From: Nemertoderma westbladi
Taxonomy: Eukaryota; Animalia; Xenacoelomorpha
Assembly: GCA_032718475.1 (NCBI GenBank)
Contig: JAUCBJ010005774.1
Location: 19,472-83,471, forward strand
DNA length: 64,000 nucleotides
Direction: 5' to 3'
In this document: positions 1 through 64,000 of the stretch, piece by piece
Position numbering within the stretch: position 1 is the first letter of the stretch
Layout: every line of letters begins with the position of its first letter
Notes under the pieces: model-generated
The model's input: only the letters and a program-made list of their open reading frames with translations
Databases searched by the model: none
What the model was told of the DNA's origin: nothing
Program-made: the position numbers and the translations under genes

Positions 1-2100
1 AAACATGGTGTTATTACTGTGGTAAACATGGTGTTATTCTTATTACTGCGGTAAACATGGTGTTATTACTGTGGTAAACATAGTGTTATTACTGAGGTAA
101 ACATGGTGTTATTACTGTGGTAAACATGGTGTTATTATTGTGGTAAACATGGTGTTATTCTTATTACTGTGGTAAACATGGTGTTATTCTTATTACTGTG
201 GTAAACATGGTGTTATTACTGTGGTAAACATGGTGTTATTACTGAGGTAAACATGGTGTTATTACTGTGGTAAACATGGTGTTATTACTGTGGTAAACAT
301 GGTGTTATTACTGTGGTAAACATGGTGTTATTACTGTGGTAAACATGGTGTTATTCTTATTACTGTGGTAAACATGGTGTTATTACTGTGGTAAACATGG
401 TGTTATTACTGTGGTAAACATGGTGTTATTATTGTCGTAAACATGGTGTTATTACTGAGGTAAACATGGTGTTATTACTGTGGTAAACATGGTGTTATTA
501 CTGTGGTAAACATGGTGTTATTCTTATTACTGTGGTAAACATGGTGTTATTACTGTGGTAAACATGGTGTTATTACTGTGGTAAACATGGTGTTATTCTT
601 ATTACTGTGGTAAACATGGTGTTATTACTGTGGTAAACATGGTGTTATTACTGTGGTAAACATGGTGTTATTATTGTGGTAAACATGGTGTTATTCTTAT
701 TACTGTGGTAAACATGGTGTTATTACTGTGGTAAACATGGTGTTATTACTGTGGTAAACATGGTGTTATTACTGAGGTAAACATGGTGTTATTACTGTGG
801 TAAACATAGTGTTATTACTGAGGTAAACATGGTGTTATTACTGTGGTAAACATGGTGTTATTATTGTGGTAAACATGGTGTTATTCTTATTACTGTGGTA
901 AACATGGTGTTATTCTTATTACTGTGGTAAACATGGTGTTATTACTGTGGTAAACATGGTGTTATTACTGAGGTAAACATGGTGTTATTACTGTGGTAAA
1001 CATGGTGTTATTACTGTGGTAAACATGGTGTTATTACTGTGGTAAACATGGTGTTATTACTGTGGTAAACATGGTGTTATTCTTATTACTGTGGTAAACA
1101 TGGTGTTATTACTGTGGTAAACATGGTGTTATTACTGTGGTAAACATGGTGTTATTATTGTCGTAAACATGGTGTTATTACTGAGGTAAACATGGTGTTA
1201 TTACTGTGGTAAACATGGTGTTATTACTGTGGTAAACATGGTGTTATTCTTATTACTGTGGTAAACATGGTGTTATTACTGTGGTAAACATGGTGTTATT
1301 ACTGTGGTAAACATGGTGTTATTCTTATTACTGTGGTAAACATGGTGTTATTACTGTGGTAAACATGGTGTTATTACTGTGGTAAACATGGTGTTATTAT
1401 TGTGGTAAACATGGTGTTATTCTTATTACTGTGGTAAACATGGTGTTATTACTGTGGTAAACATGGTGTTATTACTGTGGTAAACATGGTGTTATTACTG
1501 AGGTAAACATGGTGTTATTACTGTGGTAAACATGGTGTTATTATTGTGGTAAACATGGTGTTATTCTTATTACTGTGGTAAACATGGTGTTATTCTTATT
1601 ACTGTGGTAAACATGGTGTTATTACTGTGGTAAACATGGTGTTATTACTGAGGTAAACATGGTGTTATTACTGTGGTAAACATGGTGTTATTACTGTGGT
1701 AAACATGGTGTTATTACTGTGGTAAACATGGTGTTATTACTGTGGTAAACATGGTGTTATTACTGTGGTAAACATGGTGTTATTCTTATTACTGTGGTAA
1801 ACATGGTGTTATTACTGTGGTAAACATGGTGTTATTACTGAGGTAAACATGGTGATATTACTGTGGTAAACATGGTGTTATTACTGTGGTAAACATGGTG
1901 TTATTACTGTGGTAAACATGGTGTTATTACTGTGGTAAACATGGTGTTATTCTTATTACTGTGGTAAACATGGTGTTATTCTTATTACTGTGGTAAACAT
2001 GGTGTTATTACTGTGGTAAACATGGTGTTATTACTGTGGTAAACATGGTGTTATTACTGAGGTAAACATGGTGTTATTACTGTGGTAAACATGGTGTTAT
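1..2100. repeat. Tandem array, 23-bp unit ggtaaacatggtgttattactgt (29-bp variant with a tattct insertion); truncated by window start
   Basis: Directly visible; a rare gtcg variant recurs about 726 bp apart (434, 1160), indicating a higher-order repeat. Confidence 0.97.
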
Positions 2101-2464
2101 CTACATCTGACAACTACATATTTTATATAGATCTTAATTTGGGGTTGACACTTTCCGTATTTAATCTCTCTTAATCTGCATGTGTAATTTTCGGGGTGAC
2201 ATTTTTGTTCCCAAAGTGATACATCTCTCACAGAATTAAATAAAAGCGAATAGCTATTACAGTAGCTCGGTCACTCTGAATGGCGGGACAGCTGAATGAT
2301 TTTTTAGTTATCGTGAACAGTCGAGTGATTGTCGTAGAGTCGAATGAATTACTATGAATGCAGTTGAAGCAACTGGGGTAACTAACAACTTAAGGGGGGG
2401 GGGGGGGGGGGTAGCGCATTTTCTGACCAAAAAGTCGAATTTTTGAAACACATCCTATCTGATG

Positions 2465-3317
2465 CAGAATTTCATGCTAAATCCAAATATGGAAACGAGA
2501 AACGAGAAAGAGCACATAATTTTAATTGAGAAGGTATTGTTTTATGATTATTTGACCTACTGATCAGTTTATAAGACAACTTCAATTCTCCGGAATGAAG
2601 ACGGGACTCGAATAAGCGACTCTGTGGTCTTTGCGGGATTACACGGAATAGACTTATCGGTCATCGGAGATCTTCTAAATGTATAATCTCCAGTTCTAGT
2701 GGTCGTACGGAGTTATGGGCTCATTCGAAAGCTCTTTTCTTAGAGAACAAAGTTACCATTTGATTTAAGACAAAATGGTTGTAAAGCAACATAACATAAA
2801 TTTGGGTAAAATATGCCTTGCAAATTTTGTTCAAGTTATGATTGCTCAGGCAGCTTTCAAGAGTTTGCCAAACCAAATGGTAACTTTGGTCTCTGAGAAA
2901 AGAGCTTTCGAATGAGCCCATAACTCCGTACGACCATTAGAACTGGAGATTATACATTTAGAAGATCTCCGATGACCGATAAGTCTATTCCGTGTAATCC
3001 CGCAAAGAACGCAGAGTCGCTTATTCGAGTCCCGTCTTCATTCCGGAGACTTGAAGTTGTCTTATAAACTGATCAGTAGGTCCAATAATCATAAAACAAT
3101 ACCTTCTCAATTAAAATTTTGTGCTCTTTCTCGTGGAGATATCCAATTAGCACCACTGAGCACAGAAATTTGCAGAAATTGAATGCAAACCAAAAACTTC
3201 ATCGCCTTTACCGATATCGCGATATATCGGAGCCAGTATCTTCTATCCCAGATATCTCGAAAACTAAGCAAGATATGGGAAAACGGTTTCCATATTTGGA
3301 TTCAGCATGAAATTCTG
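2465..3317. mobile_element. Foldback / MITE-like long inverted repeat element
   Basis: Arms 2502-2740 and 2896-3134 are near-perfect reverse complements (~240 bp); outer pair about 2465-2496 / 3286-3317; no coding capacity, TSD not identified. Confidence 0.7.
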
Positions 3318-3627
3318 ACCGGTAACTGATTTTGGGCCTAAATAGTCTAACAGCAGGGGGAACCACCTGAATGACAAGGACATCACATAACACATCACAA
3401 CCAATAATTAGAAACGAGCTAACGTAGATGACAGTCAAAAACACAACCTCCACTCATAAACATTAACCTTTTAAACCCATTAAACTTAAGTTAACCAATA
3501 ACTATTTATATATACCAAAAACGGTATATACAGCACTGCTTCTCTGGAATAGGGCCTGGACATTGCTGCTCTATGGGCTCAAACTGCTAACCAGGTGTTC
3601 GGATTAGTAAGCGGACGCACCACCTAC

Positions 3628-3923
3628 CTCGGTGTACATTGGCACTCGTACTGATTCCCGTTGAGGCCGCGTTCCTCGCACGTTCCCCCGTTCTTGCAGG
3701 GATTGGTTCCGCAGACCCCGGCGTCTCGGATGGCCTCGTTGCAGTGGTGCTGCACGCCGACGCTGGCCGTCAGACCCACGGCGCCCCCGTCGCCGGGCGA
3801 CCGCGGTAGACTCTCGTCCGAGTACTCAACCTCGTCTAGACAACCCCGGAACCCGTAACGAACACTCGTACGGAACTCCTGCGGGTCTTCGGGTTGTCCT
3901 AGCAACATAGGTACAACCTTCAC
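3628..3923 (-). CDS. FAT1: Fat-like cadherin exon: end of laminin-G plus EGF domain
   Basis: ctacag|GTGAAG acceptor; YGFRGCLDEV...CGTNPCKNGGTC...YECQCTP; AG|GTAGGT donor. Confidence 0.9.
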
Positions 3924-6900
3924 CTGTAGTAAGAAATTATATTCAGGATTAAAACAATAATAACTTATAACAGTGAAAAGTGATGTTCAGGAATATTCAC
4001 TTTATATTATCCACGTAGAACAATGAACCCTGGAATTGTTCTAGAATCTACTATTGTTACCTTCCAGCGTTCCTAACTATAGGCCGTAACGCTACAAAGT
4101 GGTACTTTTCATCATTATGACCGCAACAAAGCGATGGAAATTTAACATTATATAACAAAAGTATTACAACAAAAATTGTTTTAGGCAGATAACTTTATCT
4201 GCCTATCTATAATGAAACGTAAGTGTTAAAAGTAGATAAAAGTAGGTAAAAACCAACAAATAATATAATATCTGGAGACCAGAAGATATTATATTACTCA
4301 GTTTGCTTTTTGGTAAGGTCTTTTTATTTTTCACTTTTCAATATTTAGGCTTCGCTATATTGTCTTTGCCGCTGTACCTCTTTAGAAAACCAACTTTTGT
4401 GGGGGAAACTTAACTATTTATTACACAAAAAAGTAATGGGTTGAATACCTCGGCGCCAACGTAGATATAAGTTTGTGTGAGATCAGTGTCCGGGACACGG
4501 CGAAGGTGGGTGCTGTCGCTGTCCGGGACGGGAGCGTTGCTAAGGAACACCACATCCCCGCTCTGATTGGCTCGCACCATCAGCTGTATGAGGCCCTTGG
4601 CGCGGGACACCTCAACGGTATGCCATCTAGCGTCGTCTAAGCGAACATCGCCAACTCGCACAACGCAATCTCCGCTACCCGAGTTGAACCTTTCATATAA
4701 GAAAAAAGAATTATTATAGAAAATATATTTAAAAACCTAAAAGATACAAAATATACGAACATTTGTTTCATCAAACTCTCACTAAATTTATATGTTTCGC
4801 TATAAAAATTACGTAAAACGCAATGATACTAGAATGTAAAGAACTGTGAATGATGAATGTAATCCAGTTACGAGACTTTTAAAAGGATTTAACGTAAAAT
4901 TCCGGGTTGGCAATAGCAAATAACAAAAAAAGGTATTGGCGGTTAACAGCCTCTCCTGTCAAGGATAATATCTATAAGGCAGTGATAGCGCCACACTAAC
5001 TCCCAAGGGTTAACACTCATTCCTTTACTCCCCCAGCAGAAGCAGCAAAGTCCACCTTGTACTGCCGGATCTAAAGAGTCTTATTACTTCCGGACACAAC
5101 ATGTGTAGTAAATAATACTAAATATAATATAATATTAATTAAATAATTAAATGCTAATAATAATTAAATACTTTAAACTCGAAGATATTAAATAATCGCA
5201 CCTGAACTGAGCGTAACCGCTCGCAATCTCCAATATAGAGTAATAATCGTTGACCCGATGGTACAGGAGATAGCCGTCGGAATGGCGGGTTCGGATGTTC
5301 GCCTTGAAACGGAACGGCTCCGAGACGGACAGCCGACCCCGCAGTAGGTAGGCGAGGTAACTCCGTCCCGCGAAGGTCATCGGTTTGTCGACCTCCAGAG
5401 CCCCCTCGGTGCAGCCCTCGCAGCCCGGGCCCTGGCGGGCGCAACCCAGACCGAAGCGCCCATCCGGGCACTGGCACCGGTACGATACGTACTCCTCGGC
5501 GACGCAGACCTAAGCGGAATTATATAAATATACAGAACGGGAAAAAAAGTAAGACATATAGGGTAGTAAGAGTCGTAAAGTAGTACTTTATTGAGTTAGT
5601 AATCGGTAAGTTTTATATAAAACTCTGGAAGAAAAATTTAGTTATTGCATTCCCGAGTCATATTGTGTATTTGTAATCCTGGCCGTTTTAGAAGCACTCC
5701 CGGGGCAAAGTACGATGTTGTAGACAGATTAAACAAATTAAATTGACGGGTGCAAATACACAAACACTGTCAGACACTAAATAAATTATTGTAACTCACT
5801 CACATCCTGATGTATGCAGGTTAAACGGGTTACTTAATAAAAAATAAACAGGTTACAGTTGCAGTGTTTTTTAACCAAAACAATAAACGATACTCAATAA
5901 AGATTACATTGTCGATATAATAATACACCAATCACTGGAAAGGAACGGGTTAGAGTGCCGGTGTTCCTTCATGCCTTCCTTCTCTTCCTCTCTCCTAGTA
6001 TTTTTTCCCGGGAATGGGAAATACAGTAAACTTCACATGTGCCTCACTCAGCATGGACAACATAAAAATATATTTATTTACTTTTAGATAAAATATGTTT
6101 TTCTTATTCAATGATTCGTAATCGTCACCGCAAAAAATCTACAATTACCTTTCGAAGATTTTTGCCCTGGGGATATTTCTCTGTTGGGTGATTACTATCA
6201 TACAGACGGGATCACTAATTATACTCCTACGCTATGGGTCACCTGTACCTACGTGGCTCGCCCCACACCACCATAGCCGATATGGAAGTCTCGACGATAT
6301 AAATCAACTTACCTTGGGACTCGGACACGGGTTCGGAAAGCACACGAGTTCATCGGGACTTCGACAGGAACTTCCTCTCGCTCCTTCCTTATCGTCGCAC
6401 TCGCAACGAGGAACGCGGACGTGGCGCAGCGACGTAAACGAGAGTTTCGCGGAGCTGAACACGGCGATGGATCCCCGGTCGAGGGTGACCCGGGTCCGAC
6501 AGCGCTCGTCGGAGCCGGCGCAAGGGGCCGAACCGTCGCAGAGGTCCGCGTCGACCCGGGACACGACGTACCCGAGGGAGGAACTCAACCCGCGGCGACG
6601 CGAGATGATCTTCCGCCGGAGTTCGGTCGCCGGTAGGTAAACCCCGTCGGCGCCGCGGACAGCCAATAGCAGCTCGAGGCGGGAACCGGTCTGAAGGGAA
6701 GTAGAGATTGTAAATAGTAAATATATCAACAATAAATTATAAAAGTTATATGGCAATAATAAAAATGAAGGATAAAAAGTAGCACTAAATTCTAAGAAGA
6801 ATTTAACTTATTTTTAACATCGCCATTAGGAGACTTGGGGGCGGGTGGGGGGAGGGGTGTATTGACGCAGATTCCATCTCGGCGAATTAATATATCGTCT

Positions 6901-9900
6901 CTACGTATGAACAATGTTAACTTCTCTCTTAAATGGGGGGGGGGGGGGGGGGGGGGCATCGAAACGCATCCCGCAGCATTCAGGAGACATAAACTTGTTA
7001 AATTAAAAGGTTTCAGACTAAGATCATGTTCAAATCGCTACACTCACAGATAACTCTCATGTGTCAGAAGTCATCATTAACCTTTAAAAAAACGTGATTG
7101 AATTGGAATCGAGTTCGAGAAGTGAATTTCGAATAGCTTTCCTAAAACAACAAAACTTCACGTCCCATAAATGAACTGCGGGCTCCTTTAATAACTTTTT
7201 AAAATAATAGTTTATTGATATTGGTGTAACTACACTAGACAAATTCAATTTGACCAATGGAATAATAAATATAGTATTCCATGGTAAAAAAAAATATTAT
7301 CAAAAGCAAAAATTACAATTCACCCAATAAATGGCTACGTCGCAGAAAGGCTCTGAAAATATATAAACGAATCATTCGTATCTTGGCACTTGGCAACATT
7401 ACTACCCGAAAGGTTACTATTCTTTTAACTAACTGGCTGTAGTTTTAACATGAACAATTGAATTATTAAGTCGTCGTACCAAGTTTAGTGAGTACCAAGA
7501 TCAGGCCATGGCAAAATCCTCTATTATACGAAAGAATGTAAAGTTGAGATTCGGTCGTACATCATTGTGGTTTGAATTTCCCGCCAAACACCAACGACTG
7601 GAATCATATAACTGATCAGTCTGTACAGTAACGAGTACAATGATATTGTTCTAAAAGACAGCCGGTTGAAGATATGAATCGTGATGATCAGCCATTGGGA
7701 ACTGCTGAAAGACACTGATATTGATAACGGAGATGCATTGTAGATTTACATTAGTTTATCGCGAACCGTGGAGCTGTTAGTTGCGCTGTACAGACGGACG
7801 TCCAACAATGAATCCTGGGGGTGAGGCCGATTAGCAATATTGTGAATTAATTAAATTGAAATAGATTCCGAATATTTTCACCCACCTGCTGGATACTCAT
7901 CACATTAACATCGCTGTCGTAGCGACTCCCTAGTATTTCTCGGAGTTCGTATATAAACTGATCGTACTTAGAAGATATGAACTCCTCTCCATGTAGATCC
8001 GCCATGTGGATGGTAACAGAATGTTCTAAATCTTCAGCCGTCACCAGAATTACCTTCACAGTTACTTCCGCTTTAGCAGTGAATTTCCCTGTGAGTTAAA
8101 GTAATCAGTGAATAATATAATTAATTGAAACTTAATTTTTTGAATTAAAAAAAAAGTCAACTTTTCTTCGACCTGTTAGGCTTATGGCCATTACGCAATG
8201 TCTTACGACTTATTTTTGGAGCTACCCCCCGGAACTATACTCCCCAGAGGGAAGTGGTACTCATACCAATTAAGGAATAAAGACAAAGATGCGTGCTGAC
8301 GAGTCTCTTTAAAGCATTCGTGTTGCAACTAAAACTCCCCTGGCACCCAATGCGGGGATCGAACCCACGACCTCCGGAGAGACGATGTGAATTCAAGGAT
8401 TTAACGACAACGCCCAGGTGGGACTACATAATATTCCTAATTAAATAAAAACGATAATGATGACAAGCTAATTGAAGTAACTAAGTGAAATATATTTAAA
8501 GATAAAACTGACCGTCAGTAACCGTGGCAGTGATCCTGTAGGACCCGTCATCCAACTCGACTAGGGGTACCACCGCCCCTCCAGTTGTTACGGTCATCAG
8601 GTTTTTCTCCCCGTCTAGCCCGTATATCAGGGTATCGTACTGGTCCCTGTCCGTGCCGACCACGTGGCCAATGGTCGCGCCTCGCGGGAAGGTAGCCAAC
8701 GAGGTCACCGCCATGATCTGGTGGGGCTGTAGGATGGGCGGGTACTTCGATTGTGTTACCACGGTAACGGTGACAACAGTCGAGGATGATAGAGGAGGTG
8801 TTCCTGGGTAAATTTGCGAAGAAAAGTAAAGTAAAGCTAGCTGCACTGAATAAATCATAGTGTAAAGTTTTTCACTAATTTTCTTATTTTCTCAATAACT
8901 AACTTTCTTTTTGGCGAATAAATAGTTATTAACAAAAAAAAAACCTTTTTTACTAATTCCAGAAAATTCGTGAAAAATATCATTTTTTTCAAGTAATCAT
9001 TGATCAGGTGGAATAAGAACGCAGGGAAACATAAATAGATGGGAAAAATACAGGAAAATTTCTGTTTATTTTAATGAAATTCAGATTGTTTCTAAACATA
9101 TAAAGAATTTAGATGAATTCCGGACATTTCCAGGGCATCAGGATAATGGCGGGAAGTTTTGACTTTGAAATAAAAATAGACTACAATAATTACGAACCTG
9201 AGTCTGTTACCATCACTTCGATCGTGTACTCGGTCCCCGCAGACAGCTGTTGTCTGAGTTTCAGTACCGGTCCGCGGGAAGGGAAGAAGAACAAGGACTG
9301 TCCCGGTTTATTGGTGATACTGAAAGTAAATGGACCCGAGTTGCTAGGTCCGTCCCCATCGACCACATATAGTTTCAGTACATCATCACCTGGCCGGCTG
9401 AAAAACAATATAATTGCTGAGTTTATAGTAATAGTAAATAAATAGCGACCCACTATTTTTGAAATTGTCAAAATTGTACGATCATATCATGTGCCGAATT
9501 TAATGGCGATTTCAAATCTGCAAGAATCTTTCTCATATCTTTTCTCAAACTCGAGTTATTACCCAAAACGTAAGTTTTTATAAGCGCGACATTTTCAATT
9601 AATTGGGCATTTTCACCAAAATGGCGCCCAAAGTAGATATGAACAAGGAACATAGATTCAAAATTATGCTTGTCTCTAAGGCTTTCGAGCAATTTGAGCT
9701 AAAAATGCGTTGGGGCCATTCAAAGAAGATCCAGTTCACTATTTTAAAGATAAGGGAGATTAATGGGCATTAAAATTAGTTATTTTTTACTTTTTGTCAT
9801 TATTGAGTTAAATAGGATAAATACGATTATTTACTATGTAATAGTCAATGAGAACATTGAAGAACAAACTGAGCAACAAACTGATTAGTACTTATATATG

Positions 9901-12900
9901 TGACATCATATATGCTCAATGTTTAACAGACATACCAAAAATTATGTTGTTGGAGTTATTTGTATCTGGTAGCGCCAGACTGATGTGTTAATAATGGGTT
10001 CGATCCCGGTACAGGTTCAATTAATTTTGTCTCTTATTTGTTAAAGTAACTTTTGAGGGCCCCTCAAAACAACTACCTACCTCTATAAAGAGGCAGTTTA
10101 GTTACAAGGATAATAACCACATTGACCCACGGAAGTATTTTTAAACTGAACTGGAAGTATTTGCAGACAAAATCATCAGCAGAACGATCAGAATAAACTT
10201 TACTTACCGGTCCTCCGGTAGCGTAACGGAATAGTTACTCCGCGTAAACAGCGGTGGGTTGTCGTTAACGTCGGTAACCGAGACCGATACGATCGCCGTC
10301 GTCTCCATGGCGACGGGAATCCCGCCGTCGGAGGCGACAACCGCGAGTCGGTAGACCCCGGCGGCCTCGCGGTCGAGCGGAGCGGCAACGCGGACCCGCC
10401 CGGAGCGCGGGTCTACGCGGAAGCGACTCGGGGCGGGATCCCCTGAGGCGATACGGTACCGGATCCCGTCGTCCGCGGCGATCTCGTCTCCACTTTCGTC
10501 CATGGCGATCTCGTCTCCACTTTCGTCCATGGCGATCTCGTCTTCACTTTCGTCCACGGCGATCTCGGCTCCACCCTTGTCCGTGGCAATCCCGTTAGTT
10601 GTGAACCCGTCCGCATCGGTTGCGCGAACCGTGGCCACCGTCGTACCGATCGCCACGTCTTCCGAAACAACGGCCTCATACAACGGCTGACTGAACCGCG
10701 GCGCGTTGTCGTTGACGTCTAACAGTCGGACGGTTACGGGAGCCTCCTCGCTGAGTGGAGGGGAACCACGGTCGGTTGCCCGGACAACCAGGGAGTACAC
10801 CGAGTTGGTTTCGTAGTCGACTGGAAGCCGAGTTGATATAATACCTGGGGAGAGAAAATGGTAAACTATACCAATAGTAAATGGTAAACTATACCAATAG
10901 TAAATGGTAAACTATACCAATAGTAAATGGTAAACTATACCAATAGTAAATGGTAAACTATACCAATAGTAAATGGTAAACTATACCAATAGTAAATGGT
11001 AAACTATACCAATAGTAAATGGTAAACTATACCAATAGTCAAGGGTAAACTATACCAATAGTAAATGGTAAACTATACCAATAGGAAATAGTAAACTATA
11101 CCAATAGTAAATGGTAAACTATACCAATAACGTTCATAAAGTATATCACGCAAATTTTCCAGATTTCCGTATTGATTTGGCTCAAATTATACGTTTTTTT
11201 GCCAAAAAGTAACAATTCAAAAAAATTTATTTTGTTTGCTATCACCTGGACAACAACTACTGTACGTCCATGTATGCCAAAATTAAATTGAGATATCAGA
11301 TTCAATTATAACAAATATCTTTTGTCTGCATGGACTGAGTGACTGTCCGACGGTCTGGTTTGTCTGGATGTGTCATGGTTTATCTTGATAAATAAAAGGA
11401 AAGCATACCACGACCTTCTAGCTAAGAGATTTGCAATAAGGGGGTTTACCTGGTTGATTCCGATAAATACGGTATGTTTACGAGGTGAATTGGTGAATAC
11501 ATTTTGCTTGAATCGCAGTGATTCTAAAAATAGATCTGACGCCATTCTTAATACGGGATATTATAGTTATATTACATAACTATATGATGATACTTATATA
11601 TCATTAATGTAATTACGACAATATATGTCACGACAATTATTAATTGCAATTATTATAATACTTGAGCTTATCCTAACTTGGCATAAAACGCCCCTTCATG
11701 GACTCTTAAAGGTCAATAACTCCTGGTTGGCATTACCGACTCGTCAATTCGGTCAGCCGTAAATCAAGATATTAAATATCCTGGCGGGAAATAATGTCAT
11801 TATAATGAACCGCTGCGCCATTCGAGCGGAAATTATGTAAATGTTATAAATAAGTAATATTATATGTATTTGGTTGCTAAGCTGTTATTATTGGAATACA
11901 AAATAAATTATCGCTAAATATTAAATTAATTAACTAAATTAATTAAATAAATAAAATATTTAATATTTCAGTGTTGGTTTGCACAAGAATTTTGTTGGCG
12001 ATTAAACCCAAGAATTCATTTCGATTAAACCAAAAAAAAAAGGGTTGTACAGGAGAGCTACACTGAAAAAAGTAAGTGCCGGTCGATTTTTTAACCATTG
12101 GTTATGGATAGGTACTTGCGGTAGTGATTGGTAAACCGGGGGTTAGTATGGATCATACAAAAATGGCTGGTAGTAACCTCCGGTTACGATATTAAACCGG
12201 CGGTTTAAGATATATTGGTTATATTACCTGAAACGAAACCTGTAGTCATTGCGGAATTTTGCATAGAAAGTGACGGTTGTATTAAAAAGGTGGTTATTAA
12301 ATTTTCAAACTGGCGGTTCTTATTGATGAAAACATATAATTTTCAAACCGGCGGTTTTTATGAAATGTAAAAATGGCGGTTTTATTTTCAAACTGTTGGT
12401 TCTTGTTAATTAAACGCTTATAGTTTTCAAACCGGCGGTTTTTATGAAATGTAAAAATGGTGGTCTTATATTCAAACTGTCGGTTCTTGTTAACAAACAC
12501 GTACGTAGTTTTCAAACCGGCGGTTTTTATGAAATGTAAAAATGGTGGTCTTATATTCAAACTGTCGGTTCTTGTTAATAAACACGTACGTAGTTTTCAA
12601 ACCGGCGGTTTTTATGAAATGTAAAAATTGTGGTCTTATATTCAAACTGTCGGTTCTTGTTAATAAACACGTACGTAGTTTTCAAACCGGCGGTTTTTAT
12701 GAAATGTAAAAATGATGGTCTTATATTCAAACTGTCGGTTCTTGTTAATAAACACCTAAGTAGTTTTTAAACCGGCGGTTTTTATGAAATGTAAAAATGG
12801 TGGTCTTATATTCAAACTGTTGGTTCTTGTTAATTAAACGCTTATAGTTTTCAAACCGGCGGTTTGTATGAAATGTAAAAATGGCGGTTGTATTTTCACA

Positions 12901-15900
12901 ATTGCCGGTTTTTACTACACATACAAAGAACCCTAAGTTGTGTAATTCAACTGGTAATGCCGTTATTACTGTATTACAGAGGCGTGATATGATATAACTA
13001 ATTTACAATAATGACTGCCAGTTTTTCACAGAACCACAGATTTACAATAATGACTGCCAGTTTATCACAGAACCACAGATTTACAATAATGATTGCCAGT
13101 TTATCACAGAAGCACAGATTTACAATAATGACTGCCAGTTTATCACAGAAGCACAGATTTACAATAATGACTGCCAGTTTATCACAGAAGCACAGATTTA
13201 CAATAATGACTGCCAGTTTATCACAGAACCACAGATTTACAATAATGACTGCCAGTTTATCACAGAAGCACAGATTTACAATAATGACTGCCAGTTTATC
13301 ACAGAACCACAGATTTACAATAATGACTGCCAGTTTATCACAGAACCACAGATTTACAATAATGACTGCCAGTTTATCACAGAAGCACAGATTTACAATA
13401 ATGACTGCCAGTTTATCACAGAACCACATATTTACAATAATGACTGCCAGTTTATCACAGAACCACAGATTTACAATAATGACTGCCAGTTTATCACAGA
13501 AGCACAGATTTACAATAATGACTGCCAGTTTATCACAGAAGCACAGATTTATAATAATGACTGCCAGTTTATCACAGAAGCACAGATTTACAATAATGAC
13601 TGCCAGTTTATCACAGAACCACAGATTTACAATAATGACTGCCAGTTTATCACAGAAGCACAGATTTACAATAATGACTGCCAGTTTATCACAGAACCAC
13701 AGATTTACAATAATGACTGCCAGTTTATCACAGAAGCACAGATTTACAATAATGACTGCCAGTTTATCACAGAACCACAGATTTACAATAATGACTGCCA
13801 GTTTATCACAGAACCACAGATTTACAATAATGACTGCCAGTTTATCACAGAAGCACAGATTTACAATAATGACTGCCAGTTTATCACAGAAGCACAGATT
13901 TACAATAATATAACTGCCAGTTTATCACAGAAGCACAGATTTACAATAATAACTTCCAGTTTATCACAGAACCACAGATTTACAATAATAACTGCCAGTT
14001 TATCACAGAACTACAGAATTACAATAATGACTGCCAGTTGTTTATCACAGAACCACAGATTTACAATAATGACTGCCAGTTTATCACAGAACCACAGATT
14101 TACAATAATGACTGCCAGTTTATCACAGAACCACAGATTTACAATAATGACTGCCAGTTTATCACAGAACCACAGATTTACAATAATGACTGCCAGTTAT
14201 CACAGAACCACAGATTTACAATAATAACTGCCAGTTTATCATAGAACCACAGATTTACAAACTAATAACTGCCAGTTTGTATATGTAAATATAAAAAGTA
14301 AATATATATAATCAAAACATAATTTTAAATTATTAATTAAACTTGGTTAAAATTAATTAATTTATATAAATTAATTGAAATGAATTATCTAATATGGCTG
14401 AAAAGAAGACAAATGATATTAAAATTAATAATCAAAACACTATTTTGTTGATCATCAACTAAAATTAATTAGGATATCCATAATTCTAAATGAATTTAAT
14501 ATTTTCCTATATACTTAGCCGTGTGTATCCAATGTGTATGTAGAGTAATTGTATGCATTGGCCATAGGCCGTAAGCGTAGGGTAGGGTGTAGGGATTAGA
14601 TAAGGCTTTCACCCCCTCCCCCCATATCTCCATGTTGTAACATTGAGCTTCATGTGTGCCCTGAATGTCCTGTGCTCCTAACCAAACATTATTTTTTTGA
14701 TAACCACAGGTTTATAAGTTTCTTTTGCTCTTTATAACCACAGGTTAGTACGTTTTAACCGTGGGTTTTTCTTTTATAACCATTGGTTATAAATAAATTA
14801 AAGCTTCAGTTTATTAAAATTACCGCCAGTTTTCTCAAATAAAACCGCCAGTTGACTGTTAATTAAACGGCGGTTTCGTAAAAACTAGTTTATTTGGTTG
14901 CCGTTTTACCTGTGGTTTTTTGAGAAAACCGGCAGTTTTAAATAGTTGAAACGCCAGTTACCAGCAGTAAACCATAGGTTAATAAATGCCGATTAAGTAT
15001 TCGACCGGGAATTTGCGTTAAACCAGAACCTGAGGTTACAGAAACCGGCAGTTCCTTGCGATAAAAAATACCAGAGGTTTTACAACGCATTTTTAGGTTC
15101 TAAACAACTGGGGGTTATGGAACCGCCGGTTTTACGAGAGATAATCAACCCCCGGTTTGCACAACTGCCAGTTCTTGGCAACGTTTATTTACCGCCGGTT
15201 TGTAAAAACAACCTGCGGTGGTTTTCGTTGCAAAACAACCCCAGGTAGTTCTTGCAAACCGGCAGTTTTTTAACAAAATACCACCACTTACTTTTTTCAG
15301 TGTACAGGAGCTACAACCTCTATGAACGTATTATAGTTCTAGCAGAATCAACAAACTGCTAACCGAACTTATAGCCAATAAACACAGGTATTACATATTT
15401 TTAACAAAAACAAATAATATATTTCGCTTTTTATGCCTCAACTACCAACAACGATTCGTATGAAGGCATATAAACTGTAGTATTTGTGATTGAGCCTAAA
15501 ACTTATGGTTTATAATAAATACTTGTCTCGGCTGATGAGGAGTTAATACTCATTTATACCCAGCTGCCAATAACAAAAAGACGATAATTATTTATGTAAT
15601 ACTGTAAATATAAGATACATAGAGAGCTAGGGACAACGCAGATATTATACAATATCGGTCCTTACAGATATAATGGCAGCTTGGGGTCATCTGATAAAAC
15701 TTCTAGAAGGTTAAACATTTCGAAAGGGTAACTAACCACTTCGAACAGGTTCAATATTGTGTATAGTGAAAGTGAAGTAAAAACAATCCCTTCAACATTA
15801 TACAGCAGTCTGGCATTTGTCAATAACGAGGGTGTCCCTTCGCATCTAAATTTTGTCTTTCATATTTTACATAATGCACATAAATTCAAACGATGTTGTA

Positions 15901-18900
15901 CACTCAGAAAACGCTCAAAAATACTAAGTTGTGTGCACAAAATCTGAAATGTTCTACGCTCAAAATTATAAGTTGAGATTGAGATAATTTATTGCACAAT
16001 AATAATTGTCGACAGTGTAAGTATACAGACAGACATACCGGTAATATTGCAATTAATATAAATACTGCATTTTATGGTTAAAACTTACCTTTATAAAAAA
16101 ATTGTATTCCAAAATTGTAACATTGCTCAACGCCGTTAGTATTAACAGCGAGTTTTTATTTAGGGTTACAGGACAAGTTGTATCCAGACAAGTTGTATCC
16201 AGACAAGTTGTATCCAGACAAGTTGTATCCAGACATCTTGTATCCAATTTTCCTGGATACAACTTGTCTTCCAAAAAAAGGACAAGTTGTATCCCGGCAT
16301 AAAAAAATTGCTAAATAATTTCACAGTTGAATTATAAACTATTCTTATAATTTTCATTAATACTGTAGTTAATAAACATAATATACAATACACATAATAA
16401 TACATGATAACATTGTTACTAAAACTAAACTAAAACGTTACACAAAGTTATTAGCCAAAATGTTACACGGAGTTATTTGAAGTCCTTGTCCATTTCAGAG
16501 TCACTTACGTTGATATTTGAAAACAATGACTTTCTTCTCTTTAATAACTCTATGTTCTCGCCGACACCAATGAGAAAGCTCTCCACAGTGCGCTGTTGGT
16601 TGGTAATCTCAGTGCAGAGCGTTTTTATGCGTCTATCAAATGTTTTAGATTCTAAAGTTTCTCGACGTGGCTCTAGCTGTCCAACTGCGGCCCGAGCAAG
16701 TTGACATTGGACATCAGCATCTTTCGCTTTTAGAGCATCAATAAGTTTCCACACAGAAGGGTGCTTACTTCCTATAATGGTAGAAATATCACGATTAACA
16801 GCCTCGGAAGCATTGTTAGTTCTGCCAAAGTCATTTAATGTGGCTGCATGAACATTCCACTTCTCAACTGCAAATAAGGGTCCCGCAGAACGTATCTTCG
16901 AGACAAGGCCATTGCTGTCGCTACGAATACGTCGAGGTCCACTCAGATAGGTTCGGTCGAAGTAGGTTAACAGTTCGGCGCCTTCCCTGGGGGCAATGTC
17001 TTGTATTATGCGGAACCCATCTTTCACTTTATCTGTTGGCAGCAAAGCAAGTGAAGAAATCTTGGAGGCCCATAACCTAAACTCCAAATTGGACTGATAG
17101 TGAGATTTCAATCCAAGCTCTTGAATGCGCTTGTTAATCGCTTGCCGGAGATGGAAGTAACAGAAAACAAACGTCACACTGTCGCCGAAAGCCGCAATGA
17201 TTGCGTTGTGTGCCGCCTTCTCAAAGTCCACGTGGACAACCGAAGGTGAAGCCCCTTGCATGGCGATCACATTGAATAACTCCGAGTAAGTAGTTTCTGT
17301 TTTGCGTTCGAGAAATGCATAAAGCAGTGGCAGCATACGAGTGTACACCTTGGCACAGACTATATATAACTGGTAAAACGGTTTGGGAGCGATTGCAAAT
17401 GTGCCATCAACTCCCCATTCTGACGAACTACGTAGAAATTTCATAGATTCATCGGTCCAGAATACCACAATTCTCTCATCAGCATTGACACCATTGTCAT
17501 ATTGGAGGAACTTTCCTCCATTATCTGAAGTTATAAAATCTATGATGGAGTCACCATGGAATGAGAGTTCCTTTAGTGATTTCGGATCCGGGGGAAGGTA
17601 GCGTGATCTTACACGACGTATCTGCCGCAGCAGTGATGAACGTTGCGGCAAACTGGTGTGCAACTTTGAATCAAGATCCCGAAGTGAGGAACAATAGATT
17701 TGGGTGGGTTTGGTATGGGATGATGAGGCCTGGTCCGCTATTCTCTGTCGGAATGCTGACAATTCCACAATCGGAGAATCGATACAGTTATGGGGATTAC
17801 TAGTAATGACTTCGGTTGAGTGTGGAGTCAATGTCTTTACGGAACCAATACAGTGGGGTCGTTTGGTACAAACCCACATTTCAGACCCATCCTTGTTGGT
17901 TTTCCGTTTGGAATACATTTTGCCATCATGGCAAAGTTTAGAATTACCGTGTATAGTTTTTTGATACACGGCCATGGAGTTTTTTGATACAAGGAAGAAT
18001 GTATTGGTACAATAACTAAAAATTAATTAATTAAAATGTAATTTACAAATTGAACATATAATCGAGATCGCTAAAATATTAAACTGTTACTACATGGATT
18101 TACAGTTGATATTCATGATGCAGTGTCATTTGTTTGACCTCCTCTACATATTCATGATGCAGTGTCATTTGTTTGACCTCCATTACACAATGCTATTAAA
18201 GTGAGAAATCCTGATTGGAGAAAGAAAGAAATGCTCTGAACTAATTAATCGTATAATGTACGTACAGTATTATGATTATGGATCGCCTAGTTAATTATAT
18301 TATTCAATAGGATAGAATTACAGTTAATTTACAACGTAAATAAGTTGGATACAACATGTCCGAAAATCGGGATACAAAATGTCCTTTTGTAAGCTAAGAA
18401 TAGGAAATTGGATACAACTTGTCTGGATACAACTTGTCTGGATACAACCTGTCCGTTTACCTTTATTTAGCACTTTACAACTTTAGAGGACATTACAGCA
18501 TTGTATTGGCCTATACGTTTAGTATTGAATTTGGTGTTATTGTTTACGTGGTAACCCATGACGGCGTTAAGTAATGCCCACTACGGGGACATTACTTAAC
18601 GCCGTCATTGGATACCACGTAAACAATAGGTGGAAATTTGCCTGACAGCCAGATAGGCCTACTGCGTTACCTACCGGTAGGCGGGGTATAGCTATTAAAC
18701 CAGTAGGGCCTAGCTATATTATTATAACATGGCTCCAAACGCCACCATAAATTTTGACGGTCTGAGTGACCCTGTAAAGCATTCTAAAAGCTAAAAATAT
18801 GTTATAACCATTAGTCAAACAGAGAGTCCATGTTTAAAATGTTAAAATAAAACTAAAAACATCACGCAGTTACTTCAATATCAAAAAAACAAATGGACCG

Positions 18901-21900
18901 ATCAAGAACTAAGTTGTGGGCACATAATACTACATTGTGGGCTCAAAATATTAAATTGTGTTTAATTGTTTTAATTATTAATAATAAATGTAATATTTTA
19001 TTCGATAAAAAGATACATAACCATAATTAGTAACATTTAGCGTCTGAATAAGTAACACATCGCCTTACTCACAATGAAACCGAAAGTAATTTATGAATCT
19101 CTAGCTGATTGTTCTGAGATTCTTCCTTCCTTCGGAGAAGGTATTCGTAAAGAATTTTGTCTGGCGTTTAACGAAATGACTTTCTGTAACCACGGCTCCT
19201 ATGGTGTCTGCCCTGAACGAGTCCTCAATTATAAAAATCAGCTGATTGATTTAATGGAGAATCGACCTGATTGTTTTTATCACTATGGTAATACATGCCG
19301 CGACCTATATGACGATTCTTTAGAAAGAACTGCCTCGTTTCTTAATTCCGACAAAAAAGACGTCGTTTTTGTAGCCAACACTACTACTGGAATCAATACA
19401 ATTCTGAGAAGTATACCGCTGGATTTCAATAGTGTAATATTGATGCAATCATACACATATGCATCCACGGCCTGTACTATAGATGAAGTAGCTCTCAAAC
19501 ACCATGCGGACGTTACTAAATTAGATGTCCATTTACCAATCAAATCCGAAGAGGAAATCGTAGACCTTTACTACAAGACGTGCTCCGATAACAGATCTAT
19601 AACAGTTGTAGTATTGGACTACATCAGTAGTTGTTCTGCGATTTTATGGCCGGTGGTCAGAATCGCTGAGGCTTTAAGGGAGTTGAACGTGGTCATTGTA
19701 GTGGACGGAGCTCACAGCCCCGGACAAATACCTGTAGACCTCAAAGAAATGGAAGAGGCTGGAGTTGATTTCTACGTTGGAAATTTACACAAGTGGGCGT
19801 TTGCGCCTCGAGGGTGCGCTGTCATGTGGGTACGGCCGGAGTACCAAACAGCTGTTAAACCTCTAGTTACCAGTTTCCAATTGGAAACTTTTCAGGACAA
19901 GTTTTTCGATCAAGGCACTCAGGACCTCAGTAACTACCTGAGCGCTTCAGCAGGACTCGACTTCCATAAATCCATCGGTGGGTTTAACGCCATTCACGGA
20001 TACGTCGAGCCTCTAATCTCTTGGGCTCAGGAGATGATAGCAGAAGCCTTGGGAACCGATAAACTAGAGATACCGAGGAGTATGGAAGCTCCTTGTATGA
20101 GAATGATAGAGATTCCTGGAGACCCAATGCCGCATGAGGAAGAAATTGAATTAAATAACTCAATTATGGACAAATACCAAGTAGTAATGCAATGGTTTTA
20201 TTCGTTCAATGGACGACGATGGTTGAGGATATCCGCGAGTGTTTATAGTAAGAGAGAAGATTTCATTGAGTTGAAAGATGCTCTTGTTGAAAGTCTGCTG
20301 CTCCCACAAAAATTAGAAGTGGAAACCGAGCCTGTGCACTACCGGAGGGGTAGAAGGCAGTCCCTGCGACCGTGAACAAAACATATTCCTATGGATTTAT
20401 TTATTTATTATATATTTTTGGCTATCTTTCTGGCCCGTGTTATTGAGTAGGTTGTATTTCAACTCTCAATTATATCTTACTGTATTCGAATAATTCGCAA
20501 AGTGCTGATAATGTCTTGCCCTTTATAATTAGGGGTAGTTATATGAGTAATAATTGTATTTATTTCTAGTGAAGTTTAAGTCGCATATACATTATTATAA
20601 TATATTCGCAGGGCACTGCTTATCCAAATAACCATTTATAGCTCCAGGTGGAAGTAATCTCCATGTTGTAACGCCCTTTAGGTTGTTACAGTATGTAATT
20701 CAATTTATCTTGTAATAACACTATATCGTTCTATCTTTTATTAAAGAATTGAGGAACAAAAAAAGTACCAATTTAAGAATAAAATTACGTTAAATGGGAA
20801 AAAAAACGAAGACACATTTTTTTTAAATATTCTCTCGACCCTTTATTAACCTCGCTAATATTTATGTTTTTAATGCTCTCTTGGGTTTTTTCGCATGAAA
20901 ACAAACTAGATAAATAATAATTAACCCAATCCCCATTACCTCATTTAATTCATGAATGACTGTGACGTCACCACGTACCTTGGACTCGGTCGATGCTGAA
21001 ATGTCCTCCACCATCACCGCCGACAATTTCGTAGAAAATCTCTGCGTTCACGCCGATATCCGCGCTCGTTGCCATGACTACGGCGACCCGGGTCCCTGGC
21101 AACGCGTCCTCAGACACGGTGACGTCATACTGAAGGAGTTCGAACTGGGGAGGAGAATCGTTGACGTCCAGAACCTGCGAATGGTGACGTCAGATAAAGT
21201 TAAATATAAACAATAAATAAGTAAGTAAAGTTTGGATGAAACAGAAATTGGAGAGGAAAAAAATGTGGAATTCGCCGTCGACTGGAATCGAACCCGTGAC
21301 TACCGGCTTCAGTCTCAACCAGGGGGGGGGGGGGGGGGGGGGGGTCTATCCTTGACTGCGTTATTCGTAATAAATAGTTAATACCTCCAAGTCGACATTT
21401 TGTTACGCAGTTATTGAAATTGTTAGATTACGAATGCAGCGGTTGCATACAATGTACTGCTATTAGTGTACAGGTATTTAATATGTGCTTGACTACTGAC
21501 TTTATACGGATAGCAGGTTTAGCGAGCAGTATGGCAATCAATCCGATCGTCACATCTGCTAACCTCCAAAATATATAAAATAAAAGATATAAGTTAAATC
21601 ATATACATTTCTATTGCGCGGACACTTTATATCCCGCCGGTAAATAAAGTTCAGTGGGGTATGAGGGAAAATAAAGTTGCAATAAAAGGGAATTTTAAGG
21701 AATAACAATTTTTAGTTTAAAAAGATTACCATAAAAACGTTCGACCGTCGTAAGAAAACAAAATACATCATAGCATAAACATTTCCAATTTATCTAAATA
21801 TAATCTTATTAATTAAATAATTGATTCCGACCTGTATAATAATATTAGTTGTCGAGGTCAATCTTGCGGGCAGCCCGTTGTCTATAGCTTCAACTGAAAG

Positions 21901-24900
21901 GTTATACAGCTGGCGAGTCTCGCGGTCCAACATCCGTGTGAGGGAGATGATTCCGGACGAGTAATCCACCGAGAATGTGGATAACGCTTCCTCGTCGTTG
22001 GAGGGCGTAGGAGAAAATCGGTACGCCACCTGGCGATCCATCCCTGAATCCAATACAAAACAATTAAAATTATAATAATAAGTTAATTAAATCAAGGGAA
22101 AGTATTGGAGATTGATATTGTCACTAGATTTACGTTCATATATTTTCGATCAAAATTATCTTAAATGTTTCGAGTTTTGCAGGAGAGTCGGGTTGGTTGT
22201 AATCTTTAATTGTCTTCCCTGCATCACCAATGGGAAAAGAACTTAGGGCAACGGGATTGGTTATATCACAAACTCGAAACTCATAGGACTAAGAAACCTA
22301 CTAAACCACTTTTTACCTGCCAAATTAATGCGGCGGTATTTTGTTTGAAGTTGGAATTTGGCTATCACGCTTGAAAAAAAGCGATTATAAAATTAAATAT
22401 TAAATAATTAGAAACAATTAAGTCGCTACCTTATATAACTTTACAACATTTTTGTTATAGTTTTAATTTATTATTAGTATATTATGGTTATGTAGGTCAT
22501 GATCATATGTCATGTGGGGCATTAAGTATATTGTATTAATGTACAGTAGGCCCACATAGACCCATCAAAACCTAAACAAAAGCTGAAAGAACCTGCGGGC
22601 TTCTAGACACAAAATTCAGTTACCTTCACGCTAAATGACTATAATTATTAAACATTTAAAGGATAAACAGAGGATGTCAAAATATATCGTGTTATAGCGC
22701 ATTTCCGCTGAATGAAAAGTCCCTCAGTCTCCTTACGTCTGCTAATGTCTTCTTAGGGGCTCCGTAAATACTGGGAAAATATTATCTCTAGAAAAGGTTG
22801 AAACTAAGGAGATGAAAATATCTAATTGAACTGCAGTTCAACAGCTTGTAAATATATTTACCGAATAGATTATTCTTAGATCTAAGTAAAAATGACTCCA
22901 AACAGACAAAGTACCCAACACAAAAAACATTATTATATTACACATTGAGAAACCAATTAAGTTTAAAAAAAGTTAAGAAAATGCTTATTGATAGTAAAAA
23001 TGTGTTAGCAAGCTGGATGTAGCTGTAGCTGTGTAGCTGTATGCAAGCTGTAAGAAAATGCTTGTTTGAACAAATTGTTAATATTTTTAGAAGACTGTTG
23101 GAGCTTTTTGCTGTAAAAAAACCGTCTGTTTGTGTCTGTCTGTTTGTCCGTATGTGCACATTGATATTGAGTTGAATTTTGAATTTTTCTTGGTAAAGTC
23201 TGATTTCACCGGTACCTGTCATCAGAAATTTGGATTGTGATATATCGTTGGGTGTCGTTCACCAAACTGTACAGATCGTTTCTCGAGATATCATCAATTT
23301 ACATTTAATTAAAAGACCGTTAGGGCTTACTTGTTGAGAGGTAAAGTATATATATGTGCTGCTATAACTCTGTCAAACTGTCCTTCTTAGGGGCTGACGG
23401 TCTTCCTATAGCCAGCTTGCTGGATCTCTAGTTAATTAAAAGTGAAAGTAAAATTGACTAACCTTATTCAAACATAAATATATTAAATTCCCACTGCCTC
23501 AAAATTCTACCATTAATATTTATTAATTAACAATAAAATTTATTGTATTTACATGTACAAGGAACTTACTATTCATATTGTTAAAGTATATTTTTACCAA
23601 ACTGTCAAAATGATGACCAATCTAAATGAAGCTTGTCTGACTCCCAATGAGAGAGAAGAAAAACCTAAAAGTTTGATTAAACGTTATAAATGTTGTCTGA
23701 TAGCATTGGTTGTTGTTATGGTAACCTTTGTTATTGGCATTCTCATTGGTTACTTCAGTCACCCCCGTTATCCTCTCCACTACAAGGCCTATACAGGGGT
23801 AGAGAGTTGGGTGCGTAATCGGTTGCTTAGTGATATAGACGCCTACCGACTCAAGTTTATCAACAAAGAGATGTCGAAGAAGCCCCATCTGGCGGGAACT
23901 TTGGGTAATCGCGATTTGGCTGACTACGTCGCAGGGAAGTGGAACCGGGCTGGTTTGGATCATGTTGAGATCAAGAAGTACAATGTTCTGTTGTCCTACC
24001 CAAAACAACCCGGGAGTGTTAAGTTCTCTGGAGATTCCAATCTAGACTTCACAGTGGAGAATGAGAGATCAATAGGATTGGAGGAGATTGACTCTGATAC
24101 TGTACTCCCATATGCTGCATATTCCCCTTCTGGCACTGTTACTGGTGATGTTATATACGTTAATTACGGGAGAGCGGAAGATTTCGACTTCCTTAAACAG
24201 TTAGGAATTAACCCCGATGGAAAGATTTGTGTGGCTCGATTCGGCAGGGGTTTCCGTGGTGTCAAGGCGCACGAAGCTGCTGCGAGGAAGTGTGTTGGAC
24301 TTATTGTCTACTCGGACCCGCAGGGAGTTGCCCCCGGCAACCCACCCCCCTCGGCCCTCCACCCAGACGGAGTCTACCTACCCCCGACCGGGGTACAACG
24401 AGGTACCTACAATCTACACACCGGAGATCCCCAGACACCAGGATTCCCGTCTACCGATTACGCGTACAGGAAAACGAATACCTCAAATGTATTTCCTTCC
24501 ATTCCAGTTATCCCTATGGGCTACGGACAGGCTAAAATAGTTCTAGAACAACTAAAACCTGGAAATGAGTCACTGCCTGCCTCATGGATAGGTGAGATTG
24601 CCGGGTTAAAGTATAATACTGGGCCTGGATATGGAACCACTAAAGGTAAAGTTACCATAGAAACAAATAACGAGAATGTAGTCAAAGAAATTTATAATGT
24701 AATTGGTTATATCTATGGATCAGTCGAGTCAGATCGTTATGTTATGATTGGTAGTCATAGAGACTCGTGGGTACGTGGTGCAATAGATGCTGGATCAGGG
24801 ACAACTTTACTAATGGAGTTGGCTCGGGTGTTTGGGGGGCTTAGGAAAGATGGCTGGTCTCCCAGACGCACTCTCATGTTTGAGTCGTGGGACGGAGAGG

Positions 24901-26032
24901 AATTTGGAATGATCGGATCAGCGGAATGGGTCGAGGAATATCAACAAGAGCTCGCCGCTCGCGGTGTGGCTTATATTAATGTGGACATGGCGGTTTGGGG
25001 CAACTACTCGGTACAAGTTAAAGCCACTGGCAATCTACAAGATGTAGTCACCAGCGCGGCTAATGAAATACAAACCCCGGAAGGGGAGAATTTCCGAGAT
25101 GTTTGGGCGAGGAGACAGCGGGAGCGGGATATGCGAAAACGAGGGAACAAGACCGTCCCAGGGGAGTATGGAGTATACCCTCACGTTTACACAGTGTCTG
25201 CGTCTTCCGATTTCGCGCATTTTATCAACTATGCCGGAGTATCAGTCATGGATCTGCAACTGCAAGCGGCACTAGTGCCAACCTACCACACCGCGTATGA
25301 CACACACCGCTACTTCGAGTTCATTGACCCAGAGTTCCATTACCACCGCATGATGGCGCAACTGGCGGGGTTCACTTTACTCCGCCTTGTAGATGACGTC
25401 ATACTCCCACTCAATGTAGATGGCTACGCAGCCACAGTGTTTCAGCTGATAAACGGGATTGATACTGATTATAAGATCACGAAGAATGTTTCAGAATGGT
25501 CTAAGGGTGGTATTTATAGCGATCTAGTTGAAAATTTAAAAGATTCACTGCAGAACCTGTCAGTAGCAGCAAGAAAGCTGGAGGCAACAAAGAAAACTAT
25601 AAACAAATACGATGCAATGGCAGTACGTCGCCTTAATGATAAGTTAAGTTCATTCGAACGCAACTTTATCATTCCTCTCGGTATTACAGGGAACCCAACC
25701 AAACGACACGTCGTGTATTCTGGGGGAGTTAATAACTACGGAAGTACCGGGTTTGCCGGAATATTGGACGCTTTCAAGCAATCAATTGAACACCCGGGAG
25801 ACATGGAAACGCGGGCGGAAACATTCAGACAGATTTCTCAAGTTATATTTGCTATAAACTCAGCTGCACACTCAATAATTACAGGTCCTCAATATTAGAA
25901 AGCAATAAGAGTTTAATGAACTTATTTCAATATAAATTCTAACAATGTGGGGCGAGCCACGCTGTCAGGGCGAGTCTTAGCGCACAATTATAATTAGTAA
26001 ATGGGGCAAAACTTCATGTCGTCTGTCTGTAG

Positions 26033-26086
<54 letters not shown>

Positions 26087-29000
26087 AATAAAAAACTCAT
26101 TCGTAAATAACTTTAGAAGATTTTAACCATCTTCAAACCAAATTTTGTATGTGCTGGGCATACTAGAGGAAAAGTTCCAATATTTTTTAAAGTTACGGGC
26201 AAATACCTATTGAAATTTTGACTCCAGATCAAATCGAACCTGTTTCGAACTTGCTCAAGTTCGCGTGCTGCGCGACGCCCCACGAACGTGTTATTTATTA
26301 GCTCTGATAAAGATTATGTGGAAACTTTTATAGCTTATGCTTTTGTATACATTTGGTGGTCAGACGTTATGGTCGTTAAATATAAAACGAGAGAATCACA
26401 AACTCGTAGACTTACCTTCGTCCTTGTCCCAGGCCTGTATCCTAGCAACCCATGTGTCTACCGGTTTGCTCTCCAGCACCCCGTGCGCGCCCTCTAGTAT
26501 TGGCGGGAAGCTGGGCGGCCAATCGTTGGCGTCACTCACCATCACCGTAACCCGGGAGCTGCACCGACGACCTCCGGTGTCCATGGCAACCGCAGTCAAT
26601 TCGTACAGATCCACGGTCTCCCTATCGAGCCGTGTTGCCGTGACAACCGTACCTAAGTGAAGGAAGTTTACAATCACACATTTATACATTCTAGCGAAAT
26701 TTATTCTAAAAATTAATAAAAATTTAACGAAAATGCCTGTCTGATCTCTTTGTTTCGTTTTGAAATATACGAAAGAAATTACATTATTAAACAATATAAT
26801 AGCCTCACCATTTTCCTTTCCGATGTCAAAATGATGCGCAAATTGTCCCTCCAATGAATAGCTGATTGCCGCATTATCTCCAACATCTCGGTCAGTGGCA
26901 GACAAATTAGCCACACCCAATCCAGGTGGCATATTCTCCGCCACCTCAGCAGTCACATATTGCTAGGAGACGAAACAAACAAATAATTACCTGTTAGATG
27001 CTCTAGTAACTAAATACGAAATGTTTACAAAAGGAGTTTGTATTCTTTGGAAACAGAAACTGGTAGAAAACAAGAAACCATTAACAACATCTGTGGCGCA
27101 GTGGCGGTTTAATATATGTGGTGTCATTTAATCTATGGGTCCTTTAGCCACACTTTTAGACGATAACTTTATTGAAATATTAAGATAATTACAACTACAG
27201 AGTTAAAGAAACACAAGTAAACACCAGTAAAAAAATGTAATAAACAAACAAATATAGAAATGAGAAGAGAAAAATAACATAGAGTTAACAGAAAAGCTAG
27301 AAATATAAACTGAAACTTATAGAAACTGAGGTTTATAAATAGCAATGCGAATATATTGTTTATTTTTAGTTAGAATAACACCCGAGGGATTCAAGGGTTA
27401 AAACACGTAGTTAACAAAAACATTGAAACAAAGACTAAATGATTTGTAAACAATAGAATGTAAATACCTGAGTGTACCAATCCAGAGATGGAAGCTTTAA
27501 TTAAAATTACAAAAGTTTGTTAGTTAATGTGATATTTACAGTCTCCGGTGATTTAATAATCATAGTTAAAATTGTAGATAAATTTCACACCCACTCATAT
27601 GTAGGAATCCGGCTAAATTACATCTTTCCTGCGCTTTAGGGAAACTCAATTATCAGAGTCTAACATTGATACTTACTTGATCACATACGGGAGAATTGTC
27701 ATTAACGTCAGTAATTTCCACGATTAGTGTTGCTATGGCAGCGAATCTACCATCAGTAACAACGATTTCCATATTGTAAACCTAAAAAAACACAGGAATA
27801 GTACAAAGGTGTAACGACAACATTTAATTAACTTAGAAATAAAACACTAAGAAGTGTTCTACCCTTGTACGTCTTTATTCCTGAATCTCCTTCACATACA
27901 ATACACTGACATTGACAGACTGGTTTTCTCTTAAAATCTGTGAATTCCACATCCAACTGCTTTCACTAACCTCTATCGATTCTCTATCCAACCGCTGGGT
28001 GGTGTACCTATACACTAACCTCCATTGATTATCTATCGAACCGCTGGGTGGTGTACCTATACACTAACCTCTATCGATTCTCTATCCAACCGCTGGGTGG
28101 TGTACCTATACACTAACCTCCATTGATTCTCTATCGAACCGCAGGGTGGTGTACCTATACACTAACTTCTATTGATTCTCTATCGAACCGCTGGGTGGTG
28201 TACCTATACACTAACCTCCATTGATTCTCTATCGAACCGCTGGGTGGTGTACCTATACACTAACCTCCATTGATTCTCTATCGAACCGCTGGGTGGTGTA
28301 CCTATACACTAACCTCCATTGATTCTCTATCCAACCGCTGGGTGGTGTACCTATATACTAACCTCCATTGATTATCTATCGAACCCCTGGGTGGTGTACC
28401 TATACACTAACCTCCATTGATTCCCTATCGAACCGCTGGGTGGTGTACCTATATACTAACTTCCATTGATTCTCGATCCAACCGCTGGGTGGTGTACCTA
28501 TACACTAACTTCCATTGATTATCTATCGAACCCCTGGGTGGTGTACCTATACACTAACCTCCATTGATTCCCTATCGAACCGCTGGGTGGTGTACCTATA
28601 TACTAACTTCCATTGATTCTCGATCCAACCGCTGGGTGGTGTACCTATACACTAACCTCCATTGATTCTCTATCGAACCGCTGGGTGGTGTACCTATACA
28701 CTAACTTCCATTGATTCTCTATCCAACCGCTTGGTGGTGTACCTATACACTAACCTCCATTGATTATCTATCCCACCACTGGGTGGTGTACACTAACCTC
28801 CATTGATTCCCTATCCAACCACTGGGTGGCACACTAAACACCATTGATACCTTATCCAACCGCTAGGTGGTGTACACTAACCTCCATTGATTCTCTATCC
28901 AACCGCTGGGTGGTGTACACTAACCTCCAATGATGCCCTGTCCAACCACTGGGTGGCACACTAAACACAATTGATTCCCTATCCAACCGCTAGGTGATGT

Positions 29001-32000
29001 ACACTAACCTCCATTGATTCTCTATCCAACCGCTGGGTGGTGTACACTTTCCCTGTTTCCGAATCAATATTAAAGTGGCCGCGAGTATCTGTACCCCCGA
29101 CGATATAATAACGTAATGTTTTGCTGGCCTCGGTATCTACAGCAACCATAGTATAAACAAACGTTCCTAAAATGGAAAATCCATTATTTAACGATTCATT
29201 AAATAATAATGGTTGATTTATGAACTCTTGTCAGTTTGAATTGTATGTTACCCTTATACAAGGATTTCTTAGGTTCGATACAAGTCAGTGCCATATGGTA
29301 GCACACTTATGTAGCACACATTGACCACAGACAGATAGACATACTGGAGCAATAATACATAACCCCCACCATCTGGGTAGCATATGCTCATCCCCCTGTT
29401 TTCATTTAGGGGTGCAGAAACACGGTCAACCGAATCAACACGACCAAAAGGCAACAAAAATAAATTCAATGTACAATCTGGTGACTCTATCATTGAAGCA
29501 TGAAGTCTTCCTAAACATTTTAGAACATACTTGTTTGTGAAACTTAATATGTATTAAAAACCGTTACAATATTTATCAAATAAACCGTAGAACTCACCGG
29601 GTAATTGGTCTTCAGTCACTTGGGTCCTATATGTTGCCTGACCGTCGCTAGACCTCCTCGTCCGCCCGTCACTAGGTAACGGGATGCTGTCGCTAGGGAA
29701 TGAAGGAGGCGAGTCGTTGCTATCCACTACGGACACGACCACAGTGGCGGTGGAGGTAAACCGTAATGACTCGCCCGTATCCGTGGCAACCACTAGTAAA
29801 TTAACTTCAGGAGAGACCTCATAGTCAAGTGGAGTGTCGAGGAAAACCCATCTGAGAGAGGAGATGAGATAAGTGTATACCGTGGAAAGTGTACAAGTAC
29901 ATGGGGAAAATGCGTGCAAGTGCAATAAGACGCTACCATAATGCCTCACCATTATTGCTTTATTATATTACCTGGTATCTACATACACTCCCTCCACCTA
30001 CTGCCTATTAATTATCACTTCGACCCCACCCAACCCATAGTGCTGTAAATTACAAATAATATTACAAGTAATACTCTCTTTCACCACTTTTATATGCTCT
30101 ATTTTTAGCTGTATTGTACTTATCGTTATGTATTGGTTGGTGATTCTCTCTCGGTCATCTTCCTCTAACTCACCCAGACACCGGATCCACAGTAAACCCG
30201 TTCCCTTCCTCCTCCAACTCACCCACTCACCGGATCCACAGTAAACCCGCTCCCTTCATCCTCCAACTCACCGGATCCACAGTAAACCCACTCCCTTCCT
30301 CCTCCAACTCACCGGATCCACAGTAAACCCGTTCCCTTCCTCCTCCAACTCACCCAATCACCGGATCCACAGTAAACCCGCTCCCTTTCTCCTCCAACTC
30401 ACCGGATCCACAGTAAACCCGTTCCCTTCCTCCTCCAACTCACCGGATCCACAGTAAACCCGTTCCCTTCCTCCTCCAACTCACCCAATCACCGGATCCA
30501 CAGTAAACCCGCTCCCTTCATCCTCCAACTCACCCAGTAACCGGATCCACAGTAAACCCGCTCCCTTCCTCCTCCAACTCACCGGATCCACAGTAAACCC
30601 GCTCCCTTCATCCTCCAACTCACCCAGTAACCGGATCCACAGTAAACCCGCTCCCTTCCTCCTCCAACTCACCGGATCCACAGTAAACCCGTTCCCTTCC
30701 TCCTCCAACTCACCCAATCACCGGATCCACAGTAAACCCGCTCCCTTCATCCTCCAACTCACCCAGTAACCGGATCCACAGTAAACCCGTTCCCTTCCTC
30801 CTCCAACTCACCCAATCACCGGATCCACAGTAAACCCGCTCCCTTTCTCCTCCAACTCACCCAGTAACCGGATCCACAGTAAACCCGTTCCCTTCCTCCT
30901 CCAACTCACCCAATCACCGGATCCACAGTAAACCCGCTCCCTTTCTCCTCCAACTCACCGGATCTACAGTAAACCCGCTCCCTTCCTCCTCCAACTCACC
31001 CAGTAACCGGATCCACAGTAAACCCGTTCCCTTCCTCCTCCAACTCACCCAATCACCGGATCCACAGTAAACCCGCTCCCTTTCTCCTCCAACTCACCCA
31101 GTAACCGGATCCACAGTAAACCCGTTCCCTTCCTCCTCCAACTCACCCAATCACCGGATCCACAGTAAACCCGCTCCCTTTCTCCTCCAACTCACCGGAT
31201 CTACAGTAAACCCGCTCCCTTCCTCCTCCAACTCACCCAGTAACCGGATCCACAGTAAACCCGTTCCCTTCCTCCTCCAACTCACCCAATCACCGGATCC
31301 ACAGTAAACCCGCTCGCTTTCTCCTCCAACTCACCGGATCCACAGTAAACCCGCTCCCTTCCTCCTCCAACTCACCCAATCACCGGATCCACAGTAAACC
31401 CGCTCCCTTCCTCCTCCAACTCACCTAGTCACCGGATCCACAGTAAACCCGTTCCCTTCCTCCTCCAACTCACCTAGTCACCGGATCCACAGTAAACCCG
31501 TTCCCTTCCTACTCCAACTCACCCAATCACCGGATCCACAGTAAACCCGCTCCCTTCCTCCTCCAACTCACCCAGTCACCGGATCCACAGTAAACCCGCT
31601 CCCTTCCTCCTCCAACACACCCAGTCTACGGATCCACAGTAAACCCGCTCCCTTCCTCCTCCAACACACCCAGTCAACGGATCCACAGTAAAGCCGCTCC
31701 CTTCCTCCTCCAACTCACCGGATCCACAGTAAACCCGCTCCCTTCCTCCTCCAACTCACCCAGTCACCGGATCCACAGTAAACCCGCTCCCTTCCTCCTC
31801 CAACTCACCCAGTCACCGGATCCACAGTAAACCCGCTCCCTTCCTCCTCCAACTCACCCAGTCACCGGATCCACAGTAAACCCGCTCCCTTCCTCCTGCA
31901 ACTCACCCAGTAAACGGATCCACAGTAAACCCGCTCCCTTCCTCCTCCAACTCACCCAGTAACCGGATCCACAGTAAACCCGCTCCCTTCCTCCTCCAAC

Positions 32001-35000
32001 TCACCCAGTAACCGGATCCACAGTAAACCCGCTCCCTTCCTCCTCCAACTCACCCAGTAACCGGATCCACAGTAAACCCGCTCCCTTCCTCCTGCAACTC
32101 ACCCAGTAAACGGATCCACAGTAAACCCGCTCCCTTCCTCCTCCAACTCACCCAGTAACCGGATCCACAGTAAACCCGCTCCCTTCCTCCTCCAACTCAC
32201 CCAGTAACCGGATCCACAGTAAACCCGCTCCCTTCCTCCTCCAACTCACCCAGTAACCGGATCCACAGTAAACCCGCTCCCTTCCTCCTCCAACTCACCC
32301 AGTCACCGGATCCACAGTAAACCCGCTCCCTTCCTCCTCCAACTCACCCAGTAACCGGATCCACAGTAAACCCGCTCCCTTCCTCCTCCAACTTACCCAG
32401 TCACCGGATCCACAGTAAACCCGCTCCCTTCCTCCTCCAACTCACCCAGTAACCGGATCCACAGTAAACCCGCTCCCTTCCTCCTCCAACTTACCCAGTC
32501 ACCGGATCCACAGTAAACCCGCTCCCTTCCTCCTCCAACTCACCCAGTAACCGGATCCACAGTAAACCCGCTCCCTTCCTCCTCCAACTCACCCAGTAAC
32601 CGGATCCACAGTAAACCCGCTCCCTTACTCCTCCAACTCACCGGATCCACAGTAAACCCGCTCCCTTCCTCCTCCAACTCACCGGATCCACAGTAAACCC
32701 GCTCCCTTCCTCCTCCAACTCACCCAGTAACCGGATCCACAGTAAACCCGCTCCCTTCCTCCTCCAACTCACCCAGTAACCGGATCCACAGTAAACCCGC
32801 TCCCTTCCTCCTCCAACTTACCCAGTCACCGGATCCACAGTAAACCCGCTCCCTTCCTCCTCCAACTCACCCAGTAACCGGATCCACAGTAAACCCGCTC
32901 CCTTCCTCCTCGAACTTACCCAGTCACCGGATCTACAGTAAACCCGCTCCCTTCCTCCTCCAACTCACCCAGTAACCGGATCCACAGTAAACCCGCTCCC
33001 TTCCTCCTCCAACTCACCCAGTAACCGGATCCACAGTAAACCCGCTCCCTTACTCCTCCAACTCACCGGATCCACAGTAAACCCGCTCCCTTCATCCTCC
33101 AACTTACCCAGTCACCGGATCCACAGTAAACCCGCTCCTCCCTTCCTCCTCCAACTCACCCAGTAACCGGATCCACAGTAAACCCGCTCCCTTCCTCCTC
33201 CAACTCACCGAGTCACCGGATCCACAGTAAACCCGCTCCCTTAATCCTCCAACTTACCCAGTCACCAGATCCACAGTAAACCCGCTCCCTTCCTCCTCCA
33301 ACTCACCCAGTAACCGGATCCACAGTAAACCCGCTCCCTTCCTCCTCCAACTCACCCAGTAACCGGATCCACAGTAAACCCGCTCCCTTCCTCCTCCAAC
33401 TTACCCAGTCACCGGATCCACAGTAAACCCGCTCCCTTCCTCCTCCAACTCACCCAGTAACCGGATCCACAGTAAACCCGCTCCCTTCCTCCTCCAACTT
33501 ACCCAGTCACCGGATCCACAGTAAACCCGCTCCCTTCCTCCTCCAACTCACACAGTAACCGGATCCACAGTAAACCCGCTCCCTTCCTCCTCCAACTCAC
33601 CCAGTAACCGGATCCACAGTAAACCCGCTCCCTTACTCCTCCAACTCACCGGATCCACAGTAAACCCGCTCCCTTCATCCTCCAACTTACCCAGTCACCG
33701 GATCCACAGTAAACCCGCTCCCTTCCTCCTCCAACTCACCCAGTAACCGGATCCACAGTAAACCCGCTCCCTTCCTCCTCCAACTCACCGAGTCACCGGA
33801 TCCACAGTAAACCCGCTCCCTTCCTCCTCCAACACACCGGATCCACACTAAACCCGCTCCCTTCCTCCTCCAACACACCCACCCAGTCACCGGATCCACA
33901 GTAAACCCGCTCCCTTTCTCCTCTAACTCACCGGATCCACAGTAAACCCGCTCCCTTCCTCCTCCAACTCACCCAGTCACCGGATCCACAGTAAACCCGT
34001 TCCCTTCCTCCTCCAACTCACCCTGTCACCGGATCCACATTAAACCCACTCCCTTCCTCGTCCAACTCACCCTGTCACCGGATCCACAGTAAACCCGCTC
34101 CCTTCCTCCTCCAACTCACCCGGTCACCGGATCCACAGTAAACCCGCTCCCTTCATCCTCCAACTCACCGGATCCACAGTAAACCCGCTCCCTTCCTCCT
34201 CCAACTCACCCAGTAACCGGATCCACAGTAAACCCGCTCCCTTCCTCCTCCAACTTACCCAGTCACCGGATCCACATTAAACCCACTCCCTTCCTCGTCC
34301 AACTCACCCTGTCACCGGATCCACAGTAAACCCGCTCCCTTCCTCCTCCAACTCACCCGGTCACCGGATCCACAGTAAACCCGCTCCCTTCATCCTCCAA
34401 CTCACCGGATCCACAGTAAACCCGCTCCCTTCCTCCTCCAACTTACCCAGTCACCGGATCCACATTAAACCCACTCCCTTCCTCGTCCAACTCACCCTGT
34501 CACCGGATCCACAGTAAACCCGCTCCCTTCCTCCTCCAACTCACCCGGTCACCGGATCCACAGTAAACCCGCTCCCTTCATCCTCCAACTCACCGGATCC
34601 ACAGTAAACCCGCTCCCTTCCTCCTCCAACTCACCCAGTCACCGGATCCACAGTAAACCCGTTCCCTTCCTCCTCCAACTCACCCTGTCACCGGATCCAC
34701 ATTAAACCCACTCCCTTCCTCGTCCAACTCACCCTGTCACCGGATCCACAGTAAACCCGCTCCCTTCCTCCTCCAACTCACCCGGTCACCGGATCCACAG
34801 TAAACCCGCTCCCTTCATCCTCCAACTCACCGGATCCACAGTAAACCCGCTCCCTTCCTCCTCCAACTCACCCAGTAACCGGATCCACAGTAAACCCGCT
34901 CCCTTCCTCCTCCAACTCACCCAGTAACCGGATCCACAGTAAACCCGCTCCCTTCCTCCTCCAACTCACCCAGTCATCGGATCCACAGTAAACCCACTCC

Positions 35001-38000
35001 CTTCATCCTCCAACTCACCGGATCCACAGTAAACCCGCTCCCTTCCTCCTCCAACACACCCAGTGACCGGATCCACAGTAAACCCGCTCCCTTTCTCCTC
35101 CAACACACCGGATCCACAGTAAACCCGCTCCCTTCCTCCTCCAACTCACCCAATCACCGGATCCACAGTAAACCCGCTCCCTTCCTCCTCCAACTCACCC
35201 AGTAACCGGATCCACAGTAAACCCGCTCCCTTCCTCCTCCAACTCACCGAGTCACCGGATCCACAGTAAACCCGCTCCTTTCCTCCTCCAACACACCCAG
35301 TCACCGGATACACAGTAAACCCACTCCCTTCCTCCTCCAACTCACCGGATCCACAGTAAACCCGCTCCCTTCCTCCTCCAACTCACCCAATCATCGGATC
35401 CACAGTAAACCCGCTCCCTTCATCCTCCAACTCACCGGATCCACAGTAAACCCGCTCCCTTCATCCTCCAACTCACCTAGTCACCGGATCCACAGTAAAC
35501 CCGCTCCCTTCATCCACCAACTCACCCAGTCACCGGATCCACAGTAAACCCGCTCCCTTCCTCCTCCAACTCACCTAGTCACCGGATCCACAGTAAACCC
35601 GCTCCCTTCCTCCTCCAACTCACCCAGTCACCGGATCCACAGTAAACCCGCTCCCTTCCTCCTCCAACTCACCTAGTCACCGGATCCACAGTAAACCCGC
35701 TCCCTTCCTCCTCCAACTCACCGGATCCACAGTAAACCCGCTCCCTTCCTCCTCCAACTCACCCAGTCACCGGATCCACAGTAAACCCGCTCCCTTCCTC
35801 CTCCAACTCACCTAGTCACCGGATCCACAGTAAACCCGCTCCCTTCCTCCTCCAACTCACCCAGTCACCGGATCCACAGTAAACCCGCTCCCTTCCTCCT
35901 CCAACTCACCGGATCCACAGTAAACCCGCTCCCTTCCTCCTCCAACTCACCTAGTCACCGGATCCACAGTAAACCCGCTCCCTTCCTCCTCCAACTCACC
36001 TAGTCACCGGATCCACAGTAAACCCGCTCCCTTCCTCCTCCAACTCACCGGATCCACAGTAAACCCGCTCCCTTCCTCCTCCAACTCACCCAGTCACCGG
36101 ATCCACTGTAAACCCGCTCCCTTCCTCCTCCAACTCACCGGATCCACAGTAAACCCGCTCCCTTCCTCCTCCAACTCACCTAGTCACCGGATCCACAGTA
36201 AACCCGCTCCCTTCCTCCTCCAACTCACCTAGTCACCGGATCCACAGTAAACCCGCTCCCTTCCTCCTCCAACTCACCGGATCCACAGTAAACCCGCTCC
36301 CTTCCTCCTCCAACTCACCTAGTCACCGGATCCACAGTAAACCCGCTCCCTTCCTCCTCCAACTCACCTAGTCACCGGATCCACAGTAAACCCGCTCCCT
36401 TCCTCCTCCAACTCACCCTGTCACCGGATCCACAGTAAACACGCTCCCTTCCTCCTCCAACTCACCGAGTCACCGGATCCACAGTAAACCCGCTCCCTTC
36501 CTCCTCCAACACACCCAGTGACCGGATCCACAGTAAACCCGCTCCCTTCCTCCTCCAACTCACCCAGTGACCGGATCCACAGTAAACCCGCTCCCTTCCT
36601 CCTCCAACTCACCCTGTCACCGGATCCACAGTAAACACGCTCCCTTCCTCCTCCAACTCACCGAGTCACCGGATCCACAGTAAACCCGCTCCCTTCCTCC
36701 TCCAACTCACACAATCACCGGATCCACAGTAAACCCGCTCCCTTCCTCCTCCAACTCACCCTGTCACCGGATCCACAGTAAACACGCTCCCTTCCTCCTC
36801 CAACTCACCGAGTCACCGGATCCACAGTAAACCCGCTCCCTTCCTCCTCCAACACACCCAGTGACCGGATCCACAGTAAACCCGCTCCCTTCCTCCTCCA
36901 ACTCACCCTGTCACCGGATCCACAGTAAACACGCTCCCTTCCTCCTCCAACTCACCGAGTCACCGGATCCACAGTAAACCCGCTCCCTTCCTCCTCCAAC
37001 ACACCCAGTGACCGGATCCACAGTAAACCCACTCCCTTACTCCTCCAACTCACCGGATCCACAGTAAACCCGCTCCCTTCCTCCTCCAACTCACCCAGTC
37101 ACCGGATCCACAGTAAACCCGCTCCCTTCCTCCTCCAACTCACCCAGTCACCGGATCCACAGTAAACCCGCTCCCTTCCTCCTCCAACTCACCGGATCCA
37201 CAGTAAACCCGCTCCCTTCCTCCTCCAACTCACCTAGTCACCGGATCCACAGTAAACCCGCTCCCTTCCTCCTGCAACTCACCCAGTCACCGGATCCACA
37301 GTAAACCCGCTCCCTTCCTCCTCCAACTCACCCAGTAACCGGATCCACAGTAAACCCGCTCCCTTCCTCCTCCAACTCACCGGATCCACAGTAAACCCGC
37401 TCCCTTCCTCCTCCAACTCACCTAGTCACCGGATCCACAGTAAACCCGCTCCCTTCCTCCTGCAACTCACCCAGTCACCGGATCCACAGTAAACCCGCTC
37501 CCTTCCTCCTCCAACTCACCCAGCAACCGGATCCACAGTAAACCCGCTCCCTTCCTCCTCCAACTCACCGGATCCACAGTAAACCCGCTCCCTTCCTCCT
37601 CCAACTCACCTAGTCACCGGATCCACAGTAAACCCGCTCCCTTCCTCCTGCAACTCACCCAGTCACCGGATCCACAGTAAACCCGCTCCCTTCCTCCTCC
37701 AACTCACCGGATCCACAGTAAACCCGCTCCCTTCCTCCTCCAACTCACCCAGTCACCGGATCCACAGTAAACCCGCTCCCTTCCTCCTCCACTGCGTAGA
37801 CGACTTTTCCGTTCCGACCCCCATCCGCGTCCGTTGCTCGCACCCGGACCACCGGATCCCCCGGACGAGCGTTCTCCGACGCCACCACGCGGTACGTTAA
37901 CGAATCGAATCGCGGAGGATTGTCGTTGACATCGATGACACCGATTCCCACTGTTGTATAGACAACCATAGGTGGACTGGTTGCTGTCTCGGCCTACAAA

Positions 38001-41000
38001 AAAGCGATAGATCCTATAATTGATAGCTGAAATAATATTTTATTGTAAGTGACTCTGTAAGGAGGCCTTATAGAACATCGTCCAGACCCGGTCCGAAATC
38101 CTCCATTATAGCTAATCCATCAACTCTTCACCAAATTTAATGACTACAATTAATTAATTTAAAATAAACATTATATACAAATGGTGTGCTATAAAATATA
38201 AATATAAGTACAATATATATAATAAATTATTATAAAAATATTACAGCAAAACAAAGTCAATCACATTATCATATTCGCAGTGCGGTCCCCTCAGAATTAT
38301 ACTCCCCAGAGGAAACTCCAGTACCCATTTAGCTACCATTTAAGTATGCGAGGCAGATATGCGACCTTATCGCTAGTTCCTTTAAAGCATTTGTGTCGAA
38401 AGTAAAACTACACTGGGATCACAACCCACTTCAGGGGTCGAACCCACGACCTCCAACGCAAAGGATTTAACGACTACACCAAGGTGGGACTAAAAAATAA
38501 TTTTAATTATGAATATTACCTTAACGGTGAGTGAGTGGGTGGTTTTGGCTTCGTAGTCAAACGGACCAGCTACGAGAATGGTCCCGTCTAGAGGGTCGAT
38601 AACGAAAGGAGAAACCGGGTCACTAGGACACGGGACTATCGAGTAGCCAATAGCATCCGTCGTACGATTCATAGCGGTTACCTTACCAACCTGGAATATT
38701 TGAGTTAATTTAAACTTTAGTAACTTAATAAATGAACAGTTTATTCCACTTTTCACTTTATTTCCGTATTGTTTTTATCTTCTCGTACCTGTAGTGTACG
38801 ATTTATCAGGTCTAACGACAATACATTTGAGGTTCCGAAATGTTTTTAATATAATTTTAAAGGATTAAATAAATAAGTGTTGATTAATATATTTATTCAA
38901 TTTTTGTGTTGAAATGTGAAAGGCGTTATTGAACCATGGCTGTGGCACTGTTTGGGCCTCTTCAGTAGCGCTAACTCGTTCAAGCTGACTCAGTTCCACA
39001 AGATAATAGTCCCCCGTTGCTAATTATTTAGTATGTTGCATTTCCTCCTATCTATCTCTAACTAAAAGCCGACCTACTGATCTTAGTCAAGAAAAAACTT
39101 CGATATTATGGGGCGAGCCACGAGGTAAGGGAACCTTAGCATACAGTTTATTACGGGTCAAATCAAGCCGGCCTGTCTGCCTGTCCGTCAGTCAGTTTGT
39201 CTATCCGTATGTTTAACTGGTATGCCTGTAGGTGTGGTATACCGAAAGTTTAGCTCATTCTAGTAGTAACTATAATACATTCCACTGTATCACTGACCTC
39301 CGTGTCTATAGGAACTGTTTCCTCCAATGAGAATTCGTAGTGATCCGATTCAAAGGAAGGCGGGGCATCCTCATTGGATATCATAATAATCTCCAAGGCG
39401 ACATCAGCAGAACGAGGAGGAGTTCCTTTGTCGGTGGCGCGGATGAACAGTTGGAACACATGGGTTGCTAGGCAACAATAACAACAATAGTACTTTTAAC
39501 AAGGAAATTGAATTATATTTTGATTACGAATAGGGACATCAAAAACTAAACATTGGAGGTAAATAAAATGTAGCTCGATATATAAATATATATATATATA
39601 CAAAATCTCTAAAATAAACACAATTACTTTTCAACTTACTGTCGACATTTATAGGAGTCAGAATGGATATAATTCCGGTAGTTGGTTGGATGGTGAACAT
39701 CTGTTTCAACGGACTCGAATCCTTCTCATATATTGAGTAACTAAGCAACCCATTGTCGCCAGCGTCTGAGTCACTTGCCCGCACCTTCAAATTAATATTA
39801 CTTTGTATTAGTTAATTCATATTAATATGAATTCGCAGATGTTGACAAGTTAACTTTTACAAAACCTTCTTAACATCTTAGTTATGGTTTTAAAATGGGG
39901 GTGAGAGAGGGGGGGGGGGGGGGGGGGGGGTAACCAGTGTTTAAAATGAACCATTGAGTGAAGAAGCAGGTTGATGGCAGTCTTACAAACCAAAACAATA
40001 AACCAATTTCCAATTCTGTTGCGATTAATTCTCCCCCCCCTTATATTTTTAAGACAAATAGGTCCTATGGGAAAATGATAAAATGGAAGGTTGTAGGAAT
40101 TCCTGGTACTGCAGTACATTTACCATAGTGTCCCTCTCACCTGCAGCACTTTATCACCTACAGATGCGTTCACGGCCACATTAACGGTGTATTCGGTAAC
40201 ATCCCACACCGGAGCATTATCATTCTCATCCGTTACCAATAGAGTGACCGTAGTAAACCCAACCAAGCCTCCCCCATCGGTAACCGTTACAGGTATACTA
40301 ATGTTACGTTGAGTAACATTCTCCCTATCCAACATATCCAACGTCCACAATTCCCCTGAAACAAAAATTAACTAATTTGTTAAAAAATTATAGAAATTTA
40401 AATACATTTTATAAAATGTATAAGACGTCCAAGTACCAATTAGTAATAAACAGTAACAATCCAATACTACTACTACTAGGATCGGCATGCTGCATTGCAG
40501 CTGCATTTTTAAGAATGCTGTGCCGGCTTGTCAACAAAATTGCACCGCCACAACTCCCTATCACCCATGACATTTGCTAGATCATCCGCATCTTCAAGGC
40601 CAGTGTCCTTTAAGATGCGTCTCAAGAAAGTCATGGGCTGTCCACCATGCTTATTCACTCCATGAGGCTGCCAAAGTACAAGATTATGCACTGGCTGGTC
40701 CTCACGGCGAAAGCAATGTCCTGCAAAGCGGAGGCGATTTTGTTCTAGTGTCAAGCTTGGGGGAACCAATGAGACACCTCCAATGTTATATAGTGTCTGG
40801 TTGGAGATGTGTGCATTGTACTTGACACAATGAACCCGGCGTAGCATTCTTGTGAATGTGCCATCCAGAGATTGGGTGTCAACAATCCAATGGGAGGCGG
40901 TTTAATATTAATATAGTTCAAAGGTAGGCTATACAGTAAGGTTACAGTATACAACACAGCATTTGTACTATTCTATTTTTAATTTCGCAAATAAATAATA

Positions 41001-44000
41001 TTATATAGAAGCTATAACACCTACTCCTATTAGGTATTATTATAAACTAACCTGATTTAGGATCTATAGCAAACATAGACAAGGATGAGTCACTTGGTAT
41101 GGTGTAGGTCAGCTCACCATACAGCCCTGGGTCGGGGTCATTGGCCGACACACTGACTACCAGACTGCGGACAGGGGAATTCTCACTCAGTTCGGACACG
41201 TAGGGTGGTGGTGGGATGGAGGGGGCGTGGCTAATGGGAAAAATATTATAAAGAAATTAACAAAGAATTAATCGCCATTACCAATCAGTAAACATTTGCA
41301 AACAACCACCACAAGACATGGAAAAAAGTAAGTATAAAACACCTAAGAAATTAACATGTAATTAAAGTGTAACATGTTTTAAATAGTTGTTTTACAGGTT
41401 TCATTAGCCAATTAAAAAATTATTTAATTATTTCTGACTGTTAATAATAATTCGAACTAGCGGGAGCAATTAGCATGTACCATTAAATAATATCCGCACA
41501 GTGGCGCTGTTTATTTACTAAGATATTAATTATTGGCCTGTACCATTAAAATCCGCACAGTGGCGCTGTTTATACACTATCCTTTTCACTTGTACCATTA
41601 GTATCCGCACAGTGGCGCTGTTTATACACTATCCTTTGCACTTGTACCCTTAGTATCCGCACAGTGGCGCTGTTTATACACTATCATTTTCACTTGTACC
41701 ATTAGTATCCGCCCAGTGGCGCTGTTTATACACTATCCTTTTCACTTGTACCATTAGTATCCGCACAGTGGCGCTGTTTATACACTATCCTTTTCACTTG
41801 TACCATTAGTATCCGCCCAGTGGCGCTGTTTATACACTATCCTTTTCACTTGTACCATTAGTATCCGCACAGTGGCGCTGTTTATACACTATCCTTTTCA
41901 CTTGTACCATTAGTATCCGCCCAGTGGCGCTGTTTATACACTATCCTTTTCACTTGTACCATTAGTATCCGCCCAGTGGCGCTGTTTATACACTATCCTT
42001 TTCACTTATACCATTAGTATCCGCACAGTGGCGCTGTTTATACACTATCCTTTTCACTTGTACCATTAGTATCCGCCCAGTGGCGCTGTTTATACACTAT
42101 CCTTTTCACTTGTACCATTAGTATCCGCACAGTGGCGCTGTTTATACACTATCCTTTTCACTTGTACCATTAGTATCCGCCCAGTGGCGCTGTTTATACA
42201 CTATCCTTTTCACTTGTACCCTTAGTATCCGCACAGTGGCGCTGTTTATACACTATCCTTTTCACTTGTACCATTAGTATCCGCACAGTGGCGCTGTTTA
42301 TACACTATCCTTTTCACTTGTACCATTAGTATCCGCACAGTGGCGCTGTTTATACACTATCCTTTTCACTTGTACCATTAGTATCCGCCCAGTGGCGCTG
42401 TTTATACACTATCCTTTTCACTTGTACCCTTAGTATCCGCACAGTGGCGCTGTTTATACACTATCCTTTTCACTTGTACCATTAGTATCCGCACAGTGGC
42501 GCTGTTTATACACTATCCTTTTCACTTGTACCATTAGTATCCGCACAGTGGCGCTGTTTATACACTATCCTTTTCACTTGTACCATTAGTATCCGCACAG
42601 TGGCGCTGTTTATACACTATCCTTTTCACTTGTACCATTAGTATCCGCCCAGTGGCGCTGTTTATACACTATCCTTTTCACTTATACCATTAGTATCCGC
42701 ACAGTGGCGCTGTTTATACACTATCCTTTTCACTTGTACCATTAGTATCCGCCCAGTGGCGCTGTTTATACACTATCCTTTTCACTTGTACCATTAGTAT
42801 CCGCACAGTGGCGCTGTTTATACACTATCCTTTTCACTTGTACCATTAGTATCCGCCCAGTGGCGCTGTTTATACACTATCCTTTTCACTTGTACCATTA
42901 GTATCCGCACAGTGGCGCTGTTTATACACTATCCTTTTCACTTGTACCATTAGTATCCGCACAGTGGCGCTGTTTATACACTATCCTTTTCACTTGTACC
43001 ATTAGTATCCGCACAGTGGCGCTGTTTATACACTATCCTTTTCACTTGTACCATTAGTATCCGCACAGTGGCGCTGTTTATACATTCTCCTTTTCACTTG
43101 TACCATTAGTATCCGCACAGTGGCGCTGTTTATACACTACCCTTTTCACTTGTACCATTAGTATCCGCACAGTGGCGCTGTTTATACATTCTCCTTTTCA
43201 CTTGTACCCTTAGTATCCGCACAGTGGCGCTGTTTATACACTACCCTTTTCACTTGTACCATTAGTATCCGCACAGTGGCGCTGTTTATACACTATCCTT
43301 TTCACTTGTACCATTAGTATCCGCACAGTGGCGCTGTTTATACACTATCCTTTTCACTTGTACCATTAGTATCCGCACAGTGGCGCTGTTTATACATTCT
43401 CCTTTTCACTTGTACCCTTAGTATCCGCACAGTGGCGCTGTTTATACACTACCCTTTTCACTTGTACCATTAGTATCCGCACAGTGGCGCTGTTTATACA
43501 CTATCCTTTTCACTTGTACCATTAGTATCCGCCCAGTGGCGCTGTTTATACACTATCCTTTTCACTTATACCATTAGTATCCGCACAGTGGCGCTGTTTA
43601 TACACTATCCTTTTCACTTGTACCATTAGTATCCGCCCAGTGGCGCTGTTTATACACTATCCTTTTCACTTGTACCATTAGTATCCGCACAGTGGCGCTG
43701 TTTATACACTATCCTTTTCACTTGTACCATTAGTATCCGCCCAGTGGCGCTGTTTATACACTATCCTTTTCACTTGTACCATTAGTATCCGCACAGTGGC
43801 GCTGTTTATACACTATCCTTTTCACTTGTACCATTAGTATCCGCACAGTGGCGCTGTTTATACACTATCCTTTTCACTTGTACCATTAGTATCCGCACAG
43901 TGGCGCTGTTTATACACTATCCTTTTCACTTGTACCATTAGTATCCGCACAGTGGCGCTGTTTATACATTCTCCTTTTCACTTGTACCATTAGTATCCGC

Positions 44001-47000
44001 ACAGTGGCGCTGTTTATACACTACCCTTTTCACTTGTACCATTAGTATCCGCACAGTGGCGCTGTTTATACACTATCCTTTTCACTTGTACCCTTAGTAT
44101 CCGCACAGTGGCGCTGTTTATACACTATCCTTTTCACTTGTACCATTAGTATCCGCACAGTGGCGCTGTTTATACACTATCCTTTTCACTTATACCATTA
44201 GTATCCGCACAGTGGCGCTGTTTATACACTATCCTTTTCACTTGTACCATTAGTATCCGCACAGTGGCGCTGTTTATACACTATCCTTTTCACTTGTACC
44301 ATTAGTATCCGCACAGTGGCGCTGTTTATACACTATCCTTTTCACTTGTACCATTAGTATCCGCACAGTGGCGCTGTTTATACACTATCCTTTTCACTTG
44401 TACCATTAGTATCCGCACAGTGGCGCTGTTTATACATTCTCCTTTTCACTTGTACCATTAGTATCCGCACAGTGGCGCTGTTTATACACTACCCTTTTCA
44501 CTTGTACCATTAGTATCCGCACAGTGGCGCTGTTTATACATTCTCCTTTTCACTTGTACCATTAGTATCCGCACAGTGGCGCTGTTTATACACTATCCTT
44601 TTCACTTGTACCATTAGTATCCGCCCAGTGGCGCTGTTTATACACTATCCTTTTCACTTGTACCATTAGTATCCGCCCAGTGGCGCTGTTTATACACTAT
44701 CCTTTTCACTTATACCATTAGTATCCGCACAGTGGCGCTGTTTATACACTATCCTTTTCACTTGTACCATTAGTATCCGCCCAGTGGCGCTGTTTATACA
44801 CTATCCTTTTCACTTGTACCATTAGTATCCGCACAGTGGCGCTGTTTATACACTATCCTTTTCACTTGTACCATTAGTATCCGCACAGTGGCGCTGTTTA
44901 TACACTATCCTTTTCACTTGTACCATTAGTATCCGCACAGTGGTGCTGTTTATACACTATCCTTTTCACTTGTACCATTAGTATCCGCACAGTGGCGCTG
45001 TTTATACACTATCCTTTTCACTTGTACCATTGGTATCCGCACAGTGGCGCTGTTTATACACTATCCTTTTCACTTGTACCATTAGTATCCGCCCAGTGGC
45101 GCTGTTTATACACTATCCTTTTCACTTGTACCATTAGTATCCGCACAGTGGCGCTGTTTATACACTATCCTTTTCACTTGTACCATTAGTATCCGCACAG
45201 TGGCGCTGTTTATACACTATCCTTTTCACTTGTACCATTAGTATCCGCCCAGTGGCGCTGTTTATACACTATCCTTTTCACTTGTACCATTAGTATCCGC
45301 ACAGTGGCGCTGTTTATACACTATCCTTTTCACTTGTACCATTAGTATCCGCCCAGTGGCGCTGTTTATACACTATCCTTTTCACTTATACCATTAGTAT
45401 CCGCACAGTGGCGCTGTTTATACACTATCCTTTTCACTTGTACCATTAGTATCCGCCCAGTGGCGCTGTTTATACACTATCCTTTTCACTTGTACCATTA
45501 GTATCCGCACAGTGGCGCTGTTTATACACTATCCTTTTCACTTGTACCATTAGTATCCGCCCAGTGGCGCTGTTTATACACTATCCTTTTCACTTGTACC
45601 ATTAGTATCCGCACAGTGGCGCTGTTTATACACTATCCTTTTCACTTGTACCATTAGTATCCGCACAGTGGCGCTGTTTATACACTATCCTTTTCACTTG
45701 TACCATTAGTATCCCACAGTGGCGCTGTTTATACACTATCCTTTTCACTTGTACCATTAGTATCCGCACAGTGGCGCTGTTTATACATTCTCCTTTTCAC
45801 TTGTACCATTAGTATCCGCACAGTGGCGCTGTTTATACACTACCCTTTTCACTTGTACCATTAGTATCCGCACAGTGGCGCTGTTTATACACTATCCTTT
45901 TCACTTGTACCCTTAGTATCCGCACAGTGGCGCTGTTTATACACTATCCTTTTCACTTGTACCATTAGTATTCGCACAGTGGCGCTGTTTATACACTATC
46001 CTTTTCACTTATACCATTAGTATCCGCACAGTGGCGCTGTTTATACACTATCCTTTTCACTTGTACCATTAGTATCCGCACAGTGGCGCTGTTTATACAC
46101 TATCCTTTTCACTTGTACCATTAGTATCCGCACAGTGGCGCTGTTTATACATTCTCCTTTTCACTTGTACCATTAGTATCCGCACAGTGGCGCTGTTTAT
46201 ACACTATCCTTTTCACTTGTACCATTAGTATCCGCACAGTGGCGCTGTTTATACACTATCCTTTTCACTTGTACCATTAGTATCCGCACAGTGGCGCTGT
46301 TTATACATTCTCCTTTTCACTTGTACCATTAGTATCCGCACAGTGGCGCTGTTTATACACTACCCTTTTCACTTGTACCATTAGTATCCGCACAGTGGCG
46401 CTGTTTATACATTCTCCTTTTCACTTGTACCATTAGTATCCGCACAGTGGCGCTGTTTATACACTATCCTTTTCACTTGTACCATTAGTATCCGCCCAGT
46501 GGCGCTGTTTATACACTATCCTTTTCACTTGTACCATTAGTATCCGCCCAGTGGCGCTGTTTATACACTATCCTTTTCACTTATACCATTAGTATCCGCA
46601 CAGTGGCGCTGTTTATACACTATCCTTTTCACTTGTACCATTAGTATCCGCCCAGTGGCGCTGTTTATACACTATCCTTTTCACTTGTACCATTAGTATC
46701 CGCACAGTGGCGCTGTTTATACACTATCCTTTTCACTTGTACCATTAGTATCCGCACAGTGGCGCTGTTTATACACTATCCTTTTCACTTGTACCATTAG
46801 TATCCGCACAGTGGCGCTGTTTATACACTATCCTTTTCACTTGTACCATTAGTATCCGCACAGTGGCGCTGTTTATACACTATCCTTTTCACTTGTACCA
46901 TTGGTATCCGCACAGTGGCGCTGTTTATACACTATCCTTTTCACTTGTACCATTAGTATCCGCCCAGTGGCGCTGTTTATACACTATCCTTTTCACTTGT

Positions 47001-50000
47001 ACCATTAGTATCCGCACAGTGGCGCTGTTTATACACTATCCTTTTCACTTGTACCATTAGTATCCGCACAGTGGCGCTGTTTATACACTATCCTTTTCAC
47101 TTGTACCATTAGTATCCGCCCAGTGGCGCTGTTTATACACTATCCTTTTCACTTGTACCATTAGTATCCGCACAGTGGCGCTGTTTATACACTATCCTTT
47201 TCACTTGTACCATTAGTATCCGCCCAGTGGCGCTGTTTATACACTATCCTTTTCACTTGTACCATTAGTATCCGCCCAGTGGCGCTGTTTATACACTATC
47301 CTTTTCACTTGTACCATCAGTATCCGCACAGTGGCGCTGTTTATACACTATCCTTTTCACTTGTACCCTTAGTATCCGCACAGTGGCGCTGTTTATACAC
47401 TATCCTTTTCACTTGTACCCTTAGTATCCGCACAGTGGCGCTGTTTATACACTATCCTTTTCACTTGTACCATTAGTATCCGCACAGTGGCGCTGTTTAT
47501 ACACTATCCTTTTCACTTGTACCCTTAGTATCCGCACAGTGGCGCTGTTTATACACTACCCTTTTCACTTGTACCATTAGTATCCGCACAGTGGCGCTGT
47601 TTATACACTACCCTTTTCACTTATACCATTAGTATCCGCACAGTGGCGCTGTTTATACACTATCCTTTTCACTTGTACCCTTAGTATCCGCACAGTGGCG
47701 CTGTTTATACACTACCCTTTTCACTTGTACCATTAGTATCCGCACAGTGGCGCTGTTTATACACTACCCTTTTCACTTATACCATTAGTATCCGCACAGT
47801 GGCGCTGTTTATACACTATCCTTTTCACTTGTACCATTAGTATCCGCACAGTGGCGCTGTTTATACACTATCCTTTTCACTTGTACCATTAGTATCCGCA
47901 CAGTGGCGCTGTTTATACATTCTCCTTTTCACTTGTACCATTAGTATCCGCACAGTGGCGCTGTTTATACACTATCCTTTTCACTTGTACCATTAGTATC
48001 CGCACAGTGGCGCTGTTTATACACTATCCTTTTCACTTGTACCATTAGTATCCGCACAGTGGCGCTGTTTATACACTATCCTTTTCACTTGTACCATTAG
48101 TATCCGCACAGTGGCGCTGTTTATACATTCTCCTTTTCACTTGTACCATTAGTATCCGCACAGTGGCGCTGTTTATACACTACCCTTTTCACTTGTACCA
48201 TTAGTATCCGCACAGTGGCGCTGTTTATACATTCTCCTTTTCACTTGTACCATTAGTATCCGCACAGTGGCGCTGTTTATACACTACCCTTTTCACTTGT
48301 ACCATTAGTATCCGCACAGTGGCGCTGTTTATACACTATCCTTTTCACTTGTACCATTAGTATCCGCACAGTGGCGCTGTTTATACACTATCCTTTTCAC
48401 TTGTACCCTTAGTATCCGCACAGTGGCGCTGTTTATACACTACCCTTTTCACTTGTACCATTAGTATCCGCACAGTGGCGCTGTTTATACACTATCCTTT
48501 TCACTTGTACCATTAGTATCCGCACAGTGGCGCTGTTTATACACTATCCTTTTCACTTGTACCATTAGTATCCGCACAGTGGCGCTGTTTATACATTCTC
48601 CTTTTCACTTGTACCCTTAGTATCCGCACAGTGGCGCTGTTTATACACTACCCTTTTCACTTGTACCATTAGTATCCGCACAGTGGCGCTGTTTATACAC
48701 TATCCTTTTCACTTGTACCATTAGTATCCGCACAGTGGCGCTGTTTATACACTATCCTTTTCACTTGTACCCTTAGTATCCGCACAGTGGCGCTGTTTAT
48801 ACACTACCCTTTTCACTTGTACCATTAGTATCCGCACAGTGGCGCTGTTTATACACTATCCTTTTCACTTGTACCATTAGTATCCGCACAGTGGCGCTGT
48901 TTATACACTATCCTTTTCACTTGTACCATTAGTATCCGCACAGTGGCGCTGTTTATACATTCTCCTTTTCACTTGTACCCTTAGTATCCGCACAGTGGCG
49001 CTGTTTATACACTACCCTTTTCACTTGTACCATTAGTATCCGCACAGTGGCGCTGTTTATACACTATCCTTTTCACTTGTACCATTAGTATCCGCCCAGT
49101 GGCGCTGTTTATACACTATCCTTTTCACTTATACCATTAGTATCCGCACAGTGGCGCTGTTTATACACTATCCTTTTCACTTGTACCATTAGTATCCGCC
49201 CAGTGGCGCTGTTTATACACTATCCTTTTCACTTGTACCATTAGTATCCGCACAGTGGCGCTGTTTATACACTATCCTTTTCACTTGTACCATTAGTATC
49301 CGCCCAGTGGCGCTGTTTATACACTATCCTTTTCACTTGTACCATTAGTATCCGCACAGTGGCGCTGTTTATACACTATCCTTTTCACTTGTACCATTAG
49401 TATCCGCACAGTGGCGCTGTTTATACACTATCCTTTTCACTTGTACCATTAGTATCCGCACAGTGGCGCTGTTTATACACTATCCTTTTCACTTGTACCA
49501 TTAGTATCCGCACAGTGGCGCTGTTTATACATTCTCCTTTTCACTTGTACCATTAGTATCCGCACAGTGGCGCTGTTTATACACTACCCTTTTCACTTGT
49601 ACCATTAGTATCCGCACAGTGGCGCTGTTTATACACTATCCTTTTCACTTGTACCCTTAGTATCCGCACAGTGGCGCTGTTTATACACTATCCTTTTCAC
49701 TTGTACCATTAGTATCCGCACAGTGGCGCTGTTTATACACTATCCTTTTCACTTGTACCATTAGTATCCGCACAGTGGCGCTGTTTATACATTCTCCTTT
49801 TCACTTGTACCATTAGTATCCGCACAGTGGCGCTGTTTATACACTATCCTTTTCACTTGTACCATTAGTATCCGCACAGTGGCGCTGTTTATACACTATC
49901 CTTTTCACTTGTACCATTAGTATCCGCACAGTGGCGCTGTTTATACACTACCCTTTTCACTTGTACCATTAGTATCCGCACAGTGGCGCTGTTTATACAT

Positions 50001-51838
50001 TCTCCTTTTCACTTGTACCATTAGTATCCGCACAGTGGCGCTGTTTATACACTATCCTTTTCACTTGTACCATTAGTATCCGCCCAGTGGCGCTGTTTAT
50101 ACACTATCCTTTTCACTTGTACCATTAGTATCCGCCCAGTGGCGCTGTTTATACACTATCCTTTTCACTTATACCATTAGTATCCGCACAGTGGCGCTGT
50201 TTATACACTATCCTTTTCACTTGTACCATTAGTATCCGCCCAGTGGCGCTGTTTATACACTATCCTTTTCACTTGTACCATTAGTATCCGCACAGTGGCG
50301 CTGTTTATACACTATCCTTTTCACTTGTACCATTAGTATCCGCACAGTGGCGCTGTTTATACACTATCCTTTTCACTTGTACCATTAGTATCCGCACAGT
50401 GGCGCTGTTTATACACTATCCTTTTCACTTGTACCATTAGTATCCGCACAGTGGCGCTGTTTATACACTATCCTTTTCACTTGTACCATTGGTATCCGCA
50501 CAGTGGCGCTGTTTATACACTATCCTTTTCACTTGTACCATTAGTATCCGCCCAGTGGCGCTGTTTATACACTATCCTTTTCACTTGTACCATTAGTATC
50601 CGCACAGTGGCGCTGTTTATACACTATCCTTTTCACTTGTACCATTAGTATCCGCACAGTGGCGCTGTTTATACACTATCCTTTTCACTTGTACCATTAG
50701 TATCCGCCCAGTGGCGCTGTTTATACACTATCCTTTTCACTTGTACCATTAGTATCCGCACAGTGGCGCTGTTTATACACTATCCTTTTCACTTGTACCA
50801 TTAGTATCCGCCCAGTGGCGCTGTTTATACACTATCCTTTTCACTTGTACCATTAGTATCCGCCCAGTGGCGCTGTTTATACACTATCCTTTTCACTTGT
50901 ACCATCAGTATCCGCACAGTGGCGCTGTTTATACACTATCCTTTTCACTTGTACCATTGGTATCCGCCCAGTGGCGCTGTTTATACACTATCCTTTTCAC
51001 TTGTACCCTTAGTATCCGCACAGTGGCGCTGTTTATACACTATCCTTTTCACTTGTACCCTTAGTATCCGCACAGTGGCGCTGTTTATACACTATCCTTT
51101 TCACTTGTACCCTTAGTATCCGCACAGTGGCGCTGTTTATACACTATCCTTTTCACTTGTACCCTTAGTATCCGCACAGTGGCGCTGTTTATACACTATC
51201 CTTTTCACTTGTACCATTAGTATCCGCACAGTGGCGCTGTTTATACACTATCCTTTTCACTTGTACCCTTAGTATCCGCACAGTGGCGCTGTTTATACAC
51301 TATCCTTTTCACTTGTACCATTAGTATCCGCACAGTGGCGCTGTTTATACACTATCCTTTTCACTTGTACCCTTAGTATCCGCACAGTGGCGCTGTTTAT
51401 ACACTACCCTTTTCACTTGTACCATTAGTATCCGCACAGTGGCGCTGTTTATACACTACCCTTTTCACTTATACCATTAGTATCCGCACAGTGGCGCTGT
51501 TTATACACTATCCTTTTCACTTGTACCATTAGTATCCGTACAGTGGCGCTGTTTATACACTACCCTTTTCACTTATACCATTAGTATCCGTACAGTGGCG
51601 CTGTGTATTAACTAACCTATTAGCCTGTACCACAAGTACACGCACGGTGGCGCTGTTAGTGTGTGTGCCGTCGGATACAGTCACGTTGAGAGTAAAATCC
51701 TCCAGGTCTAACATCCTGTTCCTATTGGCTAGTCGCAACACACCGGTCTCTGACTCCAGAGTGAAGGCACCACCGTGGTTGCCCTGGGTGATTGTATGAC
51801 GTAACTTATTAGCGTCAACTTCATCTGGGTCGTAGCCC
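3628..51838 (-). CDS. FAT1: Fat-like atypical cadherin (FAT1/2/3 / kugelei type), partial multi-exon gene, 22 exons in window, extends beyond both edges
   Basis: Spliced exons give consecutive cadherin repeats (DxNDNxP, LDRE/LDYE, AxDxG), then the Fat-like juxta-EGF region (YPPILQP...DRDQYDTL...TDGKF...LEHSVTI...LSFTSLRH), EGF, laminin-G (FAGRSY...YSILEI...FRGCL) and EGF (NPCKNGGTC). Order and motifs follow vertebrate FAT1 as recalled. Exon phases chain consistently. The symbol denotes the subfamily, not one-to-one orthology. Confidence 0.9.
4449..4689 (-). CDS. FAT1: Fat-like cadherin exon: laminin-G middle
   Basis: gaaag|G TTC AAC TCG GGT; FNSGSG...RLDDARWHTVEV...IYVGAE; GAG|GTATTC donor. 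Confidence 0.85.
5202..5509 (-). CDS. FAT1: Fat-like cadherin exon: EGF-like end and laminin-G start
   Basis: cttag|GTCTGC; VCVAEEYVSYRCQCPDGRFG...MTFAGRSYL...YSILEIASGYAQF; AG|GTGCGA donor. Confidence 0.88.
6313..6690 (-). CDS. FAT1: Fat-like cadherin exon: Cys-rich juxta-EGF region
   Basis: ttcag|ACCGGT; LELLLAVR...LCDGSAPC...AKLSFTSLRH...CFPNPCPSPK; AAG|GTAAGT donor. Confidence 0.88.
7886..8088 (-). CDS. FAT1: Fat-like cadherin exon: end of last cadherin repeat
   Basis: cacag|GGAAATTC; KFTAKAEVTV...LEHSVTIHM...EEFI...VMSIQQ; CAG|GTGGGT donor. Confidence 0.85.
8222..8426 (-). mobile_element. tRNA-derived SINE-like element, copy 1
   Basis: Minus strand has an A-box-like start and a GGTTCGATCCC B-box; shares tatactccccagagg, tttaaagcatt, cgaacccacgacctcc and aaggatttaacgac...ggtgggact with 38285-38492. 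Confidence 0.65.
8513..8803 (-). CDS. FAT1: Fat-like cadherin exon: cadherin repeat
   Basis: cccag|GAACACCT; TPPLSSS...SKYPPILQP...TDRDQYDTLIY...ATVTD; G|GTCAGT donor. Confidence 0.88.
9198..9397 (-). CDS. FAT1: Fat-like cadherin exon: cadherin repeat
   Basis: tttcag|CCGGCCA; PGDDVLKLYVVDGDGPSNSGPFTF...VMVTDS; G|GTTCGT donor. Confidence 0.85.
10208..10844 (-). CDS. FAT1: Fat-like cadherin exon: cadherin repeats with internal 27-bp in-frame repeat
   Basis: ccccag|GTATTATA; VDYETNSVYSLVVRATDRGSPP...DVNDNAP...LDREAAG...DVNDNPP...LPED; CG|GTAAGT donor. Confidence 0.92.
10477..10569 (-). repeat. Coding 27-bp tandem repeat (EIAMDESGD) inside a cadherin exon
   Basis: gcgatctcgtctccactttcgtccatg, about 3.5 copies, frame preserved. 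Confidence 0.92.
10857..11128. repeat. Tandem array, 23-bp unit ggtaaactataccaatagtaaat, abutting the splice acceptor at 10845
   Basis: About 12 copies directly visible. Confidence 0.95.
12300..12912. repeat. 85-bp tandem repeat (itself two related halves) inside the CACTG element
   Basis: ttttcaaaccggcggtttttatgaaatgtaaaaatgg... recurs at 12424, 12509, 12594 and onward. Confidence 0.9.
13001..14278. repeat. 39-bp tandem array atttacaataatgactgccagtttatcacagaa(c/g)cacag inside the CACTG element
   Basis: About 32 copies directly visible. Confidence 0.97.
16164..18461 (-). mobile_element. Mutator (MULE) DNA transposon, apparently full length
   Basis: Perfect 9-bp TSD tttatttag (16155-16163, 18462-18470); TIRs built from 15-bp gacaagttgtatcca repeats; encloses a transposase ORF. 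Confidence 0.92.
16473..17975 (-). CDS. FLYWCH-MULE DDE transposase, 500 aa
   Basis: N-terminal FLYWCH-like zinc finger (WVC...C...HNC); MULE motifs VDGTF, HVDFEKA, CYFH and RTNNASE; uninterrupted ORF. Confidence 0.9.
   Translation of the reverse strand: MAVYQKTIHGNSKLCHDGKMYSKRKTNKDGSEMWVCTKRPHCIGSVKTLTPHSTEVITSNPHNCIDSPIVELSAFRQRIADQASSSHTKPTQIYCSSLRDLDSKLHTSLPQRSSLLRQIRRVRSRYLPPDPKSLKELSFHGDSIIDFITSDNGGKFLQYDNGVNADERIVVFWTDESMKFLRSSSEWGVDGTFAIAPKPFYQLYIVCAKVYTRMLPLLYAFLERKTETTYSELFNVIAMQGASPSVVHVDFEKAAHNAIIAAFGDSVTFVFCYFHLRQAINKRIQELGLKSHYQSNLEFRLWASKISSLALLPTDKVKDGFRIIQDIAPREGAELLTYFDRTYLSGPRRIRSDSNGLVSKIRSAGPLFAVEKWNVHAATLNDFGRTNNASEAVNRDISTIIGSKHPSVWKLIDALKAKDADVQCQLARAAVGQLEPRRETLESKTFDRRIKTLCTEITNQQRTVESFLIGVGENIELLKRRKSLFSNINVSDSEMDKDFK
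18538..18628. repeat. 91-bp near-perfect hairpin
   Basis: tattgtttacgtggtaacccatgacggcgttaagtaatg pairs with cattacttaacgccgtcattggataccacgtaaacaata, 2 mismatches in 39 bp. Confidence 0.85.
19074..20375 (+). CDS. PLP-dependent class-V aminotransferase-fold enzyme (hercynylcysteine sulfoxide lyase Egt2 / L-cysteine desulfhydrase / isopenicillin N epimerase family); intronless, nested antisense
   Basis: 433 aa; motifs NHGSYG, NTTTGIN, VDGAH, GNLHKW (PLP lysine), GTQD and RISA. Confidence 0.85.
   Translation: MKPKVIYESLADCSEILPSFGEGIRKEFCLAFNEMTFCNHGSYGVCPERVLNYKNQLIDLMENRPDCFYHYGNTCRDLYDDSLERTASFLNSDKKDVVFVANTTTGINTILRSIPLDFNSVILMQSYTYASTACTIDEVALKHHADVTKLDVHLPIKSEEEIVDLYYKTCSDNRSITVVVLDYISSCSAILWPVVRIAEALRELNVVIVVDGAHSPGQIPVDLKEMEEAGVDFYVGNLHKWAFAPRGCAVMWVRPEYQTAVKPLVTSFQLETFQDKFFDQGTQDLSNYLSASAGLDFHKSIGGFNAIHGYVEPLISWAQEMIAEALGTDKLEIPRSMEAPCMRMIEIPGDPMPHEEEIELNNSIMDKYQVVMQWFYSFNGRRWLRISASVYSKREDFIELKDALVESLLLPQKLEVETEPVHYRRGRRQSLRP
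20979..21174 (-). CDS. FAT1: Fat-like cadherin exon (absent from ORF track)
   Basis: cgcag|[54 protein letters not shown]...FSIDRVQ; G|GTACGT donor. Confidence 0.9.
21832..22043 (-). CDS. FAT1: Fat-like cadherin exon
   Basis: ttcag|GGATGG; FSVDYSSGIISLTRMLDRETRQLYNLSVEAIDNGLPARLT...IQ; CAG|GTCGGA donor. Confidence 0.9.
23610..25898 (+). CDS. FOLH1: Glutamate carboxypeptidase II / NAALADase (peptidase M28B) type II membrane protein; intronless, nested antisense
   Basis: N-terminal TM anchor, PHLAGT, PA domain, GDPQTPG, zinc/catalytic motifs HRDSW, GAID, WDGEEFG, YINVD and YHTAYD, TfR-like dimerisation tail. Start may be 23553 or 23610. The symbol is family-level (FOLH1/NAALAD2). Confidence 0.9.
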   Translation: MMTNLNEACLTPNEREEKPKSLIKRYKCCLIALVVVMVTFVIGILIGYFSHPRYPLHYKAYTGVESWVRNRLLSDIDAYRLKFINKEMSKKPHLAGTLGNRDLADYVAGKWNRAGLDHVEIKKYNVLLSYPKQPGSVKFSGDSNLDFTVENERSIGLEEIDSDTVLPYAAYSPSGTVTGDVIYVNYGRAEDFDFLKQLGINPDGKICVARFGRGFRGVKAHEAAARKCVGLIVYSDPQGVAPGNPPPSALHPDGVYLPPTGVQRGTYNLHTGDPQTPGFPSTDYAYRKTNTSNVFPSIPVIPMGYGQAKIVLEQLKPGNESLPASWIGEIAGLKYNTGPGYGTTKGKVTIETNNENVVKEIYNVIGYIYGSVESDRYVMIGSHRDSWVRGAIDAGSGTTLLMELARVFGGLRKDGWSPRRTLMFESWDGEEFGMIGSAEWVEEYQQELAARGVAYINVDMAVWGNYSVQVKATGNLQDVVTSAANEIQTPEGENFRDVWARRQRERDMRKRGNKTVPGEYGVYPHVYTVSASSDFAHFINYAGVSVMDLQLQAALVPTYHTAYDTHRYFEFIDPEFHYHRMMAQLAGFTLLRLVDDVILPLNVDGYAATVFQLINGIDTDYKITKNVSEWSKGGIYSDLVENLKDSLQNLSVAARKLEATKKTINKYDAMAVRRLNDKLSSFERNFIIPLGITGNPTKRHVVYSGGVNNYGSTGFAGILDAFKQSIEHPGDMETRAETFRQISQVIFAINSAAHSIITGPQY
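25943..26293 (+). mobile_element. DINE-1/Helentron-like non-autonomous element with (gtct)n microsatellite
   Basis: Subterminal inverted pair gtggggcg / cgccccac, (tgtc)n at 26034-26084; a related head tggggcgagccacg...cttagc recurs at about 39109. Confidence 0.5.
26416..26652 (-). CDS. FAT1: Fat-like cadherin exon
   Basis: cttag|GTACGG; LDRETVDLYELTAVAMDTGGRRC...DANDWPP...AWDKDE; G|GTAAGT donor. Confidence 0.9.
26809..26962 (-). CDS. FAT1: Fat-like cadherin exon
   Basis: cctag|CAATAT; AEVAENMPPG...SATDRDVGDNAAISY...KEN; G|GTGAGG donor. Confidence 0.9.
27677..27781 (-). CDS. FAT1: Fat-like cadherin exon (105 nt, absent from ORF track)
   Basis: ttttag|GTTTAC; VYNMEIVVTDGRFAAIATLIVEITDVNDNSPVCDQ; CAA|GTAAGT donor. 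Confidence 0.9.
27964..29048 (-). repeat. 43/49-bp tandem array derived from the exon 3' end plus GTTAGT donor
   Basis: Minus-strand unit GTGTACACCACCCAGCGGTTGGATAGAGAATCAATGGAG|GTTAGT equals the end of exon 29009-29166; about 23 copies. Confidence 0.95.
29009..29166 (-). CDS. FAT1: Fat-like cadherin exon (absent from ORF track); its 3' end seeds the 43/49-bp array
   Basis: ttttag|GAACGT; TFVYTMVAVDTEASKTLRYYIVGG...FNIDSETGKVYTTQRLDRESME; GAG|GTTAGT donor. Confidence 0.88.
29598..29851 (-). CDS. FAT1: Fat-like cadherin exon
   Basis: ctcag|ATGGGT; WVFLDTPLDYE...ATDTGE...DSNDSPP...VTEDQLP; G|GTGAGT donor. Confidence 0.9.
30160..37790 (-). repeat. 49/41-bp tandem array derived from the exon 3' end plus GTGAGT donor
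   Basis: Minus-strand unit TGGAGGAGGAAGGGAGCGGGTTTACTGTGGATCCGGTGACTGG|GTGAGT equals the end of exon 37749-37993; roughly 160 copies. Confidence 0.97.
37749..37993 (-). CDS. FAT1: Fat-like cadherin exon; its 3' end seeds the 49/41-bp array
   Basis: tgtag|GCCGAG; DVNDNPPRF...ATDADGGRNGKVVY...GFTVDPVT; GG|GTGAGT donor joins A-TGG of the next exon to give TGW. Confidence 0.9.
38285..38492 (-). mobile_element. tRNA-derived SINE-like element, copy 2
   Basis: Minus strand TGGTGTAGTCG A-box-like and GGTTCGACCCC B-box; homologous to 8222-8426. Confidence 0.65.
38520..38690 (-). CDS. FAT1: Fat-like cadherin exon
   Basis: tccag|GTTGGT; FVIDPLDGTILVAGPFDYEAKTTHSLTVK; AAG|GTAATA donor. Confidence 0.88.
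39298..39467 (-). CDS. FAT1: Fat-like cadherin exon
   Basis: cctag|CAACCC; FQLFIRATDKGTPPRS...PPSFESDHYEF...PIDTE; GAG|GTCAGT donor. Confidence 0.88.
39640..39784 (-). CDS. FAT1: Fat-like cadherin exon
   Basis: tgaag|GTGCGG; VRASDSDAGDNGLLSY...FTIQPTTGII...NVD; A|GTAAGT donor. Confidence 0.88.
40141..40355 (-). CDS. FAT1: Fat-like cadherin exon
   Basis: ttcag|GGGAAT; LWTLDMLDRE...TDGGG...TDENDNAPVW...KVLQ; CAG|GTGAGA donor. Confidence 0.9.
40466..40880 (-). mobile_element. 5'-truncated RTE-clade non-LTR retrotransposon
   Basis: C-terminal LRFAGHCFR...LVLWQP...MGDRELWR motif, (TAG)n tail, 11-bp TSD aacaatccaat at 40455-40465 and 40881-40891. Confidence 0.85.
41052..41230 (-). CDS. FAT1: Fat-like cadherin exon (absent from ORF track)
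   Basis: attag|CCACGC; HAPSIPPPPYVSELSENSPVRSLVVSVSANDPDPGLYGELTY...FAIDPKS; G|GTTAGT donor. Confidence 0.88.
41470..51605 (-). repeat. 52-bp tandem array (~10 kb), diverged derivative of the exon 51617-51838 3' end and donor
   Basis: Unit atccgcacagtggcgctgtttatacactatccttttcacttgtaccattagt, about 190 copies; aligns without gaps to the exon end on the minus strand. Confidence 0.95.
51617..51838 (-). CDS. FAT1: Fat-like cadherin exon; its 3' end seeds the 52-bp array
   Basis: ttttag|G GGC TAC GAC; GYDPDEVDANKLRHTITQGN...FTLNVTVSDGTHTNSATVRVLVVQAN; AG|GTTAGT donor. Confidence 0.9.
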
Positions 51839-52385
51839 CTAAAACAAATTAATTGTGTTTAATTAATAAATAATAAAAAATTCAATAGTAAAGTCTCACT
51901 CGTCCCACAAATATCTCACTCAAACTTTATCGATAATGACAGCTCATTTCCTGTGACTTAAAAAAAACGTAAAATACTGTAAGTGCACGTTGTGCATGTG
52001 GTTAGAATGACACAACGTAAATGCTAAAAAATGTAAAACTAAATAAAATATCACCATAGCATTTTTCGTCTCATGACAAAATTAGAACAGTAAAGTATCC
52101 TATCCGAAACCGAAATTGAGTGTGCAGCTTGCCATGTGAGCAAATAGCGGGTATTCCTTGATGGAGGAGACACGCAGATGGCGGGAATACCAATAAGGAA
52201 TGCGAAATAAGATGCAATTCAATGAATCATTAGATAGCGTCATACGCTTTGATACATCAAAGAAAGCGAATCCCTATCCGTCTATTACTGGTATAGGAGG
52301 CAACTATTGTACGGGGGGTTGTTAGATCAGCTACGGCCGCAATAAATAGCAACCCACGCGATGTAACTCCGTACCTAACAGAGCC

Positions 52386-52389
<4 letters not shown>

Positions 52390-52420
<31 letters not shown>
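52390..52420. repeat. (GA)n microsatellite
   Basis: Directly visible. Confidence 0.9.
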
Positions 52421-52421
<1 letters not shown>

Positions 52422-53419
52422 GGTATAATATATCCCGTCCACCACACATCGAGTCTTTGTATTAAAGTCGCCGGTCACATACTAAGGCCGTTACCATATT
52501 TGGTTAATTATTTCTCGGTAGTAGAGTTACACGTTATGAACGTAACTTATTTAAAATATGTGGTCCCGTCAGCCAAGAACTTATTAGATTACACGTTAAT
52601 ACTCTTAAGCATTGTGTTATGACGAGTGATAATTATCATAATTACTATGTGAATATTAAATATATAAATGTAAACTATAGACGAAATATTAATCACATTA
52701 GTGAATTCCTGTATATTTACTTAGAGGTATATAACAAAAATAAATGAACTATTTATTTTACAAAAAGAAAGTACAATTTTTTGTCCGATTTTATAATTGA
52801 ATTACAAAGAGGAAAAAACATTTTCGTAAAAGATTAATATTATTATTAATTTATATTATTAATAATTAATTCACATAAACGAAAATGCATATTTGTTTAA
52901 CAAAATTTTAAGATGTTGTTTTCTTAGTTGTTAAAGAATTCTTAAAATATTCACTTTTGAATTAGAGTTTAATAACGTAATGAAGAAGTTAATGTAAATT
53001 TTGCAAAATTGTCTAATTAAATAATACTATAGCTACAATATATTAGCTATACTTTGTCAGTGAAGATGATATGCCAGAAGAATGTTAATCAAATAATCAA
53101 ACCAAAAATTTAATTAAACTAGCTACTGGAGCAAAATATAATAAAACTAAACATTTTAATGATAAATTTATTAATAATTACCAACGTAATTACTGTTCTA
53201 GAATAAATAATGAGAAATCAACAGAATAAATTATAGATCATTGATTGGATAAATATTTTATTACCGTATTTTTGAAAAGGATTGATTGGATAGTCAATTT
53301 ATTGTCCGAAAATGCGGATATTAAAGTCGTTATTGTCCGCACTTTTACCGACAATAAAAGGGGTATTTTAAAGAATAATTGTTTAATAAACTTTATTAAA
53401 TCTTAGATATATTTTAGCG

Positions 53420-53824
53420 ATGAATAAATATTACTGCGTTTATATCTTTGGTGTCTGTTGGGTAGGATTCCCCTTTAGTTGCTATGGAGATGGGGAGGTA
53501 TCGTGCGAAGAAGGCACTAGAATGTCCGTAATAACTGAGGACGAAAGTCTCAACAAATACATGGGGCAGATAACAGACGCAATGATTCCTGATATACGGA
53601 CAAACTGCAGACAGTGTCGGCTAACTACGATGATAGCAGACGGATACACGCAGAGCGGTGGGGTTCGGAGTACTGTCTCTGTGGACATCGGAGATTGTAT
53701 CGAAAATATGTCGGATATTTGTGTCGCGTTCGACAGGGAAGAATGTAAGGCGAAGGTCCTACCCATAATACCGACAACTACTGCTACCGGAATGCTGCAG
53801 GAGGGTGCAGCATTGCAGTGTCAG
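53420..53824 (+). CDS. Secreted Cys-rich protein A, exon 1 (Ly6/uPAR three-finger-like, unassigned)
   Basis: Hydrophobic signal-like N-terminus, 7 mature-region Cys, CAG|GTAATG donor; clear paralogy to 55649-56053 (CVAFxxEEC...GA...CQ). Confidence 0.75.
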
Positions 53825-54120
53825 GTAATGGGAAGTAGAACCGTTACTATGACAATGTTAAGTAATTGATTAAATATTAACCTTTCAGTATGGGCTAATA
53901 TGAATTGGGTGACATCAATATCGTTCCTGATACAGAAACGAGAAGGGAAATAAGAAAGGGGAAAAATATTGGGAAGTGGAATAATGTGACCAGGGTTCCA
54001 ACCCTGGAGACAGACACCCACAGATAGACTGACTGCATAAGTTATAATTACCTATTAATCATTAGCCATAGTCATTCAAAATGTATTGTTTTTTTTCATT
54101 TACTTGGCCAATATTTACAG

Positions 54121-54351
54121 GTGCAATGTTGTCATGGAAGCGACAAATGTAGCAGGTTCGCTAAGAATGTGATTGACACCACGAAGGAAGTGACGTCCCC
54201 TATCGTCAACAATCAGAACAAATTACTAGACTGGGTAGAAAAGGAAATTAGCGAGACACCGGAAGTTAATAACTCAGCTGAATCACCAATGATAATCAAT
54301 GCTGTTGCCATAGTTACATCAATAATATCATGTTTATACGGATGGGTTTGA
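54121..54351 (+). CDS. Secreted Cys-rich protein A, exon 2 (CC-x5-C plus GPI-signal-like tail)
   Basis: tttacag|GTG phase-0 acceptor; VQCCHGSDKC...NSAESPMIINAVAIVTSIISCLYGWV. Confidence 0.75.
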   Translation: MQCCHGSDKCSRFAKNVIDTTKEVTSPIVNNQNKLLDWVEKEISETPEVNNSAESPMIINAVAIVTSIISCLYGWV

Positions 54352-55648
54352 TACATATGTTCATTGTTTATTTTATCTTAACGTAGTTTTTTTATAAATA
54401 CAATTGTATATTTCTTTCTTATATTCATTTTACGTAATTTTGAAATCATCATTAGTAAATTAATACCATTGTTTTAATATCATTTCATAATTATATTTTG
54501 ATGAATTTGAAAATTGTATTACTTTGTAACCTATCTCCTATTCCTTTACTTAAGATTGCACTTTGAAGGGAGGGAAGGGAGGGAGGGGGGGGGGGGGGGG
54601 GTCTTAACGCTCATAATAACAGTGAACCTTGCCAAACATGTTATATAGCGGGACACACCGGAGACTTGCTGAGATATAGACTTTCAAGCATTGAACAGGG
54701 TCAGTGTTGATTTGGGCTGTACTAATAAACTGTATGCTGATAATGTGGAATAACATCCACTTTACTTACTTTTACTTTACTTACTTACGTATAGTTAAAT
54801 TACCCCCCCCCCCCCCCCCCCCCCCCTATTAATATGTATGGATGCCACCGATTTTAAGTTGGCTGAACAATACGCCTACACCAAAGTCTACACACCTTCA
54901 CCTACGTGTAGACAGAGTGTACAAATAAGAAGTCGACAGAGGCGGGTTGAAAGTAACCAAAACAATAAACGAAGGTTATGAATATTGTAGAAAACCCAAT
55001 TAAATTGAGAATCAACAGTCTGATATATAAATAAACCTAACGGCTTACATGTATAGGTGTAGGATTAGAGTCTACCCCCCCCCCCCCCCCCCCCATAAGT
55101 GCCAATTTGAAATAATTGAGTCGTATTTTCATAATGATTATTGAATATGGATATAACCTGAAACCGGCTGATAATATTATTATTTAATGGAATGTTTATA
55201 TCAGAGTAGGCATATAGAAAAAATAAGCCATTTAGTATTTTAGTTGATATATTTCAAAGAGCTTGAATTTGTTTTATTGTTCAAATTCTATATTTAAGGG
55301 GCAGTAAATGCCAGAATATGCCTATAGACTACAAAGGGAACACCAAATAGAGATAGCCAAAAAACTGAAGTACATTATTTTTTTCTAATATCGTATCGTA
55401 TAGTTAAATTACCCCCCCCCCCCCCCCCCTCTTAAACCAACGAATGTTGGATTAAGGGTTATAAGTTGGCAAACAAAATATACGTTGCCAATACAATATT
55501 GGCAAATGTATCATTATGGTTTCTAAGCAATTAATACTGCCACACAAAACAAGTATAATTTATTGCAATAAACTAGTTTTAGTATAAGTTGTAATTATTT
55601 ACTGATTAAATAAATTATTATTTAGCTGTTTAGAAAATAGCCGAAGCA

Positions 55649-56053
55649 ATGGGAGGTGTTTGGGGGCCTGGAGGGACATTAGTACTGTGTTTGTTCGTAA
55701 CGGTACTCCGGCAGACGAACTGCCAGGAGCTTGTAGACTGTCTTGACGGAATTAAAGTCCACGTAGAAACCGAAAACAAGCACGTGAATTCCATGATGGA
55801 TGTGATCACAGATAGTTTAATGTTCGAGGTAGCAACCAATTGCTCCGAGTGCATGGTCACTAAAACGGTCTACCAAGGTCGTCTCAACGGCTCTAAGATT
55901 CTCGCTAATATCACAGTGGACGTGTCGTCGTGTCTCCTAGAACACGTCTGCGTGGCATTCAATGAAGAAGAATGCGCTAGAGAGGTTCTACCGCAAGCTA
56001 AACAAGCAGAATCCGCTGACTTTATGGAGTCTGGGGCTCAAGTTAAATGCCAG
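55649..56053 (+). CDS. Secreted Cys-rich protein B, exon 1
   Basis: Signal peptide, same Cys pattern as protein A, CAG|GTTAAA donor at the homologous position. Confidence 0.78.
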
Positions 56054-56507
56054 GTTAAATAAATTTGTTTGTCCTATTGAATTTGAACTCAACAAAATAT
56101 GGATGACAAACTACGTACCGGTATGCCCTACGTCATTATGTTTATAGAACAGGGTCCTGTAGGCAATCCTAACTCAGTATTTACGCACGTTAGCGGTACA
56201 TCCGGTAAAACCTGATCACCAATTACTTTCATTTTCAAGGAAATCCGTTTGTAAGACCACAGTGCCGGTATGTCTAACAGTATCTTAACTATACTTACCA
56301 CTAAGCAGCCGTCGCTATACCGAAAATAGTAATATACCGTCTTAACAATCAATTACAATCAAACATAACCCTACAGTAATGATATCCGTTTGAAGGAACA
56401 GAGTCTATCATATCATTAAAAATTTCAATTTTCGACTAAAATTTAGTTTTCTAAAGAGTTTTCTATAAACAAATAACTATAATAAGAAACATGTTTTCAT
56501 ATTTTAG

Positions 56508-57761
56508 GTGGAATGTTGTGATGGCTTGGAAGATTGTAAATCACATCACGACAACGAAGGTGAAAGTTCTGAAGAAGGCGAAAGTTCAGAAGAAGGCGAA
56601 AGTTCAGAAGAAGGCGAAAGTTCAGAAGAAGGCGAAAGTTCAGAAGAAGACGAAAATTCTGAAGAAGGTTTAAGTTCTGAAAAATATGAAAGCTCGGCAG
56701 AAGGTGAAACCATGGAAGCAGAAGGGGAAGGAATGAAAGATTCAAACATACAGGATCTGATGGCTCTTTCACGACTATTCGGTGTCGGCAAACGATTTTT
56801 CGGAAGTGGCAAACTTTTCTCTAAATTGCCTTCCCTAGGAGGATCAGAAGAGGAGTCTGGTGGAAACAAAATAATGGGAATATTGAACATGGCAAATGAT
56901 GATGGCTTTGACGTCAATAACATCCTCAAATCAGTTGCAGGGAGTAATTCCAAGGCGAGTGATGTTCTCAGCAAGCTTGATGAGAGTGGCATAGACATCA
57001 ATAATGTAATTGCAGAAGCAAAGAATGGTGATCTAAACGCCGAATCTATTATTGGTAAAGTTTCTGAAGGAATCAATATAAATGATGTGCTAAACCAAGT
57101 TGGACAAGATAATGCTGGCGGTTTCATGGAAAAATTGGGCGGATACAATTTTAAACGGGAAGAAAGTTCAGGAAGTCAGCTCCTTCGAAAACGACTATAT
57201 TGGGGCATAATAAAAAATGCATTGAATGTAAAACAAGCTTTGAAGGATGCAAAAAATGCAAACAATATTGTCGATGCCATCAACGTAGCAAAAGAGGAAG
57301 GTCTTGATGTTGATGATGTCATGAACAAAATCGCAGATGAGAACACCAAGGCCAAAGATATTATTAAAAAGGTTGGAAAAGCGAAAGAAATTATGAAAAA
57401 TCTTCGGAGTGATTTGGATAGAACGCAGAGAGGAATGGAAGATTTAATGAATACACTTGGAGATGGAAATACAGAGGGAGGCGAATTCCAGAATATTCTG
57501 AATACATTAAAATCATCAGATCAAGGTGGCGACTTATTAGAATCCTTGAACAATATACAGGAATCCTATGCCAATGGTGATACAGACACGGCTTTGGAAG
57601 AGTTGAAAACTCTACAGGGAGCCTACGCCAACGGTGATAGTGAGAACACGTTGCAGCAGATGTGGAATATGGTATCTGGGAATGGAGCCATCCGCTGTAA
57701 CATGAACTCAAAGGTAGCGCTCAATGGAATTCTCGTTATACTACTAATAATATTTGTGTAA
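56508..57761 (+). CDS. Secreted Cys-rich protein B, exon 2 (CC-x5-C, acidic EGESSE repeats, long helical region, hydrophobic GPI-like tail)
   Basis: ttttag|GTG phase-0 acceptor; 417-codon open frame; 18-nt coding repeat at about 56556-56670; aataaa overlaps the stop. Confidence 0.78.
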   Translation: MECCDGLEDCKSHHDNEGESSEEGESSEEGESSEEGESSEEGESSEEDENSEEGLSSEKYESSAEGETMEAEGEGMKDSNIQDLMALSRLFGVGKRFFGSGKLFSKLPSLGGSEEESGGNKIMGILNMANDDGFDVNNILKSVAGSNSKASDVLSKLDESGIDINNVIAEAKNGDLNAESIIGKVSEGININDVLNQVGQDNAGGFMEKLGGYNFKREESSGSQLLRKRLYWGIIKNALNVKQALKDAKNANNIVDAINVAKEEGLDVDDVMNKIADENTKAKDIIKKVGKAKEIMKNLRSDLDRTQRGMEDLMNTLGDGNTEGGEFQNILNTLKSSDQGGDLLESLNNIQESYANGDTDTALEELKTLQGAYANGDSENTLQQMWNMVSGNGAIRCNMNSKVALNGILVILLIIFV

Positions 57762-58210
57762 ATAAATGTAGGTTGTTATAGGCGTGTTTGTTGAATGTTA
57801 ACCAATTAATTTCACGTAGAAAAGGTAAAACGTTAGTCAGCTTTGTTAGTTATTTGTTTTAGTTAATTAGATCTACCTGTGTGTAAGGAACAAAACGAAA
57901 AATCCATGTAGTAGACCAGTACTACCGTTCAGTACTACAAATTCCACATAAATTAAGATATATTTTATTCGAATATCTATATATATTCACCTACTTTTCT
58001 GTTATACATTTACGATATGTTTTTACCATCTCAGGTTTTACCATAAATATGATTTTCTACTAAAACATTGAATGTGAAAATGGTAGATTTTCAGTAATTT
58101 ATATGTATCTATTATATTGATAAAGAAATATAAAGTTCATGATGTGAGAACAAAGTCAGATGCAATTAATAATAATTCTACAAGCTATATTCTATAAGCT
58201 ATAATACTAG

Positions 58211-58483
58211 GTGAAGTGCCTCGAAAAAATACCAAATGGATATGGTGATGAAAAAACTAAAGGGAACGGAAAAGAAGTGTTAACCGTTGGGAAGAGAAGA
58301 AAGAAAGGAAGCATGGCTGGAAAGGTGAAATCATATAGGAAACATAAACACCATAGCAACGATAATGATTATAGTAATTCCTCAGTCGCAACCAATGTCC
58401 ACGGTTCTCAAAAGTCATGGTCTATGCCGATAGCTATAATGCTAGCACATCCAATACTGCAAACATTTCCCATTATAAATTAG
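58211..58483 (+). CDS. Possible alternative or orphan terminal exon of the Cys-rich family (basic stalk)
   Basis: ctag|GTG AAG TGC phase-0 start (VKC; compare VQC and VEC); K/R-rich body; Ser-rich then moderately hydrophobic end; acceptor pyrimidine tract is weak. Confidence 0.4.
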   Translation: MKCLEKIPNGYGDEKTKGNGKEVLTVGKRRKKGSMAGKVKSYRKHKHHSNDNDYSNSSVATNVHGSQKSWSMPIAIMLAHPILQTFPIIN

Positions 58484-58989
58484 AAGACTTTATTCAAACT
58501 GTTAAATACAATTTTTAAATATATTTTTTAGCATATTTGTTCTATTGCACACATATTACAGCTATTTAGTTCTAACGTTAGTAATGTGATAGCAAAGGCC
58601 ATATTGCGATGGCAGTCATGTGGCACCCTAGGGGCCTTATACCAAGTCACTCATGGTGATATTATTATTATGTTAAAATTAAAATTTTAAACTCAGTATA
58701 CCAATTGACTACTTGACAATGGCCTTGGTGGTAGCTAGCATTTGTTATACATCATCTATATACATAAGATATAAAATAAAATAAGACGCCCCACAATGTG
58801 CGTCTATATAACCCAACTTTTAGCCATTAAGCCCTGGAGTAGATGGCGTGCCCCCTGAGGTCCCCTGAGTCTCCTGAGGTTCCTGAGTGCTTGAGCTCAT
58901 TCACCGCATTATCGTGGACATGTATACGACAAAGAGAGACCCCCAAGAACTGAAAACAAGTAAGTTGGGATTCAACAACCCGTGGATCT

Positions 58990-59410
58990 TTTCGTGGAAT
59001 CTCGTTAATCTCGATTGCGGCAAAACTATACAACATAATTCTATTAAAACGCATCTGGAATCCTGCTGAGAGACTGTAAAGATCGTGGAACCATGGAGCC
59101 TATTCTGGCACATAGAAGGATAATCTAAGAGTTATCAATGAAGAAAGACAGACATCTGACTGTTATCTTTGTTGACTTCTTTAAAGCCTTCGACTAAGTC
59201 TCCCGACAACGTATGTTCAGCATACCGGCAGCATATGGGATTCCTGAGGAAATTATTGCAGCTATCAGATCACTGCGCGATGGTTCCACCACATTTGTGT
59301 CTACTGGTGATGGTGACACAACCATACGAAGTCTTATGGGGGGGTCCTTCAGGGTGATGCACCATTGTACTGGTGCATTGGTGACTTGCACCATTCATAT
59401 TCGTAATTGT
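58990..59410 (+). pseudogene. Degraded RTE-like reverse transcriptase fragment
   Basis: Broken frames give HILAHRRII*, IFVDF-KAFD*VSR, AYGIPEEIIAAIRSL and GVLQGD, with stops and frameshifts. Confidence 0.7.
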
Positions 59411-62400
59411 CCGACTGTAAACTACCTTATAGGCAATACGAACGCCCCATTGTCCGACTGTAACCTACCTTATAGACAATACGAATGCCCCATTGTCCGA
59501 CTGCAACCTACCTTATAGACAATACGAACGCCCCATTGTCCGACTGTAACCTACCTTATAGCCAATACGAACGCCCCATTGTCCGACTGTAACCTACCTT
59601 ATAGACAATACGAACGCCTCATTGTCCGACTGTAACCTACCTTATAGGCAATACGAATGCCCCATTGTCCGACTGTAACCTACCTTATAGACAATACGAA
59701 TGCCCCATTGTCCGACTGTAACCTACCTTATAGACAATACGAACGCCTCATTGTCCGACTGTAACCTACCTTATAGACAATACGAACGCCCCATTGTCCG
59801 ACTGTAACCTACCTTATAGACAATACGAACGCCCCATTGTCCGACTGTAACCTACCTTATAGACAATACGAATGCCCCATTGTCCGACTGTAACCTACCT
59901 TATAGACAATACGAACGCCCCATTGTCCGACTGTAACCTACCTTATAGACAATACGAACGCACCATTGTCCGACTGTAACCTACCTTATAGACAATACGA
60001 ACGCCCCATTGTCCGACTGTAACCTACCTTATAGACAATACGAACGCCCCATTGTCCGACTGTAACCTACCTTATAGACAATACGAATGCCCCATTGTCC
60101 GACTGTAACCTACCTTATAGACAATACGAACGCCCCATTGTCCGACTACAACCTACCTTATAGACAATACGAACGCCTCATTGTCCGACTGTAACCTACC
60201 TTATAGACAATACGAACGCCCCATTGTCCGACTACAACCTACCTTATAGACAATACGAACGCCTCATTGTCCGACTGTACCCTACCTTATAGACAATACG
60301 AACGCCCCATTGTCCGACTGTAATCTACCTTATAGACAATACGAACGCCCCATTGTCCGACTGTAACCTACCTTATAGACAATACGAACGCCCCATTGTC
60401 CGACTGTAACCTACCTTATAGACAATACGAATGCCCCATTGTCCGACTGTAACCTACCTTATAGACAATACGAACGCCCCATTGTCCGACTGTAACCTAC
60501 CTTATAGACAATACGAATGCCCCATTGTCCGACTGTAACCTATCTTATAGACAATACGAACGCCCCATTGTCCGACTGTAACCTACCTTATAGACAATAC
60601 GAACGCCTCATTGTCCGACTGTAACCTACCTTATAGACAATACGAACGCCCCATTGTCCGACTACAACCTACCTTATAGACAATACGAACGCCTCATTGT
60701 CCGACTGTAACCTACCTTATAGACAATACGAACGCCCCATTGTCCGACTGTAACCTACCTTATAGACAATACGAACGCCCCATTGTCCGACTGTAACCTA
60801 CCTTATAGACAATACGAACGCCCCATTGTCCGACTGTAACCTACCTTATAGACAATACGAACGCCCCATTGTCCGACTGTAACCTACCTTATAGACAATA
60901 CGAACGCCCCATTGTCCGACTGTAACCTACCTTATAGACAATACGAACGCCCCATTGTCCGACTGTAACCTACCTTATAGACAATACGAACGCCCCATTG
61001 TCCGACTGTAACCTACCTTATAGACAATACGAACGCCCCATTGTCCGACTGTAACCTACCTTATAGACAATACGAACGCCCCATTGTCCGACTGTAACCT
61101 ACCTTATAGACAATACGAACGCCCCATTGTCCGACTGTAACCTACCTTATAGACAATACGAACGCCCCATTGTCCGACTGTAACCTACCTTATAGACAAT
61201 ACGAACGCCCCATTGTCCGACTGTAACCTACCTTATAGACAATACGAACGCCCCATTGTCCGACTACAACCTTCCTTATAGACAATACGAATGCCCCATT
61301 GTCCGACTGTAACCTACCTTATAGACAATACGAACGCCCCATTGTCCGACTACAACCTACCTTATAGACAATACGAACGCCTCATTGTCCGACTGTAACC
61401 TACCTTATAGACAATACGAACGCCCCATTGTCCGACTACAACCTACCTTATAGACAATACGAACGCCTCATTGTCCGACTGTAACCTACCTTATAGACAA
61501 TACGAACGCCCCATTGTCCGACTACAACCTACCTTATAGACAATACGAACGCCCCATTGTCCGACTGTAACCTACCTTATAGACAATACGAACGCCCCAT
61601 TGTCCGACTGTAACCTACCTTATAGACAATACGAACGCCCCATTGTCCGACTACAACCTACCTTATAGGCAATACGAACGCCCCATTGTCCGACTGTAAC
61701 CTATCTTATAGACAATACGAACGCCCCATTGTCCGACTGTAACCTACCTTATAGACAATACGAACGCCCCATTGTCCGACTACAACCTACCTTATAGACA
61801 ATACGAACGCCTCATTGTCCGACTGTAACCTACCTTATAGACAATACGAACGCCTCATTGTCCGACTGTAACCTACCTTATAGACAATACGAACGCCCCA
61901 TTGTCCGACTACAACCTACCTTATAGACAATACGAACGCCCCATTGTCCGACTACAACCTACCTTATAGACAATACGAACGCCTCATTGTCCGACTGTAA
62001 CCTACCTTATAGACAATACGAACGCCCCATTGTCCGACTACAACCTACCTTATAGACAATACGAACGCCCCATTGTCCGACTACAACCTACCTTATAGAC
62101 AATACGAACGCCCCATTGTCCGACTACAACCTACCTTATAGACAATACGAACGCCTCATTGTCCGACTGTAACCTACCTTATAGACAATACGAACGCCCC
62201 ATTGTCCGACTACAACCTACCTTATAGACAATACGAACGCCTCATTGTCCGACTGTAACCTACCTTATAGACAATACGAACGCCCCATTGTCCGACTACA
62301 ACCTACCTTATAGACAATACGAACGCCCCATTGTCCGACTACAACCTACCTTATAGACAATACGAACGCCCCATTGTCCGACTACAACCTACCTTATAGA

Positions 62401-64000
62401 CAATACGAACGCCTCATTGTCCGACTGTAACCTACCTTATAGACAATACGAACGCCTCATTGTCCGACTGTAACCTACCTTATAGACAATACGAACGCCC
62501 CATTGTCCGACTACAACCTACCTTATAGACAATACGAACGCCCCATTGTCCGACTACAACCTACCTTATAGACAATACGAACGCCTCATTGTCCGACTGT
62601 AACCTACCTTATAGACAATACGAACGCCCCATTGTCCGACTGTAACCTACCTTATAGACAATACGAACGCCTCATTGTCCGACTGTAACCTACCTTATAG
62701 ACAATACGAACGCCCCATTGTCCGACTACAACCTACCTTATAGACAATACGAACGCCCCATTGTCCGACTACAACCTACCTTATAGACAATACGAACGCC
62801 TCATTGTCCGACTGTAACCTACCTTATAGACAATACGAACGCCCCATTGTCCGACTACAACCTACCTTATAGACAATACGAACGCCCCATTGTCCGACTA
62901 CAACCTACCTTATAGACAATACGAACGCCCCATTGTCCGACTACAACCTACCTTATAGACAATACGAACGCCCCATTGTCCGACTACAACCTACCTTATA
63001 GACAATACGAACGCCCCATTGTCCGACTACAACCTACCTTATAGACAATACGAACGCCTCATTGTCCGACTGTAACCTACCTTATAGACAATACGAACGC
63101 CCCATTGTCCGACTACAACCTACCTTATAGACAATACGAACGCCCCATTGTCCGACTACAACCTACCTTATAGACAATACGAACGCCCCATTGTCCGACT
63201 GTAACCTACCTTATAGACAATACGAATGCCCCATTGTCCGACTGTAACCTACCTTATAGACAATACGAACGCCTCATTGTCCGACTGTAACCTACCTTAT
63301 AGACAATACGAACGCCCCATTGTCCGACTACAACCTACCTTATAGACAATACGAACGCCCCATTGTCCGACTGTAACCTACCTTATAGACAATACGAATG
63401 CCCCATTGTCCGACTGTAACCTACCTTATAGACAATACGAACGCCCCATTGTCCGACTACAACCTACCTTATAGACAATACGAACGCCTCATTGTCCGAC
63501 TACAACCTACCTTATAGACAATACGAACGCCCCATTGTCCGACTGTAACCTACCTTATAGACAATACGAATGCCCCATTGTCCGACTGTAACCTACCTTA
63601 TAGACAATACGAACGCCTCATTGTCCGACTGTAACCTACCTTATAGACAATACGAACGCCCCATTGTCCGACTGTAACCTACCTTATAGACAATACGAAC
63701 GCCTCATTGTCCGTCTGTAACCTACCTTATAGACAATACGAACGCCCCATTGTCCGACTACAACCTACCTTATAGCCAATACGAACGCCCCATTGTCCGA
63801 CTGTAAACTACCTTATAGACAATACGAACGCCCCATTGTCCGACTGTAACCTACCTTATAGCCAATACGAATGCCCCATTGTCCGACTGTAACCTACCTT
63901 ATAGCCAATACGAATGCCCCATTGTCCGACTGTAACCTACCTTATAGCCAATACGAATGCCCCATTGTCCGACTGTAACCTACCTTATAGCCAATACGAA
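59407..64000 (-). repeat. 43-bp tandem array containing an AAG|GTAGGT donor; truncated by window end
   Basis: Unit acgaacgccccattgtccgactgtaacctaccttatagacaat, more than 100 copies. Confidence 0.97.

Follow-up and report, generated by a model that had tools for sequence, protein, structure and literature searches.

Four large tandem arrays, designated A1 to A4, are associated with the 5' splice sites of a single predicted cadherin gene of Nemertoderma westbladi, in a window (the whole stretch of DNA that was analysed) of 64,000 nucleotides. They belong to a repeat type that has already been described, of which they form an uncommonly dense and large case. Distinctive features of this locus are the presence of four arrays in one gene, their size, the layout in which all of them lie at donors and consist mostly of exon sequence, and the decay of one array. 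The arrays are probably four independent neutral minisatellites of the kind known as "mirages", seeded at exon ends, tolerated through use of the first donor, and shaped by ordinary turnover.

The host gene was modelled on the minus strand, and when the first donor of every intron is used, its 22 exons in the window give 1,738 codons with zero stops. The predicted product is 33% identical to the insect proteins P0041 and P0056, colinear across 1,460-1,740 residues, and its cadherin repeats are followed by laminin-G-like and EGF-like parts. Pfam returned a Cadherin match, which includes exon 7, and a weak, sub-threshold EGF match; the laminin-G-like exon, tested in the same way, had zero matches. 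From this domain order, compared with the architecture of the family, we take the gene to be Fat-like. Searches of protein collections did not find a close relative, the best identities being 40% and 39%. A nested peptidase reaches 36-38% identity to Branchiostoma. An orthologous exon was sought in run X7, from another organism, and was not found, and the non-cadherin exon 19 used as a query gave zero matches. When exon 7 was compared with metagenomes, a single cadherin match of 23 residues appeared, which was not counted as an orthologue. Run X5, guessed to be RNA of another organism, covered dispersed repeats only and zero model exons.

Table 1. Positions in the window of the predicted gene, its model acceptors, the donor arrays with their source exons, and an exonic minisatellite.
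Feature	Position	Strand	Description
Predicted Fat-like cadherin gene	3628..51838	-	22 GT-AG exons in the window; extends past both ends
Model acceptors, exons 1-11	51838, 41230, 40355, 39784, 39467, 38690, 37993, 29851, 29166, 27781, 26962	-	
Model acceptors, exons 12-22	26652, 22043, 21174, 10844, 9397, 8803, 8088, 6690, 5509, 4689, 3923	-	
Exon 9	29009..29166	-	Source of A1: last 36-39 nt + 4-7 intron nt; donor GAG/GTTAGT at 29009/29008
Array A1	27964..29047	-	~23 units of 43, 41 and 49 bp
Exon 7	37749..37993	-	Source of A2: last 41 nt + 8 intron nt; donor TGG/GTGAGT at 37749/37748
Array A2	30161..37791	-	161 units including the exon copy: 124 of 49 bp, 34 of 41 bp
Exon 1	51617..51838	-	Source of A3: last 40 nt + 12 intron nt; donor TAG/GTTAGT at 51617/51616
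Array A3	41480..51656	-	196 units including the exon copy, 193 of 52 bp
Array A4	59406..64000	-	107 copies of a 43-bp unit within the window; continues past its end
27-bp minisatellite	10469..10595	-	4.7 copies, in frame, wholly in exon 15; insertion relative to P0041

The arrays were located by Tandem Repeats Finder, at 27964-29045, 30161-37791, 41539-51657 and 59406-64000, and then split into units (Table 1); the spans given by this program add up to 23,427 bp. A first-pass annotation had described three arrays at donors of one gene, with units of 43/49, 49/41 and 52 bp, a further array of 43 bp, and more than 23 kb in total. Both the arrangement and the dimensions were confirmed: A1, A2 and A3 start 36-41 nt within the 3' ends of exons 9, 7 and 1 and then span the donor. 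A1 was resolved into 21 anchored pieces, 2 of which are doublets. From the intron, A1, A2 and A3 take in 4-12 nt. In all four units the intron contributes 16-26% of the length, so that they are exon-heavy (p about 0.004-0.012, calculated after the fact). The splice signal is widely retained downstream. In A1 the donor 9-mer recurs as 15 exact and 5 near matches, and the GT is kept in 16/16 of the 49-mers; in A2 the GT is intact in 157/157 downstream copies (123/123 and 34/34 of the two unit lengths), with the 9-mer of the true donor copied exactly 69 times; and in A4 it is intact in 103/106.

Copies of exon ends and exon starts were sought in the 400 nt adjoining 22 donors and 22 acceptors and compared with 200 shuffles. 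Strong exon-end copies were found at the donors of A1, A2 and A3 alone (scores 80, 86 and 39; 0/200 shuffles), and the donor at 4449 showed a marginal one (score 20; 2/200 shuffles). In the same 400 nt, no exon-start copy lay beside any acceptor (0/22), and none of the remaining 19 donors had a nascent duplicate. The unit sequences are unrelated in 5/6 pairwise tests; the earlier claim of unrelated arrays requires one exception, A1 and A3, which share 12/13 nt around the donor (p=0.007, in part owing to a common donor hexamer).

Among the arrays whose exons lie in the window, 85%, 96% and 98% of the intron is array; what is left at the distal side is 180-310 nt of unique sequence, in which each intron has its own acceptor. 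The description of the arrays as dominating their introns is thus accurate for these three; A4, to which it had also been applied, may not dominate its intron, since it occupies at least 4.6 kb of a length of at least 12.2 kb.

The unit of A4 consists of about 32 exon-like and 11 intron-like nucleotides. Its putative donor, the best-scoring of 5 GT positions in the unit, joins the first exon in the window in the required phase, and the joined sequence would reproduce the residue spacing of P0041 before the D-x-D motif, the residues G, F and V also matching in position. Phase and motif therefore suggest that A4 is a fourth donor array of this gene. The first-pass annotation had given it the same design as the others, which agrees with the phase and with the cadherin-strand spacing; the putative source exon would lie outside the window.

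Public DNA runs of the same organism, X1 (sample S1, possibly the source sample) and X2 (S2, another sample), were compared with the arrays. At the edges of A2 and A3, summed contig depth in X1 reached 2,256 and 1,127, respectively, against about 12-19 in unique DNA, and in X2 459 and 214 against about 22-26, contig depth being no copy number. In both S1 and S2 the unique contig ends at 37762, 30 nt inside A2. Units of A4 occurred in 3/4 runs, where contig depth reached 1,314 (X1), 512 (X2) and 127 (X3); the fourth run, X6, yielded no match at this place, which does not prove absence, and no loose contig end leading into the A4 exon was found at the A4 edge in the public runs. A2, A3 and A4 units are therefore multi-copy in two independent samples. 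An origin of the arrays, in whole or for the greater part of their length, as artefacts of assembly would be compatible with the lower unit depth relative to flanks in S2 than in S1 (again contig depth, not copy number), with the lack of any piece spanning a whole array, and with X1 possibly being the source. Mis-assembly of one unit, however, would be unlike the 53, 21 and 20 distinct unit variants arranged in ordered blocks, and S2 also has multiple copies of the A2, A3 and A4 units. An artefact is very unlikely, units of A2, A3 and A4 being far deeper than the flanking unique DNA in both samples.

With a scoring matrix built from the 22 model donors and a cut-off of 6 bits, A1 was found to contain 37 donor-like sites, A2 220 and A4 104, compared with 58 elsewhere in 31 kb of DNA outside exons; the density is 23-35 per kb in these three arrays and 1.9 per kb elsewhere. 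Many A2 copies outscore the true donor (12.3 vs 8.0 bits). Translation past the first donor meets an in-frame stop after 27 nt in A1, 1 nt in A2, 61 nt in A3 and one codon in A4, and all strong later donors lie behind such a stop, the lone exception being a weak A1 site at +21. Use of any strong later donor would thus give a truncated message. Normal splicing is likely undisturbed, as judged from the reading frame. One proposal of the first-pass annotation was a selective filter, by which a duplication across a donor is silent if the first donor is used; this fits, since only the first donors keep the frame, and use of the first donor has been demonstrated experimentally in human F7 (PMC1557585).

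In favour of a bank of alternative donors for isoforms, about a third of the downstream donor-like sites (12/37 in A1, 70/220 in A2) are in frame by distance; but the frame is kept by the first donors only and the strong sites stand behind stops, which argues against an isoform bank. A place for the arrays among the intermediates of intron gain through tandem duplication would be compatible with the A4 unit, whose intron part in most copies has GT at its start and AG at its end; but each intron has a unique distal part and its own acceptor, indicating that the arrays sit in introns that already existed. Taken together, these two options are highly improbable. The density of donor-like sites in A1, A2 and A4 and the intact GT of A2 could also point to landing pads for U1 snRNP, acting against premature polyadenylation, or to tuning of the mRNA through decay. 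Against this, 21/49 columns of A2 are invariant, so that an invariant GT is expected about 1 time in 5 and is no sign of selection, and A4 has lost its GT in 3/106 copies. The largest array, A3, has no donor at all; the arrays make up 85-98% of their own introns and leave little else to protect; and no donor array accompanies the 10.1-kb intron that follows exon 14. Such a function is improbable, and the corresponding suggestion of the first-pass annotation, a function or a donor bank, was not supported.

The state of A3 provides further information. The donor GT has been lost in 192/192 downstream full copies, and no site in the array reaches 6 bits; the earlier definition of the unit as exon end plus 5' splice site therefore applies to A1, A2 and A4 and fails here. 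With the exon copy, the downstream copies share 69-75% identity (39/52 positions for the consensus), and with their own consensus 98.5%. Differences from the exon fall at 6/13 third codon positions, 3/27 first or second codon positions and 4/12 intron positions, the pattern expected where an array drifts freely next to an exon under constraint. The order of variants contains repeated multi-unit blocks, and the copies at the distal edge are divergent and carry exon-like letters. These blocks and edges match the concerted evolution with excluded boundary copies that is described for mirages (PMC3087553). A gradient of exon likeness was found neither along A2 (p=0.08) nor along A3 (p=0.85). From its sequence, A3 appears to be old and to have grown or homogenised after loss of its donors, and an array that expanded to 10 kb in this condition argues against function.

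Whether such an arrangement would arise by chance was evaluated with the arrays collapsed (36,403 bp), wholly coding placements removed, and the donors of nested genes left out. A random unit spans a donor with a probability of 2-7%. In this window, which was chosen for the feature and assessed after the fact, 3/7 arrays span a donor where 0.26 are expected (p=0.0015), and 4/8 when A4 is counted (p=1e-4); the local excess over the uniform null is 12- to 14-fold. The window is rich in arrays generally, as shown by further non-coding arrays at 1-2100, 10856-11129, 12304-12910 and 13001-14278 and two short coding arrays. A transposon contains two of the comparison arrays. The in-frame minisatellite of exon 15 (Table 1) indicates that exon DNA also seeds arrays here. 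The splice filter alone does not yield the local donor excess. GC content is 56% in exons and 35% in introns, 43-57% in the four donor arrays and 27-35% in the four other non-coding arrays; a higher rate of birth or growth in GC-rich exon DNA, combined with the filter, could produce the pattern without any aiming at donors, and GC seeding is assumed here to be the cause of the excess.

The excess would be compatible with a mutational process that targets the 3' ends of exons or the 5' splice sites, through polymerase pausing, R-loops, or U1-coupled or RNA-templated repair, a version of which the first-pass annotation had proposed. Such a process would also agree with 4 donor arrays and 0 acceptor arrays, with units that all end 7-12 nt into the intron, and with the G-richness of all four donor arrays on the sense strand, the A2 seed having the top G skew of the 22 donors. 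The 4:0 ratio, however, is not significant (two-sided p=0.125), and it was for this feature that the window had been selected out of a very large scan. In G content and G skew the three seeded exon ends do not clearly exceed the other 19 (p=0.08-0.10), the 19 other donors lack a nascent duplicate, and an acceptor-side mirage has been published in BflGb6 (PMC3087553). This process is an unlikely, though not negligible, explanation. A related and broader proposal, in which a lineage-wide mutational bias at exon 3' ends or donors spawns exon-heavy duplications and is a main driver of intron length, is also rather unlikely. If it were true, mirages would be the product of a genome-wide, donor-polarised mutational process, which in this gene would have placed an array at about 1 donor in 6 and added 23 kb.

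For the preferred interpretation, neutral minisatellites seeded at exon ends, the following course may be envisaged. A short tandem duplication would be born in a GC-rich exon end, in two cases perhaps at a few bases of junction homology. The observed homology is slight, amounting to 4 nt in A1 and being gapped in A2 and unclear in A3; it does not exceed the 3-8 nt that other donors show by chance, and it does not separate seeded from unseeded donors. Where the duplication reached past the donor, the extra copy would fall in the intron; the spliceosome would keep the first, most upstream donor, leaving the mRNA unchanged, and rare use of a later donor would lead to a stop and a message that is likely degraded. 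Duplications wholly within an exon would survive only if in frame and would remain short. A tolerated array could then grow and homogenise by multi-unit slippage or unequal exchange, independent of the exon, and could lose its donors, as A3 may have done. Among the observations counted against this interpretation, the units are exon-heavy, unlike the intron-heavy unit of F7, and many A2 copies outscore the true donor, while pseudo-sites are used in CBS and 6-16 (PMC1557585).

The value of this gene lies in its possible use for tests, since it offers arrays of different ages, from intact to fully decayed. Within the 7.6 kb of A2 there are as many as 160 decoy donors, many of them stronger than the real donor, and such arrays could test the selection of the first donor at copy numbers well above the 5-25 that have been examined in human genes. 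A donor excess that was seen across the genome and persisted under GC-matched controls would indicate a mutational process linked to splice sites that inflates introns. A genome-wide test of donor enrichment was not found in the part of the literature covered by the search, and the accessible portions of PMC10078293 and PMC2812944 contain no test of donor against acceptor enrichment. UPF3A, considered as a further human parallel, was set aside, as the search gave no literature on it.

The first-pass annotation knew of no named class for these elements, which was mistaken: lancelet mirages (PMC3087553, PMC3902484) and five human donor cases (PMC1557585) had been described. A third related system is intron gain by tandem duplication of an AG/GT site, the Rogers model (summarised in PMC3087553; boundary repeats in PMC2812944). 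It has in common with the present arrays the tandem duplication of sequence containing a splice signal, but here the two splice sites of an intron do not both derive from duplicated sequence and no new intron is formed, the arrays standing at the start of introns with their own unique acceptor region.

Human donor-spanning VNTRs include F7 IVS7 (37 bp, 5-9 copies), CBS IVS13 (15-20), the interferon-inducible, IFI6-type gene 6-16 (25 pseudo-sites), LMNB2 (100 bp, 10-15 copies) and PDGF (81 bp, 16-18 copies) (Borensztajn et al. 2006, PMC1557585). Experiments on F7 showed that the most upstream of identical tandem donors wins, and in CBS and 6-16 the next two pseudo-sites are also used (PMC1557585). 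As in the F7/CBS type, the first monomer spans the exon-intron boundary and the donor is reiterated downstream; a first monomer with the authentic donor followed by identical pseudo-donors was found in A1 and A2 and not in A3. The most upstream site gives the normal product in that type and, by the reading frame, would do so here. The present arrays differ in having about 10 times more copies, in being four in one gene, in including one donor-less array, and in units that are mostly exon, whereas the F7 unit comprises 4 nt of exon and 33 nt of intron (PMC1557585).

A similar geometry is found in the lancelet minisatellites named "mirages" by Canestro et al. 2002 (cited via PMC3087553 and PMC3902484), which occur in Adh3, troponin C, the globins BflGb6 and BflGb9, and PGBD5. 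In the available text of Ebner et al. 2010 (PMC3087553) and of PMC3902484, they span boundaries on both sides of introns, occur several per gene, are silent in splicing and are unstable in length; in PGBD5, two neighbouring exons each have an array at the 5' splice site (PMC3902484). Published units measure 10-160 bp (10-72 bp in Adh3), with 2-7 copies in the globins and PGBD5 (PMC3087553, PMC3902484). The arrays of N. westbladi share with them units that span a boundary (seen directly in A1-A3 and suggested by phase and motif in A4), overlapping unit sizes (41-52 bp here), concerted evolution, more than one array per gene, and a splice signal in many but not all copies. They differ in having 23-196 copies and lengths of up to 10 kb, as against the 2-7 copies of the globins and PGBD5, in the occurrence of four arrays within a single gene, each of them at a donor, in a host that is no lancelet, and in that normal splicing is here deduced from the reading frame.

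The consensus units of A1 and A3, two of the large tandem arrays that span donor sites of the Fat-like cadherin gene, are identical at 12 of 13 nt directly beyond the donor position (p=0.007, 300 shuffles; six comparisons were made). Five nt of this shared stretch are missing from the intron start of A3 itself. The likeness may reflect chance, or exchange between the arrays.

In A4 (59406-64000), the array whose presumed source exon lies outside the window, both common variants of the unit have an intron part that opens with GT and closes with CAG or TAG. Thus, each unit looks in its sequence like a 32-nt exon flanked by splice-like signals; it has no pyrimidine tract. The intron behind A4 contains a pair of ORFs resembling paralogues for cysteine-rich secreted proteins, one of them carrying an 18-bp in-frame repeat at 56556-56709.

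On the acceptor side, a 23-bp array was found near exon 15. Of its unit, 10 nt match the pyrimidine tract and 5 nt match the beginning of exon 15, so that, judged from these matches, a decayed acceptor-side repeat could be its origin. The search for an exon-start copy in the 400 nt adjoining this acceptor was negative for the array.

Features located in the cadherin introns
Feature	Window position	Strand	Remarks
23-bp array	10856-11129		stops 12 nt short of exon 15 acceptor
Non-autonomous element	12059-15304		36-nt terminal inverted repeats
MULE/FLYWCH transposase ORF	16473-18026	-	517 codons, intron 14
Class-V aminotransferase gene	19056-20375	+	intronless, nested antisense
Glutamate carboxypeptidase II-like M28 peptidase gene	23517-25898	+	intronless, nested antisense
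Two small two-exon ORFs	53400-57800	+	intron behind A4

A fragment of a very high-copy dispersed repeat occupies 40455-40880 of intron 2; in a contig from S2, one of two independent DNA samples of the same organism, the fragment is absent and 40454 is joined to 40881, indicating an insertion polymorphism. The non-autonomous element contains both an 85-bp and a 39-bp array; the long ORFs in the latter represent repeat read-through. In the last intron, a long inverted duplication was spotted by eye at 2400-2960, with arms at about 2580-2780 and 2880-3100.

A retrogene origin is possible for the nested aminotransferase and M28 peptidase genes, the latter of which shows a 38% match to hemichordate proteins.
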